From: Rebecca billardiae RCC1528
Taxonomy: Eukaryota; Protista; Haptophyta
NCBI GenBank assembly: GCA_965240325.2
Contig: OZ251226.1
Location: forward strand, 992,001 to 1,056,000
DNA: 64,000 bases
Direction: 5' to 3'
The translations under genes and the position numbers were made by a program. How positions within the stretch are numbered: the first letter of the stretch is position 1; the number at the start of each line of letters is the position of its first letter. The notes under the pieces are model-generated. The model was not told the DNA's origin and did not search any database. It saw only the letters and a program-made list of their open reading frames with translations. Shown piece after piece: positions 1 to 64,000 of this stretch.

Positions 1-1718
1 TACATACATACGCTCTCAGCGGGACTACGCGCGAGTTGTTCATCTGCCTTCTAACGGTGCCGGCACGTGGCGCGACGATTCTGGCGTCATTATCACTTGA
101 CGACTCGACTGATCACGACGAGTGCCGTCATCGTCTGGTTCCCCTGAGAAGTCTTCTGGAATGCATCAGCGACATGCTCCCGCAGCCTGGTCAGTGGTCC
201 AAGCCAGTCACATCCGGCAGCCTGACATCATCCCACATGCCGCGCGGGCAGAGAGGCGCGCTATGCCCACGCGACTGGCTTCCTAGAAGCTGCCGTGACG
301 GAACGAGTGTCAGCAGTGGACCGCCGGCCGGTGCCGCGCGCCGCACCGCCGGGCCCAATGGCAACCGGAACACCCGGTGGCCGGCGGTGCGGCCCTAGGC
401 TAGTGCGGCGGATCTATCGCGTATAGAACGACCGGCCGTGACGCGCTCTGCACCACGTACATTCGGACGCGGCAATGAGCAGCATGCACCACCGTCCGGC
501 CGTCTCAGGTCGCTGTCGTCGGCAGCCAGCCGGTGCCGGGCACGGTGGCGCCGGGCGCTCGCAGCTGAAGGACCGCGATGGCAAGGATTGATTGCCAAGT
601 CGTCAGCCGACGACTGGGAAGTTGAGCCTGATGCTGCCCGCTGCCGGTTCGCGGGACGAATGACGAGCAGCCTATGGTCCGTGAACCTGCGTCAGCTCCT
701 AGAACTCTTCCAGACGTGGTGAGGATATCCCTCACTGCGAACTCAGCCCTCTCGCGCTGACGCAGCGCGTAGACCTTGCGGCCTGCTGCGTGCCGCGAGC
801 TATCGGACAGCGCGGCCCGCCGGCCGCGGGCCTTGGGCGGCGGGTCGACGGCTCCAGGCAGCTGCGGAGGACGCGGAGGCCGGTCGCATCCCGGCCAATG
901 CGTGGGCATCGGCCCGGCGGTTGGGCCCGTCAGCACGTCGGCAAGCGCTCTGATGCCACTCGACTCTCGAGACTGGCTGCCGAGCCGTGTCGCGCAACCG
1001 TGCCCGGCAAGACACGTGGGTCCGCGCCGAGCGTTCACCGGCCTCCGAACCCGCGCACGCCTACCAGCCCAGGGCCAGGGCACGCGCCGTCGAGCTGCCC
1101 AGTCGCAAGCAGCTCGACAGCCCCGCTGTGTGCGCGCGCCCTGCCGGTCCGTCCGCTGCCCGCTCGAGGGCGAGCACGCGGCGCCTCACCTGTCGACCAC
1201 GACAGCGCGCCTCGCGTGCACACTCTGACGGCGAGGCCCGGGATCTGGGCATGCGATGGCACTACCCGCGCCTCCGCCAAGTCTCGGCCTGGCCGAGGGG
1301 TGCAACACCGGCCGAGCCCTCGGCCCGGCGCGCCGCCGCCAGCCTGAATGCGCTGAAAAGCCCCGAAGCCGTGCGCGGCAGGCCTGCGCGTGCGAGCGGC
1401 GATGGGCGTGGGCGGCGTTGCGCGGCGCGAAGTGGGCCAGGGGCATACGTCAGCCTCGACTCCGCCGCGTCGCGCGCGGCCGAGCGCGCGCTCTGCGCGC
1501 GGGGCGCGCGACGCGAGGCGGGCGCTCGCGCACACACACGGCCATCCCATCCGGGAGGCTCCGCGACGGCTCAAGCCCCGCGCCGCCTCCGCAACCCGAC
1601 TCACGGCCGCAGGAGGTCGGGCCGCCTCCCCTCGTGAGCAACCCGAGTCTTCGTCAGCCTCTGTGAGCCCGGAGTGCTGCGCAGTCACGAGTTTAGCGAA
1701 GCACCCTGAACCCCGTAC

Positions 1719-1763
1719 TACAGTTTACTATGATTTAACGTGCACACTTGGTTAAGGCGTGAT
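1719..1763 (+). repeat. 45-bp dispersed repeat (family C), copy 1
   Basis: TACAGTTTACTATGATTTAACGTGCACACTTGGTTAAGGCGTGAT; near-identical copies at 10189-10233 (inverted) and 52170-52217. Confidence 0.85.
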
Positions 1764-1931
1764 ATCTGATGTACTCATTTCGTGTTGTATTGCGTACCCA
1801 CCTCTTTATGCTATGCACTTGCATATGTATGTGATTAAGGCGACAACCGTCCAAAAACGGACAGAGATGAGATAGGCAGAGAGCCTAGAAGTGACGGTTC
1901 GTTAGCTCGTACCATTATGAAACTTTACCAC

Positions 1932-2357
1932 CTTGATAACCGTATGATACTGACCAGGGCGGGAACGTCGATTCAAGCTACCCGCGCAATACCATATCGC
2001 GTCGCTTTGATGAATCTGAGCAGTGAACAGCTATCCAGAGAATTCGTTCGATATCTCACCTTTTTATAATCAGTTCAACACACGAATCTTGACTATCAGA
2101 AAGGTATCAGAGATGACTTCGTCCTATTTGATTCCGATTTCTTCTATTACTTACTATCCAAGGATTAAGGAGCAGTACAAACGCAATCATGAGCAGCGAA
2201 ATGGGGTCTCTATGCTGCGGATTTCACACCTAAATCCACCTACAAAAATCCCCCAAATCCTGCGCGCATCCTCTTTTTTGATTTTGCGGAGCACGTGCGC
2301 CGCCCCCCCCCCGGCTTTCGCTCACGCTCAGACCTTTCGGGGGGGGCCGTGCGCCAT
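1932..2357 (-). mobile_element. Helitron2/Helentron-like non-autonomous element, subfamily A, 5' portion (copy W); 3' end not found
   Basis: Closely matches 6358-6785 (direct) and 8026-8208 (inverted). Ends in GGGCCGTGCGCCAT, the reverse complement of the 5' terminus ATGGCGCACGGCCC. Confidence 0.65.
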
Positions 2358-2678
2358 TATGGCCCGCGGTGCAGGGCGGAGCGCGCAGCGTGGAGCCCGC
2401 ACCAGCGGGCCCGAACCACGTTTCAAAAAGATCTTTGATCAAGAAAAAAGGGACGGGGGGCGATTTTTAGGGCTGGCGGAGACCGAGTTTCGAGTTTTTG
2501 AGATCGCATAGAGAGGTCTATTAGGCCGAAAATAAGCGCGTCCAGCTCATTCCCTTAAGTAAAGTGCGATCTGGACGTCAGCTGGACGTGACATTAACGT
2601 AACGGTTCGTTACGAGCGCGATTTTAAGTATGAGATTGCCACCAACCGCCAACCGATAAAAACGGCAAGGCAAGGGCT

Positions 2679-2823
2679 CGGGAAACTTGATCACTTGTAA
2701 ATGTGAATGGTAAAATGCTCTCCCCGAGCGCGCCTGTCGCCTCGCAGGCGCACGGGAAACTTGATCACTTGTAAATGTGAATGGTAAAATGCTCTCCCCG
2801 AGCGCGCCTGTCGCCTCGCAGGC
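2679..2823 (+). repeat. 74-bp tandem duplication inside B1
   Basis: CGGGAAACTTGATCACTTGTAAATGTGAATGG...CCTCGCAGGC starts at both 2679 and 2753. Confidence 0.9.
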
Positions 2824-2899
2824 CGCGCGTCTCGCCCTCTCCTCGCTCCGCTCTCCCCGAGGCTGAGCTCGCGGCCCGCCTGTCACCTCGCAGGCGCGC

Positions 2900-4230
2900 G
2901 CCACGGACACATGCGCGACGAGATCGCGGCGGGGGCGGCGAGATCGCGGCGGGGGCGACGGGCAACAACCTGCCCGCGGGCGCGTTCGTCACTCGAGGAG
3001 CAGCGCGCAAGGGCGAGCCGAGTCCGGAGCACGCGAGCTCGTCGCTCGCCGACCGGAGCAGAGCGCGCCGCCCGCCGCCGCCGAGCGAGCGGCGCGGCAG
3101 AGCTGATGAGCCGGATGCGCCCGGAGCTCGCGCGGCTGAAGGGCGAGCTCGAGCACGCGAGCTCGCGCCTCGACGCCGAGCCCGAGCTCCTCCTCAACTC
3201 AGTCGACGGCGGCCCGGAGCAGAGCGCGCCGCTGCGAGCGAGCGGGCAGCGCGGCAGAGCTGATGAGCCGGATGCGCCCGGAGCTCGCGCGGCTGAAGGG
3301 CGAGCTCGAGCACGCGAGCTCGCGCCTCGACGCCGAGCGCGAGCTCCTCCTCAACTCGGTCGACGGCGGCGCGGAGGTGCAGCAGCGTGAGGACGAGCAG
3401 GAGCATCAGTGAAACGCGCGCCGGTTCCGGGTCGCGCAGCGGCGCCCAGCTGCCTGCCACGCGAGCGGCGGCCACGTGGCGCGAGGAGGCTGCGTGGGGA
3501 AATCGCCGCGCGCGTCGACGCGGCGATCACCGGGCTGCAGGCCTCGGCAATCGACGCGGTGCGCACCCTCGCCGCCAGCCGCGACGACTCCGCCGTCGAG
3601 CTGCAGCAGCTGCGCGCGCAGATGCCAGAAGTGCCGATGGGCGGCGGCGTATCAGCAGGCTGACGTGCACGAGCACGTGACACGCGGAGGCGCTAGGCGC
3701 CAAGCTGGCGAAGTGCGGCGCCGAGCTCGACGAGCTGAGCGACGCGGCAACGGACGCGCTGGGCGCCCGCGCCGCCATCGTCGCGGCGCCCTCCAGCAGC
3801 TCGAGCAGCTGTGGATAGTTGGCTGTCGAGGCGACCGCGGGTGTGACTCACAGTGTGAGTGAGCCGGCGCGCGGCTCAGCCTGCCGCTGGCAGCCGCCGT
3901 CTTCGAGGCCGACGCGGCGGAGGAGGCGGCGGGCGAGCACGGCGGCGCGGTGGAGCAGGCGCGCACGCGCGGCGGCAGGCGCGACGCGCCGCTCGCCTCG
4001 TTCCACCGCCCCGAGCTCCGCTCGGTCGGTCTCGGTGCGAGGCTGCGCAGCCGGCAGGCCGGGGCCAGCAGTGGCGCGCGCTCTCGCTCTGCCGGCACGA
4101 GCGACCAGCGGCCCGTCGTCGAGCGCATGGCGCAGGGCGAGTACCTCAAGCAGGTGCGCCCGCTCGCGCGCACGCGCCGGCTCGCGCCGCGCCAGCGCCT
4201 CTCGCCCTGCCTGCGCGCGCGCGCCGGCCG
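2900..4230 (+). pseudogene. Frameshifted fragments of a coiled-coil protein gene carried inside B1
   Basis: Segments with host-like codons in different frames (ELARLKGELEHASSRLDAE, LRGEIAARVDAAITGLQASAIDAVRTL, VVERMAQGEYLKQ), followed by a host-type donor CAG|GTGCGC at 4154 and intron-like GC runs. Confidence 0.45.
3055..3370 (+). repeat. 157-bp tandem duplication inside B1
   Basis: AGCTGATGAGCCGGATGCGCCCGGAGCTCG... starts at both 3101 and 3258. Confidence 0.9.
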
Positions 4231-4426
4231 CTAGTCCCCGCGGCGGCCCGCGGACCCGCGGCGACAGTCCTCGGCCCGCCGGCCCGGTGGGCGGCAGTGA
4301 CTGAGTTGGCGGTGGCAGCTCAGGCGAACTGTTACACATGTCAGACTGAGACAGCAGCCGACGGAGGGTGCGTCGCGGGCCCCGAACTACGTTCGTTCTA
4401 CGGAAAAAGACCGCGGAACGCGGTCA

Positions 4427-4441
4427 TATATATATATATAT

Positions 4442-4474
<33 letters not shown>
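4427..4474. repeat. (TA)n(GATA)n microsatellite
   Basis: Read directly; it separates the 3' ends of B1 and X. Confidence 0.95.
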
Positions 4475-4475
4475 C

Positions 4476-6785
4476 GATGGACGGCTACGCCGATCTTCGG
4501 GTAGCTTGAACAACGAAGTTGAGGGCGCACGGCCCTAGCCGTAGTTCCGCGCGTGGCTGCGTGATGCGCCAGCTGCGCGCACCCGCTGCGCCCGCGTTGA
4601 CGGTTGAGCCCATGCGAGCGCCGCGCCTGCGAGCACACGCGGCGGCTCGACACAGCCGCACGGGCAGTGTCGCTCGTGCGCCTGCCCGTGATCAGTCTCA
4701 GCTCTGAGGCGCGCGCTCAGGAGGGCTGCGGCCGGGCCGAGCGCGATCTGCGCAGACGGTACAGCCCGTGGTGGCTCATGGGCAGCCCGAGCCCAAAGCC
4801 CGCCTCCGCCATCCGCGTCACAGCCGGCCGCTCCAGCCGAGGTCTCGCGTGCTGCGCTGCAGCCGTGCTCGGCCGAACCGGACGCCCGCCGAGCCGAGGC
4901 CGGGCACGCGGCTGATGAGCAGTGGTAGCCAGGCGAAGCCGTCGTCGCGGGCGAAGCTGCGCTGGGTGATGCGGCTGAGCAGTCGGGTTATACAGATTAG
5001 TTACAGTAAACGCGGGCCCGGGCTCACTGGAATCACACCGCGGGCCGGCGACCGCGCAGCCGGGAGCAGGCCCGGGCAATAACTATGAGCAAAATATCCG
5101 GCGCCAGAAAAGCGGCGGCGGCGCTGGCATGCGCCTAGCGGCACTGCCCTGGTACAGTCTACGCTCCCCTGGCCAGCCCAGCCGCCGCCGGGGCCATACC
5201 AGGCCACCACGGCGAAGCGTGCGCTCCCGCGGACCACCTCGGCCCGACACTGGCGGATCACCCGGCAGTCGTCAGCCATCTGACGCGTAGCGCGTCGACA
5301 AATGGCTGCTGACGGCGTAAAATCGGCCTGCGCGGCGGATGAAACGGCTGAAAGGCGAGGCCACGACGCCACCCAACTGGCGCACGCGCGTGCGGCCGGC
5401 GGTGCGGCGCAGCTCGGTCACTGCCACCGCTCCCGCGGGCTGCTCACTCACGCCGAGCGCTGTGTGAAATTGTTTGACCACGAGACAGTGCCGTCGCCCG
5501 CGATGGCAGCTGCAAGCTGATCGTGCGCTCGCCGCTCCCAGACGATGCAGCAGCCACGGACGTCACACACGGCACGGGGCGAGTGTGCCTCGAGCCTGCA
5601 CCACATCTTCGCCCGCCCTGCCCTCGCAAGGCGATGCAGACTGCAGAGGGCTGTCGCAGTCGTCTGGCGCAAGCAGCTCACACGCCGCGCACCGCGCGCG
5701 TGGCCGTGATGGGTCGGCACAGCCCAGTCAAAGACACGGCATCGTATCGCCCTCTGGCCGCCAGCAGCATCACCTCTGCCGTCTGCGAGCGACTCGTATA
5801 GTTGCAGCAGCAGCCGCCAAGAGCTTGCACAAATAAACTGCGCGACGGGCGCGCCGACGCGCGTAGACGCGGGTCGGCACCGGGGCGGGGCGCGAGGGGG
5901 GAAAGAGGCACGAATGCGATGCCAACGGCCGTTGGGACCCACCGCAGCCGCGCGCACCTGCGCTGAGTCTGTCGGATTGAACGATCGTGCGGCGGCGGCC
6001 TACATGGGCAGTGGCGGCTTTCTGCGCCTCGTTCGGAGCCTGCTGCCCGCCCGTCAATGCGCGACGGCCGCAAGGCCGTACCATGGTATAGTATTAATCA
6101 TGAAGGGAGATACTGTATCATGAAGATTTGTCCACTCAAGTTTATCGTTCATATTCGTCAAGCTCTCCCGGACGCGCCGGTATTAAATGGGAGAGAATCA
6201 AGGGTCGTGCGTGAATAAGCTGTACAAATTCTTATGCTCATGAGATTTTCAGGCCCGTCAATGCGGGTGGCAATCCATTCTTGCAATCACAAGAATGGAT
6301 TGCCACCCGCATTGACGTCGTATCAGTAGATGACCAAAAGTATATCAGCAAGAGTAGCTTGATAACCGTATGATACCAGGGCGCGCGGGAACGTCGATTC
6401 AAGCTACCCGCGCAATACCATATCGCGTCGCTTTGATGAATCTGAGGAGTGAACGTAGCTATTCAGAGAAGTAGTTCGATATCTCACCTTTTTTATGGTC
6501 ACTTCAACACACGAATCTTGACTATCAGAAAGGTATCAGAGATGACTTCGTCCTATTTGATTCCGATTTCTTCCATTACTTACTATCCAAAGATTAAGGG
6601 GCAGTACAAACGCAATCATGAGCAGCGATATGGGGTCTCTATGCTGCGGTTTCACACCTAAATCCAGCTACAAAAATCCCCCAAATCCTGCGCGCATCCT
6701 CTTTTTTGCGGATTTTGCGGAGCACGTGCGCCGCCCCCCCGGCTTTCGCTCACGCTCAGACCATTCGGGGGGGCCGTGCGCCATA
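4476..6785 (-). mobile_element. Helitron2/Helentron-like non-autonomous element, subfamily A (copy X)
   Basis: 5' terminus CCATA at 6781-6785 (reverse complement TATGG). The 12-bp IR GGGCCGTGCGCC (6771-6782) pairs with subterminal GGCGCACGGCCC (4524-4535). CAAC-GAA-GTTG at 4511-4521; terminal hairpin 4479-4495 with 2 mismatches. Interior ~5880-6125 is homologous (inverted) to the B2 interior ~26205-26465. Confidence 0.7.
6256..6317. repeat. Perfect 28-bp inverted repeat with a 6-nt loop
   Basis: CGTCAATGCGGGTGGCAATCCATTCTTG-caatca-CAAGAATGGATTGCCACCCGCATTGACG. Confidence 0.95.
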
Positions 6786-6828
6786 AGCTATAGCAGATGA
6801 GAGAGAGAGAGAGATATATGAATACATA

Positions 6829-8014
6829 TAGGGTGTGGGGGCAAACCCGCCCAGTCCCATCCACGCAATGTCATTTACTTAGAGGAAATCAGATATGGTT
6901 GTATAACCGCTCGGTTATGCGGGTATAACTCACCGGTAGCCCTCATGAGGGCGGGCTGGCAGCCAGGGTCCGGCTGCCTGGAGGTTTCCCGGTCGTCAAG
7001 CCGAGCCAGGCCCGGATTGGGCGCGGGTCTGGATTTGCTCAGCAGCTCGGCAAGCGATGCGCGTCTGGGTGCGGCTGCGCTCGCTGGCTGCACCCGCGGC
7101 GCGGCGGCCTGCGTGGCTGCTCGGGTCACCGCTGCGCTGGTGGCTCCTCCTCCTCTGGGAGTTGTTTCTCCCCGCCCTCCCACCCTGCTGGTTGCTGGGT
7201 GGGCATGGCCTTGGGTGCGCGCGGTGTCGGGGGGTTGGAGGCCCTCGAGGCCTCTGCCTCCTGCGGCGCCGCGCCCTGCCCAAACTTGCGTTGGGGGGGG
7301 CGTCGGCTGCCAGCGCCTGCGGTCTACGTGATCCATCGAGTACTTCCTCTTCGGTGCTAGGCGGTCATCGGCTTCTGTCGGCGTAGTTGCTCGAATGCAT
7401 CGGCGAGTCCTTCCTGGTCGGCGTCGCATCCTGGACGGCTTCGGGGGTGTGACCTAGTCACCTAACGCGTTTATCAACGCGGCCCCCACCTCAATCTACT
7501 CTCATGTGGGTCTACCGAGTGAGGCGGGACCTGGCCCTACTCAGTCCGGAAAAATAGCGTGGCGGGACGGGTTAGCAGCGCCCCGCTATTCCGCAGGCCT
7601 TCTTATGGGGAATTGAAAAATAGCGTGGCCGTGCAACGGTATCTCCTCTAAGTGGGAGATCGCGTCGCCGCATCGATCAGACTCACGCGAATCGTTGCTG
7701 AAAGGGCAGACGAGGACACATGCGGCCTCGCTGGCGCAGCGCCGCACGGAGGCGCGCGCGCGCGCGTTCTCGCACGTCCGTCGCGCATGGAAGAGCGTCC
7801 ACCTTAGCGCGCGCCGCACGACCAGAAGTCGACCTGGCCTGCCTCGTGCACTCTGGCGTGCGCGCTGCGGGCGGTGGAGCCCATCGGCGAGTGCGCTCGC
7901 CGCGTGGTGAACTCTTTGAAGGGCGCGCGGCTCGCGGCTCGCGCGTGGGGGTGCGCCGGAGCGAGATCGACCGTAACATTGCGTGGGACGGGAGGGGTTT
8001 GCCCCCACACCCTA
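6829..8014. mobile_element. Non-autonomous hAT-like DNA transposon (1186 bp)
   Basis: ~40-bp imperfect TIRs TAGGGTGTGGGGGCAAACCC...GGGTTTGCCCCCACACCCTA. 8-bp TSD with one mismatch: AATACATA (6821-6828) and AATAGATA (8015-8022). No transposase ORF. Confidence 0.75.
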
Positions 8015-8025
8015 AATAGATACTG

Positions 8026-9981
8026 ATGGCGCACGCCCCCCCCCCGAAAGGTCTGAGCGTGAGCGAAAGCCGGGGGGGGGCGGCGCACGTGCTCCGCAAA
8101 ATCAAAAAGAGGATGCGCGCAGGATTTTGGGGATTTTTCGGTAGGTGGCCACCGCGTATGAGTGGATATCGCTGCCGCAATGATTGCGTTTGTACTGCCC
8201 CTTAATTTTAACGATAGTAACACTTAGGGGAATGCAGGGTGGAATAGCACATAACACCAGCCGTGTGTTAGAACATTCCGTCATAGTAAGATGCCTGAAT
8301 TGTAAGAGCCTGAAACAGCTCGCCAACCATAGAAACGATAGGTTGGGTCGTCAGCTTTGATTCACGCGCTTCTGAAAAACAGCGTTTTAGATTAGACGCA
8401 TCGACACCTCTATCTGCGAGGATTAACAGCTCTCTGAAAACGAGTGTGTCCTGGACAACTTGAAAGGCGGAATACAATGTGCAGTTGTGACCCAAGATTC
8501 TCATGCCCATATCAAGCATGAGTACTCATTACTCATAGCACAATTCATCGGTGACTAGAATCAAGAGATCTTCAAACTGAAACGTGATTTGGACGTCGAA
8601 GAGGCACGCACGGCCCAAGGCCGAAGAGGCACGGCTCGTTGCTTGCGGTTGGCAATGCGGGGTGCTGCACTGCACAGGCGCGGTGCGACGGGGAGCATTC
8701 CTTCTCCCGGGCGGCCACCACGGCCTCGGAGGTGGTGAGGAACGCGTCGGCGACCACGGCGTGGACCACCTCCGTCGCGCCGGACACCCCGGTCGCCCCT
8801 CACCGGACTCCACCCTCGCCGCGCGCTGACCGTTTGCCGGTCGAGCCGTGCTTGCTGTGCTGCCTGCGCGGCCCGGCGCGTGCCCCCGCGTGGTGCCACA
8901 AGGCGGGTGCAGACGTGGCGGCGCGGTGGTGCGTGCGATCGGGGGACCCCACCTGAACTACGACACGGCTGCGCGCGCTCATCCGTGCTCATCACGGTGG
9001 TGGACGCGCGACTCGACGCGCGCATCGAGCGCGGCAGGCCGGCACGGCTCGGCTCGGCAGCCTGCTCGAGGCGCGAAGGCGCGCACCGCGCGCTGCCCGT
9101 GGGCGCGACGAGATGGTGCATCATCGCGCTACTTGCCATCTTCCTCTCGCCACGCCTTCGACACGATGGCTGCGACTGCTGCTCGGAGGCGCGCTCCGGG
9201 GGGCTCACGCACGCGTTCAGAATTCGGGCTCGGCGGTGACCGCGTGGACGAGGGGCAGCGCGGTGCACGGTGGCGGAGCGCGTGCGGAGCGCAGCCTACA
9301 CCTACTACACGCTCCATCCAGACACATCGCGCATGCTCGCGCGACCTCCTCGGTCCATCACGCGCGCGTGCGCGCGCGAGCAGGTTTCGGCAGCTGCCGG
9401 GCGCGAGCGAGCACGGCGCGCCGCGTTGGCGCGCGCGCACCGATACCCGTGCGCAGCTCGACGAGCGAGCGCGGTGTGTTTCGACGCGTATGGAGAGACG
9501 CGGTGCATCGTGGTGGAGCGCGTGCGGAGCGCAGCCTACACCTACTACACGCTCCATCCAGACACATCGCGCATGCTCGCGCGACCTCCTCGGTCCATCA
9601 CGCGCCCGTGCGCGCGCGACGGCAGGTGTGCACTCAGTGCAGCCGCCGGGCGCGAGCACGGCGCGCCGCGTTGGCGCGCGCGCACCGATACCCGTGCGCA
9701 GCTCGACGAGCGAGCGCGGTGGGGTTCGATGCCGCCGACCACCTCTGGCTCGGTCGCGCTCACGAGGCTGGTCGCGGGCCTAATCGTGCCGTGTATTGGC
9801 TGCCTGCTCGGTCATTGGTGAACTCGCGACGCCGACTACAAGTACAACCGCGAGTACGGTTACACGTATTCTGGTAGGCATGCTGTGATTGTGAGTTTAT
9901 GCAACTGTGATATTCTGTACATAGGGCCGTGCGCCCTCAACTTCGTTGTTCACTACCCGAAGATCGGCGTAGCCGATCATA
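8026..9981 (+). mobile_element. Helitron2/Helentron-like non-autonomous element, subfamily A (copy Y)
   Basis: 5' end ATGGCGCACG... matches W and X over ~180 bp. 3' end: subterminal IR GGGCCGTGCGCC 9924-9935, CAAC-TTC-GTTG 9938-9948, perfect hairpin GATCGGC-GTA-GCCGATC 9962-9978, then ATA. Confidence 0.7.
9270..9720 (+). repeat. ~240-bp tandem duplication inside Y
   Basis: CGTGCGGAGCGCAGCCTACACCTACTACACG... starts at both 9281 and 9521. Confidence 0.9.
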
Positions 9982-10039
9982 GATAGCCTAAGCCTACTAT
10001 ACTGTCGCTCAGAAGTAACCTAGCTGCTTATTCAATAAC

Positions 10040-10062
10040 TGATGATGATGATGATGATGATG
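10040..10062. repeat. (TGA)n microsatellite
   Basis: Read directly. Confidence 0.9.
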
Positions 10063-10188
10063 CCGTTATTCGTCCGCCGCCCCGGGCCGGTCGAATTAAA
10101 TATAAACAATTAAATTCAAATTTACAAGGCGGACTCTGGGCACTCTCCGCTCTGGCCTGAGACTCTGGCGGCGACTCTGTCTCTGCTA

Positions 10189-10233
10189 ATCACGCCTTAA
10201 CCAAGTGTGCACGCTAAATCATAGCAAACTGTA
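10189..10233 (-). repeat. 45-bp dispersed repeat (family C), copy 2
   Basis: Reverse complement of 1719-1763 with 2 substitutions. Confidence 0.85.
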
Positions 10234-10422
10234 CTAAGACTTAAGATCGAGTGATGAGTGCTGGCAGAGTCAGCCAATGTCAATGATCCTCGCGCGCGAG
10301 TTCAGGGAGTAGGGACAGGCTGGCTCATGTCGCCGAGACAGCTCACCAGTGTTGTCGCAACGATCAGCGCCGCCGCGAGCGCGGGCAGCAGCCCAGAGCC
10401 GCACTGTTGACTGTAAGCTTCT

Positions 10423-13008
10423 TCAGGACGACGGCGGCGACACCAATTCGCGTGCCAACCCTTCTGCAAAGCGTGCGTTGTTCGCGGCTGAGCCAGATGC
10501 ACCGCTGTAGTCCTCGTAGCTCACGCGCACGACCTGCCAGCCCAACGATTCGAGCACGCGCGTCTTCCACTGGCTGGGCCCGTTGAGTCGCTGCGCGCCC
10601 GTCCACGGGTCGGTCACGAAGTGCGACGGCCCATCGTACTCCACAGCCACCTTGGACGCGGCGCACGCCATGTCCACGACGAGCAGCCCGCCCTCGCCGA
10701 TGCGCACCTCCTCCTCGTGCGCCCAGCCGCACTCTGCGAGCGCGCGAGACAGCGCCCGCTGCGATGACGACGAGCGCACCCGTGACACTCGGTCACGGAG
10801 CAGCTGGCTACCGAGGCACTGCGCCAGCATGGACTCCACACGAGTGCGTGCGGTGCCAACGGGCAGGCGTGCATCGGCGTGCAGCGTGATCAGTGCCTGC
10901 GCCACATTGGTGTGCGCCTCCAGCGCGAGTTGCGCTTGCAGCCCAGATGCAGCAAGGAGTCGCTCGCACAGGGACAGCAGAAGCTGCCGATGCTCCATGT
11001 GCTGGGCAGCCGTCGCATACGCCCACACCGTGTTGGCCATGTTCTGCGCATTGAACTCGCCCACGCGCGCCTCGGCCTCCCGCGCGATCGCGCCATACAG
11101 CGCGGGTGCGTCCACGCCAGCTGTGGCGTACGCCCACGCCGTGTTGGCCAGCCCCTGCGCATTGAACTCGCCCACGCGCGCCTCGGCCTCCCGCGCGATC
11201 GCGCCATGCAGCGCGGGTGCGTCAACGCCAGCTGTGGCGTACGCCCACGCCGTGTTGGCCATGTCCTGCGCATTGAGCTCGCCCACGCGCGCCTCGGCCT
11301 CCCGCGCGATCGCGCCATACAGCGCGGGTGCGGCCACGCCCACTGTGGCGTACGCCCACGCCGTGTTGGCCATGTCCTGCGCATTGAGCTCGCCCACGCG
11401 CGCCTCGGCCTCCCGCGCGATCGCGCCATACAGCGCGGGTGCGGCCACGCCCGCTGTGGCGTACGCCCACGCCGTGTTGGCCAGCCCCTGCGCATTGAAC
11501 TCGCCCACGCGCGCCTCGGCCTCCCGCGCGATCGCGCCATACAGCGCGGGCGCGTCCACGCGCGCTGTGGCGTACGCCCAAGCCGTGTTGGCCATGTTCT
11601 GCGGCTTGAACTCGCCCACGCGCGCCTCGGCCTCCCGCGCGATCGCGCCATACAGCGCGGGTGCGGCCACGCCCGCTGTGGCGTACGCCCACGCCGTGTT
11701 GGCCATGTCCTGCGCATTGAGCTCGCCCACGCGCGCCTCGGCCTCCCGCGCGATCGCGCCATACAGCGCGGGTGCGGCCACGCCCGCTGTGGCGTACGCC
11801 CACGCCGTGTTGGCCAGCCCCTGCGCATTGAACTCGCCCACGCGCGCCTCGGCCTCCCGCGCGATCGCGCCATACAGCGCGGGTGCGGCCACGCCAGCTG
11901 TGGCGTACGCCCACGCCGTGTTGGCCAGCCCCTGCGCATTGAACTCGCCCACGCGCGCCTCGGCCTCCCGCGCGATCGCGCCATACAGCGCGGGTGCGGC
12001 CACGCCCACTGTGGCGTACGCCCACGCCGTGTTGGCCATGTCCTGCGCATTGAGATCGCCCACGCGCGCCTCGGCCTCCCGCGCGATCGCGCCATACAGC
12101 GCGGGTGCGGCCACGCCCGCTGTGGCGTACGCCCACGCCGTGTTGGCCAGCCCCTGCGGCTTGAACTCGCCCACGCGCGCCTCGGCCTCCCGCGCGATCG
12201 CGCCATACAGCGCGGGTGCGTCCACGCCAGCTGTGGCGTACGCCCACGCCGTGTTGGCCAGCCCCTGCGCATTGAACTCGCCCACGCGCGCCTCGGCCTC
12301 CCGCGCGATCGCGCCATACAGCGCGGGTGCGTCCACGCCAGCTGTGGCGTACGCCCACGCCGTGTTGGCCAGCCCCTGCGCATTGAACTCGCCCACGCGC
12401 GCCTCGGCCTCCCGCGCGATCGCGCCATACAGCGCGGGTGCGGCCACGCCCGCTGTGGCGTACGCCCACGCCGTGTTGGCCAGCTCCTGCGCATTGAACT
12501 CGCCCACGCGCGCCTCGGCCTCCCGCGCGATCGCGCCGAATGTGCGCTCGGCACCGCACTTCGTCGGCCGCAGCTTGGCCAGGCCGTGCGCTAAGTTAGC
12601 CACTTGGCGGGCGCTATACGGCGAGCCGTCGACTGCCGTGCCCTCCAGCCGCCGCTCCACGCGCGCGAGCAGGGCGCCAAAGGGCTTGTCGGTGCGCAAC
12701 ACGTGGCCGCGCAACGTGCGCGCGTTGCGACCCAGTCGAGAGATGGCTGTAGCCTCGTTCACCGGGTTGAACGCGTGGCTATGCGTAGCGCACACATCGA
12801 GGATGCGTTTCGCGTCACGTGCATCCGTGAGCTGCTGGTTAATCATCTTGTTGTCTGGCCGGCGTGATGGGCCGCCAGCGTGCATCGTCGCCCGTAGCGC
12901 AGCACAGGCGAGTGCGGGCGAAGGCGGCATGCGCGCTCGCAGCCCATACGCGCTACGCGGGCATGCGCCCGCACTGGTGCTCACCAACCGCCCTAACAGC
13001 CCGAGCAT
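10423..13008 (-). CDS. Helical-repeat (37-aa HPR/OPR-like) RNA-binding protein with C-terminal RAP domain, probably organelle-targeted
   Basis: 861-aa ORF with 13 full and 1 partial repeats of FNAQGLANTAWAYATAGVAAPALYGAIAREAEARVGE. RAP motifs VDMA...VAVEYDGPSHF and K.RVLESLGWQVVRVSY. The N-terminus is Arg/Ser/Ala/Leu-rich and lacks acidic residues, like a mitochondrial presequence. Confidence 0.9.
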   Translation of the reverse strand: MLGLLGRLVSTSAGACPRSAYGLRARMPPSPALACAALRATMHAGGPSRRPDNKMINQQLTDARDAKRILDVCATHSHAFNPVNEATAISRLGRNARTLRGHVLRTDKPFGALLARVERRLEGTAVDGSPYSARQVANLAHGLAKLRPTKCGAERTFGAIAREAEARVGEFNAQELANTAWAYATAGVAAPALYGAIAREAEARVGEFNAQGLANTAWAYATAGVDAPALYGAIAREAEARVGEFNAQGLANTAWAYATAGVDAPALYGAIAREAEARVGEFKPQGLANTAWAYATAGVAAPALYGAIAREAEARVGDLNAQDMANTAWAYATVGVAAPALYGAIAREAEARVGEFNAQGLANTAWAYATAGVAAPALYGAIAREAEARVGEFNAQGLANTAWAYATAGVAAPALYGAIAREAEARVGELNAQDMANTAWAYATAGVAAPALYGAIAREAEARVGEFKPQNMANTAWAYATARVDAPALYGAIAREAEARVGEFNAQGLANTAWAYATAGVAAPALYGAIAREAEARVGELNAQDMANTAWAYATVGVAAPALYGAIAREAEARVGELNAQDMANTAWAYATAGVDAPALHGAIAREAEARVGEFNAQGLANTAWAYATAGVDAPALYGAIAREAEARVGEFNAQNMANTVWAYATAAQHMEHRQLLLSLCERLLAASGLQAQLALEAHTNVAQALITLHADARLPVGTARTRVESMLAQCLGSQLLRDRVSRVRSSSSQRALSRALAECGWAHEEEVRIGEGGLLVVDMACAASKVAVEYDGPSHFVTDPWTGAQRLNGPSQWKTRVLESLGWQVVRVSYEDYSGASGSAANNARFAEGLARELVSPPSS
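11010..12537 (-). repeat. 111-bp coding tandem array, ~14 units
   Basis: Phe codons at 12498 and 11055 are exactly 13 x 111 bp apart; units are nearly identical at DNA level. Confidence 0.97.
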
Positions 13009-13734
13009 CCTTCTCCAGGCCGGCCCCGTGCGCCGCGACGCCGCGTGGAAGACGACGCCTGCGTCCCCTCCAGCTGCAGCCGTGGACTTCGGACCAACCG
13101 GTCGTCACTGCGACACGATGGCGGCCAAATCCATCCGGCCGTCGTCACGTCGGTCAAGGTTGTACGCGTGCAGGTGCGCCTGCTGCCGCGGTTCGCGCCG
13201 CACGTGCGCGCTGCGCTCGAATAAGCGGGCGCGCTACTGGGCGAGAACGAGCCGAGGGATGCGGCTCGCGCATGCGTTGGTGCGGCGGGCCCCGCCCCGG
13301 CTACTCTCCGGCGCGGCGCCCGACCGGCTGCGCCGCCCGATGTCCGCCGACAGATCAGGTCAGCGCGGCGCCTGTCAACAGTCACGGTCATCACATCGCG
13401 GTCTGGCAGCATCGCCGTTGGTGATGTTGGTGAACTCACATGCCACTGACGATGCTGACAGTGCGCGCTGTCGCCGTGGCTCTACACATGCACGTAGTCT
13501 GCGGGTCACGTCATCGACAGAGAGTCAGAGACATCAGACTCGACATTAATATTTTATTTTTAAGCACCGTTGACCACGTCACCAACGACACCAACGACAT
13601 CACATTACTGTACTGGTAGTGCGCACGTTCCGTCAACATTCATCGTACGTAATAAGTGATCGCGTCAGTGTCAGACTCCAACATCGACTTTTCGCCTCCC
13701 CGCCGCATCCGCGTCCGCGAGCCGCGAGTTCTGA

Positions 13735-15717
13735 CTACCGCGTGCTTGCCAAAGAGGGCCGTGCAGCGCTGCCGGACGTCCGGGGCGCCGACGCCGTCTT
13801 GAGATTCGGCCTAGCTCCCGGCTGGGCGCCGCGGAGTGTGCGCGGCGTCGCCGGTGCGCTCGCAGCGGCGTCGGTGCTCGACGAAGCTGCCGGGCCCGCC
13901 CGCTCGCGCTGCGGCACGCGATATCCAAACGCCACGGCCGTGCCCGCGGGCCGAATGAAGCGCTTGAGGTGCGCGCTCACCGCCGCCTGCTCCCGCGGCG
14001 TGCGCTTACGCAGGCGTTGGGCCGCCGCGTACCCTGTGAGCCGAAACACGGCGCGCGGCATCACGTGGCTCACCCACACGTCGACGAAGCCGGCGTGCCC
14101 GCCGCCCCCCGCGCCGCGGCTCATGTGCGCAGCAGCAATCTCGTGACCGAGCAGCAGCAGCTCGAGCGCGCGCGCGCGCTCACGCGCCGGCAGCAGGTGG
14201 TGGGTGCGGGGGGACCACGGCTCGCTCGCGGAGATGAGCACCCGCGCCGCGGCGTGGTACGGGTCCTCGGCGAGCGCCTCTCGCGCGAGCTCGAGCGCCG
14301 TCGGCGCGCGCCGGTCGAGCCCCACGAGCTCGCGCGCGCTCCGCGGCCGCGCCTGATTCCCGCCGATGCCGTCAGCATGGCCGCCGCGCCGCAGCTCGGC
14401 GATCACCTCATCTCGGCGGAGCCACGCGACGTGCTGCAGCCGGCTGTCCCAGCTGGCGACGCGGCGCAGGTGCGCGACCAGCGGGTGCTTGCGGCTCGGC
14501 GCGCCCAGATGCATCTCGATGCGGTGCGCGAGGGCGAGCAGTCGCTGGCTGTGGCACTCGTCAGTGCAGGTGGCGTGCGCGCAGAGCAGCCGCGCCTTTG
14601 GAAGCAGCGCGTCGAGCGCGCGCGCGGGCGGGAGCGGCGCCGCTTCGTCGTCGGCGACGGCCATGGCGACGGCCATGCCCTGCGCGGCGGAGAGGCACGC
14701 GTACTCGAGGGCCGTCACGCCGCTCCTCGCGCCCAGCCCCTCGCACACGTCGGCCTCCCAGGGCTCGGCGCTGGCGGCGAGCAGCGCGCGCATACACGCG
14801 AGGTCTCCGTACCGCGTGGCGACGTGGAGTGGCGTGACGTCGCCGTGGAAGAAGCGCGCGGCGCGAGGCCCGCCGCGCTCCGTGGCGGATGCATGCGCGC
14901 GCAGCAGCAGCCGCACGCACGCCGCGCTCCCCGCGTGCGCCGCGCAGAGCAGGGGCGTGCCCATGGGGCTCCACTGCTCGAGCAGCCGCGCGCCCGCGCG
15001 CACGAGCTCGCGCACGATGCGCACGTGCCCGCGCTGGCACGCGCGATGGAGCGCGGTGAGCCCCGCGTGGTCGGCGGCGTTCACGTCCGCCTGCGCGCGC
15101 AGCAGCAGGCGCACGCAGCCCAGGGGGCTGTGCACGGGCGGCAGCGCCTGGCACGCGACCATCAGAGCCGTCTCGCGGCTCACGTCGTCATATGGAGCGT
15201 CCACGTCGACGCCCGGCTTGGCGAGCGCGCCGCGGCGCGTGCCCGAGATGAGCAGCCGGGCGCACTCGACGTGGCCCTCCATGCACGCCAGCGCGAGGTG
15301 CTCGGGCTCGGCGCGTACGCTCGAGTGCTCGAGCAGCACGCGCATGCACCGCACGTAGCCGACAGAGCACGCCATCGCGAGCGGAGCAAAGCCAAAGCCG
15401 CTGCTGAGCGCCGGCTGTGCACGCGCGTCGAGGAGCGCTCGTACGCAATTCTCGTGCCCACCCACTAGCGCAAGGTGCAGCGGCGTGAGCATGGTCCCCG
15501 CAAAGTCGTCCAGCGCCCCACGGCCCGCATGCCTCAGCTGCACGCACAGCATCTCCACGTCCCCGCACGTGCAGGCCTCGCGCACGAGCATGGCGGCCGA
15601 GGGCATCCACGGCTCGTTGCGCCAAGAGAACGTGCGCGCCCTTCTCTCACCCGCGTGCGGCGTGGTGCGGCGCCGCGGACGACGCGGCGGAGATGTGCGC
15701 CCCGGCTGCTCACTCAT
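13735..15717 (-). CDS. Ankyrin-repeat protein
   Basis: Several ankyrin motifs (TPLHLALVGGHENCVRALL, TALHRACQRGHVRIVRELV, TPLLCAAHAG, TPLHVATRYG). Start is uncertain (15717 or 15606); the ORF extension to 16167 is antisense to STI1. Confidence 0.8.
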   Translation of the reverse strand: MSEQPGRTSPPRRPRRRTTPHAGERRARTFSWRNEPWMPSAAMLVREACTCGDVEMLCVQLRHAGRGALDDFAGTMLTPLHLALVGGHENCVRALLDARAQPALSSGFGFAPLAMACSVGYVRCMRVLLEHSSVRAEPEHLALACMEGHVECARLLISGTRRGALAKPGVDVDAPYDDVSRETALMVACQALPPVHSPLGCVRLLLRAQADVNAADHAGLTALHRACQRGHVRIVRELVRAGARLLEQWSPMGTPLLCAAHAGSAACVRLLLRAHASATERGGPRAARFFHGDVTPLHVATRYGDLACMRALLAASAEPWEADVCEGLGARSGVTALEYACLSAAQGMAVAMAVADDEAAPLPPARALDALLPKARLLCAHATCTDECHSQRLLALAHRIEMHLGAPSRKHPLVAHLRRVASWDSRLQHVAWLRRDEVIAELRRGGHADGIGGNQARPRSARELVGLDRRAPTALELAREALAEDPYHAAARVLISASEPWSPRTHHLLPARERARALELLLLGHEIAAAHMSRGAGGGGHAGFVDVWVSHVMPRAVFRLTGYAAAQRLRKRTPREQAAVSAHLKRFIRPAGTAVAFGYRVPQRERAGPAASSSTDAAASAPATPRTLRGAQPGARPNLKTASAPRTSGSAARPSLASTR

Positions 15718-15898
15718 CACTGTCCACCTACGGTGGGGCGTCCGCACCTCTCCATCGTCGTGCGTCCGGTGCGTCCGGGCGGCGATCTCACGTCCACCAC
15801 CGTGTCCGGGCGCAACGCAACGCCTGTCAAGCAAGTCACGTCTCGGTGCTGGTGAGCGCGCGTCTGGACCGCTGATAAGCGCCGGCGCCGACGCAGCC

Positions 15899-17893
15899 AT
15901 GGCTGATGCGCACAAAGCACTCGGCAACGAGGCGTTCAAGGCGCAGAAGTTCGACGAGGCGATCGAGCACTTCACCAACGCCATCGGCGCGGACCCGCAG
16001 GCCCACGTGCTGTACAGCAACCGCTCGGCCGCGTACGCGTCGCTAAACCGGTTCGACGAGGCGCTGGCAGATGCGGAGAAGTGCATTGGGCTGAACGGGG
16101 CGTGGGGGAAGGGGTACTCGCGCAAGGGCGCGGCGCTCGAGGGCCTTGGGCGGCTCGAGGAGGCCATCGCCGCCTACGAGCAGGGCCTCGCGCAGGAGCC
16201 GGAGAACGCCGCGCTGAAGCAGGGGCTCGCGGTCGCCAAGGATAAGGCTGACGCGGGGGCGCTCGGCGGCGCGGGGCAGATTGGCAACATGTTCGCGGAC
16301 CCGGCGCTGTTCGGCAAGATCGCGGGCAACCCACAGACCGCGGCCTTCCTCAACATGCCCGACTTCGTGACCAAGCTGCAGGAGCTGCAGCGCAACCCGT
16401 CGTCGATCGACCGCCACCTGCAGGACCCGCGCATCATGCAGGTGCTCGGCATGCTGATGGGCGTGAACGTGAGCATGGGCGGGGCGGGCGAGGCGTTCGG
16501 CGAGGACGCGCGCGCGCCGCCGCCCAAGCCGCAGGAGCCCGAGCCCGAGCCCGAGCCCATGGAGGAGGAGCTCACCGACGAGGAGAAGGCCGCGCGCGAG
16601 ACGAAGCGGCAGGCGGACGCGCACAAGGAGCAGGGGAATGCGGCATACAAGGCGAAGAAGTTCGACGAGGCGATCGAGCACTACACGAAGGCGGGGGAGA
16701 TGATGCCCGAGGAGATGACGTACATCACCAACCTCGCCGCCGTCTACTTCGAGCAGCGCGAGTACCAGAAGTCCGTCGACACGTGCAAGAAGGCGATCGA
16801 GGTGGGCCGCGCGAACCGCGCCGACTACAAGAACGTCGCCAAGGCGTACGCGCGTATGGGCAACGCGTACGTCAAGCTCGAGGAGCTCGAGTCGGCGATC
16901 AAGGCGTACGAGGACTCGATGCTGGAGAACCGCACGGAGGACGTGTACAAGCGGCACAAGGACGCGGTCAAGGTGCTCAAGGAGAGGCAGGACAAGGCGT
17001 ACATCTCGGAGGAGCTCTCGCTCAAGGCGCGCGAGAAGGGCAACGAGCTCTTCAAGGAGGGAAAGTACCCGGAGGCCATCGAGGCGTACACCGAGGTGCG
17101 CGCGCCCTCTCGCGCGCGCGCGCGCGCAGCGCACAGGGGGCGGGGCGCGCGGCGCGTGCGCGGCGGGTATGGGAGGTTGGCGTTACGCCGGCGGTGCCGA
17201 GCGAGCGCCCACGGCTGACGCGCTCGCGCCCGCCCCGGCGCTCGGGACGCCGCGCCGCAGGCGATGCGGCGCAACCCGGCAGACCACGTGCCGTACAGCA
17301 ACCGCGCGGCGTGCTACCAGAAGCTGATGGAGTGGGTGCTCGCGCTCAAGGACTGCGAGAAGTGCATCCAGATGGCGCCCACGTTCGTGAAGGTTTGGAA
17401 CCGCAAGGGCGGTACGTGCCTGCTGCGCGCGCGCGGCCGCCCTTCGCGCCGTGGGGCGCGAGCGCGCCGGCAGCTTGGGCCGCGCGCGCGCCCGCGCGCT
17501 CACGCGCACGCGCCGCGCCGCGCCGTGCGCACGGCTGCCTCGACCTCTGCGGTGCTCGCAGGCCTGCACTTCCACTTGAAAGAGTACCACAAGGCGCTGG
17601 ACGCGTACCAGCAGGCGCTCAAGCTCGACGAGAACAGCGCGGAGGCAAAGGACGGCGTCGAGCGCACGATCGTCGCCATCAACATGGGCAGCAACGACGA
17701 GGACCAGCAGGCGCGCGCGCAGCGCGCGATGGCCGACCCTGAGATCCAGGCGATCCTTCAGGATGGCACGATGCGCAACGTGCTCAGCGAGATGCAAAGC
17801 GACCCCAAGTCGGCCAACAAGTTCATGTCCGACCCCTCGATCAAGAAGAACATCGAGAAGCTCATCGCCGCCGGCGTGCTCGCCATCAAGTAG
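15899..17893 (+). CDS. STI1: Hsp70/Hsp90 organising protein (STI1/HOP), 3 exons
   Basis: TPR1 (KALGNEAF...YSNRSAAY), DP1, TPR2A, TPR2B and DP2 (MADPEIQAILQD...KLIAAGVL). Exons 15899-17095, 17261-17411, 17562-17893; GT-AG introns of 165 and 150 nt. Confidence 0.95.
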
Positions 17894-18291
17894 GGCGGGG
17901 CGCAATGGCGGCGCAGTTTCTAAGCTGAGCCGGCCGCGCGCGCGTCGGACATGGACGGCGCCGGCGACGACGGCCAGATTCGGGCCGGCGGCAGATGCTG
18001 CACTTGCGCGCTGCTTCCGCGGCCCTTGTAATTGACGATGTGCGAGCATCTGAGAAAGATGCGAACGCTGCGCGTCATGTGTGATGGATGATATATATTG
18101 TCGACGATTAAATAACGACGGGCCGGCACGGGCGGCGCGGTGGGCGGCGTTGGAGTTGGACTACGTCTACTGGCCCTATGATACTGTAGCCCTATGTAGA
18201 GTCGTAGGTCTGTCGTCTGCTATTTGCTGTCTTGTAAATAATAATTGTTATAATAGCAGTGCGCTGAAATATGTAAACTCGGCGCGGCGGC

Positions 18292-19344
18292 TTATTGTTC
18301 AGAGCCGCCGGCGCAGTCGGAGTCGGAGACCAGGGTCGCCGTGCAAAGCAGACGCCGCCGAGGATCATCCGGTGGGAGAACGACCCTTCGCGCAGTGACG
18401 ACCCCGTCGGGAACGGGGACCACAGACTGATGCACACACGTTGGAGCTGCTCGTCGGGCAAAGCCAGCAAGGGCATCGCAAGGCTGAGCAGGATCATCTT
18501 GGCTCCGCGAGCACGACTGCGGCTGCGGCAGGTCCTGCTCGGCACCAATGTGAACATCGTTGCCGTGAGTGACACTGTCAGGTGAGCGCCAGAGCGCGAC
18601 TTGGGCTGTGGGCAGTGGCGGCGGCAGCGGCGACTGCGGCAGTGCAATGCCAATGGCGACACCGCGTGCAGTAGCGGCTCTGAGGTCGGTGTGCTCTCGC
18701 TGTCGCTTGGCGTTGTGCATTGGCTGGCTGCCTGGGTGTTCTGCCAGCCTGCGCCTGTGCATGGTGCGCTGGCGTTTGTGGAGCATGCCGGCCAGCTTGT
18801 GCTCAGCGCACCGGCTGGCGCGCGTGTCGTCCAGCATGCCAAATGAAGGCCACTTGGTGCAGCCCGCGTGATCGCACTTGCGGCTCGTCACATTGACCAT
18901 GCCGGCCAGCTTGTGCTCAGCGCACCGGATGGGGCGCGTGTCGCCCGGCATGCCGAAGCATGGCAGCGTGGTGCAGCCGGTATGAGAACACTTGCGGTTC
19001 TTCACATCGACCATGCCGGCCAGCTTGTGCTCAGCGCACCGGATGGGGCGCGTGTCGCCCGGCATGCCGAAGCATGGCAGCGTCGTGCAGCCGGCATGAT
19101 CGCACATGGGACTCTTCACATTGACCATGCCGGCCAGCTTGTGCTCAGCGCATCGGCTGCCGCGCGCGTCGCCCGGCATGCCAAATGAAGGCCACTTGGT
19201 GCAGCCCGCGTGATCGCACTTGCGGCTCGTCACATTGACCATGCCGGCCAGCTTGTGCTCAGCGCATCGGCTGGCGCGCGCGTCGGCCGGCATGCCGTAC
19301 GACGGCCCCTTCACGCAGCCGGCATGATCGCACTTGCGGGCCAT
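18292..19344 (-). CDS. EsV-1-7-type cysteine-rich repeat protein (five 38-aa repeats)
   Basis: Repeat CxxxGCxxxPxFGMPGDxRxxRCAEHKLAGMVNV with a 114-bp period at ~18780-19335. The C-terminal half is non-repetitive and less certain. Confidence 0.75.
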   Translation of the reverse strand: MARKCDHAGCVKGPSYGMPADARASRCAEHKLAGMVNVTSRKCDHAGCTKWPSFGMPGDARGSRCAEHKLAGMVNVKSPMCDHAGCTTLPCFGMPGDTRPIRCAEHKLAGMVDVKNRKCSHTGCTTLPCFGMPGDTRPIRCAEHKLAGMVNVTSRKCDHAGCTKWPSFGMLDDTRASRCAEHKLAGMLHKRQRTMHRRRLAEHPGSQPMHNAKRQREHTDLRAATARGVAIGIALPQSPLPPPLPTAQVALWRSPDSVTHGNDVHIGAEQDLPQPQSCSRSQDDPAQPCDALAGFARRAAPTCVHQSVVPVPDGVVTARRVVLPPDDPRRRLLCTATLVSDSDCAGGSEQ

Positions 19345-19538
19345 GACGACACGATGACGACGCGTGATCCGCCCCCAAATACGGCCCTTGCCCCAAAGGT
19401 GGTATAAAAAAATGGCGGGCCGTAGTACTCCCCCATATTTATCATACTATTCAGTAATAACGATTTATGTACTCGACGTCCGGCCGGGTGTTGCGGCGGC
19501 GGCGGGCGCGCGGCTGAGCATCGTCGGCACCGGCGCCC

Positions 19539-21659
19539 ATGGACGCGCGCACGTTCGATGCACGCGCGGTCTTCGCGCGCACGCTTCGTGGCATCGAGCG
19601 CGACGAGGGCTCTATCGCAGCCTTCGCCCTCTCGAACGGCCTGGAGTACTTTGGCCTCACGCGCGTTCCGGGCGGCGTGTGCTATCGCGAGTGGGCGCCA
19701 GCGGCAGTCAGCGTCGCGCTGATTGGCGACTTCAACGGGTGGCGAGCGCACGACGAGCACCGCTGCGCGCGCAACGCGTGGGGTGTGTGGGAGCTCTTCC
19801 TGCCCGACGTCGCCGGCCGCCCCGCGATCGCCCACGGCTCGCGCGTGAAGGCGCTGGTCGGCGTGTGCGACGCCTCCTGCAAGGCCACGGCATCTGCGCG
19901 GCCCTCGGACGAGCCAGCGCGCGTGGTGGCGCGCATCCCGGCGTGGATCCAGCGCACACACCGCGACCCAACGTCGGGGGGCTTCAGCGGCGTGTACGTC
20001 GACCCGCACGAGCAGCCGTACGCGTGGCTTCACCCGCGGCCGCCGCGGCCGGGCACGCTCAAGATTTACGAGGCGCATGTGGGCATCTCCTCGGGCGAGG
20101 AGCGCATCGCCTCGTGGGAGCACTTCCGCGTGCACGTGCTGCCGCGCGTGGCTGCGCTCGGGTACACCGCGCTGCAGCTCATGGCGGTGCAGGAGCACGG
20201 CTGCTACGAGTCGTTTGGGTACCACGTCACTTCCTTCTTTGCGCCCGCGTGCCGCTTCGGACCGGCCGACGAGCTGAAGCGGCTGATCGACGCGGCGCAC
20301 GGGCTCGGGCTGCTCGTGCTGATGGACGTGGTGCACTCGCACGCGAGCGCGAACGCGACCGAGGGCCTCTCGCGCTTCGACGGCTCCTCGGGCGGCTACT
20401 TCCACTCGGGGCCGCGCGGCCACCACGGCGTGTGGGGCTCTCGCCTGTTCGCGTACGGCCGGACTGAGGTGCTGCGCTTCCTCCTCGCGAACGCGCTGCA
20501 CTACGCGCGCGAGTACCGGTTCGACGGGTTCCGCTTCGACGCGGTCACGACGATGCTGTACGCCCCGCAGGGGCTCGCGCGTAAGCTCGCGAGCTCGCAG
20601 CCCCTGTGCGCGGGCGCGGGCGGCGCGCACGTTCCGTCGAGCGCTGCGCACGCCGCCGGCCACCGCACGGGCACGGCCGTGCACGTGGACCTCGACGCGG
20701 TGGTCTACCTCATGCTGGCCAACTGGGCGCTGCACGACGGCTACGCGATGTTCGGGCTCGAGGCGCCGCTGATCACCGTGGCCGAGGAGTGCACGGGCTG
20801 GCCAGGGCTGTGCCAGCCCCCGGCCCGCGGCGGGCTGGGCTTCGATTATCGGCTGAGCATCGGGGTGCCGCCGATGTGGGAGGCGGTGGCGTCGCGGCAC
20901 GCGCCCGGGCGCTGGCCGCTGCAGCAGGTGGCGACCGAGCTGTGCAAGCGGCGGCCGGCCGAGCCGACCATCGCGTACGCCGAGTGCCACGACCAGTCGC
21001 TCGTGGGCGCGCAGACGCTCGCCTTCAGGCTGATGGGCGCGGACATGTACACTCACATGACGCGGCTCGCGGCGCCGACGGCCAAGGTCGAGTTCGGCCT
21101 CGGCGCGCTCAAGATCATCCGGCTGCTCACGTCCGCGCTGGGCGGCGACGGGTACCTGAACTTCATGGGCAACGAGTTCGGCCACCCGGAGTGGGTGGAC
21201 TTCCCGCGCGTCGGGAACGGCTGGTCTGCCGCGCACGCGCGCCGCCGATGGGACCTCGTCGATGACGAGCTGCTGCGGTACAGGGGGCTGCAGGCGTTCG
21301 ACGCGGCCATGCACGCCGCGGAGGCGGGGCTGGGCTGGCTGGCCGCGCCGCACGCCAGCATCCTGTGCGTGGACGAGCCGAACCAGCTCCTCGCCTTCGA
21401 GCGCGCCGGCTTGCTCTTCGTCGCGAACGCGCACCCGACGCACTCGGCACATGAGTACGTGGCGCGCGGCGCTCGGGCCGAGTACGGGGCCGCGGCCGAG
21501 CTGATTCTGAACTCGGATGCGCTGGAATTCGGTGGCCGCGCTCGGCCAGCGTCGCTGCGCGCGGCACCAGGGGGTGAGCCGGGCTGCGTCGTCTTCGGTG
21601 CACCTCCCGCCACGATCGCCGTCTTCGCTGCCGTTGGCACGCTGCAAGCTGCTGGGTGA
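19539..21659 (+). CDS. GBE1: 1,4-alpha-glucan branching enzyme (GH13, eukaryotic GBE1/SBE type)
   Basis: REWAPAA (CBM48), IYEAHVG, FGYHVTSFFAP, MDVVHSHAS, FDGFRFDAVT (nucleophile D), VAEE (acid/base E), YAECHDQ, YLNFMGNEFGHPEWVDFPR. Confidence 0.93.
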   Translation: MDARTFDARAVFARTLRGIERDEGSIAAFALSNGLEYFGLTRVPGGVCYREWAPAAVSVALIGDFNGWRAHDEHRCARNAWGVWELFLPDVAGRPAIAHGSRVKALVGVCDASCKATASARPSDEPARVVARIPAWIQRTHRDPTSGGFSGVYVDPHEQPYAWLHPRPPRPGTLKIYEAHVGISSGEERIASWEHFRVHVLPRVAALGYTALQLMAVQEHGCYESFGYHVTSFFAPACRFGPADELKRLIDAAHGLGLLVLMDVVHSHASANATEGLSRFDGSSGGYFHSGPRGHHGVWGSRLFAYGRTEVLRFLLANALHYAREYRFDGFRFDAVTTMLYAPQGLARKLASSQPLCAGAGGAHVPSSAAHAAGHRTGTAVHVDLDAVVYLMLANWALHDGYAMFGLEAPLITVAEECTGWPGLCQPPARGGLGFDYRLSIGVPPMWEAVASRHAPGRWPLQQVATELCKRRPAEPTIAYAECHDQSLVGAQTLAFRLMGADMYTHMTRLAAPTAKVEFGLGALKIIRLLTSALGGDGYLNFMGNEFGHPEWVDFPRVGNGWSAAHARRRWDLVDDELLRYRGLQAFDAAMHAAEAGLGWLAAPHASILCVDEPNQLLAFERAGLLFVANAHPTHSAHEYVARGARAEYGAAAELILNSDALEFGGRARPASLRAAPGGEPGCVVFGAPPATIAVFAAVGTLQAAG

Positions 21660-22543
21660 GCCACGCTCGGCTGGCGGGGCCACCGCTGCCACGGCAATCG
21701 CCATGACTCGGCATGCTCGAGCTGCGTTGACGTTCCTGGACGACATCCGCCAACACGACATCGCGTCGTCGATCGCGCGTGTCAGAGCTGATCAAGAGCA
21801 GCACGGCATCGAGTCTCGAGAGTCTCAGTCCTAATCAGAAGAAGTATGTCGCATGAGTCCGATGGCGATGCTGAGCAGCACCTGCGCTGGTCATTCCGCT
21901 ATAACTCGGGCTGTGAGTCGGGCGGCTGACTACAGTACTGATGTTATTAATATACGGCTACTACAGTCTACACAGGTTATTACTCGTAGTCAGGACGACT
22001 CGTCGTGACAGGTAGTCTGTTAGTATCACTTAGTTCCGCGCAGCACCATATGCATTGTAGCGCAGCTACGGAATCTCAGGAATATACTACGACTAGCCTA
22101 TTACTTGCTGCTATACCCAGAGGCCAGCGCAGATGACCGTCCATCAGTGTGAGTGAGTCCGCTGCCTGACCGAGTATGTATGACATCAGGAATCTTCAGG
22201 TCCTCACTACGAGTTCGTTCAGTGATGATGTCAATTCAGCAGTAGTCGCGTCGTTCGGACGATCGTCGGATTCGGAGAGTGACTGCTGACAGTATAGCGC
22301 TACCGCCGCTACTGTAGTACGCGCAATGCTCCGAAAACTCGCTGCATACCGCCGCTACGGTACGCGCACTCAAAACTCGCTGCTGCTGCGAGTCTGATAG
22401 CTACTACTCTGTACTCAGTCAGCTAATATAAGTCAGGAGTGCACTGAGTGACGTATTAGAGTCTGAGTCTGCTGATGGGTATAGCGTCGGAGTCACGCAC
22501 TGACAGAGCCGATGACGTCATGCAGTCAACGACGATGTCGTCG

Positions 22544-23596
22544 TCACCGCCGGTGTGCCATCGGCTGCGCCTGATGGTTCGGCACGCTCGCAACGTTGGT
22601 GGCGTTCGCTCTGACGCCGCATGCGCGCATTCGCACCTCGAGCAGGCGGCGGCAGAGGACGTACAGCCTCTCATCCCAGTACAGCTGCGCCTTGATTTCG
22701 CGCAGGGTCGAGGGCGATGGCTTCGTGTCGAGGTGCGTGGCACCCGGGTTCGTGTGCATCCGCGCGTACATGCTCACGTCCACGCCGCCAAAGAAGGACG
22801 GCAGCATGTGCTGCAGCAAGCGCAGCGAGGGCTCAAACTGCTCGAGCACGCCCACCCACAGGTACGCGTGCAGCACGTGCTCGCGTGCGAGCTCGTACCG
22901 CCTCTTCAGGTCGTTCGTGTGGCACACGGGGTCCTTGATGCCGCAAAACACATTCACGAGGAAGCCGGGCCCAGGGAAGAAGTACTTGAGCGCCCCGGGC
23001 TGGTAGGTGATGTTCCACTGCTTCCACGCGTCGTCGATGGAGTTCTTGCAGAAGTGCGGGATGGTGTGCGGCAGGTGGCGGAGCTCAGGCGCACCCCCGC
23101 GGCAGGCGGCAATGAAGCCGCACGTGCAGTCGCGCTGGTAGTAGTACAGGCTGCTGAAGAGCTTTGACGGCTCGCGCACCACGTTGATCCAGACAAGCAG
23201 GTTGTTGGGCAGCGGGCTGATGTCCGCGTACCACGTGTGCGCGTCGTACAGCGAAGGCAGCGGCTCGTTCAGGCGCTTCTCAATCCACTTGTTGTAGAGC
23301 GCGGGCGTGTGCATTCGAGGGAACGTGCCGGGCTCGTGCGAGATCGTGAAAGGGTTCGCCTTCGCAGCTTGCATGATCATGGACAGCATGGTGACCGAGC
23401 CAGCCTTGGCGACGCGGTTGTAGATGACGTGCTGGGGAGCCACGTAGCGCGTGCACTCCGTCTCGGCGGCGAGGGCCGCCTCATCGGCAGCGTCAAGCGT
23501 CACCCTCGGGCCCACTGCGGCTGCGCCGTGAGCCGCCCGAGGCGACGCCAGCACGATGAGCGCCAACGTCGAGAGCGGTCCTTGGCCCGCCGCCAT
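22544..23596 (-). CDS. Sulfotransferase, heparan-sulfate/uronyl 2-O-sulfotransferase-like
   Basis: 5'-PSB YNRVAKAGSVT, 3'-PB VVREP...SLYYY, and YLWVGVLE. Hydrophobic N-terminal signal from Met at 23596 (alternative start 23647). Confidence 0.82.
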   Translation of the reverse strand: MAAGQGPLSTLALIVLASPRAAHGAAAVGPRVTLDAADEAALAAETECTRYVAPQHVIYNRVAKAGSVTMLSMIMQAAKANPFTISHEPGTFPRMHTPALYNKWIEKRLNEPLPSLYDAHTWYADISPLPNNLLVWINVVREPSKLFSSLYYYQRDCTCGFIAACRGGAPELRHLPHTIPHFCKNSIDDAWKQWNITYQPGALKYFFPGPGFLVNVFCGIKDPVCHTNDLKRRYELAREHVLHAYLWVGVLEQFEPSLRLLQHMLPSFFGGVDVSMYARMHTNPGATHLDTKPSPSTLREIKAQLYWDERLYVLCRRLLEVRMRACGVRANATNVASVPNHQAQPMAHRR

Positions 23597-23702
23597 GCGT
23601 GCCCGCGCCTTTCCGCCCGGCACGCTCTCGCGGACAGCATTGTGCATTTACTTGTATCAACCAAGAAGTCCAAGACCCCCCACCGGCCACCGGTCGGCCA
23701 CG

Positions 23703-24575
23703 ATGGCGACGCCAGCCATGATATCCGCAGCGCAGTCCGACCCGTTGTGGGCCGACGCCCTGCGCCGATTGGACGCAGGCGAGTCTGCCGCGTCGATCCT
23801 CGGCGAATCTGCGCGAGCTGTGCTCGCAGGTGGGACTCAGCTCGACGCTGCGCGCAGCCCGATCAATCACCTGCACATGCAGATTGGCGACGAGGTCATC
23901 AGCATGCACGTGCCCCTCCCGTTGGCGCCGAGCTTTCAGCGACCGCTCCCACCGGTATTGGTGATACCCGGAGCATCCTGGGCGGACACTGGGCTCGGGC
24001 CACACTTCATCGGCGCCGAGGAGGTCTACGGCCAGGCTTTCCCCGACGATGAGCGAGACACGGCGGTCATGGCGGCTGAAGGCGCGTGGGAGTCGGCACT
24101 TGCTTCAACGGAGTGGGAAAGGGGCGAGTTGGTCGACGACGCGGTGGTGCGCACGCTTCTGGCAGTGCCATCCGCGCGCTCTCGGGCACTCATGGCTAGC
24201 CTAAGTGCCGCAGATGCGGACCACCCGCAGCGTGGCCGCAGCTTTGCGTGCGCGGCGCTGCAGCGCCTTGTGCCGCTGGCTTGCGAGCACATGGCAGGCG
24301 AGTTGGGCGCCGCATTGCCAGTGCGTGTGGTAGACCTGATACAGGCTCTGCTGCTCGTCAGTGGCGCACTCGAGCTAGCCCCTGACGACTTTGAGGCCTT
24401 TCTGGAGCTGCTGGGACTCCCGGGCTGCGCGTTCGGCGACGACCGCAGTCGACCTTCAGCGAGCCCGCAGTCGGCTACCGACCCGGATGGCCAGCGCGAG
24501 GCCGGACTTGCCGAGGCAATAGGGCACGTCGTGGTGGCGACATACCTCGAACGCCACTACGATTTCGCGGGTTGA
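23703..24575 (+). CDS. Hypothetical protein
   Basis: 290-aa ATG-initiated ORF with natural, helical, acidic composition; divergent from the sulfotransferase; no motif recognised. Confidence 0.6.
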   Translation: MATPAMISAAQSDPLWADALRRLDAGESAASILGESARAVLAGGTQLDAARSPINHLHMQIGDEVISMHVPLPLAPSFQRPLPPVLVIPGASWADTGLGPHFIGAEEVYGQAFPDDERDTAVMAAEGAWESALASTEWERGELVDDAVVRTLLAVPSARSRALMASLSAADADHPQRGRSFACAALQRLVPLACEHMAGELGAALPVRVVDLIQALLLVSGALELAPDDFEAFLELLGLPGCAFGDDRSRPSASPQSATDPDGQREAGLAEAIGHVVVATYLERHYDFAG

Positions 24576-24996
24576 CGACGATGGCCTGATGACCATTGCG
24601 ACGTCGTCTTAGACACTCGCTGTGTCGTCTCCAGCTTTCTGCAACTCATCAGAGCATTATCAGTGAGACTGCTCGTCAGACTAGGAGCTCAAGCCTCAAG
24701 AGTCAAGAGCTGAGTTGAGAGCAGAGAGCGGCGGTTGGCCAAAAGGGGCGGTTGCTCACCAAACCACGGCCATCCGCCGAGTCCAGTCCGGCCGGGCGGC
24801 CGGGCGGCGGGTGCGCAGCCCCCCCCCCCCCCCCCCCCCCGGCCCGGCCTGACCAAAGGACCATTCCTTTGGCCTGACAAGCTGGTTGCGAGCGCTTGCT
24901 CACTTGCGCAGCGAGAATCTTTTCGCTCGTCCGGAGAGCTCGCCGGTGGGCACGACGCGCGCGCGCGTGTGGGTCGCTCGGCACCCGCTTGGACCG

Positions 24997-25752
24997 ATGG
25001 CGAGCTCGTCTGCCACGGACAAGGCCGAGGCGCTATTGAAGCAGCAGGTTGCAAGCAACGCGTCGAACACGGCGCGGAAGGAGGCCTCCAAGGTGACGGA
25101 CTGGCTGAAAGAGGGTCCGTTCGCGCTCAAGGCCCTCGCATTCCTCGTGTGCGCTGCATCGGTCGTCGTCTCCGTACTCAACATCCTCGGCAACCTGCTG
25201 AACCCATTCAAGCTGGTGATCTGCGTGTATGCGGGGTTCTTCGCTCTGATCGGCATGGTGCTTGAGGTGAAACCCGTGATGTGCACGAGGCGCTGCAAGA
25301 CGTCGATCGAATTCTGGGCCAAAATGCTCAGCCGCGTGTGGGGCCGGTCGTTGTTCTACATGCTGGTGGCTGCCATGCAGTTGAGCCAGGGCTCGATCCT
25401 GTCGTATGTCTGCGCTGGGGGGCTTGTCATCGTATCCGGCCTCTCCATGATTGTCTCGCGTGCCGCGGCAAACAAGCTGAAGGGGTTGCACCGTGTTCTG
25501 ATCAAGACTGCTGGCGAGCAGGACGAAGCCAAGATCCGCGCAAAGTTCAACGAGCTCGACCGCGACAAGAGCGGCTCCCTCGACGCATCTGAGCTGGCTG
25601 TGCTCGCCTCGTCGTTGGGGGCCGACTTCACGCGAGACGAGATCTCAGCGGTCTTTGAAGTGCTTGACCGCGATTCGTCCGGCAAGATCGACTATGAGGA
25701 ATTCACGGCGTGGTGGCGCGGGGACCGGGAAGGCGCCTACACGTGCGTCTGA
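24997..25752 (+). CDS. COPI-associated (TVP15-like) multi-pass membrane protein with two C-terminal EF-hands
   Basis: 3-4 hydrophobic helices with a WGRSLFY motif; canonical EF loops DRDKSGSLDASE and DRDSSGKIDYEE. Confidence 0.82.
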   Translation: MASSSATDKAEALLKQQVASNASNTARKEASKVTDWLKEGPFALKALAFLVCAASVVVSVLNILGNLLNPFKLVICVYAGFFALIGMVLEVKPVMCTRRCKTSIEFWAKMLSRVWGRSLFYMLVAAMQLSQGSILSYVCAGGLVIVSGLSMIVSRAAANKLKGLHRVLIKTAGEQDEAKIRAKFNELDRDKSGSLDASELAVLASSLGADFTRDEISAVFEVLDRDSSGKIDYEEFTAWWRGDREGAYTCV

Positions 25753-25842
25753 CTCTGAGGCTGTATGAGTGAATCAGACTCAGAAGACAGATCGAGGTGC
25801 CTGGCCTTGAACCGCAGCGTAGATCTGTATGGTGTGAGTCGT

Positions 25843-27627
25843 TATGGCCCGCGGTGCAGGGCGGAGCGCGCAGCGTGGAGCCCGCACCAGCGGGCCCGAA
25901 CCACGTTTCAAAAAGATCTTTGATCAGCAAGAAAAAGGGACGGGGGCCGATTTTTAGGGCTGGCGGAGACCGAATTTCGATTTTTGAGATCGCAGTAGAG
26001 AGGTCTATCCCGGTCGAAATGACCGCGCCCACAGATTTCGCCTATTCAATCGTGGACGGCCGGGCGTGAGATTCCGTCAGGTTGTGTGAAGTTGGACGGT
26101 TACAAGTTCGATACAACATCACCCCCTTTCGAGGCTATTTTCGTCTTGGCATTCAAGGAGCGACGCGACGTTTGATGATCAAATGTTGATCGCGCAACCA
26201 CAACGCAATCTTCATACTATCTCGTCCCTTGATGAATACTGGATACGGCCTTCTGAGCTCTGGAGTAGTGGAGTCGTCGCCTCGCCGCCTCGGCCACTGC
26301 CAGCACAGCCGAACGAAAGCGAACGGAGGCCGAGCGGCGGCCCGCTGCGGCAGCGCACGATCGTTCAATCCGACGGACTCAGCGCAGGTGCGCGCTGCTG
26401 CGGCGGGTATCCCGACGGTCGTCAGCGTCGCTTTCGTGCCCGCTCACCCCGCGCGCCCCGCCCTGCCGATCCCTCTTCGGCCCAGTCAGTGCGGTTTCCA
26501 ACCGAGCACCGGACCGCGGACACGAATCGATGTCGACGCTCGCGCGCGGAGAGCAGTCGGCGACGGTACGAGGAGGAGACCGCGGGGCATCCTAACGCGT
26601 GAATCCATGCGCGCGCCCGCGCGCGCCACGCCGCACGCCGCGCAGCTGAACTCTCGGCATGTTCAAGCGCGGGCGGTCGCGAGGACGTCGCGGTTCAGCC
26701 GCGTCTCGCCGAGCCTGATCTGCAGTGCGGAGCCTTGCGCTCGCGCGCGGAGAGCAGTCGGCGACGGTACGAGGAGGAGACCGCGGGGCATCCTAACGCG
26801 TGAATCCATGCGCGCGCCCGCGCGCGCCACGCCGCACGCCGCGCAGCTGAACTCTCGGCATGTTCAAGCGCGGGCGGTCGCGACGACGTCGCGGTTCAGC
26901 CGCGTCTCGCCGAGCCTGATCTGCAGTGCGGAGCCTTCGCCTGATCCAGTCGGCGTGGTGCGAGCGGGTAGTCTTGGACGTTTTGTCGGGATGTGGAGCA
27001 GCCACCACGGCCATCTCGCTCGCCCAAGCCCTCGCTCGCGCCGTCCATGGCCGAGCTGTGATGGCTCATCCGCGTGCGGCGTGCTGACTGACTGGAGCCT
27101 CTGGCTGCACATGATGCAGCGGCGCGGCAAGCAGCGCGCGCAGATCTGCGGGCGACGAGACTGGGCGAGTCCGAGTCGCAGCACGAGCTGGACCACGCGC
27201 ACATCCTTTTTGCTCTCGTCCGCCGCATCCGAGCTGTCTCGAGTCTCGACGGCTTGACTGGCGCATGGGCGGGCGTTTCGCGCGCGAGCTCGGAGCTCGG
27301 ACTGCGCGCTGACCGTGAGCGGCGGCTCTCACTCACTCAGTGACTGAGAGCCAGCTCTGGCGCTGATGGGCACGACGGATGCCTGACTGCCTGACACGAG
27401 AGCCACAGGCTGATCTGCGAGCGGCGAGTCCGCGCGACGATGGCGAGGTTAGTGGCCGATAAGTGCGACTCCGGGGCGACGCCGCGGCTGTGTGAGTGTC
27501 CGTGGTGGTCGGACGGAGCGGGTGGCACACCGCACAGACTGTCAGACGGCCGGCACAGACAGACTCTGCACCGCGGGCCCCCAACTACGTTGGTTCTGAC
27601 GGAAGAGGACCGCGGAACGCGGTCATA
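25843..27627 (+). mobile_element. Helitron2/Helentron-like non-autonomous element, subfamily B (copy B2)
   Basis: Perfect 14-bp asymmetric IR: GGCCCGCGGTGCAG (25846-25859) and CTGCACCGCGGGCC (27566-27579). CCAAC-TAC-GTTGG 27581-27593; GACCGCG-GAA-CGCGGTC 27608-27624. Ends shared with B1; no long TSD. Confidence 0.72.
26537..26937 (+). repeat. 201-bp tandem duplication inside B2
   Basis: GCTCGCGCGCGGAGAGCAGTCGGCGACGG... starts at both 26538 and 26739. Confidence 0.92.
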
Positions 27628-28124
27628 GTTGATGCCTGACGATGTAAAATATATACTACGCTTGGCAACTGCTGATGGACATCGCATCGACACGCGGCAC
27701 GCCGCTTAGAAGCGCTGTCTGAAGCGCAGCAGAATGACGTAGGCTGTAGTTTATATATATATACAGAGTAGTAGCCAGTAGTAGGACTTCCGAGTTCCGC
27801 CCAGTTCATCCGGGACCGGTAGGCGGTACTCGTCTGAGTCGGCTTACTAATACTACTACATCATCTGCTATATCGGCATCATAGTTATTATTCCATGCGC
27901 ATGCTGATCCTGATGGCCGAGCCGACAGCACTCAGCACTGCCCCGCGAGGCCGCGACCGCCGCGGCACCGCCTGTCCGCCATCGGGTGATCGGCCATGCA
28001 ACTTGCAAGGCCCGCATGCAACGCAGAGGCGCAGAGGGCACTCGTCAGTGGCACTCGTGAATCGTGTCGATCGTCCGTCCGGGCCGCCGTCAGCTGACGG
28101 AGATCGACGATGATACATAGAAGG

Positions 28125-31100
28125 TCATGCCCGGAGGGACATCCTGGCCTTATCCAGGATGTCCTGTCGGATCTTGGGGTAGTTCGGGTAGGCCTTGAGG
28201 ACCTTGTGGCACACGTCAATCGCCTGCACGTACTCTTTGGCCTGCGCCCGGGCGGCCGCGCAGAGGTGGGGGGTCAGCTGGTCGTCTCGGCGCGACACGC
28301 ACGGGCCTGCGAGGCGCTCGCGAGCGCCCGCGCGCGCGCGCGCACCTTGAGCAGGTTGAACGCGAGCTTGTACCCCACGGCGGCGCCCGCCTCCCGCTCG
28401 AGCTGCCACGCCTGCTCGTACGCGGTGGCGGCGTCGCGGTACGAGAGCTCCTTCTCCTTGACCGCGCCGAGCAGGTCGTACGCGGGCGCGCACGAGCGGT
28501 TGGCGCCGAGGCACTTGTTGCACAGCTCCTCAGCCAGGTCGAACTTGCCGCCCTCCACGTACACGTGCGCGAGCAGCAGCCAGCCCAGCTCGAACTCGGA
28601 CGCGTACTCCGCCACGTAGTTCATCTTGGCGACGCGCTTGAGGTGGTTGCGCGCCTTGGGCGTCTCGCGCCGCACGAGGTGGCCGATCGAGACGGCGACC
28701 AGCGCGGGCACATAGTCCTGGTCTGTCTGCAGGATCTCGAGCAGCCGCGAGATCGCGCCCTCCACGTTGGGCTTTGACTTGTACGCGATGAGCACGAGGC
28801 ACTCGAGCACCTTCTGCTCGGGCGCGCGCGGGCGGCGCGCGCGGAGGCGGTGGCGCGCGGCGGTCGTCAGTCTTGGCGCGCGCGGATGGCGGCGCGGTGT
28901 GCGCGGCGCGTGCGGCCGGCCGCGCTGCTCGGAGGCGCGCTGGGATCGGCGCGGGGCGCCGCGCGCGCGCGCCTGCTTCTTGGACGGCTTGAGCTCGCGC
29001 AGCAAGCGCTCGGCGGCGGTGATGTTCTCCATCTGCGCGTCGTCCGGCGCGACGGGCGGCGGCGGCGCCGCGTTCTCCACCTGGCCGTCCTCCACCCAGT
29101 CGACCAGGCCCTCGGGCGAGATGTAAATCTCGACCATGTTGGTCACGGCGAGCTCGCCCCACTCCGAGTCCTTGCGCGCGTGGTTGAGCTCCTTGAGCGC
29201 CTCGTGCGGGTCGTTGAGGTAGCGCGCGAGCAGCCCGGCGCACACGTGCAGCCCGATCCGCTTCGACGCGCGCGCGTTCGCCGTCTGCGCGCGCTTCACG
29301 AACGGCTCCGCCTCGGTGAGCCGCCCCGCGTGCCGCAGCAGGATGATCAGCTTGTGCAGCGCAACGTAGTGAGCGGGCTCGCGGTCGAGCAGCTGCTGGA
29401 AGTGGTAGATCGCCGCGTCGTACTCGGCCTGCGGCGCGGCGCGGCGGGCGGCGGGCGGCGTGCGGCGTGCACGCGCGCGCGCGTGAGCTGGCAGAGCCGC
29501 CGCCGCGCGCGTGCGCGCGCGCGCGGCTGGTGCTCGGAGCGCGCGCGCGCGCGCGCGCGTGGCGCCGCGCGCGCTGGCGCCGCGCGCGCGACCGGCCGCG
29601 CGCGGCGCCGCACCTTGCGCAGCATGAGGTCGGCGAGCATGACGGAGGCGTCGATGTTGTCCGGGTCGAGCTTCATCAGCGCGACGCACTGGTGCTGGCA
29701 CTGCTCGATCTCGCCGCGCAGCAGGTACAGCTTCGCGAGCGCGAGCGTCGCCTTTGGCGAGTCCGGGTCATGCTTGACCGCCTCCTGGAAGTGAGAGAGG
29801 GCCGTGTCGTAGTCGCGCGTGTGCACGTGGAACTGGGCGAGGTGGATGCAGATCGAGGCGAGCGTCTTCTTGTGCTCGGGCAGCGACTCGGGCGCCTCGG
29901 CGTGCATCGCGCTCACCACGCGCTGCTGGCACGAGCGCGCCTTGTACAGCGCGTCCACCGCGGGCTTGAGCATGTCTTTCTCCTTGAGAACGCGCGCGAG
30001 CATCTGCCACGCGCCCACGTCCTTGGCGAGCTCCTGGCTGTGCCGCTCGCCGCCGGCGGAGGCGCGCGGCGGGTCGGCGTGGACGCCCGAGCCCGTGATC
30101 GCCGACGCGCCCTCGAGCACCTCCTCCAGCGTGTCCTGCGCCAGGTCGTACTTCTTGAGCCGCACGTACAGCTCCGCCAGCTCGTACTTGAGCGCCGCCT
30201 TTGCGGGGTCTGACGTGATCGCGGCGTGGTAGTACTCAACGGCGCGGACAAAGTCGTGCGTGGAGACGAGCGCCTTGCCGATGCGCGAGGCGAGCGACGC
30301 GTCGGCGGGCGAGCGCTTCAGCGCCTGCTCGAACGCGGGGATCGCCTTCTCCGGCTCCTGCACGTTCATATACGCCTCGCCGAGCGCGATGTAAGTCGAG
30401 ACCGACGGAGCCACCTTGACCAGCTCCTCGTGGCAGATGGCGTACATGCGCCGGTCGTTGCGGTACTTGAGGTAGAGCTCGGCGAGCATGACCTTGGCCT
30501 TCTGGAAGTTGGGGTTGTCCGCGCCCACGTTGCGCAGGATCGCGAGCGCGCCCTCCACGTCGCCCTTCTTGAGCAGCAGCTCGCAGTTGGCGACGGTGAT
30601 GCGCCCCTCCTGAGGCGTCCCTGCAAACGCGGCGATCGCGGCGTGCATCGTCTTCGCCGCCTCGTCGGTGCGGTCGAGCTTGAGCAGCACGTCGACGGTC
30701 TGCAGGAAGACGGAGCAGCGCTCGTGCGCCGACGGCGGCGTCCCCTTACTCACCGGCCCGCCGTCCTTCACGCCGGGCAGCCGCACCGCCTCCTGCAGCA
30801 CGGCCAATGCCTCGCTCAGCTCCGCGTCCTGCGCGAGCGTGTGCGCGCGCACGACGTGGTACAGCAGCGAGTCGCGCACCTCGAAGTTGTGCGCGAGCGC
30901 GGCCTCGAGCACGGCCATCGCCGCCTTCGGCTGCTCCTGCCGCAGCAGGATCTGCGCGTGCAGCAGGCTCGCCGGCACGTACGTCGGGTCGGCGCGCGTG
31001 CACGACGCGAGCAGCCGCAGCGCCGCGTCAAAGTCCGAGTTGAGGAACTTGGCGCGCGCGAGCAGCATCTGCCCCTCGAGCAGGCCGGGGACCTGCTTGC

Positions 31101-32571
31101 GCACGATGTCGAGGAGCTTGAGCGCCTTGCTGATCGCCATCGCCTCGATCGAGCCGTGCTCCAGCACCTCGGGCTCCGACCCCACGTGCCCCACGTACTC
31201 GCGCGCCAGCTGAAGCAGAAAGTCCGGGTTGAGCTTCACGTAGTAAGTCACGTCATACGCCTGTTGCTTCAGCTCGGTCATGTGCAGCTCGAGCGCCTGG
31301 TCGAGGTACGCGACGGCGCGCGCCTTGTCGCCGCGGTGCCGCGCCTCCACCAGCGCCTCGACCAGCGCGAGCTCCGCCGTCATCCCCAGCGCCGCCTGGA
31401 TCTCGGCGATGAACTCGAGCTGCGACGCCGCCTCGCGCAGCGCGCCCGTCTCAATCTGGCAGCGGATCTGCCCGAGCAGCGCGTCCATGTTCGCCTCGTC
31501 GAGGGCGTGCGCCTCGCGGTACGCGGCGGCGGCGGCGGCGAAGTCGCCGAGCAGCGTGTACTGGTACCCCTTCTCCACCACGTACGCCGCCTCCGCCGGC
31601 GCGAGCTTGCACGCGCGCTCGATGAGCGCGAGCGTGGGCTTGACGACGCCCGCGTTGCGCCCCGCGATCCGAGCGAACGGCCGCGAGACGCTCTCGAGCA
31701 GCGAGGCGTTCTTGGGCTCGTGCCGGTCGATCGCGTCGATGAGGTCGGAGATGCGGCTCTGCGCCGTCGAGTACTTCGCGTCCTGCGAGAGCAGGAACAG
31801 GATCGTGATGCGCAGCGCCTCGATGTTGTGCGTGTCGTGCGCGAGCACGCGCTGCGCCGTCTCGATCGCCTGCTCCCAGTCGCCCATCATCATCAGCACC
31901 TTGGCCTTCTCGGCGAGGGCGGGGAGGAACCACTGGTACAGCACGATCACCTGGTTCAGGTTCTCCAGCGCCGGGTTGTAGTCCTCCAGCAGCTCGAAGT
32001 GCTTCGCCTTGCCCATCAGCGCCTCGAGCTCCTTGCGCGAGTTGTGCGCGTCCCACTCATCGGGCGCGAGCTGGTGCGCGCCGCCCTCGGACGTGAGCTC
32101 GATCCAGCAGCGGAGGATGTGGCCCTGCTGCGAGCCGGGCTTCATGTCGAGCAGCCGGTCCACGTAGTCCCGCGCGTCCTCCAGCCGGTTCGCGTGCCAC
32201 ATGAACTGCGCCGCCTGGAAGAGGCCGCGCTCGCCCACGCGCGGCTGCTCGCGCGCGAGCGCCGCCTGCAGCCGCGACACCTCGTCCGAGTCGACGATCT
32301 TGGACTGCCGGTGGGCGTGCAGGAGGGCGACGAGCACCGCGAAGAGCATGTCCCCCTCGCGCCGGATCGACTCCAGGTCGCGGATCGCCTCGTTGTTCGA
32401 GCCCTCGCGCATCGCGCCGTACGCGCGCCAGAACACCAGCGCCGGGTCCGAGTTGGGCTTCTTCTTGAGGAACTCGTTGCACACGGTCTGGATGTGGCGG
32501 TAGTACGACGTGCGCGCATAGTAGTTGCACAGCCCCTGCACCTCCGCCGTCGCCGACGGCGGCGTCGCCAT
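28125..32571 (-). CDS. IFT139: Intraflagellar transport protein 139 (TTC21B orthologue), 4 exons
   Basis: N-terminal NYYAR..YYRHIQ and FWRAYG, TPR array throughout, C-terminal [40 protein letters not shown]. Exons 32571-29614, 29428-28973, 28813-28346, 28241-28125. Intron 2 (28814-28972) is GC-AG with a CTGAC branch site. Confidence 0.93.
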
Positions 32572-32691
32572 CTCTCCGCGCGCCCGGAACCAGCCGAGCG
32601 CCTCCGCCCTCGCAACGGCAACCGTGGGCCTCCACCGCTCAGCCCGGAAACCCGCAGCCGAGCAAGGCCAAGGCAAGGCACAGCTTTGCTG

Positions 32692-33800
32692 CAAGGGTGG
32701 TCAGGGTCGCCGACTCCAGCGGAGTCCGGCGCCGGAGCTTCGCTTACAGATTTTTGCAGCGGAGCGGCGCGCGCGGCCGCCGCCGCTGCGGCGGGCCGCT
32801 CGGGACGTGCACGGCGTGGGCTCGTGCGGCCGCTGCCGCGCACGCCGAGCGATCTGGCGCGGTGTCGCGGCTGGTTGATGGCCTCGCGCGCCCCAGCGCG
32901 CCGCGCGCCTTGCCTGACTTCGCCTGTCTCGCGCCTTGGCCGCCGTGCACTCATGCGCCGCCAAACCGCAAGCTCGGCATACCTCTCAGCCGAGCGTGCA
33001 CGTGCCTTGCGCGACGCGACGCGGGCATTGCCGCCGGGCGATGTAGCCCTTATGTAGGCGTAGTGTGAGCGCGCGCCGTGAAGCCTCGGCGCGGATCGAG
33101 AACAATGAAATGATGCCGCGTACGCGCGTGGACCGTCTGTTCGTTGAGCAGTGCAGAAAGCTGCACGACTGACTCTCTTGCCGGGGCGATCGTCACGTCG
33201 CATCGTCACGCAAGGCTCACACACACGTCATAGTGGCCTTCGTCGTTTTGGCTACAACGCTCGACTAGAGTTCACGAGTCGCAGCGTCGCGATATCCCAT
33301 CGTTCAACGGAGGACCGTGGTGATGTCCATTGGTGGTTGATGCGTCAGCAGTTGTCGACCGAGCTGACCGAGACGTTGAAGACACTCTCGATCCGCGCCG
33401 AGGCTTCACGGCGCGCGCTCACACTACGCCTACATCGCCCGGCGGCAATGCCCGCGTCGCGTCGCGCAAGGCACGTGCACGCTCGGCTGAGAGGTATGCC
33501 GAGCTTGCGGTTTGGCGGCGCATGAGTGCACGGCGGCCAAGGCGCGAGACAGGCGAAGTCAGGCAAGGCGCGCGGCGCGCTGGGGCGCGCGAGGCCATCA
33601 ACCAGCAGCGACACCGCGCCAGATCGCTCGGCGTGCGCGGCAGCGGCCGCACGAGCCCACGCCGTGCACGTCCCGAGCGGCCCGCCGCAGCGGCGGCGGC
33701 CGCGCGCGCCGCTCCGCTGCAAAAATCTGTAAGCGAAGCTCCGGCGCCGGACTCCGCTGGAGTCGGCGACCCTTGACCACCCTTGCCCTGACCACCCTTG
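32692..33800. mobile_element. Foldback-type non-autonomous DNA transposon (P/Galileo-like or hAT-like), 1109 bp
   Basis: Inverted arms 32692-33101 and 33386-33800 are almost identical; 284-bp spacer. Termini CAAGGGTGGTCAGGG...CCCTGACCACCCTTG; exact 7-bp TSD TTTGCTG at 32685-32691 and 33801-33807. Confidence 0.85.
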
Positions 33801-33965
33801 TTTGCTGTCCGGGCGCCGTGCAAGCGTCGCCATCGTGCGGTGATTCGTGGGGTGCCCTGGTGGTCAAGCGAGCCGCTCAACTGAAGAAGGCGGTTGAGCA
33901 CCTCCGCGGAATACCGGCCGCTCGTCGAGCACGCCGCCGCGGGAGGGAGCAAGCGCGCGGGGAAC

Positions 33966-36900
33966 ATGGGTGACCTGCATTTCGACGCGCGTGTGCGCAC
34001 GGCGCACGAGCGCTTCGCCAACCACGAGCACAAGCTCGCGCAGGAGCGCGAGCACTCGGCCGAGCCGGGGTACGCGGCGGGCGCGGGCAGCGCCTTCCGG
34101 AACAGCGTGCTCGGCCGCTCGCTCGTCGAGCTCGAGGCGGCCGAGCGCACAAAGGCCGTCCAGCGCGGCGTGCCTGTGAGCAAGGCGGGGTCGACGATCG
34201 GCGGGGTCACCGTCGGCACGGCGTTCGGGCCCGCGCCGCCCGCCGTGCCGCTGCTCGCCTCGGCCAGCACCGGTCTCACGCACTCGTACCGCGTGCGGCT
34301 CGACGCGCGCTCGCGGCCGGCGAGCGCCACGGCGGGCATGGTGGGCGCGCACGGTGGGTACAACGCGCCCGTCTCGGTGAGCACGTCCAAGCTGCGCAGC
34401 GCCGTCCTCGCCTCGCGCATGGAGCGCCCGCCGCACGACCCGGCGGCCGCGCCGCCCGCTCGGCGGCCGCGGCCAGCCTCTGCGACTTATGCGCGCACGC
34501 CGGCGTGCGCGGCCGAGGCGGGCATGGGCGGGAGCGCACCGGGCTCGATCGCGCCGACGCGCGCGGCGAGCCGGCCAACCTCCGCCTCCTCGGCCCGGCC
34601 GAGCTCGGGCCGCCCGTCGCGGCCCGGCTCAGGCCGCTCGCGAGCGTCGGTGGACGCGCGCGCGGGCGCGCCCGCCCCGCCGTACTACGCTTGTTCGGAC
34701 GGCGTGCGCGCAGTGGACCGGCCGCTGAGCGCGGCCGTGGTCGGGTCGCGCTTCGAGGGCAGCCCGTACGCGGCGGCGAGCTCGCGCCCCTCCTCGGCGA
34801 CGGCGGGCCTGCGCGTCCCGTTCGCCGCGTGGGGCGAGGCCACGCAGCGCGGCTCGGCGCCGCCGCCTCCGGTGCAGCCGCCGCCGCCGCGAGCGCCGCA
34901 CCCAAGCGGCGGCGCGGGCGCGGGCGCGGCCGCCGAGCACCATCGGCCGCAGCCGGTGCGCGCGGGCTCGCCGGTGCCGCCGGCGCCCACGCCGCGCGAC
35001 GGCGCGCACGTCGGCCGGACGACCCCTCGGCACGCCGCCGAGCGGAGCGACGCCGGCTCGCCGCCGGGCGGCGCGCGCTCGCGCGCGCGCTCACCGCAGA
35101 GCGGCGCAGAGTCAGCGCGCGCGCGCTCGCCGCTGAGCGGCGCGAGCGGCGGCGAGGAGGAGGAGCTGAGCATGGCGACGATGACGCCGCGCGAGCCGGG
35201 GTACAGCCGCGTGCCGAGCTCGGCGGCGACGCCGCGCCCGACGCCCTCCTCAGCCACCGCCACCATGCTCCGCCTCCGCCACCCGGCGAGCGCGCGGGCG
35301 ATGTCTGTCAGTACCTCAGAGCGCACGCTGGGATGGGACGGGCAGCCGGCCGCCGCGCGCTCGCTGCTGCGCGCGGAGGCGCTGGCGGCGATCGACGCGG
35401 AGGCGCACGAGGCGTCGCAGTGGGCGCGGGAGAGCGCGGTCGAGGGCGAGGCCGCGCCGCCTTTTTTCCCGATCGACGCCTTTGACGGCTCTGAGTTTGA
35501 GTCTGCGGCGTGCCACGCCGCGCTGCGAGCGCTGCCGCGCCGGCCGCCGCCCAAGCCCGAGCGCTCGGACGCGGCGGGCGCGCGCGAGCCGGCGCGCGAC
35601 GAGCTCGGCGGCTTCGACGGCGTGAAGGCCCACTCGCGGTACTACTTCAACGACGGCTCCTGGCAGTGGTCCGCGTGCCGCGTGCTCGCGTTCGACGAGG
35701 CGTCGCGCCTCTTCACAATTGAGTGGGGGGCCTCGGCGGTGTCTCGGCCGGCGAGCCGCGCGCCCACGCCGCGCGGCTCGCCGCCGCTGCAGCCGCCGCC
35801 GGCGCCGCGCAAGCCGGCGTCGCGGCTGAACCTGCTCTTCGACGACGAGTCGCCGCTCCCCTTCGCGCTGCGCGTGATCGATGCGCTGGACGGGCGGCGC
35901 AGGCTCGAGGCACAGCTGCGGTACGGCGGACTGATCGGCTCGCTCCCCCTCGAGCACGCGCCAACCGCCGCGCGGCACACGCTCGTTGGGATCGAGCGGC
36001 GCGCGGCGCTGCGCCGGGTGCCCGAGGGGCGCGAGGGCGCGAAGCGGCGCGCGCTGCTCGAGCGCCTGTGGGACGAGGTGCACACCGACTATCGGCGCGC
36101 GCACGTCGCCCTCGCCTTTGAGGAGCGAGAGCACGTGGCGCCGTGGCGCGCGGCCGGCGCCGTGCACCCGGCGCTGGCGGCGAGCGCGGCCGTGACGGTG
36201 CGGCTGGCGCCCGCCGCGCGCGAGTGCTTCGCGGTGGGCGCGGTGCGCGTGACGGCCTCGAGCGCCGAGCTCGCGCGCCGCGTCGCGCCCGAGCTCGCCG
36301 TCGCGCAGACGGCCGAGGGGCGCGCGCCCTTCGGCGCGGTGCTCGCGGCCGTTTCCGAGCAACTTCCGAATCTCGAGGGGCAGCGGGCAATCTCGCGCAT
36401 CTGGGCGCAGCTCGCGCCGCTGGCGGACGCGCTGGGCCTCGCGGAGGGCGGCGACGCGCCGGCGCGCGCGCCCGAGCCCGGCGCGGCGGCCGGCGCCGAG
36501 CCCGACGGCGGCGCCGACGGCGAGGCCGCGGCCGGCGCCGACGCGGCCGCCGGCACGCCGGCGCGCGCCGGCGCGGCCGCGGCCGGCGCGACGCTGCTGC
36601 GCGGGCGCGCGGCCTGGCCGATGAGCCTGCTCGAGTACGAGGCGTTCCAGCTGGCGCAGACGGAGTACGCGGTGAAGCACTTCAACGGCGTGGTCCTCGC
36701 CGACGTGTGCGCAGCGATCCTCGGTGCCGTCGGCGCGCGGCCGCATCTTTGCCCGAGCCAGGCGCACGCAGACGCTCACGACCGACTGGCCGTGGTGGCA
36801 GACACGCTGATCGCCCGCGCGCTGCGCGAGCTCGTGGCCGCGTCGGTGCGCGCGTGGGCGGGCCCGTTCGTGACCGCGGAGTACGCGCCGGCGGCGCACG

Positions 36901-39900
36901 CCGCGCCCGCCGGCGCGCCGCCCGCCGACGAGCCCACACCCGCCGCTGGGCGAGAGTTTGCCGCGGTGATCGGCGCGGCTCGGCCGATCCTGCGCATTGA
37001 GGCGTGCCTTGTCGAGGGCGGCGCGGGCGGCGCGGGCGGCGCGGGCGGCGACGGCGGCGAAGCGGCCACGGTCGTGTTCGAGCCGACGCTCGAGGCGTGC
37101 GCGCGCGGCGTGCTCGGCGCGGCGTCGCGCGCGCTGGGCGAGGCAGAGACGGAGCTCAAGCGCACGCCGCGCGCGTGGCGTGCCACGCCCGAATTTACCC
37201 ACCTGTGGGTGGAGGACTCAGATGTGCCCGTGCACGAGCCGAAGCCGCTCGGGCCGCTGCTGCGGCTGCGCTCGGACGCGGCGCTGCGCGACGAGCTCGC
37301 GGCGGGCGCGCCGGGCGCGGTGGAGGCCGTGCTGGCGGAGCAGGCGGCGCGGCCGCGCGCGCTCGCCGCCGCGTACGCCCGACTTGCGGCTAAGCTCCCC
37401 GCGCACCCAGATGAGCTGGTGAGCAGGCTGCACGCGCGCACGCGCGCCGCGGACGCGGAGGCGTGGCGCGACGTGTGGTCGGCCGAGGTGCGCGCGCTGC
37501 GCCGCACGCGCGACGACGTGCTCGCGCTGTGCCCGGGCGAGACGCTGCCGCTCGGCGTGTATGATGTGCACGTCTCGCGCGTGCGCGACGCAATCTGCGC
37601 GCGCGCCGACGCCGCGCTCGACGCGCTCTGCGGCGCGGTCGCGGAGCGCGCGCGCGCGGACGTGCGCGCAATCAACTCGGAGGCGGAGGCGGCGATCAAG
37701 GCGATCGCCGCCACGTCCGCCGACGCGGAGGCGTGGTCGTCGCAGCGCGCGCTCTTCGACGCCTCGAGCGAGCTCGCCATCGCGCTCGAGCGCCGCGCGC
37801 ACGACGCGACGCTTCGGCTCGCCGTCCTCGGCGCCGCCGAGCGCGACCTCGACGAGTCGCTCGAGCTGGCGCACTATCACGCGCTCGGCGCGGCGCAGCG
37901 GGTGGCGTACGCGGCGGACGAGCACGAGGGCTCGCTGCTGCTCACGTCGGAGCGGCTGATGGGCGCGCTGCGCGCGCAGCGCGACGAGGTGCAGACCGAG
38001 GTGGACGCGCTCACCGAGGCCGTCACACGCTTCCGCGCACACTCGGACGAGTCGCTCGACTCGGCCGAGGCCCTCGCCGCGACCGCCGAGGGCCTGGACG
38101 GCCGGCTGAGCAAGGTGCTCGAGGCGGCGGCGGAGGTGAACCGGCGCGAGGCGATCTTCGGCTGGCCGACGACGGTGTTCGACGAGCTGCAGGCCGCGGT
38201 GGCCGACTTTGCGCCGCTCGCGCAGCTCTGGCGGCTCTCCGCGGAGATTCTCAGCGCACACGCCAACGCGCTCGACGGACCGCTGCGGATGGTGGACGTG
38301 GGTCAACTGGACGACGACATCGGCCGCTGGGCGACCGACCTGGGCCGGCTCGCGCGCGCGGTGCGCGCGCGCGCGGCGGCGACGGGCACCGAGTCCGGCG
38401 CGCCGCTCTCCGTCGTCGACGCCGTGCGAGACGTGCTGGCGGGCGCGCGCGAGTTCCTGCCGCTGCTGCGCACGCTAAACGCTCCCGGCCTCAAGCCGAG
38501 GCACTGGGAGCAGATCTCCGAGCTCGCCGGCGCGGCGCTCAACCCGCTCGGCGAGTCGTCGCTCTCGCTCGAGGCGATCCTGCGGATGAAGCTGGACGAG
38601 CCGACGATGGAGGGCATCCAGGAGATCGCCGACGTCGCCTCGCGCGAGCACGCCATCGAGCGCGCGCTCGAGAAGATGACGGCCGCGTGGCGCGCGGCTG
38701 ATCTCGAGATCGCGCCGCACGGCCCGTCGGGCTCGCGCGTGCTGCGCGCGATGGACGAGATGATGCTCACGCTGGACGAGCACACGGCGCGGTGCCACGC
38801 GATGGCGGCGTCGCCGCACGCGCAGCCCGTCGCGGACGGCCTGCACGCGCTGCTCACGCAACTCCGACTCACGGCGGACGTTCTCGAGGTCTGGTTCCAA
38901 TGCCAGCGCGGCTGGCTCTACTTGCAGCCGCTGTTCGCCGCGCCAGACATCGAGCGCGCGATGCCGTCGGAGGCGCGGCACTTCGGCGCGATCGACCGCG
39001 TGTGGCGCTCGACGATGGACGCGGCCGCCGCGCGGCCCAACGCGCTGCGCTTCTGCGCCGGCTCGCCGCGGCTGCTCGAGACGCTTCGCGAGACGGCGCG
39101 CCACCTCGACTCAGTCCTCAAGGGCCTCGCCGAGTTTTTGGACGGCAAGCGGATCAACTTCCCGCGCTTCTTCTTCCTCTCGGACGAGGAGCTGCTGCAG
39201 CTGCTCTCGCACGCGCAGGACCCGACGGCGGTGCAGCCGCACCTGACGCAGTGCTTCGAGGGCATCGCGCGACTCGACTTTGACGTCGACGCCGCGATCG
39301 CCGCCGCGGCCGAGGCGGCCGCCGCCTCGGCCGCCGCGCCGCCGCGCTCTACCGTCTTCTTCGCGGGCGACGCGCCGCCCGCGCCGCCCACGCCGCCCAC
39401 GCCGCCCGCGCCGTCCAAGGCGGGGCTCATCGTGGCGATGCGCTCGGTGGAGGGCGAGGTGGTGCGCTTCGAGCCCGCCGACGTCGTCGACCCGGAGCTC
39501 GGGTACCGGCGCGGCAAGGTCGAGCTGTGGCTGGCCGAAGTCGAGAGCAGCATGCGCCGCGCGGTCAAGGCGGCGGTGGCGCGCGCGATCGGCGCGCGCG
39601 GCGAGCGCAGCCGCGCGCAGTGGGCGCTGGCGCACCCGGCGCAGGCGGTGCTCGCGGCGAACGCGCTCTTCTGGACCTCCGACGTCGAGGCCGCCCTCGC
39701 CGACGCCGCCGCCGCCGAGCGGCTTGACGCGGCGGACCTCGTCGTCTTCCGCTCGCTGCAGCAGCTGCACAGCCGGCAGTCGTCCGAGCTGGGCGAGATC
39801 GTCGAGCTGGTGCGCGGCGAGCTGAAGCCGGTGCAGCGCGTGCTGCTCGGCGCGCTGATCACGCTGGACGTGCACCAGCGCGACGTCACCGCCGAGCTGC

Positions 39901-40076
39901 TCGACGCCGAGGTGCGCGACCCGTCCGAATTCGCATGGCAGGCGCAGCTGCGATACTACTCGCCGCCAGACGAGCGCGCGGCCGCCTCCGCCGCCGCCGC
40001 GGCGGGCGCGGGCGCGGGCGCAGGCGGCGCGCCGGCGGAGGGCGATGCGGGCGGGGCCGGCGGCGAGGGCGACGAT

Positions 40077-40111
<35 letters not shown>

Positions 40112-43100
40112 CTCGGGCGAGCTCAGCGTGCGCATGGTCGCCGCGTCCCGCCCCTACGCGTGTGAGTACCTAGGCACGACGACGCGGCTTGTGGTGACGC
40201 CGCTCACCGACCGGTGCTACCGGACGCTGCTCGGCGCGATCGAGCTGCGGCTGGGCGGCGCGCCGGAGGGGCCGGCGGGGACGGGCAAGACCGAGACCGT
40301 CAAGGACGTCGCGCGCGCGCTCGCCACGCAGTGCATCGTCTTCAACTGCTCGGAGGGGTTGGACGCGGCCGCGATGGCCAAGTTCTTCAAAGGGCTGGCG
40401 TCGTGTGGCGCGTGGTCGTGCTTCGACGAGTTCAACCGGATCGACGTGGAGGTGCTCTCGGTGGTGGCGCAGCAGATGCTGGCGATCCAGCTCGCGCTCG
40501 GCGCCGCGCTGCCCACCTTCTCCTTCGAGGGCGTCACGCTGCGCCTGCACCCCGGGTGCGCGACGTTCACGACAATGAACCCTGGCTACGCCGGCCGCGC
40601 CGAGCTACCTGACAACCTGCAGGCCATGTTCCGCCCGTGCGCGATGATGGTGCCGGACTACGCGCAGATCGCGGAGATCATGCTCCACGCGGGCGGCTTC
40701 CACGACGCGCGGCGCTGCGCCGCCAAGATCGTCTCGTGCCTCCGGCTGTGCTCCGAGCAGCTCTCGGGGCGCGACCACTACGACTGGGGCATGCGCGCTG
40801 TCAAGGCGGTGATTGTGACCGCCATCGCGCTCAAGGCCGAGCTGCACGAGCGCTTCCCCGCGCCGCCGCCGCCGCTGCACGCGGACGCGGACGCGGAGGA
40901 GTACGAGAAGCACGTGGCGGGCGTGCTCGAGCGCGCCGAGGGCGGCGGCGAGGAGGCGGACCCCGACGCCGAGGGCGCGGGCACCGACGCGGCCGACGCG
41001 GCCGCGCGCCGCGCCGCGGCCGCCGCGGCCGCCAACCGGCGACTGAGCGGCGTCATGCCCGAGCGCGACGAGCTCGAGCTCACGCTCGGCGCGCTGCGCG
41101 CGTGCACGCTGCCCAAGCTCGTGGCGGACGACGTGCCCCTCTTCGCCGGCCTCGTGCGCGACCTCTTCCCGCACACCGCCGCGCCGCCCAGCCAGCACGG
41201 CGCGCTCGTCGAGGCGCTTGCCGCCGTGTGCCACGCGCGCGCGCTCCAGCCGACGCCGCCCTTCCTCACCAAGTGCGAGCAGCTGCACTCGACGATGACG
41301 ACGCGGCACGGGATCATGCTCGTCGGCGCGCCGATGGCGGGCAAGTCCGCCGCGCTCTCCGCGCTGCGCGCCGCGCTGCCCCGCGCGGAGGGCGCGGGCG
41401 GCGGCGCGCGGCCGCAGATGTCCGTTCTCAATCCGAAAGCGCTTCCGCCCTCACGGCTCTACGGTTCCTTCGACGCCGCCTCGCACGAGTGGACGGACGG
41501 CGTGGTCGCGGCGCTCACGCGCCGGCTGGTCGGCGCCGCGAGCGCCGCGAGCGCGCGCGCCGACGCGCGCGGCCGCGAGGCGCTCGAGCCCGCGCCGGAC
41601 GCGCTGCGCGCCGAGCCGTCGACGCTGAGCGCGGGCGAGGGCGGCGGCGGCGGCCTCGGCGGCGGCGGCAGCGCGCTGCTCGCGCGCCACTCGAGCCTGA
41701 TGGAGGCGGCGCCCGCCGCGGCGTCGTCGGCGTCGGCGGTGGGCTCGGCGGGCGGCTCAGCCGCCACCGCGCCGCCCGCCGGCCCGTGGCGCGGCTGGCT
41801 CGTCTTCGACGGGCCGGTCGACGCCCTGTGGATCGAGTCAATGAACACGGCGCTCGACGACAACAAAAAGCTGTGCCTGGCGTCGGGAGAGGTGATCCGG
41901 CTGCCGCTCGGCTTCTCGCTGCTGTTCGAGGTGGCGGACCTGGCGCAGGCGTCGCCCGCGACGGTCTCGCGCACCGGGATGGTCTTCTTCGAGGCGGACC
42001 AGCTCGGCTGGCGCGCCCTCGCGCGCTCGTGGCTCGAGGCACTGCCTGGCTCGCTCGAGGCACGTTCGGCCGAGCTCGAGCGCGCGATCGAAGTGCTCGC
42101 GCCTCCGCTGCTGACGCTCGCGTGCACCGCGCGCGCGCTGGTGGGCTCGTCGGAGCTCGCGCTCTTCTCGTCGTTCCTGCGCGTGCTCGACGCGCACCTC
42201 GCGCCGTTCGTCGGGCACGTCGAGGCGGGCGAGGTCGCCGCGAGCGCGGACGCGGCCGCGGGCTCGCGCGCGACGCAGCCGCGCGCGCGCGGCGGCCTCG
42301 GCACAGACACGAGAACGCTCCCGCCGGTCTCTCTCGCCGGCATCGTGGTCTTCTCGGCGCTGTGGGCGCTCGGCGGCCCGCTCGACGCGGCGGCGCGCGC
42401 GCGCTTCGTCGCCGAGCTGCGCAACGCGATCGGCCCGCCGCCCTCCTCCACGCCGCTCCTCGCGCCCGGCGACGCGTCGGCGAAGCGCGTCGGCGGCACG
42501 CGCCCTCCGGCCGAGACCGCCGGACCGCTGGGGGTCGCGCTCGCGCTGCCGGCGGTGCCCGGCGCGCAGCTGTTCGACTTCCGGTACGACGCGGGGCGGA
42601 ACGACTGGCTGCCGTGGCTGCCCGACGCCGACGCCTTCCGCCCGCCGCGCGACGTGCCCTTCACCCAGATCGTCGTCCCCACCGTCGAGACGGCGCGCAT
42701 GTCGGCGCTGCTCGGCGCGCTCTCGGCTAACGGGTTCCACGCGCTCGTGGTCGGCGAGTCGGGCGTGGGCAAGTCGACGGTGGTGCACGCGGCGACGCGC
42801 GGGCTGGCGCCGAGCGCGATGATGCGCATCGACGTGCAGCTCTCCGCGCGCACGCCCGCCGGCCTCGTCCAGGCCGTCGTCGACGCGCGGATGCGCAAGC
42901 GGCAGCGCGGCGTTTACGGCCCGCCGCTGCTTGGGCAGCGGGCTCTCGTCTTTGTCGACCAGCTCTCAATGCCCGTGCCCGAGGCGTTCGGCTCGCAGCC
43001 GCCGCTCGAGCTGCTGCGCCAGCTGCTCGACCAGGGCGGGTGGTACGCCGGCGGCGGCGGCTCCGCCGCCGCGCCCGCCGGCGCCGCCGACTTCCACCGG

Positions 43101-46100
43101 CTCGAGGACACGCACCTCGTGTGCGCAATGCAGCCCGAGGGCAGCGGCGGGCGCTCGCTGCCGCCGCGCCTGCGCCGCCACTTCGTCGCGCTCGCGCTCA
43201 CGCCGCCGTCGGCGGGCGAGCTCGAGCGGGTGTACGGGACGATCGTGGGCGCGCACGTGATGGGCGCCGCGCCCGAGGTGCGCTCGCTCGCCCCCTCCGT
43301 CGTGCGCGCCACCATCGCGCTCTTCCTGGAGGCTCGCGAGACGCTGCTGCCGACGCCCGCCAAGCCACACTACTCCGTCAACGCGCGCGACGTCGGGCGC
43401 GTGGCGCACGGGCTGGTGAGCACGCCGCCCGCGCTGCTCGGCTCGCGCGCGGAGTACGTGCGGCTGTGGGTGCACGAGGCCACGCGCGTCTTCGGCGACC
43501 GCCTCGTCTCCGCCGAGGACACGCGCTGGCTAGACGTCGCGATGGCGCGCGCGCAGCAGTCTCACCTCGGCATGTCGGACGACGAGTGCGTCGACGGCCG
43601 CTCGCTGCTGTTCGGCGCGTTCGAGCTCGAGGGCGGCGGCGGCGAGGCGTTCGACGACGACGAGGGCGCGGGCGAGGACGCCGGCGCTGCCAGCCGCCGC
43701 GCGGACGAGCCCACCCCGCGCCCCGCGCTCAGCGCCACCGGCCGGCGCCCGTCCGTGGCGTTCGCTCGCGCGTCCGCGTCCGGCGCCGCGGCGGCCGCGG
43801 CCGGACCGCAGGGGCAGCCGGTGAAGCGGCAGGCGTCGTCGTTCCAGCGGCAGCCGTCGACGTTCCAGAAGCTCGTGCGCGAGGGCGCCGACGCCGGCCC
43901 GCCGTACGCCGAGCTCGCCGACCGCGCCGAGCTCCGGCTGCTCATCGAGGCGCACGTGGCAGAGCACAACGTGCTCTCGGCGCGGCCGCTCGCGCTCGTG
44001 CTCTTCCCGGACTTTGTCGAGCACGTTGTCCGGCTGCACCGCGTGCTGCGCCAGCCGCGCGGGCACGCGCTGCTGCTCGGCGTCGCCGGCGCGGGGCGGC
44101 ACTCCGCCGCGCGGCTCGTCGGCGCGATGCTCGGCCTCGAGCTCCTCGAGCCCACGCCCTCGCCCACAGGCGGCTACTCGGACTCTGAGTGGCGCGAGGA
44201 CCTGCGCCGCTGGATCGTGCGCACGGGCCGCGACGGCTTCGAGGGGATGCTGCTGCTCTCGGACGCGGAGCTGCGGCGCGGCTCCGTGATCGACGACGTG
44301 AGCTCGCTGCTCTCCTCCGGCGCCGTCTTCGGCCTCTTCGCCGCGGAGGAGGCCGACGCGCTGCTCGGCGAGATGCGCGCGGTCGCGGCGGGCGAGGCGC
44401 GCGCGGGCGTCAAGATGGCTCGAGCCGCAGCCGCGGACGACGCCGAGCCCGCCGCCGTGTGGGACTACCTGGCCGCGTGCGTGCGCGACCGGCTGCACGT
44501 GGTGCTGTGCATGGCGCACGCGAGCGCCGAGTTCCGCGCCACGCTGCGCGCCTTCCCCGCCCTCGTCGACGTGTGCACGATCGACGTGTACGGCGGGTGG
44601 CCGGATGATGCGCTGGCCGACGTGGCGGGCGCGCTGCTGCGGCCCGCGGCGCGCAAGCGCACGCCGCTCGCGAGCTGCGTGGAGACGGTGGTGCAGTGCG
44701 CGCCGCAGCTGCACCGCGCGTACGAGCGCGCCGCGTCCGAGTTCTCCCTCGCGGCCGGCCGGCCGGTCGAGCTCACCTCCGCCGCGTTCCTCACGCTGCT
44801 GCGCCGACTGCTCCGCTTGCTCGCGGAGGAGGGCACGGCCGTCGTCGAGCGGCGCCGGCGGTACGAAGCCGGGCTGCAGACGCTCGCCGCGACGTCGGAG
44901 CAGGTGGCGCAGATGCGCGTGGAGCTGGAGGTGCTGCGGCCGCAGCTGCTGGGCAAGACGAAGGAGGCGGAGGCGATGCTGCGCGAGATCGAGGCCGAGC
45001 AGCGCGTCGCGGACGAGCAGCGAGGCACGGTGGAGCAGGAGGAGGCGGAGTGCACCAAAAAAGCCGCCGAGGCGCAGAGCTTGAAGGAGTCGTGCGAGGC
45101 CGATCTCTCGCTCGCGATGCCCGCGGTGGAGGCGGCGATCGGCGCGCTCAAGTCGCTGCGGAAGGAGGACATCATCGAGGTCAAGTCGATGAACTCGCCG
45201 CCCGAGGGCGTCAAGCTCACGATGGAGGCGCTCTGCATCCTGCGAGGCGTCAAGCCTGTCCGCCGCACGTCGCGCGCGCCCAACGGTTCGGTCGTCAAGA
45301 CAGACGACTACTGGGGCGCGGCGAAGATCATGCTCGGCGAGCGCGACTTCATCTCGAACCTGGTGCACTTCAAGCGGGACGAGGTGGCGCCGACGACGCT
45401 GATGGCCCTCTCGCCGTACATCGCCAACCCCGCCTTCCAGCCCGACAACATTGGGCGCTCGTCGAAGGCGGCGATGGGCCTGTGCCGCTGGGTTCGCGCA
45501 GTCGATCAGTACTGCGCGGCCGCCGAGGCGATCGCGCCGAAGCGCGCGGCGCTGCGCGCGGCGGAGCGCACGCTGAGCGAGGCGAAGGGCGCGCTCGAGA
45601 CCAAGAAGCGCCAGCTCGCCGGCCTCGACGCGCACATCGCCGACCTCCGCGCGAAGCTCAAGGAGACATCGGCGGAGAAGACGCGCGTCGCGAGCGCGGT
45701 CGACGACTGCGAGGCTCGGCTGCAGCGCGCGCAGCGGATCGTGAGCGGGCTCGGCGGCGAGCGCGAGCGGTGGGAGGGGGCGAAGGAGGAGCTGACCGGG
45801 CGGATCGAGTGCCTCGTCGGCGACCTGCTCCTCGCCGCCGCCACCATCGCGTACGCCGGCCCGCTGGACGCGCCGGCGCGCGAGCGCGCGCGCGTCGGCT
45901 GCGAGGCCGTGCTCGCGCGCGCAGGTCTGGCCGCACGCGCACCCTTCTCGCTGCGCGCGACGCTGGGCGAGCCGGTGCTCGAGCAGCAGTGGCGCGGGCA
46001 GGGGCTCCCCGCGGACGCGCTCTCCATCGAGAACGCGCTGATCCTCACCGCCTCCGACCGCCACCCGTACATGCTCGACCCGCACGGACTCGCGGCCGCG

Positions 46101-49100
46101 TGGGTGCGCGCGCGCGAGGACCCTAAGTCGCTCATGACGGCGCGCATCCGCGCCGCGGCCGACCCGGCGGACGGCGGGGGCGAGTTCATGCGCACGCTGG
46201 AGAACGCGATGCTGATCGGCGCGCCGCTCCTCGTCGAGCACGCCCCCGAGGCGCTCGACCCCGTCCTCTTCCCCCTGCTCGAGCGCCAACTCGAACTGTC
46301 CGCGGGCGTCCAGTGCGTGCGCGTGGGCGGTCGGTTACTTGAGCGGCACGCGAGCTTCCGCCTCTTCCTCGCGACGTCGGTGCGCTCGCCGCGGCTGCCG
46401 CCGGAGACGGCGTCGCGCGTGTGCGTGCTCAACTTCGAGACCACCTCGCACGGCCTCGAGGAGCAGCTCCTCTCCGTCGTCGTCGCCGCCGAGCGCCCGT
46501 CGCTCGCCGAGGCGCGCATCCGACTCACTGCGGAGTCCGCGGAGAACAAGCGCAACCTCTCCGAGATTGAATCTCAGATCCTCGCGCTGATCGGCGCGGC
46601 GAGCGGCTCGGTGCTGGACGACGACGCGCTGCCGCGCACGCTCGACATGGCCGCCGAGCTCGCCGCCGAGGTCGCCGCGAAGGAGCGCGCCGCCGAGCGC
46701 ACCCTCGCCGAGATCGAGCGCGCGCGCGAGCAGTACACAGCGGTCGCGGCGCGAGCGTCTCACGTCTTCTTCGCCACCTCCGACCTGCGCGTCGTCGAGC
46801 GCTCGTACCAGTGGTCGATGGGCTGGTTCCTCCGGCTGTTCAGCCGCGCGATCCGGCAGGCGCAGGAGCGCACGCCGCCCGCCACCGTCGTCTCGGACGA
46901 GGGCCCCCACGCCTCTGCGCGCGCGTCGGCGCTTCTGTCGACGGTCGTCGATGTCGTGCACACCGATGCGTGCCGGGCGCTCCAGGAGAAGGACAAGCTG
47001 CTGTACGGCGTGCTGCTCGCGTCGCGGCTGCTGCTGGCGGAGGGGAAGGTGGGCGCGGCGGAGTGGGCGGCGTTCGTGCGGCTCGACGACGCGCGCACCC
47101 TCGCCGCCGACGTCGAGGACGACGCCGAGTCCGCCACGGCCAAGCGCGTGCGCGCGAGCAAGGCGGTGGGGCCACCCGATTGGCTGCCGGCGCGAGAGTG
47201 GGCGGCCGTGTGCGCGCTCGCCGCCGAGTTCGACGCGCTCGCGCCGCTCGCGCAGCAGCTCGGCGTGCCCAAGCCGGCGAGGGCGCCCGCCGCCGACGCG
47301 CCGGCGCCGGCGCCGACGTCGACGCCGACGCCGACGCCGACGCCGACGCTGGCCACGCCGGTCGCCGCGCCGGCCGCCGCCGACGCCGGTGCGGCGCCCG
47401 CCGCCGCCGTCGGCGCGGCGCCCGCCGCTTCTGTCGGCGCGCCCGCCGCGCCCGCCGAGGCCGCGCCCGCCGCGCCCGCCGCCGCCGCCGCCGCCGCCGC
47501 CACGCCCGCGGCGGCGTCGGCGCCCGAGGCGTCGGCGCCGGGAGCCGCCGCGCCGGACTCGCCCGCCGACGCGCCCGCCGCGCCCCCGCCCGCCTTCGAG
47601 ATCCCGCAGCTCGCTCGGCCAATCGCGGACGACCCGGGCGCGGCCGCGCGCGCGGCGTCGGCCGCGTCGCGCGAGCTGAGCACCGCGGAGCGGCAGCGCG
47701 AGGCGTGGCGCCGCGTGTTCGACTCGACGGCGCCGCACCTGGAGAGGCTGCCCGGCGCGTGGGCGAGCGAGCTGAGCGCGGTGCAGCGCCTCCTCGTCCT
47801 GCGCGCCCTCCGCCCGGACTGCTGCGTCGCCGCCCTCCGGGCTTTTGTCGCGGACGCGCTCGGCGAGCAGTACGCCTCGCCGCGCGCGCAGGGGCTCGTG
47901 GAGGCTCTGGAAGCCTCGGAGCCGGCGACGCCGCTGCTGCTGCTGCTCACGCCGGGCTCCGACCCGACCGCCGCGCTGATCGAGCTGGCGCGCGTGCGCG
48001 AGGGCGTGCAGCTCGACACGCTCAGCCTCGGCCAGGGCACTGGCCCGCGCGCCGAGGCGCTCGTCGATAGCGCCCTCGCGCGCGGCAGCTGGGTGCTGCT
48101 GCAGAACTGCCACCTGGCTGCGACCTTCATGCCCGCGCTCGAGAGGATGGTGGAGCGGCTGCCGGACGCGGCGCCGCCGGGCTTCCGGCTGTGGCTCACC
48201 TCCGCGCCGACCGACGCGCTGCCCGCGCCCGTGCTGCAGGCCGCGGTCAAGCTCGCCACCGAGCCGCCGCGCGGGCTCCACGCCAACCTCGCTGCCACGT
48301 GGGATCGCCTGGACGAGGGCCACTTTGAAGGCGCGCGCGACGTGCGCACGCTGCGCCGGCTCACGTACGGGCTGGCGCTGTTCCACGCGAGCGTGCTCGG
48401 CCGCCGGCGCTTCGGTGCGCTCGGGTGGAACGTGCCGTACGCCTTCTCCACCGCAGACCTCGACATCTCCACGCGCCAGCTCCGGTTGCTCGTCGACGCG
48501 TATGCGCGGGGCGAGGCGGCGCCCGCCGGCGCGGACGACGACGAGGAGGCGTCGTCGTCGCCGTCGTTGCGCTTCGGCGGCCGGCGGCGCGGGCGCGGCA
48601 AGGCGGTGCGCGTGGCGCAGCCGAGGCCGGACGACGTGCGCGTGCCGTGGGCCGCGCTCAAGCACGTCGTCGGCGAGCTCAACTACGGCGGCCGCGTCAC
48701 CGACGAGCGCGACCGCCGCTGCCTGCGCTCGACTCTCGCGCAGTTCCTCGCGCCCGACGCGCTGCGCGACGGCTTCGCCTTTTGCGACGGGGTGACCGCG
48801 GCGCACGCGCTGCCGCCGGACGGCGCGGACGTGGCCGAGGTGCGCGCGTACGTGCGCGGGCTGCCCGCCGACGCGGAGTCCGCCGTCGCCTTCGGCCTCC
48901 ACCCGAACGCCGAGCTCGCCACCGCGCGCACGGAGCTCTCGACCCTTCTGGCCGCGCTCGTCGCCGCGCGGCCGCGGGGCGCGGGCACGCACGCCGGCTC
49001 GGCCACGGCCGAGGCTGTGCTCACCACCGCGGAGACGCTCGAGCGGCGGCTGGCGCAGCCGTGGGACCTGGTGGACGCGCTCAACGACTTCCCCACGGAG

Positions 49101-50233
49101 TACCTCGAGTCGATGAACACGGTGCTCCTGCACGAGCTCGCTCGGTACAACCGGCTGCTCAGCACGGCGCGCGAGAGCTTGCGCGCTCTCCGCAAGGTGC
49201 GCCCCACCCCGCGCGCACGGCGCACGGCGCACAGCACACGGCGCACAGCGCACAGTGCCCAGCGCCGAGCGCGTCTCTGCGCGCGCCGGCTGCGCGCGCC
49301 GCGGCGCGCACACACACACACGCGTACGCGCGCTCACCGCTCGCGCTCGCACGCGCGCCCTCGCCACGCGCGCAGGGCATCCTCGGCTTTGCGCCGATGA
49401 GCGCTGAGCTCGAGGCGCTGTTCAGCGCGCTGCACGATGGGCGTGTGCCGGCGCAGTGGGCGGCGGCGTGCTACCCGACGCGGAAGCCGCTCGGCGCGTG
49501 GGTGGCGGACCTCGAGCGCAGGGTGGCCTTCTTCGACCGCTGGGTGCGCGCGGGCACGCCCACCGTCTTCTGGCTCGCCGCCTTCTTCTCGACGCAGAGC
49601 TTCCTCACCGCCGTCAAGCAGAACTATGCGCGACGGGTGCGCGCGCGGCCAACGCGCGCGCCCGCTATCGCGCGCCGCACGCGTGCGCCGCCCCCGCACC
49701 ACGGCCGGGGGGGCGAACCGAGCGAGCCGGCGCCCCGTGGGCATGCCCCGTCCGCTCGCGCGCCCTACTCACGCCCGCCCCGCTCTCTCCGCGCGTGCCG
49801 CGCCCGCGCCCCTCCGCAGCACGGCCTGGCGATCGATGCGCTCTCTCTCGACGTTCGAGTGATGGCGGCGCGCACGGCGCGCGAGGTGGGCCACCGCCCG
49901 CCCGACGGCGCGTACGTCGACGGGCTGGTCCTGGAGGGCTGCCGCTGGGACCCGCGCATCGCCGCGCTCAACGAGGCCCTGCCGCGCCAGCTCCACTCGC
50001 ACCTGCCCGTCGTGTGGCTGTGCCCCGTGGTCGTGGACACGCACACGCACGAGCAGCGCGGCGTGTACGAGGCGCCCGTGTACCGCACGAGCGCGCGGCA
50101 CGGCAAGCTCTCGACGACGGGCCACAGCTCCAACTTTGTCATGATGGCGCCGCTGCCCACGCAGCTGCCCGCCGCGCACTGGGTGCAGCGTGGCGTCGCG
50201 CTGATTTGCTCGCTCGATGACGACCGCTCGTAG
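33966..50233 (+). CDS. Axonemal inner-arm (single-headed, DNAH1-like) dynein heavy chain, 3 exons
   Basis: FPRFFFLSDEELL; AAA1 GPAGTGKTET and CFDEFNRID; AAA2 GAPMAGKS and FDGPVDALWIESMN; AAA3 GESGVGKS; AAA4 GVAGAGRHS; stalk/MTBD; LSLGQG, WVLLQNCHL, NYGGRVTD; C-terminal HWVQRGVAL. Exons 33966-49196, 49376-49636, 49820-50233. The N-tail motif RLNLLFDDESPLPFALRV resembles the DNAH1 class. The start is taken as the first ATG. Confidence 0.93.
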
Positions 50234-50827
50234 AGACGACGACCGCGGTGTGATGAAGCCGAAGGAGATCCGATGCGTGGAGGCCGGCCGCATGCCGCGG
50301 CGGCAACATCGGCAATCGCTCGTAGCGCGCACAAGCTGGCGCCGCGGGCAATAGCTGCTGCTGTGCCGCCACAGTGCTGCTATATGCAATGTCAATCTAT
50401 ATATATACGAACTTCGTGCCGCAGTAGCAGCTAGTCCGCCCGGCTCCGCGGCGGCGGCTCCGGCCCCTCGGCCGCGGTCCCGGCGGCGGTCCCGGTGACT
50501 CCGCGCGGACCGTTCCGGAATCGTTCGTCATGCTTCGGCGCTGCCGACGACCACGGGTGATTGGTGAAACTACGGCGCGCGCTCATCGCTATATCTCGGC
50601 GCGGATGCTACTGATTATTATGACGACGCCGATGACGAATCATCATCGTCACGGGTGACATGGTGCCATACGAATTACGACAAAACCTTACGATGACGAC
50701 GATGACGACGATGACGAGCGATAGATCGAGCCTGCTGCAAGCAGTGAGCAGCAGAGCAGCCAGAGTCGTGGCCAAGGCGCACATATCCGACATCGCGCGT
50801 CTGCTCGTCACATCACATATTATTACA

Positions 50828-51790
50828 TCAGCTGTCGTGCAGCGTCGTGAATCGCGAGACGAATGCACCGAGGAGGTTGCCGCCGTACTGCATCACGCTC
50901 ACCCAGACATCATGCCCACCAACGCGGCGGTATACGCCCGGCGCGGCCGCGAGCCACTCCCACACGAACGCGCTCCAGCCCTCGCGGAATCGCTCGTTTT
51001 GCGCGACGCGGCCGCGCGGGTGGCAGCCACACTTCTCCCAGAAGCCTTTGCGGTACTCGTCCAGCAGCTGCAGCTCCGTGAGCCACTTGGCGCTCTTCCA
51101 GCCGAACAGGCGCGGGAACACGATCCGCGGGCCGCCGTGCTCCATCGTGAGCGGCTGGCCGTCATGCGCCCACGCGAAGAAGGCGCCTTCCGTGTCCTCG
51201 CGGCACACGGGCGCCGTGTAGCCGTCGGCCGCGCGCTGGAAGAGCCAGGTCCACTGCCGGCCGCCAAGCGCCGTGCGCACCTTTGGGTGGGCGAGGATCG
51301 CTTCGAGCGGGACGCCCTCAAACTGCAGGCCGAGGGCCGACCACCCCGTCACGCAGTGCCACGTGTGCTCCTCGAAGCACTTGGCGCCCAGAGATTGAAT
51401 CTCGGCGAGGGTGAGGGCGGCGTGCTCACTGCCCGCGCCTCCGCGCACGACGAGCTTCCACTGCGCGGGGTCGAGCGAGTAAGTGCCGGGCTTGGGCCGC
51501 AGGCCGAGATCGAGGACGATCCAGCGCTTCGCGGCCGTTTGTCCCAGGGGAAGGCCGTCCTTGCTGGCATGCGCGTGGGCAGCACGCATTTTCTGCTGCT
51601 TGGCACTCGCCGCAGCGCGCAACTTTTCCTTCTTCGCCATCTCTCGCCGCACTGTTCCAGATGCTGTTGAGGGATCAATCTCGTCCGCTCCGAGATCCGC
51701 ATCCTCCCTAGCGCTGAGGCGACGTCTCTGCCACAGGAGGGTGAGTACAGCCGCGACGAAGGCGACGATGCACGCTACCCACGCCGTCAT
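50828..51790 (-). CDS. Sulfite-oxidase-family molybdopterin-binding oxidoreductase (YuiH/MsrP-like) with N-terminal membrane anchor
   Basis: LPLGQ, WHCVTGWS (Mo-ligating Cys), EHGGPRIVFPRLFGWKSAKW, GFWE; hydrophobic residues ~4-21. Confidence 0.88.
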   Translation of the reverse strand: MTAWVACIVAFVAAVLTLLWQRRRLSAREDADLGADEIDPSTASGTVRREMAKKEKLRAAASAKQQKMRAAHAHASKDGLPLGQTAAKRWIVLDLGLRPKPGTYSLDPAQWKLVVRGGAGSEHAALTLAEIQSLGAKCFEEHTWHCVTGWSALGLQFEGVPLEAILAHPKVRTALGGRQWTWLFQRAADGYTAPVCREDTEGAFFAWAHDGQPLTMEHGGPRIVFPRLFGWKSAKWLTELQLLDEYRKGFWEKCGCHPRGRVAQNERFREGWSAFVWEWLAAAPGVYRRVGGHDVWVSVMQYGGNLLGAFVSRFTTLHDS

Positions 51791-52169
51791 TTAGCGAGCA
51801 GCCTGCCGCAGGCGCAGGCCGGGCTGTGATGACTCGTGTGCCTTGTAGAGTCGATAGATGCGATGCGGTCTCGCACTCCCGCAGCCACTACCGAAGCGCC
51901 GCGAGAGACTGGCGCGCGTGCGAAGTCGCCCTCGACTGTCCAAGCGGCGATCTCGTGAGGCGGCCGACGGTGAGCTGCGCTCGCACCCTCGCGCAGTACC
52001 CACCGGTGTAGATCTACGACCAGCATGGCTGCCGTGTACAATAGAATAGGTCATGACATGACATTTGTATCGTCATCACATGCTGACTCTGACGCCTGCC
52101 CGTTGCATACCACGTCGTTAATATATTTGCAGCTTATGAGCTAAATCGCTTTATTTAGGCGCTTTTTCA

Positions 52170-52217
52170 TACAGTTTACTATGATTTAACGTGCACATCA
52201 CTTGGTTAAGGCGTGAT
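52170..52217 (+). repeat. 45-bp dispersed repeat (family C), copy 3
   Basis: Matches 1719-1763 with a 3-nt insertion. Confidence 0.85.
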
Positions 52218-52416
52218 TAACGCCATCCAACACTGCACAAAGACACCGCCACAAAACAGACCGGCGCTAGTGCATGTACAGCATTTGCTAGATTTGTCGG
52301 GCATACGGCCCCCAGCCCGCGCGAGCGACGCCGCGCGGTGTCTCTCCGAGGTCTCACGCCCGCTGTCTGGCCAGTGACTCTTCTAAGTGCCACGCAGTCA
52401 CTTCGAGTTTGGTCGG

Positions 52417-55400
52417 TCAGGCAGTGAGCGCGTCCTCGCCAGCGCGGTCCTCATCTGCCTCCTTCTCCTCCTCCGCTTCTACTAGCCGCCTGTAATGGCT
52501 CGCCATGAAGAGGTCCCAGTCCTTGGTGCCGCGCAGGTGCGTCGCCCGCCCCGCCGCCTTCTGGCACGAGAGCCCCTCCCAGGCCACCAGCTTGCGCAGG
52601 TTGATGGCGGCGTCGACGATGTTCATGCCGAGGCCGCAGCGCTGCAGCTCTGGCAGCGTGAAGCGGCCCTGCTCAGCAGGCATGACCATGTCGTGCATCT
52701 CGTTGAACAGGTCGTCGAACTCGATCGCCTCTTCGCCGAGCTCGCCCATCCTGCGCCGCGGCATGCCGCGAGACGCGGCGGGGCGTGCGCGTGCGGCTGA
52801 GCTCACACGCGACCAGCCAGCCGCGCTGCCTCGGCTGTGCGCGCGCGTGGCGCTCGCTCGCAGCCCGCGACCGTGGGTGGCGGCAGTGCGCACACCTGAC
52901 AAAGGTCTCGTCATAGAAGTAGCGCACGTCATCGCGCCCGATCACGCCGTCGCCATCGACGTCCAGCACGGTGAACCAGTACCGCATCGACGAGGGCGAC
53001 ATCTTGTCCTGCGCACGCGCGCGGGGGCGGCACAGCGGCAGAGTGGGCGGCGCGACACCCGAGTGAGAGGGCCTCACTGGCTCGCGTGCGCTGCGCGCTG
53101 CTGCTCCAGGCGCGGGTGCAGGGTGGATGAGGGGCGGGTGAGTCCGCGCGCACACCTCCTCGGCGAGCAGGAATCGCACAAAGTCCGCGTAGCCCATGGT
53201 GATCTCCCTCGGCTGCTGCACGTCCGCCGAGACGGTGTCGGGGCTGCGCGCGCTCGCCCTGTCCTGACACTGGCCGAGCACGCGCTGCACCGCGCGCTGC
53301 GAGAGCGCATAGTTGTTATACCGCATCAGGTCGGCGGCGGTGAGCTGCGAGTCCTCGTCCTCGTCGAGCTCCCAGAACAGGCACCACGCGACGTAGAAGT
53401 CGTTGTAGCTGAAGAAGTCCGGCGCGAGGTTGATGTCCTGCTCCTCCTGCAGAGCATACAGAACTTCGGTCAGCTCGGACGCTCGCCAGCGCGACCATGG
53501 GATCGAGCGCTTGCCCACGCCGCCGACGGCGAAGAGGATGCGCGTGGTGACCGTCTGGACGTACGCCTCGCGGAACTCGTCGTGGTCAAGCAGGAACTTG
53601 AGCCCGGGATGCAGCTGCAGCACGCCGCGCACCATGAGCTCGATCTCGCGCGCGCCGAGCTCGCACGGCAGGCCGCGCGGCGCGGCAAGCTTGTCTGACA
53701 ACGCGGCGCCGTCGACCGCCGCAGCGTCGGCGTTTGCGCTCCTGCTATCGGGTGCGCCGCCGTCCGGCCTGCGCGGGCGGGAGCCGACGAGCGCGCTAAA
53801 GACGCGGCGCTTGTCGTCGCCGATCGCCCTGAAGCCGCCGAGGTGCGCCTCGAGCTGCTCGAACGAGACGGTGGCCTTTGCAGCGCGCGGCGTGCCCGCG
53901 CGGGCGGCGCTCTCAGCCGCGGCCGCGTCGCCGACGATGCGCTCGAAGACCGCGTGCGCGACGTACTTGGGCCACTCGAGGACGTCGCTGCAGATGCGCA
54001 CGAACTCCCAGTAGCCCACGCTCGCGGTACTCGCCGCCGAGCCCGCGCCCTCCTCAGACATCATCGGTGGGCTCTCGCCGAGCACACCGCTCGCGCGCCG
54101 ACTTCGTGTTGCGCTGAACGCGCCGAGAACGCGCCTGCGCAGCACCACGTCCGGCTGGTCGCCGATCATCGAGGATCGGCGGCGCACTCTGACGCGCGCG
54201 AGCGCGGCGGAGGGCGCCTTGGGCGACGGCAGCTCGGCCGGCTGCGCCTCCGCGCCATCCATCGCCGCGCCCTCCGCGTCGGTCAGCGCAAAGTCCGGAG
54301 GCGAGATTCCGGCCGCGTCCGGCGCGCCGTCGGCCGCGAGGTCCAGCGCCTCGCTCAGCGTGAAGAGCTCGCCAGCGATGGAGGACTCGGCGGCAGACGG
54401 CACGGCGAGCGAGATCGACGAGGTGCTCGACGCGCGCGACACGTACGGCGTCGACTCCGGTGATCTCCCCGGCGAGCCCGCGCCGCTGCCGCTGTCCGAC
54501 ACGCGCGCGCCGCCCGCAGCGCCAGCGCCCGCCACGGCGGTGCGCTCGGCTGGCGTGAGCGGTGAGCGTGACAAGAAGCGGCGGCGGAGCTCGTGCGCCG
54601 AGGTGATGAGCTCCGCCTTCATCGCGGCGAGCCGCTCCCGCCCCTCCCCCTCCGCGCCCGGCCCGTCCGGCGGCGTCGGCGGCTCCTGCCGCGGCTCGAC
54701 GCCCTCGGGCAGAAACAGAATGCCTCCGTCCGCGGGGCTCCACATGGTGCGCCGGCTGCTCTTGCGGCGCGAGAAGCGGCGGGGCGAGGCGAGCGACGCC
54801 CCGCTCACGCTCCAGCGCTGCGGGTGGTTGCGCGGGGCGCGCGGCAGCTTCGGCTTCGCGAACGGCGAGAAGGACGCGTCCGCCGGCAGCCCCACCGCCA
54901 CGTTCTGCATCGCGAGCGTCGTGAACGCCGAGGTCGACTCGAGCGCAAAGAACTCGGTCAGCAGGTCGAGCAGCTTCGCCTCCGTCGCGGGCCCGTAGGT
55001 GGGCGCCCGGCGCCTAGGCGAGGACGGGCTCAACGAGTTCTCGCGCCGCAGGCCCGGCACGGGCGCGAGCGGCTCGCTGCCAACCACGTCGGCGACGCTC
55101 AGCGGCGCACCGGGCTGGGGCACACGCAGGGAGGGCCGGCGGAACGTGCAGCGCAGTGAGCCCCGCGCGCCGACGCCGAGCGTCACGTCCTGCTCGACCA
55201 CGTCGATGGGCTCGATGCGCACCGAGGCGACCGTCACCTCGCGCTCGCCACGCCTGCCGACCAAGCGCAGCACAGCGGCGTTGACGTCGAGCGGCACCGG
55301 CAAGCGCAGGCGTTGCGGGCTCTCCCACGAGATGCTTCTATCGCGCACGGGGGCATGCTCGGAGGTGACAGAGCGAGCACCGAGCCTGAGCTCGACCCAC

Positions 55401-55462
55401 GCCTCCGTCACACCGGCCGGCAAGCCCGACGCCGAGTTGAGGTCGACGACGATCTCGTGCAT
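52417..55462 (-). CDS. PP2A regulatory subunit B'' (PR72/PPP2R3 family) with a long N-terminal extension, 3 exons
   Basis: HPGLKFL, Y..TV..RILF, FFSY..FYV..C.FWELD.D.D, YADFVRFLLAEEDK, YWF.VLDVDGDG, DWD.F...Y..LV..E. Exons 55462-53156, 53008-52896, 52750-52417; GT-AG introns of 147 and 145 nt. Confidence 0.88.
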
Positions 55463-55591
55463 GGCCCGTCGATCACGCCACTCACACCGTCGCCGCACCC
55501 ATCCTGCTCGCTTCCTTCCAGCTTGCGAAAACATTGAAGGTGGCCGCGCGCACCTCGGAATTTGAGCTCGTCGTCGTCACGCGTCGGCAAG

Positions 55592-56590
55592 ATGGCGGCC
55601 GAGCCAGGCACGGTGCGTATCTTGGACGGGGGCCTCTCCACGCAGCTCGAGCGGCACCACGGTGTCGACCTCTCAGCGAACCGCGAGATGTGGACGGCAG
55701 GGCTCCTTCTCACCCCGCGGGGCCGCGACGCGCTCGAGGCGGCCCACTGCGCTTTTGCGACCGCGGGCGCAGATCTGATACTGAGTGGGACCTACCAAGC
55801 GTCCCTCGCAAAGCTGCCGGCCGAGGCGCTGCGTGGCGGGGTGCGCGCTGCCGTGCGCGCGGCGAGGCGATCGACCGCGTTGCACGCCGGCCGTCGCCCT
55901 CCGGTCGAGGCCTGGATCTCCATGGGTCCGTACGGCGCGACTCTCGCCGATGGCTCAGAGTACAGTGGCAGCTACGAGGATTCGAGCGTGGGCGACGGCG
56001 GACTGCTCGGGTTCCACGAGCGTCGGCTGCATGCGCTGATCTCGAGCGCGTCGGAGGCCGATAACACGGCTGGCTACGGCGGGCTCGCCTTCGAGACGAT
56101 CCCCTCAGCTGGCGAGGCGCGAGCCATCGCTTCGCTGCTGTGCTCCGCTGCACACGGCGTGAGTCACACACCGAGCCTGCTCTCGCTGCAGTGCCGCGAC
56201 GGCGACCACCTCGCGGACGGTACGCCCGTGGGGCCGTTGGCTCGTGAGCTCTGCGACGTGCTCAGGGCGCGGGCGGCGCCGACGTACATCGGCGCGAACT
56301 GCATGGCGCCGACGATCGTCGACACCCTGCTGGAGCACCTGGTGCCAGCAGCGGCAGCCGGCGGCGGCGCGCTGCGCGGCATCTGCATTTACCCCAATGA
56401 CGGCGGGCACTGGGACGCCGAGGCCGGCGCGTGGGAAGGCGCACGCGGGCGTTCTTTCGCGCTCGACGGCTCGGCGGCGCGATGGCGCGCGCGTGTGTGC
56501 GATGCTGGGCTCGACTTCCTGATCGGCGGCTGCTGTGCCACAGACGAGTCGCTTGTTCGCGAGCTGCGTGGGACCCTGCTCACCTGCTGA
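55592..56590 (+). CDS. HMT: Homocysteine S-methyltransferase
   Basis: ILDGGLSTQLE, AGADLI...TYQAS, SMGPYGA.LADGSEY.G.Y, LAFETIP, GANC (Zn Cys), YPN.G, IGGCC (Zn Cys pair). Confidence 0.93.
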   Translation: MAAEPGTVRILDGGLSTQLERHHGVDLSANREMWTAGLLLTPRGRDALEAAHCAFATAGADLILSGTYQASLAKLPAEALRGGVRAAVRAARRSTALHAGRRPPVEAWISMGPYGATLADGSEYSGSYEDSSVGDGGLLGFHERRLHALISSASEADNTAGYGGLAFETIPSAGEARAIASLLCSAAHGVSHTPSLLSLQCRDGDHLADGTPVGPLARELCDVLRARAAPTYIGANCMAPTIVDTLLEHLVPAAAAGGGALRGICIYPNDGGHWDAEAGAWEGARGRSFALDGSAARWRARVCDAGLDFLIGGCCATDESLVRELRGTLLTC

Positions 56591-57055
56591 CGGGCTGATG
56601 CCTGAGGCGGAGCTCACTGTCGCTGAGTCTCGTGCAGTATATAGCATTCAGCAATGTATTATGAAGTGTGCTGCTGCTGATATATGTCTGATGATGATAT
56701 CCGCCGGGCGCCAGTCGTCGTCGTCATCGCTAAGAGGCAGAGCAGTGAACACTCATCGGCGGTCAAACACTGATCGATATATATATGCTCTGCTCTCTGA
56801 GTCGGCTACTTACTGTATCTGTTGGCGACGGCGCTGAGAGGTCAGAGGGTGCTCATCCGCGGAATCATCAGCCGACTACCGTTCAGCAGCCGTTATTGAT
56901 GCTGTTATAGTTCAGCGGCAACGGAAGTCGTCTCATTAGCTTCGACGAAGCAATAACCGTCGTCGTAGTTCTATTTATTTCGTACTACTCGTAAGCTATG
57001 CCTAGTGCCGAGACCTGTGACCAGTCCTGAGTCGTAGCTTAGTTATAACTAACTA

Positions 57056-57529
57056 GTGTGAGTGACCTGAGTCCGATTGTCGTCCGCCGTACACGTGTAC
57101 TGCAGACTTAGTGGCGGGATAAGAGCTCCGACCGTTACACTCCCAAGTGACACAATCTCCCGAAATCTCGAAATATGAACGATCTCCTCGGTTTATAACT
57201 ACTGTTTGAGTCCGATTAAGTTCGTTATTTCGGCCGGCTAAATTCCAGGGTGTAGAATCCGCCTGTGCCAATTTCAGACTGCCAAAACGTGATCTAGGCG
57301 GTGCCATTGTGGCGCAAATAGCGAGATCACCTTGGAGATCGTGTATCTCCCCTACTAATGTTGCCGAGATCGCGTCAAGATTGAGGTCGTATATCTCCAG
57401 TATGAGTGACATTTTTCGCAAAACTTGTCAGCGTGACCCCAGGCCATTTCGGGCGAATATTGATGATCCCGAAGTTTGAGAGCCTCATCTCAAGACGACA
57501 GAAAGTAGTTGGATTTTGGGCCATCACAC
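57056..57529. mobile_element. Possible degenerate MITE
   Basis: AT-richer ~475-bp block rich in GAGATC/GATCTC motifs, with weakly complementary ends (GTGTGAGTGACCTGAGTCCGATT versus reverse complement GTGTGATGGCCCAAAATCCAACT). No TSD seen. Confidence 0.3.
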
Positions 57530-58070
57530 ACCGCCCCACACTCCACGATACAGTGGGCGGCTCTTAGACCCCTCTAGGCTCTACGTAGTACTGCTGCTGA
57601 CTGGTAACACTACTAGTCGTGACGCGTCCGACTCGCCGTCGGGCGCGTCGCGGATCAGTTGAGATGGCAGATATCATCATCATCATGCATCATATATATA
57701 CGCCTCACGAGGCATGTAGTAGTCATACGACGCGACGAATCGCGAGTAGCACTGACGGAGCAGCAGTCGTCGTCTCATCGCCGCAGCGCCGATGACTCGG
57801 AGTCGGATGAGCGTGCGGACTCCCAGTCCCACTCCCAGGCCCAGGGCACGCGATCGATGTCCGACACGCCAACACGGCCCGACGTTACGTACGCTTGATG
57901 CTGCATCCTCGCTCGCGCTCCGCGAGCCCCGGCGTTATCAGTCATCAAAGATGACGATAATATATTGACCGGATGCGCTGAGACTGCGCTGCTGATGGTT
58001 CTCTGCCAACGATGATGCTGCCGCCGGCCCACCGAGTGCAGCAGCCAACATGCCAGACGAGCCAGCGCAG

Positions 58071-60212
58071 CTAGCGATTCCAACCGCCTCCGCCGCGCCC
58101 GCCACCGCGCCCGCCGCCGCGTCCGCCGCCGCGCCCACCGCCCGGCGAGAAGCCACGCCCACCGCCGCGCCCACCGCCGCGGCCCGGGCTGCCGCCTCCG
58201 CGGCCGCCGTAGCCGCCGCCGCCGCCGTAGCCGCCGCCGCCGCCGTAGCCGCCACCGCCGCCGCGGCCGCCGCCTCGGCCGCCGCCGCCGCCGCCGCCGC
58301 CAAAGTCCTTCTCCTTGAGCGCGGGCAGCTTGTCGTCGCACTCGAAGAGCCAGTCCGCCTTGGCCAGCGTCGGCTTGAGCATGCCGAGCATGTCCTCCTT
58401 GACGTCAAAGACGGCGCCGCGGCCGTCGGCCGTGAGCTGGAGGCCTCGCACGTTCTCCGTGCCCTCGCACGAGCCCTCGGGCAGCACGCGGCGCAGCGCG
58501 CCCCAGACGTAGCCCGTGCTGGGCACCTCCTTGTTCATGCGCGCGAGCAGCGTGACGTACCCGTCGCTGTTCGAGAGCAGCGAGCGCTGCGGCGGCGGCT
58601 CCGTCGTGCCCGTCGCGACGGCGAGCGCAGCCGCGAGCGCCGCGCTCGCGTCGCCGCCCTTGGCCTCGAGCAGCCGGGCGGCGGCGTCGCCGAAGTAGCC
58701 GAGGACGTCGTCGGCGACGGCGGTCGCGTCGGTGACGGCGGTGTCCGCGGCGGTCCTGAGCAGCGTCTTCGGGTTCGGCGCGCCGAGCCACTCGAACTCG
58801 TTCTTCGTCGCGCGCTCGATCGCCTGCAGCGTCGGCCGGTCGCGAGGGCCGAAAAGAGTCACGCACACGCCCTTGCGGCCGGCGCGGCCGGTGCGGCCCG
58901 AGCGGTGGACGTACGTCTCGACCTCGGGCTTGCCGGACATCTTGCGCACGGGCGGCTTGTTCTGCACGACGAGGTCGATCTTCACGTCCAGACCGCGCGC
59001 CGCCACGTCCGTCGCGATCAGCACGCGCACCCTGCCGTCGCGGAACGCCGCCATCGTCTTCTCGCGCGTCGCCTGCGGAATGTCCCCGTGCAGCGGCTTG
59101 GCTTCGAACTTGAGCGCGTCCGCGGTGAGCAGGTCGTCGCACTCGGCCTTGGTCTCGCAGAAGACGATGGCGCGCGAGGAGTGCCCGGCGTACATCGTGA
59201 TCACGTCGTTGATCGTGCTCGCACGCGACGACCAGTGCGACGGGATCGCAATGTGCCGCACATCCGTCGACGCCTTCACGTCCTTGTCGCCGACGAGGTC
59301 GACAATCTTCGGGTCGGGCCGCATGTACTTGGGCGCGACCTCGCGCACCCACGCGGGCATGGTGGCGGAGAACAGGCATGTCTGGCGCTCCGCGTGCGTG
59401 CACTCGCCCAGGATCGCCGTCATGTCGTCCGCGAACCCCATGTCGAGCATCTGGTCGGCCTCGTCGAGCGTCGCAAAGCGCACGGCCGTCAGGCCGAGCG
59501 TGCCGCGCTCCGAATGGTCCTTGATGCGCCCGGGCGTGCCGACGAGCACGTCGATGCCGGCGCGCAGCGCGGAGACCTGCGGGCCCATCGGCGCGCCGCC
59601 GTACACGCACAGCACGACCAGGCTCGGCGCCACCTGCTCCACCTCGCGCCCGACCTGCTGCGCGAGCTCGCGCGTCGGAGCCATCACGAGAGCAAGCGGC
59701 ATGCGCGCGCGCCCGCGTGCGCCGGGCTCGGCCTTCTTGATGGCGAGCAGGCGCTCGACCATGGGCAGCGCAAACGCGAGCGTCTTCCCCATCCCCGTGC
59801 GCGCGCGGCCGATCAGGTCGCGCCCGTCGAAGATCATGTCGAAGGTCGCCGCCTGGATCGGGAACAGCGCCTCGACCTGCCGCGCGTGCAGCGCAGCGAC
59901 CGTCTCTGCGCTGAGCCTGAAGTTGGAGAGGGCGAGGGTCGGGTCGCCGCGCGCATCGTCGGCAAGGTCACCGCGCAGCTCCGCGTCCTTGTCCTTGGAA
60001 GCACGCCGCGTGAGCATGCGCGAGCCGGCACCCGCGTGCGCGTCGTCGCCCGCAGCGGCCGCGGCTGTCCCGTCGGCACCCTTGACCTTCTTGGCGGCCG
60101 GAGCGTCAGTGCCGTCATCGCTCTTGCGCTTCTTCTTCTTCTCGACCGCGTCGCCCTTCCCCGCCTTCTTCTCCGCCTTCCTCTTCGCCTTGGCCTCCTC
60201 GTCCGTCGTCAT
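58071..60212 (-). CDS. DDX21: DEAD-box RNA helicase, DDX21/DDX50/RH7 family (GUCT domain, RGG tail)
   Basis: LFPIQ, ARTGMGKT, PTRELA, GTPGRIKD, DEAD, FSAT, LHGDIPQ..RE, ATDVAARGLD, YVHRSGRTGRAG. RSLL...GYVT and AVFDV mark the GUCT region; Lys-rich N-terminus; Gly/Arg-rich C-terminus. Confidence 0.93.
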   Translation of the reverse strand: MTTDEEAKAKRKAEKKAGKGDAVEKKKKRKSDDGTDAPAAKKVKGADGTAAAAAGDDAHAGAGSRMLTRRASKDKDAELRGDLADDARGDPTLALSNFRLSAETVAALHARQVEALFPIQAATFDMIFDGRDLIGRARTGMGKTLAFALPMVERLLAIKKAEPGARGRARMPLALVMAPTRELAQQVGREVEQVAPSLVVLCVYGGAPMGPQVSALRAGIDVLVGTPGRIKDHSERGTLGLTAVRFATLDEADQMLDMGFADDMTAILGECTHAERQTCLFSATMPAWVREVAPKYMRPDPKIVDLVGDKDVKASTDVRHIAIPSHWSSRASTINDVITMYAGHSSRAIVFCETKAECDDLLTADALKFEAKPLHGDIPQATREKTMAAFRDGRVRVLIATDVAARGLDVKIDLVVQNKPPVRKMSGKPEVETYVHRSGRTGRAGRKGVCVTLFGPRDRPTLQAIERATKNEFEWLGAPNPKTLLRTAADTAVTDATAVADDVLGYFGDAAARLLEAKGGDASAALAAALAVATGTTEPPPQRSLLSNSDGYVTLLARMNKEVPSTGYVWGALRRVLPEGSCEGTENVRGLQLTADGRGAVFDVKEDMLGMLKPTLAKADWLFECDDKLPALKEKDFGGGGGGGGRGGGRGGGGGYGGGGGYGGGGGYGGRGGGSPGRGGGRGGGRGFSPGGGRGGGRGGGRGGGRGGGGWNR

Positions 60213-60444
60213 CGCAGCGGAGCGGCGACGAGGCGGAGACGTCGCCGGGCGGCCCTGGGCACAAGCCTGCCTTCTCAGCACTGGATTCCAGGAGGTCCGG
60301 GAGAGCCAAGCAGGCTGCCCGGACTGCTCACGACCCCCGACGGCGAGGGCCGAGGCAAGCCGCGTCGGGCGACTGCTGAACTCGGAAGTCGGAACAGCTT
60401 TTCGACTGCCAGCACGACCCCGACGGGCTCGTCGGAGGCAGGCA

Positions 60445-61572
60445 ATGGCCGAGCGCGGCGCCTCACGCGCCGCTCGCCGGGGCGACGGAGACGAGCCCTA
60501 CGCACTCTCCGGACGCCTTTCGCGCACCCACCTCGACGACGACGTCGAGAGCATCCGTCGCGCATCGAGTGGGCACATGTATGAGATGCCAGACCAGCCG
60601 GGCGGGCGCGGGCTGAGCTCCTATGAGCGCGGCGGTGCCGGTGCCGGGAGTGCGCCTTCGACCCCTGTCGGTCGCTGGGCTGCCGCCACCGCGAGCGTCC
60701 GGCGTGGCGAGTACAGCGATGAGCGCGACGACCGGGCTGGCGCGCGCGACGAATACGACGATGATGACGCGCCGAATGATGATGATGACTACGGCTACGA
60801 CGAGCGGTACGACGAGCGCGCCGTCAGGGGTGGGTCCGGCTACGCAGCTGCCCAGCGCGGCGCTTCGAGCCGTGACGATCGCCGCGCGCCCGGCCAGGCG
60901 CCCAGCCTTGGCGTTGTCCAGCCGCCGAGCACGCGCAACTCATGGGCGGCGCGCGCAGACGCTTACTACGGGCTTGGCGTCGATCTCGACGCCAGTGGCG
61001 AGTACGCGGAGGATATCCCGGCCACGGCGCGCTCGGATCGATCGCAGGGCCGCCTCCCCGCGCCAGCAGCTCGGCCTGGCAGCGCCGGCACGCGCACACG
61101 CACGCCTGAGCCACTGGCGCGACAGCCGGCGGCGGCAGCGGCAAAATCGGCCGCTGAGGCGCGGCGGGGCCGCCTGTCGTACGAGGCTGGTGGCGGCGGC
61201 CAGACGGGCGTGCCGCGCGCGTCAGCATACGACGACGGGGCTCCCGCCGACGGCCAATGGGCTCCCCCGTATGGCGGCGCGCACGGGCAAGACGGCCCCG
61301 CAGGTGCCAGCCGCGCAGCGAGGCACAGGACAGGCGAGCGCGATGCCGTGCGACCGCGCCCTCGCGGGGACGCGTACGCTGCGGACCCGGCGCCGTACGC
61401 CTCGGCGCCGCCCGTCCCCTTCCCGAACAAGCGCGACCTGTACGAGTACATCCGCGAGCTCGCGACGGCACAGGCGGCCGTGCGCGAGGACAGCGATCCG
61501 GGCGGGCTCGCTCGATTGCGCGAGCTCCCCAAGCCTGGCCGCGCCGCTCTGGGCCTGGGGCGCGCGGCTTGA
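60445..61572 (+). CDS. Hypothetical low-complexity protein
   Basis: ATG-initiated 375-aa part of ORF 58732-61572 that lies beyond the helicase antisense region. Asp/Tyr/Arg-rich, with a short ordered C-terminal segment (PFPNKRDLYEYIRELA). Confidence 0.55.
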   Translation: MAERGASRAARRGDGDEPYALSGRLSRTHLDDDVESIRRASSGHMYEMPDQPGGRGLSSYERGGAGAGSAPSTPVGRWAAATASVRRGEYSDERDDRAGARDEYDDDDAPNDDDDYGYDERYDERAVRGGSGYAAAQRGASSRDDRRAPGQAPSLGVVQPPSTRNSWAARADAYYGLGVDLDASGEYAEDIPATARSDRSQGRLPAPAARPGSAGTRTRTPEPLARQPAAAAAKSAAEARRGRLSYEAGGGGQTGVPRASAYDDGAPADGQWAPPYGGAHGQDGPAGASRAARHRTGERDAVRPRPRGDAYAADPAPYASAPPVPFPNKRDLYEYIRELATAQAAVREDSDPGGLARLRELPKPGRAALGLGRAA

Positions 61573-62001
61573 CCTGGACAGACCGCACTGCGCGGTGCGC
61601 AAGTGTCGGCTTGTTGGAACTTGTAGTCTCAAAGTCGTTTCTTTGTTCAGTCATCAGTCAGATTCGGAGGCACGAGCATATGTGTACAGCTCAGGGCTCA
61701 GGCAGCTGGCAGCCTCCAACTGACTCTCTGTCTCTGACTCTCTGATGCAGATTGCAGCGATGCACGACGAACTGGTGACGCGAAGATTTCAGAAATCAGA
61801 ATTCAGCAGATGAATCCTTGCGCGGCTCGAATGGATTCTGAGTTTGGTTGCACGAATGCAAGCCACACGACCGCGGTTTGGGGCACGCCCAGTGCTGGCC
61901 GCAAACTGAAAACGGACTGGCCGGCGGCCGCCGCCGGCATCTCTTGGCCGTCCAGCCAGTCCCCACCCGTCGCACGCTCCCCGACGCCTGCTGCCTGCAC
62001 C

Positions 62002-62421
62002 ATGGCCCGCGGTGTTCTCGCCGCTATCTGCTGCCTTGCTGCCGTGCTTGAAGCGGCCAGCTTTGTGCCAACCTCGCGCCACGTGCCGCTCACCAACAGG
62101 TTGACCTCGTCGAAGCGTTCACCAAGGATGCGCACGTGGGAAGACGACGAGGATGACATCTCCAGCAACATGCCGCTCGACGGCCCACTCGCGGAGCTAG
62201 ACGGCACGGACACATACAGTCGTACGGGCGTCGAGAAGGACGTGCACGCAAAAGAGACCAGCTCGATGCGCTCCATCGCAAAAAGTATCAGCTCAGCGTG
62301 GACGAACATTCTGATCGTCCTTCCTGTTCTCCTTCTCTTCGACGAGAAGTTCCACTTCTTGCCGCGCGACTTCCTTTCGAGCGGCGCAGGCGTAGCCAAC
62401 CCTCATGATTTCTTTCTTTGA
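62002..62421 (+). CDS. Small hypothetical protein with a bipartite (signal + transit peptide) plastid-type presequence and a C-terminal hydrophobic helix
   Basis: MARGVLAAICCLAAVLEAAS|FVPTSRHVPLTNRLTSSKRSPRMR: hydrophobic signal, Phe at +1, then a basic Ser/Thr-rich stretch, an acidic mature start and a TM-like NILIVLPVLLLF. Confidence 0.65.
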   Translation: MARGVLAAICCLAAVLEAASFVPTSRHVPLTNRLTSSKRSPRMRTWEDDEDDISSNMPLDGPLAELDGTDTYSRTGVEKDVHAKETSSMRSIAKSISSAWTNILIVLPVLLLFDEKFHFLPRDFLSSGAGVANPHDFFL

Positions 62422-63059
62422 CGGCAACTCGAGATCACAATCATTCTCGTGAGCGCGAGCATGGCTCTGACGATCGCATGGGCCGAGCATCGCGGTATCC
62501 TACTCTAGTGTCGACACTCATTCCGCCGACTCAGCTAACTTCTGTAAAACGACCGGGCTGTTAGCGGTGACATTAGATTCGTTTGGACCTGGCTGACAGC
62601 CTGGGCCGTCGGCGGACTACCGATTCGGCTCAGATACAGTAAGTTCATCTCAGTATTATAAATGACAGTGGGACCGACTAGCAGGGCGTCATTACATGTC
62701 CGCGATCAGCTTATATATAATAATTCTGAACTCCAGGCCCGTACTAATTCTATGATTTAAAGACACAGGCACGAGGGCGCAGCTCTCCTGATTCGTCTGT
62801 CGAAGTACTGATTGGAGACAGAGGGTGTGAGCGCGTTGGCCGCGGGTGAGGACCTAGTCGTCGCCGATGCCGGATCACACGGAGGCAGTAGGTGCCCAGG
62901 GATGCCACTGAAGTATTTGCAGTCGTCGCCAGCCCTTGGTCATCATGTACTTGTACGCGTCGACGTTCCGAGGCCGTGTTCGAGTTGCGGATGCAGTGGT
63001 GCAGATAGTGGATGGGGTCGCCCTGGCCGGTGTGCGCGGCCTTGGTCTTGCCGAGTTGC

Positions 63060-63161
63060 GGAAGTAGTCGCCCTTGCCGTTGAGGAAGTCGTCGCCCTGG
63101 CCGTTGACGAGGAAGTCGTCGCCCTGGCCGTTGAGGAAGTCGTCGCCCTGGCCGCTGAGGA
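63060..63161. repeat. 24-bp minisatellite, 4 units
   Basis: Unit GGAAGTCGTCGCCCTGGCCGTTGA; one unit has a 3-nt insertion. Confidence 0.9.
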
Positions 63162-64000
63162 TGCCTGTACTACTAATTTATCGAACGCTGACGTTCCGGG
63201 TCAGTCCGTGCGGATCTACCTGCGTGCGGCAGTATTCCGGCAAGTTCGCCCGACCTCTCGGGCTTATAAATACACGTATGTACCTACTATTGAGTATGAC
63301 TGACGCCGCGATATGAAAACGGATGACTGCGATCTAGATAAAATTAATATTATCAGGAACATCGATCATCAGGTTATACTGAGGAATAATTTAAAATGCA
63401 CAGCCATATTATCTGATCGGACTCATCTGGTCGAGTCGTATACGAAGTCTGTAACACTCAGTACCGCGTGACGACACGTATTACATGATACTCGTAATGT
63501 TTTCAGTGCCGATGGCGATTACAGTGATCGGACGCTTTTAAACTAAAACTATTGGGTAAACGCGAGCTCCGAGCGTCTCGAGCCCTGCTAAGAGCTCACC
63601 GGCACGTCCTCGGGCGCGTCGTCGGTGACGCCCACGAAGGCAATCTCGACCCTCGCTCCTCTGACGAGCGAAGCTAATCCTCCTGCCGCAACCAACTTTC
63701 GGTTGCGCAGGGTGACACGGCGTTTTGCGGCCCGGCTCGGGAATCTTGTAACCTTCCTGAGCCCCGCTTCCGTGCGTCCGCCAATCGCAGGCGTTACCGA
63801 CGCACCGCCGTAAGCTCATCTTTCCCCCAGGTACTCGGTAATGTCATCGGACCTGGGTAAGCTGCGCACGGACCCATGATCCCGGATTCTCGATTCTCAA
63901 AACTGAGAATCCGGGCGTCCATGAATGAAGTGATCGAGTCCGTTGTTCCTTGGACTCTTCCACGATGGCGCCCGCCTGTGCCGCCGGCGTGCCATCCGTG

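Follow-up and report, generated by a model that had tools for sequence, protein, structure and literature searches.

Probable Helitron2-type rolling-circle elements of two related non-autonomous families in the haptophyte Rebecca billardiae

Helitron2 elements, as defined by Bao and Jurka (2013; PMC3627910), carry asymmetric inverted repeats (ATIRs) of 8-15 nt, a 5' hairpin and a 3' hairpin, with compensatory changes, and correspond to the group named HLE2 (PMC11417382). The end from which they start has been argued to be the 3' end (Bao and Jurka; PMC3627910), while Helraiser starts from the 5' end (PMC5876387). End-joined circles have been shown by PCR for FoHeli1 and FoHeli2 of Fusarium oxysporum (PMC5148889).

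The window analyzed was a stretch of 64 kb of R. billardiae RCC1528 DNA (contig OZ251226.1, positions 992,001 to 1,056,000). Five of its segments are real elements with two types of ends, A (W, X and Y) and B (B1 and B2). An earlier note on this DNA had listed five copies; their positions were about right, but only four are complete, and W is merely a 5' stub.

1932..2356, minus strand: W, A-type 5' stub of 425 nt without 3' end, sharing 93% identity with the 5' portion of X
2360..4426, plus strand: B1, complete B-type element of 2067 nt, between A and T
4478..6783, minus strand: X, complete A-type element of 2306 nt, between A and T
5871..5991, minus strand: internal X segment of 121 nt, 84% match to 26354-26472 of B2, lying the same way round in both elements
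8027..9979, plus strand: Y, complete A-type element of 1953 nt, between A and T
9259-9729: internal tandem duplication of Y, 240-nt
25845..27625, plus strand: B2, complete B-type element of 1781 nt, between A and T
26537-26937: internal tandem duplication of B2, 201-nt

The cargo of the copies is unrelated and in part shared. A covariance model of the 3' end detected no further copy in the window, and none in ~88 kb of related Pavlovales and Helitron loci. No Pfam match was obtained in 111 reading-frame pieces, and neither tblastn nor HMM searches based on seven RepHel proteins detected a RepHel remnant, which agrees with the earlier report that no transposase ORF is present; the Rfam search gave no match.

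All four full copies have in common A-TGG...CA-T, and 4/4 sit between A and T. The ends are thus best read as A|TGG...CA|T and not as TAT...ATA, a reading proposed before that fits B1 and B2 only, given that X ends in ATC and Y starts with GAT. Since these are the ends common to the four copies, the terminal hairpin ends 1 nt from the terminus instead of the 3 nt formerly given. No consistent target site duplication (TSD) of at least 3 nt was found in the four full copies, as had been claimed for long duplications, and AT lies on both sides of every copy. The 5' T and the absence of a consistent TSD fit A|TGG...CA|T, and the shared AT is also compatible with a 2-nt duplication. A 6-bp TSD was found in none of B1, B2 and X, and Y showed one offset 7-nt match in its GATA-rich flank. 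The T at position -3 in W and B1 was rejected as independent evidence, since these two copies share all three bases of their left flanks.

The ATIR measures 12-14 nt, its 5' copy beginning at nt 2 in all copies and its 3' copy lying 44-46 nt from the 3' end.

2361-2374, plus strand: B1 5' ATIR
4370..4381, plus strand: B1 3' ATIR, decayed, 10/12
4524..4535, minus strand: X 3' ATIR, 12/12 to 6771-6782
6771..6782, minus strand: X 5' ATIR, start of a C-run/G-run fold-back
8028..8039, plus strand: Y 5' ATIR, one mismatch to the 3' copy
9924..9935, plus strand: Y 3' ATIR
25846..25859, plus strand: B2 5' ATIR
27566..27579, plus strand: B2 3' ATIR, 14/14

The two arms match at 14/14 positions in B2, 12/12 in X, 11/12 in Y and only 10/12 in B1; in random window segments, a 12/12 match was reached in 0/20000 trials, 11/12 in 0.3% and 10/12 in 2.8%. 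ATIR pairs of the same family agree at 10-12/12 positions and cross-family pairs at 7-8/12, so both copies change together, and the co-varying repeat about 45 bp inside the 3' end noticed earlier was borne out.

The folds of the ends were located as follows.

2361..2411, plus strand: B1 5' fold-back stem including the 5' ATIR, GCA triloop, z -3.3
4383..4395, plus strand: B1 mini-hairpin, 5-bp stem, loop TAC (bottom strand GTA)
4409..4425, plus strand: B1 terminal hairpin, 7-bp stem, GAA loop
4479..4495, minus strand: X terminal hairpin, GTA loop, 2/7 pairs broken
4511..4521, minus strand: X mini-hairpin, 4-bp stem, loop TTC, which reads GAA on the bottom strand of X
9938..9948, plus strand: Y mini-hairpin, 4-bp stem, loop TTC
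9962..9978, plus strand: Y terminal hairpin, 7-bp stem, GTA loop
27581..27593, plus strand: B2 mini-hairpin, 5-bp stem, loop TAC, one pair swapped relative to B1
27608..27624, plus strand: B2 terminal hairpin, 7-bp stem, GAA loop

The 5' fold-back described before holds for type B, in which the fold (z -3.3) contains the ATIR, but is weak in type A (z -2.6 in Y, -1.3 in W and -0.06 in X), where the proposed "ears" are unpaired in the centroid structure and X carries a mutated CC-GAAA-GG ear. The mini-hairpin after the subterminal repeat is present, with the stem pair swapped between B2 and B1. The terminal hairpin, once called fully compensated, is so between B and Y, with three two-sided compensated pairs between the families and all 7 bp of the stem intact in B1, B2 and Y, but only 5/7 pairs are kept in X. 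Over both 3' hairpins, 92% of cells were paired and 4 pairs had changed on both sides, compared with 12-58% of cells in slid controls. This covariation comes from two lineages related by descent, and about 57% of the last 58 nt is common to families A and B; the view that a fold and not a sequence is conserved was therefore overstated. B2 and Y agree at 8/12 positions of the ATIR, 12/15 of the mini-hairpin segment, 11/18 of the terminal hairpin and 2/13 of the spacer.

With a probability of roughly 0.8, A and B are two related non-autonomous families of Helitron2/HLE2 type, moved in trans by a RepHel transposase encoded elsewhere in the genome. The layout of their ends equals the published Helitron2 layout, and they are therefore new families of a known kind: as in Helitron2, the 5' ATIR copy lies 0-2 nt from the end within the 5' hairpin, the 3' copy lies upstream of the 3' hairpin, compensatory changes occur between related families and, in the A|TGG...CA|T reading, the 5' base is T; Helitron2 forms no TSD (PMC3627910), and no consistent one was found here. 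The earlier assignment to a non-autonomous HUH-type element resembling Helitron2/Helentron stands on the ATIR, the end folds, the lack of a consistent TSD and the lack of coding capacity, whereas the novelty claimed for the layout does not, as ATIRs, both hairpins and compensatory changes belong to the published definition (PMC3627910). A 5' ATIR within a 5' hairpin, a subterminal 3' ATIR and a 3' hairpin were all found; the T|T target, a usual but non-defining HLE2 trait, was replaced by A|T in 4/4 copies. The 3' ATIR is 20-30 nt from the end in Helitron2 (PMC3627910) and 44-46 nt here, and A/B elements carry an additional mini-hairpin between ATIR and terminal hairpin, which was not found in the published Helitron2-type descriptions consulted. 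This mini-hairpin with its bottom-strand GNA loop, the A|T target and a hairpin 1 nt from the end are unusual local peculiarities.

HINE/DINE-1 elements, which are non-autonomous Helentrons, share with A and B the 12-15-nt subTIRs whose 3' copy lies 38-60 nt before the terminus, the central tandem repeats, the inverted repeat nested in the 5' subTIR, the 3' stem-loop and an apparently unmodified target, but have terminal T runs and a T|T target, both missing here, and a stem-loop 8-35 nt from the end compared with 1 nt (PMC4067079). Under the 11-nt rule of the same work, A and B would count as separate families. FoHeli1 and FoHeli2 are alike in their 12-nt ATIR, hairpins at both ends, 5' GAA loops, a 3' repeat located 38-51 nt before the terminus and a TNAT-motif target; they differ in ending in ATTTT, encoding RepHel and holding the 3' repeat itself in a hairpin, whereas here two hairpins come after it (PMC5148889).

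On the model of Helraiser (PMC5876387) and following what Bao and Jurka proposed, one strand would be nicked at A|T by the HUH domain and peeled off by the helicase while a host polymerase refilled the donor. The 5' end would first fold on itself, until the emerging 3' ATIR displaced this fold and paired with the 5' ATIR; this would juxtapose the two ends, enclose the mini-hairpin as well as the terminal hairpin in the resulting loop and leave the ...CA|TGG... join unpaired. A circle could then be closed by the enzyme and inserted at another A|T without duplication; in B1, B2 and Y, the putative cut sites (left flank, right end and circle join) would all have the sequence T-N-A|T. The short stable GNA loops probably just speed hairpin formation in single-stranded DNA. 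End pairing was predicted to be favored over separate folds in B2 (-45.3 vs -36.9 kcal/mol) and X (-35.5 vs -31.4), while no preference for ATIR pairing was predicted at the join of B1 or Y.

It seems rather unlikely that these elements represent a separate sublineage of HLE2, or a new group of HUH elements, with T-N-A|T cutting and signals split between strands; the displaced top strand would then carry a GNA hairpin, and the bottom strand a C-GNA-G mini-hairpin that stalls the refilling polymerase or primes the second strand. If true, such signals would bear on which strand and end Helitron2 start from. The earlier proposal that each strand shows a GNA hairpin signal of its own is a conjecture drawing on two lineages, 12/15 identical over the mini-hairpin; this hairpin forms on the top strand too in the predicted end-pairing structure.

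Recognition of GNA mini-hairpins, one per strand, by another HUH enzyme (a Replitron-like Y1 Rep or an undescribed one) is improbable. Replitrons are likewise of HUH type with terminal palindromes and mostly no TSD, and have been tentatively reported in haptophytes (PMC10288648); here, too, no consistent TSD was found and hairpins occur at both ends. The GNA loops of the elements are commoner than background, GNA being found on either strand in 6/69 other triloop hairpins of the window, and the 5' loop of both families holds two GCG-N(N)-AGC motifs against 1.5-1.7 per kb. However, these motifs are equally readable as a conserved AGCG/AGCC sequence repeat, and only two lineages, kin by descent, are compared. 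ATIRs are a Helitron2 trait, and Replitron membership was rejected because the short direct terminal repeats defining that group (PMC10288648) are missing, the dinucleotide AT alone recurring at the ends.

Very improbable is a Helitron1-type RepHel acting on ends that converged on the Helitron2 layout or were taken from it. Helitron1/Helraiser inserts between A and T without duplication and, like A and B, has a 3' hairpin (PMC5876387), and the A|T target, found in 4/4 copies, is typical of Helitron1; nevertheless, the accepted HLE2 members FoHeli1/2 also deviate from T|T (PMC5148889), Helitron1 has TC...CTRR ends without ATIRs, and membership was rejected because the A/B ends are TGG and TCA/CCA. 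A cut-and-paste DDE transposase, either of IS3EU/GingerRoot type (TA..TA or TG..CA ends) or one making a 2-nt AT duplication, is hardly credible even if the ends can be read as TG...CA (TAT...ATA in B1 and B2) and AT flanks every copy, since a repeat 44-46 nt from the right end leaves no symmetric TIR for a transposase dimer, and IS3EU, raised earlier because of the TAT...ATA ends, was rejected because it always has TA..TA and mostly 6-bp TSDs (PMC10045372), whereas X and Y (2/4 copies) lack TA..TA, no 6-bp TSD was found, B1, B2 and X have no TSD and the repeat is asymmetric.

No autonomous element with the same ends was found in the window or in the public collections searched. Motif scans of these collections turned up Reps of phages, a single RepHel resembling Helitron1 and five Helentrons of animal-like type. 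When one of these Helentrons served as query, 150 HLE2 proteins were retrieved, but none had a composition matching that of a GC-rich alga. The exact 3' hairpin matched twice in viral contigs, both times by chance and with the other features missing, and the 21 matches of a relaxed 3' end pattern in metagenomes were all attributed to chance (0-3/5 free pairs, no paired stem).

The main value of these elements lies in annotation, as abundant-looking, cargo-shuffling elements of a little-studied algal group that detectors demanding T|T targets or CTRR ends would overlook. Additionally, since no reconstituted Helitron2 element was found in the literature consulted, a young family with compact, well-conserved ends would make a convenient test of the ATIR-switch model of termination and of the role of the extra mini-hairpin.

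Regarding the insertion sites, four elements were inserted into a 146-nt island with an A+T content of 70%, the window as a whole having 69% G+C, and the right flank of B1 is a (TA)n(GATA)n tract. B2 lies 92 nt downstream of the stop codon of an EF-hand gene. In an empty-site test via neighboring genes, its left junction was matched by two independent short-read contigs, both of which stop 23 nt inside B2 and represent the filled allele.

Comparison of the window with itself revealed two types of element ends, A (W, X and Y) and B (B1 and B2). W is a 5' stub of 425 nt, and the other four are complete copies, each reading TGG...CA between A and T:

2360-4426, B1, complete copy with type B ends
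4478-6783 (minus strand), X, complete copy with type A ends
8027-9979, Y, complete copy with type A ends
25845-27625, B2, complete copy with type B ends

The sequence A-TGG...CA-T was read in 4/4 complete copies and is most simply taken as an element, TGG...CA, that went in between A and T, with a register ambiguous by two bases (AT). The TAT...ATA termini of the earlier note are present in B1 and B2, but they are not the common ends. No duplication of at least 3 nt was common to the copies, in agreement with the claimed lack of a long target site duplication (TSD); Y showed one offset 7-nt flank match, in a GATA-rich flank. The left flanks end in TTA, TTA, TGA, TTA and TAA, three of them independent, and a T at position -3 is found at 23% of the AT sites in the window. 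A T-N-A|T target preference is therefore only suggested (p ~0.01, post hoc, three independent flanks).

The copies resembled one another only over their first 160-430 nt and their last 54-56 nt; their bodies were unrelated, save for a 121-nt piece (84%) common to X (5871-5991) and B2 (26354-26472), and cargo thus crosses family lines. Short-read contigs from two public runs were 100% identical to the window until 23 nt into B2, where they ended; the left junction of B2 is therefore not an assembly error, and its end is repeat-like. W and B1 lie head to head with three bases (TTA) between them (2357-2359), and B1 and X tail to tail, separated by a 51-nt TA/GATA microsatellite. Of the copies, only X carries a perfect fold-back of 28 bp, closed by a 6-nt loop (6256-6317, ~-37 kcal/mol). 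A 13-nt inverted copy of its own 3' spacer was also detected at ~6398-6410, ~375 nt from the 5' end, and in the corresponding place in W; it may be left over from an older end that faced the other way, or may mark a second long-range pairing.

The paired features were then compared with chance. The two copies of the asymmetric terminal inverted repeat (ATIR), the first of which begins at nt 2, matched at every position in B2 (14/14) and X (12/12), and at 11/12 in Y and 10/12 in B1. Among 20000 random segments of the window, 12/12 was never reached, and 11/12 and 10/12 were reached in 0.3% and 2.8%. Cross-family pairs matched at most at 7-8/12, against 10-12/12 for own-family pairs, so both ATIR copies changed together, as had been proposed. 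When the 3' ends were aligned (four sequences from two lineages), 92% of the cells were paired, compared with 12-58% in slid controls, and the terminal stem showed three two-sided changes, the mini-hairpin one. The terminal hairpin, described previously as fully compensated, is so only between B and Y; the stem of X is broken at two pairs. The proposed folding back of the 5' end was strong in B (z -3.3 against shuffles) and moderate in Y (z -2.6), but W and X folded no better than shuffles, and the two GAAA hairpins ("ears") claimed in the type A fold were unpaired in the centroid. Nor do the ends conserve the fold instead of the sequence: B2 and Y are identical at 8/12 positions of the ATIR, 12/15 of the mini-hairpin segment, 11/18 of the terminal hairpin and 2/13 of the spacer, and the 5' ends are alignable too.

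The elements are real, and they are new families of an already known type, most probably Helitron2. Helitron2 has ATIRs of 8-15 nt, a 5' T, a 5' copy that lies within a hairpin at 0-2 nt from the end, and a 3' copy upstream of a hairpin (PMC3627910), and this ATIR and hairpin structure was found at both ends of the elements, as the earlier note had supposed. Compensatory changes in Helitron2 ends have already been published (PMC3627910). In non-autonomous Helentrons (HINEs) the 3' repeat lies at a distance of 38-60 nt from the end, and the centre holds tandem repeats (PMC4067079); likewise, our 3' ATIR lies at 44-46 nt, and three bodies contain internal tandem duplications of 74-240 nt. In the Fusarium oxysporum Helitrons FoHeli1/2 there are hairpins with GAA loops, the repeat lies 38-51 nt from the end, and the target contains a TNAT motif (PMC5148889). 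The elements differ from Helitron2 in their A|T site, the usual target being T|T, in the distance of 1 nt between terminal hairpin and end, and in the additional mini-hairpin. They do not fit IS3EU (TA..TA ends, 6-bp TSD; PMC10045372), Replitrons (direct terminal repeats; PMC10288648) or Helitron1 (TC...CTRR).

The Rep-helicase (RepHel) of Helraiser nicks the top strand and yields precise end-joined circles, which insert at A|T without duplication (PMC5876387). Bao and Jurka proposed that the two ATIRs pair, destroying the 5' hairpin and thereby setting the end point (PMC3627910); they also argued that Chlamydomonas Helitron2 starts at the 3' end. Beyond the anatomy of the elements, we infer every step by analogy with Helraiser and this proposal. 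RepHel acting in trans would peel one element strand away, the 3' ATIR would then displace the 5' fold, and the two ends would come together, the loop enclosing both 3' hairpins and the CA|TGG join staying unpaired. With DNA folding parameters, the end join and the separate folds came to -45.3 vs -36.9 kcal/mol in B2, and to -35.5 vs -31.4 kcal/mol in X. This modelling supports a fold switch in these two copies, whose ATIRs are intact, but not in B1 and Y, where it was not favoured.

The terminal hairpins have top-strand loops GAA (B) and GTA (A), and the mini-hairpin loops TAC and TTC read GTA and GAA on the bottom strand, with a C-G closing pair. Only 6/69 other triloop hairpins of the window have a GNA loop on either strand, and GCG-N-AGC and GCG-NN-AGC, which are very stable DNA mini-hairpins (PMC13037366), occur together twice per 5' loop vs 1.5-1.7 per kb; for these reasons the bias towards GNA loops in these sequences is likely real. 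That the bottom-strand mini-hairpin is a signal separate from the top-strand hairpin, each strand presenting its own, is not supported here and has a low probability. The mini-hairpin segment is 80% identical between the families by descent, only one loop change was sampled, and in the structure predicted for the joined ends the stem is present on the top strand too.

Consistent with the reported lack of a transposase, no Pfam match was obtained among 111 stop-free frame pieces and no RepHel remnant in the window with seven RepHel proteins as queries. Rfam gave no match. Relatives of the elements were found neither in the viral or metagenome contigs searched nor around the orthologous gene of related Pavlovales, and no autonomous partner with the same ends was found in the public collections searched. 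A Helitron RepHel of 1676 aa (Helitron_like_N + PIF1) was detected in a giant-virus MAG contig (L060:3832-8859), with a partial one in contig L072; this could be host contamination. Five contigs of four bacterial MAGs in GTDB (L076, L077, L078, L079 and L081) encode Helentron-type RepHel proteins, 3/5 with an endonuclease domain, and are almost surely eukaryotic contamination.

The window is eukaryotic DNA with 69% G+C. Among named relatives, those closest to its intronless DEAD-box helicase gene (58074-60212) come from haptophytes, at 74% for a cluster that includes Pavlovales sp. CCMP2436 and 62-65% for Chrysochromulina and Prymnesium; the host is presumably a member of the Pavlovales. A former island of 146 nt, 70% A+T, holds W, B1, X, a TA-flanked MITE and Y. 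The MITE (6831-8012), between X and Y, is Tc1/mariner-like, with imperfect terminal inverted repeats of ~40 nt and TA on either side. A dispersed A+T-rich repeat of 45-48 nt (90-94% identity) with an internal palindrome was found at 1716-1763 (+), 10189-10236 (-) and 52170-52217 (+), and two copies, inverted to each other, bracket the entire W-B1-X-MITE-Y cluster. Elsewhere, the gene at 10423-13008 (-) contains ~14 near-identical repeats of 111 nt (37 aa) each, five tandem units of 114 nt at 18784-19339 (-) encode 38-aa Cys/His-rich repeats, and a fold-back element with arms of 358 nt (98%) occupies 32703-33773.

Follow-up and report, generated by a model that had tools for sequence, protein, structure and literature searches.

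A near-identical HPR repeat array joined to a RAP domain in the haptophyte Rebecca billardiae, with variation concentrated at few repeat positions

Analysis of a 64,000-nucleotide stretch of Rebecca billardiae RCC1528 DNA (contig OZ251226.1, positions 992,001 to 1,056,000; hereafter the window) revealed an intact open reading frame on the reverse strand at 10423–13008, running from ATG to TGA over 861 codons; all features described below lie on this strand. The GC content of its first, second and third codon positions is 0.73, 0.57 and 0.84, respectively, as would be expected of a true reading frame in a GC-rich genome. Further long ORFs of 445–988 codons overlap the repeat array on the opposite strand and in the other frames, and these are by-products of the GC-rich repeats. 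Together with matches to DUF1601, RAP and RESC6, the third-position GC supports assignment of the whole frame as a single-exon gene for an HPR-RAP protein. A preliminary description, made from the letters alone, had reported this ORF, a near-identical array with its unit strings and a RAP domain, and as a whole that observation was borne out. The gene is nuclear, and its product is probably imported into an organelle, most likely the mitochondrion.

Tandem Repeats Finder returned a single array at 11018–12537 (period 111 nt, 13.7 copies, 95% matches, no indels, score 2704). Fourteen near-identical units of 37 residues had been counted, which is correct for thirteen full HPR units (residues 171–651; 11056–12498), an assignment based on repeat finding, unit parsing, identity, entropy, piN/piS and a model pLDDT above 90; the fourteenth (residues 652–688; 10945–11055) is a terminal half repeat that keeps helix A (FNAQNM...) and departs in sequence after codon 16. 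The thirteen full units have a mean pairwise identity of 90.7% in protein and 95.5% in DNA, and three sets are identical in DNA (units 2, 3 and 13; units 5 and 11; units 7 and 10). Parsing in register reproduced the first six residues of every unit exactly as listed in the preliminary description, including the position-5 string E-G-G-G-D-G-G-D-N-G-D-D-G-N. The minor A/D and A/V swaps mentioned there are real, at unit positions 19 and 16, respectively, and are accompanied by the single changes G17R, Y24H and E37D. The array tract is acidic (pI 4.6; 29 K+R versus 49 D+E), unlike a simple electrostatic RNA binder, which counts against an RNA-binding reading; designer PPR repeats are likewise acidic.

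Residues 1–50 (12859–13008) are a probable organelle presequence, most likely mitochondrial, as suggested by the lack of Asp and Glu, the presence of seven Arg, a composition rich in Ala, Leu and Ser, a pI of 11.9, disorder in the model (pLDDT <50) and an MLGLLGRL start motif that is common to all nine intact paralogues and a decayed copy. Residues 51–170 (12499–12858; pI 10.3) form degenerate helical hairpins, with helices between residues 53 and 166 and pLDDT of about 80–92, and hold a degenerate "repeat 0" in which a Q-x-x-A-N-L-A-H helix A is followed by an array-type helix B. On the far side of the array, a helical linker (residues 689–747; 10768–10944; pLDDT 54–67 in the domain model) leads to the RAP domain (residues 748–857; 10438–10767). 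Comparison of the locus (L001; window coordinate = L001 coordinate + 8925) with the eight other paralogous loci using blastn revealed that about 300 bp upstream of the ATG were copied along with the coding sequence in seven of the eight, at about 90–94% identity. Upstream similarity extends over only about 60 bp in L004, and the L005 sequence stops about 140 bp upstream, which limits its comparison. Downstream, similarity between paralogues ends at the stop codon. The co-copied upstream stretch (13009–13320) probably represents the 5′ UTR and promoter.

The Pfam RAP family (PF08373) matches residues 789–834 with 30.0 bits against a cut-off of 24.2 (E 5.1e-7) and scored 35.1 bits in a genome scan; weaker matches to DUF559 and REase_MTES_1575 in the same region lie just under cut-off. 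The RAP domain had a pLDDT below 50 in the full-length AF2 model; a separate model of the last 175 residues, built from an alignment of 70 sequences, gave an alpha-beta-beta-beta-alpha-beta core of the PD-(D/E)xK type with pLDDT above 90. Foldseek matches of this model comprise T. gondii mitoribosome RAP proteins (8.7e-5), I-Bth0305I, Vsr, ngo0050 and the RAP module of FASTKD4. Column conservation across 81 sequences shows that E767, D779, E790, D792, G793, P794, H796, K815, R817 and G823–W824 are retained and that three conserved C-terminal positions differ from the residue most common in the family (P830S, E833D and W834Y). These departures count against a RAP domain that cuts.

In the AF2 model of the HPR tract (pLDDT >90), helix A spans unit positions 3–16 and helix B positions 21–33. 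Foldseek neighbours of the full model are T. brucei RESC proteins, T. gondii mitoribosome HPR proteins, mitoribosome OPR proteins of Chlamydomonas and Polytomella, and PPR10, and ASA2 of the Polytomella ATP synthase is matched both by Foldseek and by sequence. Such folds also act as pure scaffolds, as in ASA2 and RESC subunits, which counts against reading the protein as an RNA factor. Pfam, the AF2 models and Foldseek thus concur on the architecture that was originally proposed, a helical-repeat array followed by a RAP nuclease fold.

The protein belongs to the HPR/FASTK-like-RAP group: it matches Pfam DUF1601 (1.8e-23; 82.5 bits versus a cut-off of 25) and, by sequence, T. brucei RESC6 (9.3e-24), and all of its Atlas neighbours fall in FAST_1/RESC6/RAP clusters. 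A 37-position DUF1601 profile run over the genome gave no match, and gave none in any control genome either. Of the original "OPR/HPR" label, the HPR part therefore stands on the 37-residue unit and DUF1601, and the OPR part does not, since OPR repeats are 38–40 residues long and carry PPPEW, which is absent here; in one classification HPR falls within OPR (PMC13126933). PPR membership (35-residue unit) was ruled out because no PPR family was found in the Pfam scan, the resemblance to PPR10 being at the level of fold only. The term "TALE-like" holds as an analogy of design and fails as a statement of descent: there is no TAL_effector match in Pfam, the unit has 37 residues, and the variable residues are 2, 3, 5 and 6 rather than 12 and 13. 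Strict FASTK membership (FAST_1 + FAST_2 + RAP) was likewise rejected, as neither FAST domain was found at E values up to 0.1. Precomputed matches place PF06743 (FAST_1) in nearly all homologues of the protein, however, which indicates that the FASTK relationship is real and that the FAST_1 profile misses the uniform repeats. The earlier interpretation therefore survives in its architecture, in the location of the variable sites and in the shuffling of units, loses its OPR label and keeps "TALE-like" as an analogy only.

Placement of the variation within the unit was assessed using 117 full units from nine paralogues. Within-array entropy is highest at position 5 (1.65 bits), followed by positions 2 (0.95), 6 (0.65), 32 (0.56) and 3 (0.41), and does not exceed 0.33 bits at any other position. 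Position 32 varies in one cluster only (E/V, contig-13 cluster) and correlates weakly with positions 2, 5 and 6 of its own or adjacent units (p 0.017–1, uncorrected). Across the nine paralogues, piN/piS is 0.260/0.057 = 4.6 at codons 2, 3, 5 and 6, a ratio above 1 that in a gene-converting array does not amount to formal proof of positive selection. The remaining 33 codons give 0.040/0.083, or 0.021/0.087 without codons 32, 35 and 36 (ratios of 0.24–0.48). Entropy and piN/piS thus agree with the initial remark that the first six residues hold most of the variation, on an otherwise constant scaffold. Variation at position 2 is independent of that at position 5 (p=0.35), M6 is linked to D or N at position 5 (p=1.6e-6), and P3 is found only with K2 (p=6e-5), so the informative positions are 5 and 2, with 6 and 3 tied to them. 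The codon variants are few: AAT and AAG at codon 2, and AAC, GGG, GAG and GAC at codon 5.

The nine intact paralogues, including the window gene, carry 10–22 units each and lie mainly in two gene clusters; the family also includes one decayed copy (L018, with an in-frame TAG and a truncation) and an older sister gene whose repeats are degenerate. Unit starts are exactly 37 residues apart in all nine, and in every copy the frame stays open through the non-repeat sequence at both ends (146 N-terminal and about 195 C-terminal codons). Between paralogues, the flanks show dN/dS of 0.35–0.55 in most comparisons and dS of 0.02–0.23. Despite this low flank divergence, the array strings differ in all nine and are almost unrelated between copies. 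Identical units and shared blocks indicate that units have been shuffled and duplicated within and between paralogues, as had been surmised. At other positions, changes specific to a gene or cluster have spread along arrays: L008, for example, carries T22, the window gene A19 and the contig-13 cluster A35/S36. Positions 2, 5 and 6 remain mixed.

A similar pattern is found in other algae. Among 47 self-similar arrays from haptophytes, pelagophytes and metagenomes (319 units in 21 consensus groups), entropy is again highest at position 5 (1.77 bits) and position 2 (1.58 bits), and one or the other is the most variable position in about 30 of the 47. According to the AlphaFold helix limits, position 2 directly precedes helix A and position 5 lies within its first turn, which we take to be the same topological place as that of PPR code residues 2 and 5 in the PPR10 structure. 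In the model, the two positions fill the N-cap and N3 sites of a helix capping box, which in relatives reads N-x-x-E, and they may vary in part because one capping residue can stand in for another.

We consider it rather likely that the gene encodes a sequence-specific factor for organellar, probably mitochondrial, RNA processing or stability that is under diversifying selection; RNA binding, cleavage and organelle are what we infer here. In the proposed mechanism, the presequence and degenerate hairpins would be followed by thirteen and a half units stacked as a long alpha-solenoid, each presenting the same scaffold with N or K as the N-cap (position 2) and with G, D, N or E at position 5, in the first turn of helix A, and with positions 3 and 6 as dependent companions of 2 and 5. 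Positions 2 and 5 would be exposed to the groove, and the string of residues would set the stretch of single-stranded RNA that is bound, of about 13–15 nt if one repeat contacts one nucleotide. The C-terminal RAP domain, by analogy, may then cut or mark the bound transcript. Paralogues would diversify through duplication, deletion and conversion of units while selection keeps the specificity residues different, and such family dynamics would match those of the plant RFL-PPR and Chlamydomonas NCL genes. A bolder form of this proposal, tentative and in our judgement doubtful, is that positions 2 and 5, helped by 3 and 6, form a one-repeat-one-nucleotide code for the whole HPR/OPR/FASTK superfamily and that these proteins are natural "RNA TALENs" with an active RAP endoribonuclease.

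The variation could instead be neutral. A unit amplified not long ago would then be held uniform by unequal crossing-over and gene conversion, and positions 2, 3, 5 and 6 would be tolerant surface or capping sites to which a few old variants are copied by concerted evolution without any recognition code. This fits the location of positions 2 and 5 at the N-cap and N3 of helix A, where N, T, S and D, and E and D, interchange as caps. It also fits the small number of codon variants at these sites, and the identical units and shared blocks imply spread by copying rather than by recurrent mutation. Tolerance alone does not readily account for exposed helix B positions that are nearly invariant within arrays while positions 2 and 5 approach maximal entropy, or for a piN/piS at the hypervariable codons that exceeds the value elsewhere about 10–20-fold. 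Neither K at position 2 nor G or N at position 5 caps a helix well, positions 2 and 5 also lead the variability in 21 unrelated unit-consensus groups of other algae, and other substitutions have been homogenised along arrays where the hypervariable ones have not; we therefore regard the neutral account as unlikely. The gene could also be a non-functional copy whose frame is open only because GC-rich repeats rarely hold stop codons. Open frames of 445–988 codons on both strands of the array, the absence of the protein from the public protein collection and the decay of L018 are in keeping with this. The non-repeat codons outside the array, however, are open in nine of nine copies with dN/dS mostly of 0.35–0.55, a third-position GC of 0.84 is confined to the ORF frame, the RAP residues are conserved, and L018, with its in-frame TAG and truncation, illustrates what loss of function looks like in this family. 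Loss of function in the window gene is accordingly very improbable.

Two further alternatives concern what the array binds. A protein-binding scaffold of an organellar complex (ribosome, ATP synthase or RESC-like), with variable residues that tune protein contacts and a dead RAP domain, would explain the Foldseek matches to ASA2 and RESC scaffold subunits, the former also found by sequence, as well as the acidic tract, the peripheral position of RAP and HPR proteins on the T. gondii mitoribosome (PMC11652630) and the loss of three conserved C-terminal RAP residues. Nine paralogues with unrelated strings and 10–22 units nevertheless fit one fixed partner poorly, RAP keeps E767, D779, E790, D792, H796 and K815, and RNA binding has been found in the HPR proteins assayed to date (PMC6212722), which together make a pure scaffold improbable. 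A sequence-specific DNA-binding nuclease or factor acting on the organelle genome, as a true TALE/TALEN analogue, is suggested by the likeness of the RAP model to the homing endonuclease I-Bth0305I, to Vsr and to DUF559/ngo0050, by the DUF559 and REase_MTES_1575 matches just under cut-off and by the long intron ORFs that interrupt the mitochondrial cox1 gene of this genome. PPR/HPR-type two-helix solenoids wrap single strands, which argues against this role. Moreover, PbHPR1 bound RNA and not DNA (PMC6212722), and the FASTKD5, RESC and mitoribosomal relatives all act on RNA, so we see only a slim chance for DNA as the target.

The RNA-factor reading can be set beside several known systems. HPR-RAP proteins (Hillebrand et al. 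2018; FASTK/FASTKD1–5, RESC6 and T. gondii mitoribosomal proteins, in which HPR and RAP proteins occupy the ribosome periphery) share the 37-residue two-helix repeat, DUF1601, the C-terminal RAP domain and an organelle-type N-terminus. FASTKD5 is a human endoribonuclease whose HPR part is thought to select the substrate (PMC12242768). Known HPR tracts are short and degenerate, with a mean of about six repeats in a survey of 57 genomes (bioRxiv 10.64898/2026.01.22.701003), unlike the 13–21 full units of 89–93% protein identity and few variable positions found here. The statement that HPR/OPR repeats are usually degenerate is upheld by the literature, in which a 2025 review holds that HPR "has no motif" and HPR/OPR are described as lacking a known code (PMC12691811; bioRxiv 10.64898/2026.01.22.701003). 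The Chlamydomonas NCL OPR-RAP genes are similarly lineage-specific, clustered and fast-duplicating combinations of helical repeats and RAP, and the claim that single substitutions retarget them also holds: in NCC1/NCC2, a single repeat substitution led to new chloroplast mRNA targets, which were then degraded (PMC8635915; PMC8226300). NCL proteins differ in being green-algal chloroplast factors with 7–12 OPR repeats of 38–40 residues and PPPEW, whereas the window gene encodes 37-residue HPR units without PPPEW, nearly identical to one another, in a haptophyte-type alga. Plant RFL-PPR genes resemble the present family in their clustered young paralogues, organellar helical repeats and variable residues near the start of helix A, but have 35-residue PPR units that are far less uniform and no RAP domain; there, diversifying selection marked the RNA-contact (code) residues before the code was solved (PMC5138203). 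TAL effectors share near-identical tandem helical repeats, few hypervariable residues, a terminal half repeat, degenerate flanks and reshuffling by recombination; they differ in their 33–35-residue repeats, in a variable pair located in a loop and in being secreted bacterial effectors that bind dsDNA. A screen for TALE-like architectures makes no mention of algal or RAP proteins (PMC5472282).

Humans (FASTKD1–5), malaria and Toxoplasma parasites, trypanosomes and algae all rely on HPR, OPR and FASTK proteins to control the processing of RNA in their organelles. To our knowledge, nobody knows which residues of these proteins read RNA, unlike for PPR and PUF proteins. The HPR-RAP array may expose the rule by which the HPR family picks its targets, and its constant scaffold, nine differing strings, two independent positions and recurrence in unrelated algae make it a cleaner pointer to code residues than RFL-PPR was. 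Were the superfamily code true, comparison of the nine strings with the organelle transcriptome would let it be read and RNA-targeting proteins then be designed, and such uniform repeats would offer the simplest basis on which to design RNA binders or RNases.

A decoding was attempted on organelle DNA by assigning a base to each of N, G, E and D at position 5 (256 maps, of which 24 are one-to-one, with maps to at least three bases also considered) for nine arrays in both orientations and on both strands of 12.4 kb of the mitochondrial contig C40 and 7.5 kb of the plastid contig C41, about one eighth of the organelle DNA. Over these 20 kb, no code gave better matches than shuffled arrays did: unrestricted maps matched only A/T runs, the score with one-to-one maps was 98 (98.8 on average for shuffled arrays), and with maps to at least three bases it was 106 versus 104.8, a result that 27 of 100 shuffles equalled or exceeded.

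An uninterrupted ORF of 861 codons occupies window positions 10423-13008 on the reverse strand and contains a single array (11018-12537), in which Tandem Repeats Finder, without calling any indel, counted 13.7 copies of a 111-nt period at 95% matches. Read in register, the array consists of 13 full 37-residue units (residues 171-651; 90.7% identity in protein and 95.5% in DNA), followed by a 14th unit (residues 652-688) that retains helix A and then diverges. Units 2, 3 and 13, units 5 and 11, and units 7 and 10 are identical in DNA, and the repeat tract is acidic (isoelectric point 4.6). This parsing reproduced exactly the six-residue unit strings and the position-5 string of the preliminary description. 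GC content by codon position (0.73/0.57/0.84) indicated that the 861-codon frame is the real one. Other long ORFs over the array, on both strands (445-988 codons, including 10583-13549 on the forward strand), were rejected as genes and are by-products of GC-rich periodic sequence.

Pfam matches to DUF1601, a 37-residue HPR-type repeat (1.8e-23), and to the RAP domain (30.0 bits against a cut-off of 24.2), together with the absence from the window protein of a PPPEW motif and of PPR, TAL_effector, FAST_1 and FAST_2 matches in the Pfam scan, identify it as an HPR-RAP protein. The repeats, previously described as OPR/HPR, are HPR and are not OPR in the strict sense, given a 37-residue DUF1601 unit without PPPEW; their likeness to TALE repeats is one of design only. 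The nearest solved protein by sequence is T. brucei RESC6 (9.3e-24), followed by RAP/HPR proteins of the T. gondii mitoribosome. An AlphaFold2 model, for which the paralogues served as alignment, has pLDDT values above 90 across the array and places helix A at unit positions 3-16 and helix B at 21-33. Foldseek searches with the full model returned RESC subunits, T. gondii mitoribosomal HPR proteins and mitoribosomal OPR proteins of Chlamydomonas and Polytomella, with ASA2 and PPR10 alongside.

The RAP part was poor in this first model. A second model, which used 70 aligned sequences, gave an alpha-beta-beta-beta-alpha-beta core at residues 748-857 with pLDDT above 90, and Foldseek matched it to T. 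gondii RAP proteins, the homing endonuclease I-Bth0305I, Vsr, ngo0050 and the RAP module of FASTKD4, which upholds the nuclease-type fold proposed earlier. Weaker Pfam matches of the window protein were to DUF559 and REase_MTES_1575, both PD-(D/E)xK families. Comparison with the family in an 81-domain RAP alignment showed that E767, D779, E790, D792, G793, P794, H796, K815, R817 and G823-W824 are retained in the window protein, which departs at P830S, E833D and W834Y.

Nine intact paralogues, counting the window gene, are 84-92% identical to the window protein and have the same N-terminus and RAP domain. Four lie on contig 8 (0.245, 0.952, 0.969 and 1.002 Mb, the last being the window gene) and five form a tandem cluster spanning 22 kb on contig 13. 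Their arrays have 10, 13, 13, 13, 13, 14, 14, 14 and 22 units; the longest (G000:C13:2018586-2022053) contains a six-unit internal duplication, and the unit string of the window gene is unique within the family. The duplicated segment runs from about 300 bp upstream of the CDS to the stop codon, the exception being L004, a paralogue with upstream similarity of only about 60 bp. A sister gene on contig 27 (G000:C27:828404-830386) combines a nearly identical RAP domain with a different N-terminus and with HPR units that are degenerate (58% identical) and number only about five; the ancestor before unit amplification is likely to have looked like this. A decayed member on contig 14 (G000:C14:588747-589391) carries the family N-terminus and, at the conserved NKMIN motif, an in-frame TAG; its frame is lost after one repeat unit. 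The degenerate sister and the decayed copy show that the uniform arrays arose by recent amplification within an ordinary HPR-RAP lineage, and that family members are gained and lost in a birth-and-death manner.

Across 117 full units from the nine paralogues, within-array entropy is highest at position 5 (1.65 bits; N, G, E, D, A), followed by position 2 (0.95 bits; N, K), position 6 (0.65 bits; L, M), position 32 (0.56 bits; E/V, in the contig-13 cluster only) and position 3 (0.41 bits; A, P), with each remaining position at or below 0.33 bits. Positions 35 and 36 mainly distinguish contig 8 from contig 13 and vary little within arrays. Codons 2, 3, 5 and 6 have a piN of 0.260 and a piS of 0.057, against 0.040 and 0.083 for the other 33 codons, or 0.021 and 0.087 when codons 32, 35 and 36 are also removed. 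Codons 15, 16 and 31 are rich in synonymous polymorphism, of which the hypervariable codons have almost none. Variation at position 2 is independent of that at position 5 (p=0.35), thus giving about eight main pairs (N or K at the former, N, G, E or D at the latter), whereas M6 goes with D5 or N5 (p=1.6e-6) and P3 occurs only alongside K2 (p=6e-5). Homogenization is active, since changes at other positions have spread: T22 along the array of the 0.245-Mb gene, A19 along that of the window gene and A35/S36 across the contig-13 cluster. Positions 2, 5 and 6 nevertheless remain mixed.

The arrays change faster than their flanks. The non-repeat N- and C-terminal parts show dS of 0.02-0.23 and dN/dS mostly of 0.35-0.55, and in young copies they are under moderate purifying selection. 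The window gene and its 0.969-Mb neighbor differ by a flank dS of only 0.035-0.054, yet their arrays have no common block longer than one unit type. A block of four units is common to the 0.952- and 0.969-Mb genes (matched in none of 300 shuffles) and a block of five to two contig-13 genes. The arrays are mosaics generated by unit duplication, deletion and conversion.

Among the best 120 public homologues, 47 had self-similar arrays (mean unit identity of at least 60%), which comprise 319 units in 21 unit-consensus groups. Within-array variability again peaks at position 5 (1.77 bits; E, N, A, D, G), then position 2 (1.58 bits; N, K, T, S, D), with the next positions at about 1.0 bit. In about 30 of the 47 arrays the top-ranking position is 5 or 2, against about 3 arrays expected by chance over the 31 positions left free by the anchor pattern. 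One homologue, a 484-residue protein from the stramenopile Pelagophyceae sp. CCMP2097, has four or five near-identical HPR units whose differences are almost confined to positions 2 and 5, which indicates that the same design exists outside haptophytes. The best mean unit identity in the 47 arrays is 79%, compared with 89-93% in the family of the window gene. HPR tracts in the literature searched are short and degenerate, with no code reported (PMC6212722, PMC12691811, PMC11652630, bioRxiv 10.64898/2026.01.22.701003); a published screen for TALE-like architectures makes no mention of algal or RAP proteins (PMC5472282), and in the literature searched RAP domains and haptophytes were rarely treated together. 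The family itself is known, and its novelty lies in the uniform, TALE-style arrays, in which two hypervariable positions vary independently of each other.

The AlphaFold2 model puts position 2 immediately ahead of helix A and position 5 within the first turn of that helix. In the PPR10-RNA structure, residues 2 and 5 of the PPR motif hold and read the base, and the HPR positions occupy topologically the same place. The conserved R34, in the loop leading to helix A of the next unit, and the positive pole of the helix dipole could jointly hold an RNA phosphate. On the basis of this topology and R34, we infer that the array is probably a modular reader of about 13-15 nt of single-stranded RNA, with the RAP domain as a putative effector acting on the bound RNA. 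Support for this reading comes from RAP relatives: in vitro, FASTKD5 cleaves its substrates, the choice of which is ascribed to its HPR part (PMC12242768), and single substitutions in NCC1 and NCC2 lead to new mRNA targets, which are destabilized (PMC8635915). In its clustering and diversification the family is similar to the NCL cluster of Chlamydomonas (PMC8226300) and to plant RFL-PPR genes, in which selection had pointed to the code residues before the code itself was worked out (PMC5138203).

The acidity of the repeat tract weighs against the RNA-reading interpretation. In relatives, positions 2 and 5 also make up a helix capping box, and some of their variability may therefore be structural. 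Scaffold roles exist for the same fold, for example in ASA2 and RESC subunits. No signal emerged when decoding of targets from the arrays was attempted with 20 kb of organelle DNA.

The Rebecca billardiae assembly (72 Mb, 41 contigs) includes a mitochondrial genome of at least 40.8 kb (contig 40) and a plastid genome (contig 41). The mitochondrial cox1 is in at least four pieces, spread over more than 10 kb and across contig ends; open frames of 915-1161 codons run through its exons, which suggests intron-encoded proteins. The plastid D1 protein has an exact match only among raw-read assemblies, and its 90% cluster includes D1 of Pavlovaceae (Diacronema lutheri). The public protein collection does not contain the window protein, the best matches there being 51-59% identical to it; the best named HPR-RAP homologues are from Pavlovales sp. 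CCMP2436, Phaeocystis, Chrysotila and pelagophytes. Residues 1-50 contain seven arginines and no acidic residues (pI 11.9), are disordered in the model, and lack the unbroken hydrophobic stretch needed for a secondary-plastid signal peptide, which favors the mitochondrion over the plastid as the predicted destination.

The neighbors of the window gene are ordinary nuclear genes. Directly upstream, and outside the duplicated unit, is a gene for an 810-residue ankyrin-repeat protein (13735-16167, reverse strand). About 700 bp past the HPR-RAP stop codon lies a 240-bp tandem duplication (9259-9729; 1.9 copies, 91%) that is not common to the paralogues. A 114-bp tandem repeat (18784-19339; 4.9 copies, 86% identity), the period of which is divisible by three, overlaps at its end an ORF without a Pfam match (19311-21761, reverse strand). 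A complete dynein heavy chain with DHC_N2, AAA_6-9, MT stalk and Dynein_C domains is encoded by an unbroken, apparently intronless ORF of 5168 codons (33894-49400, forward strand) within a stretch of 74-79% GC.
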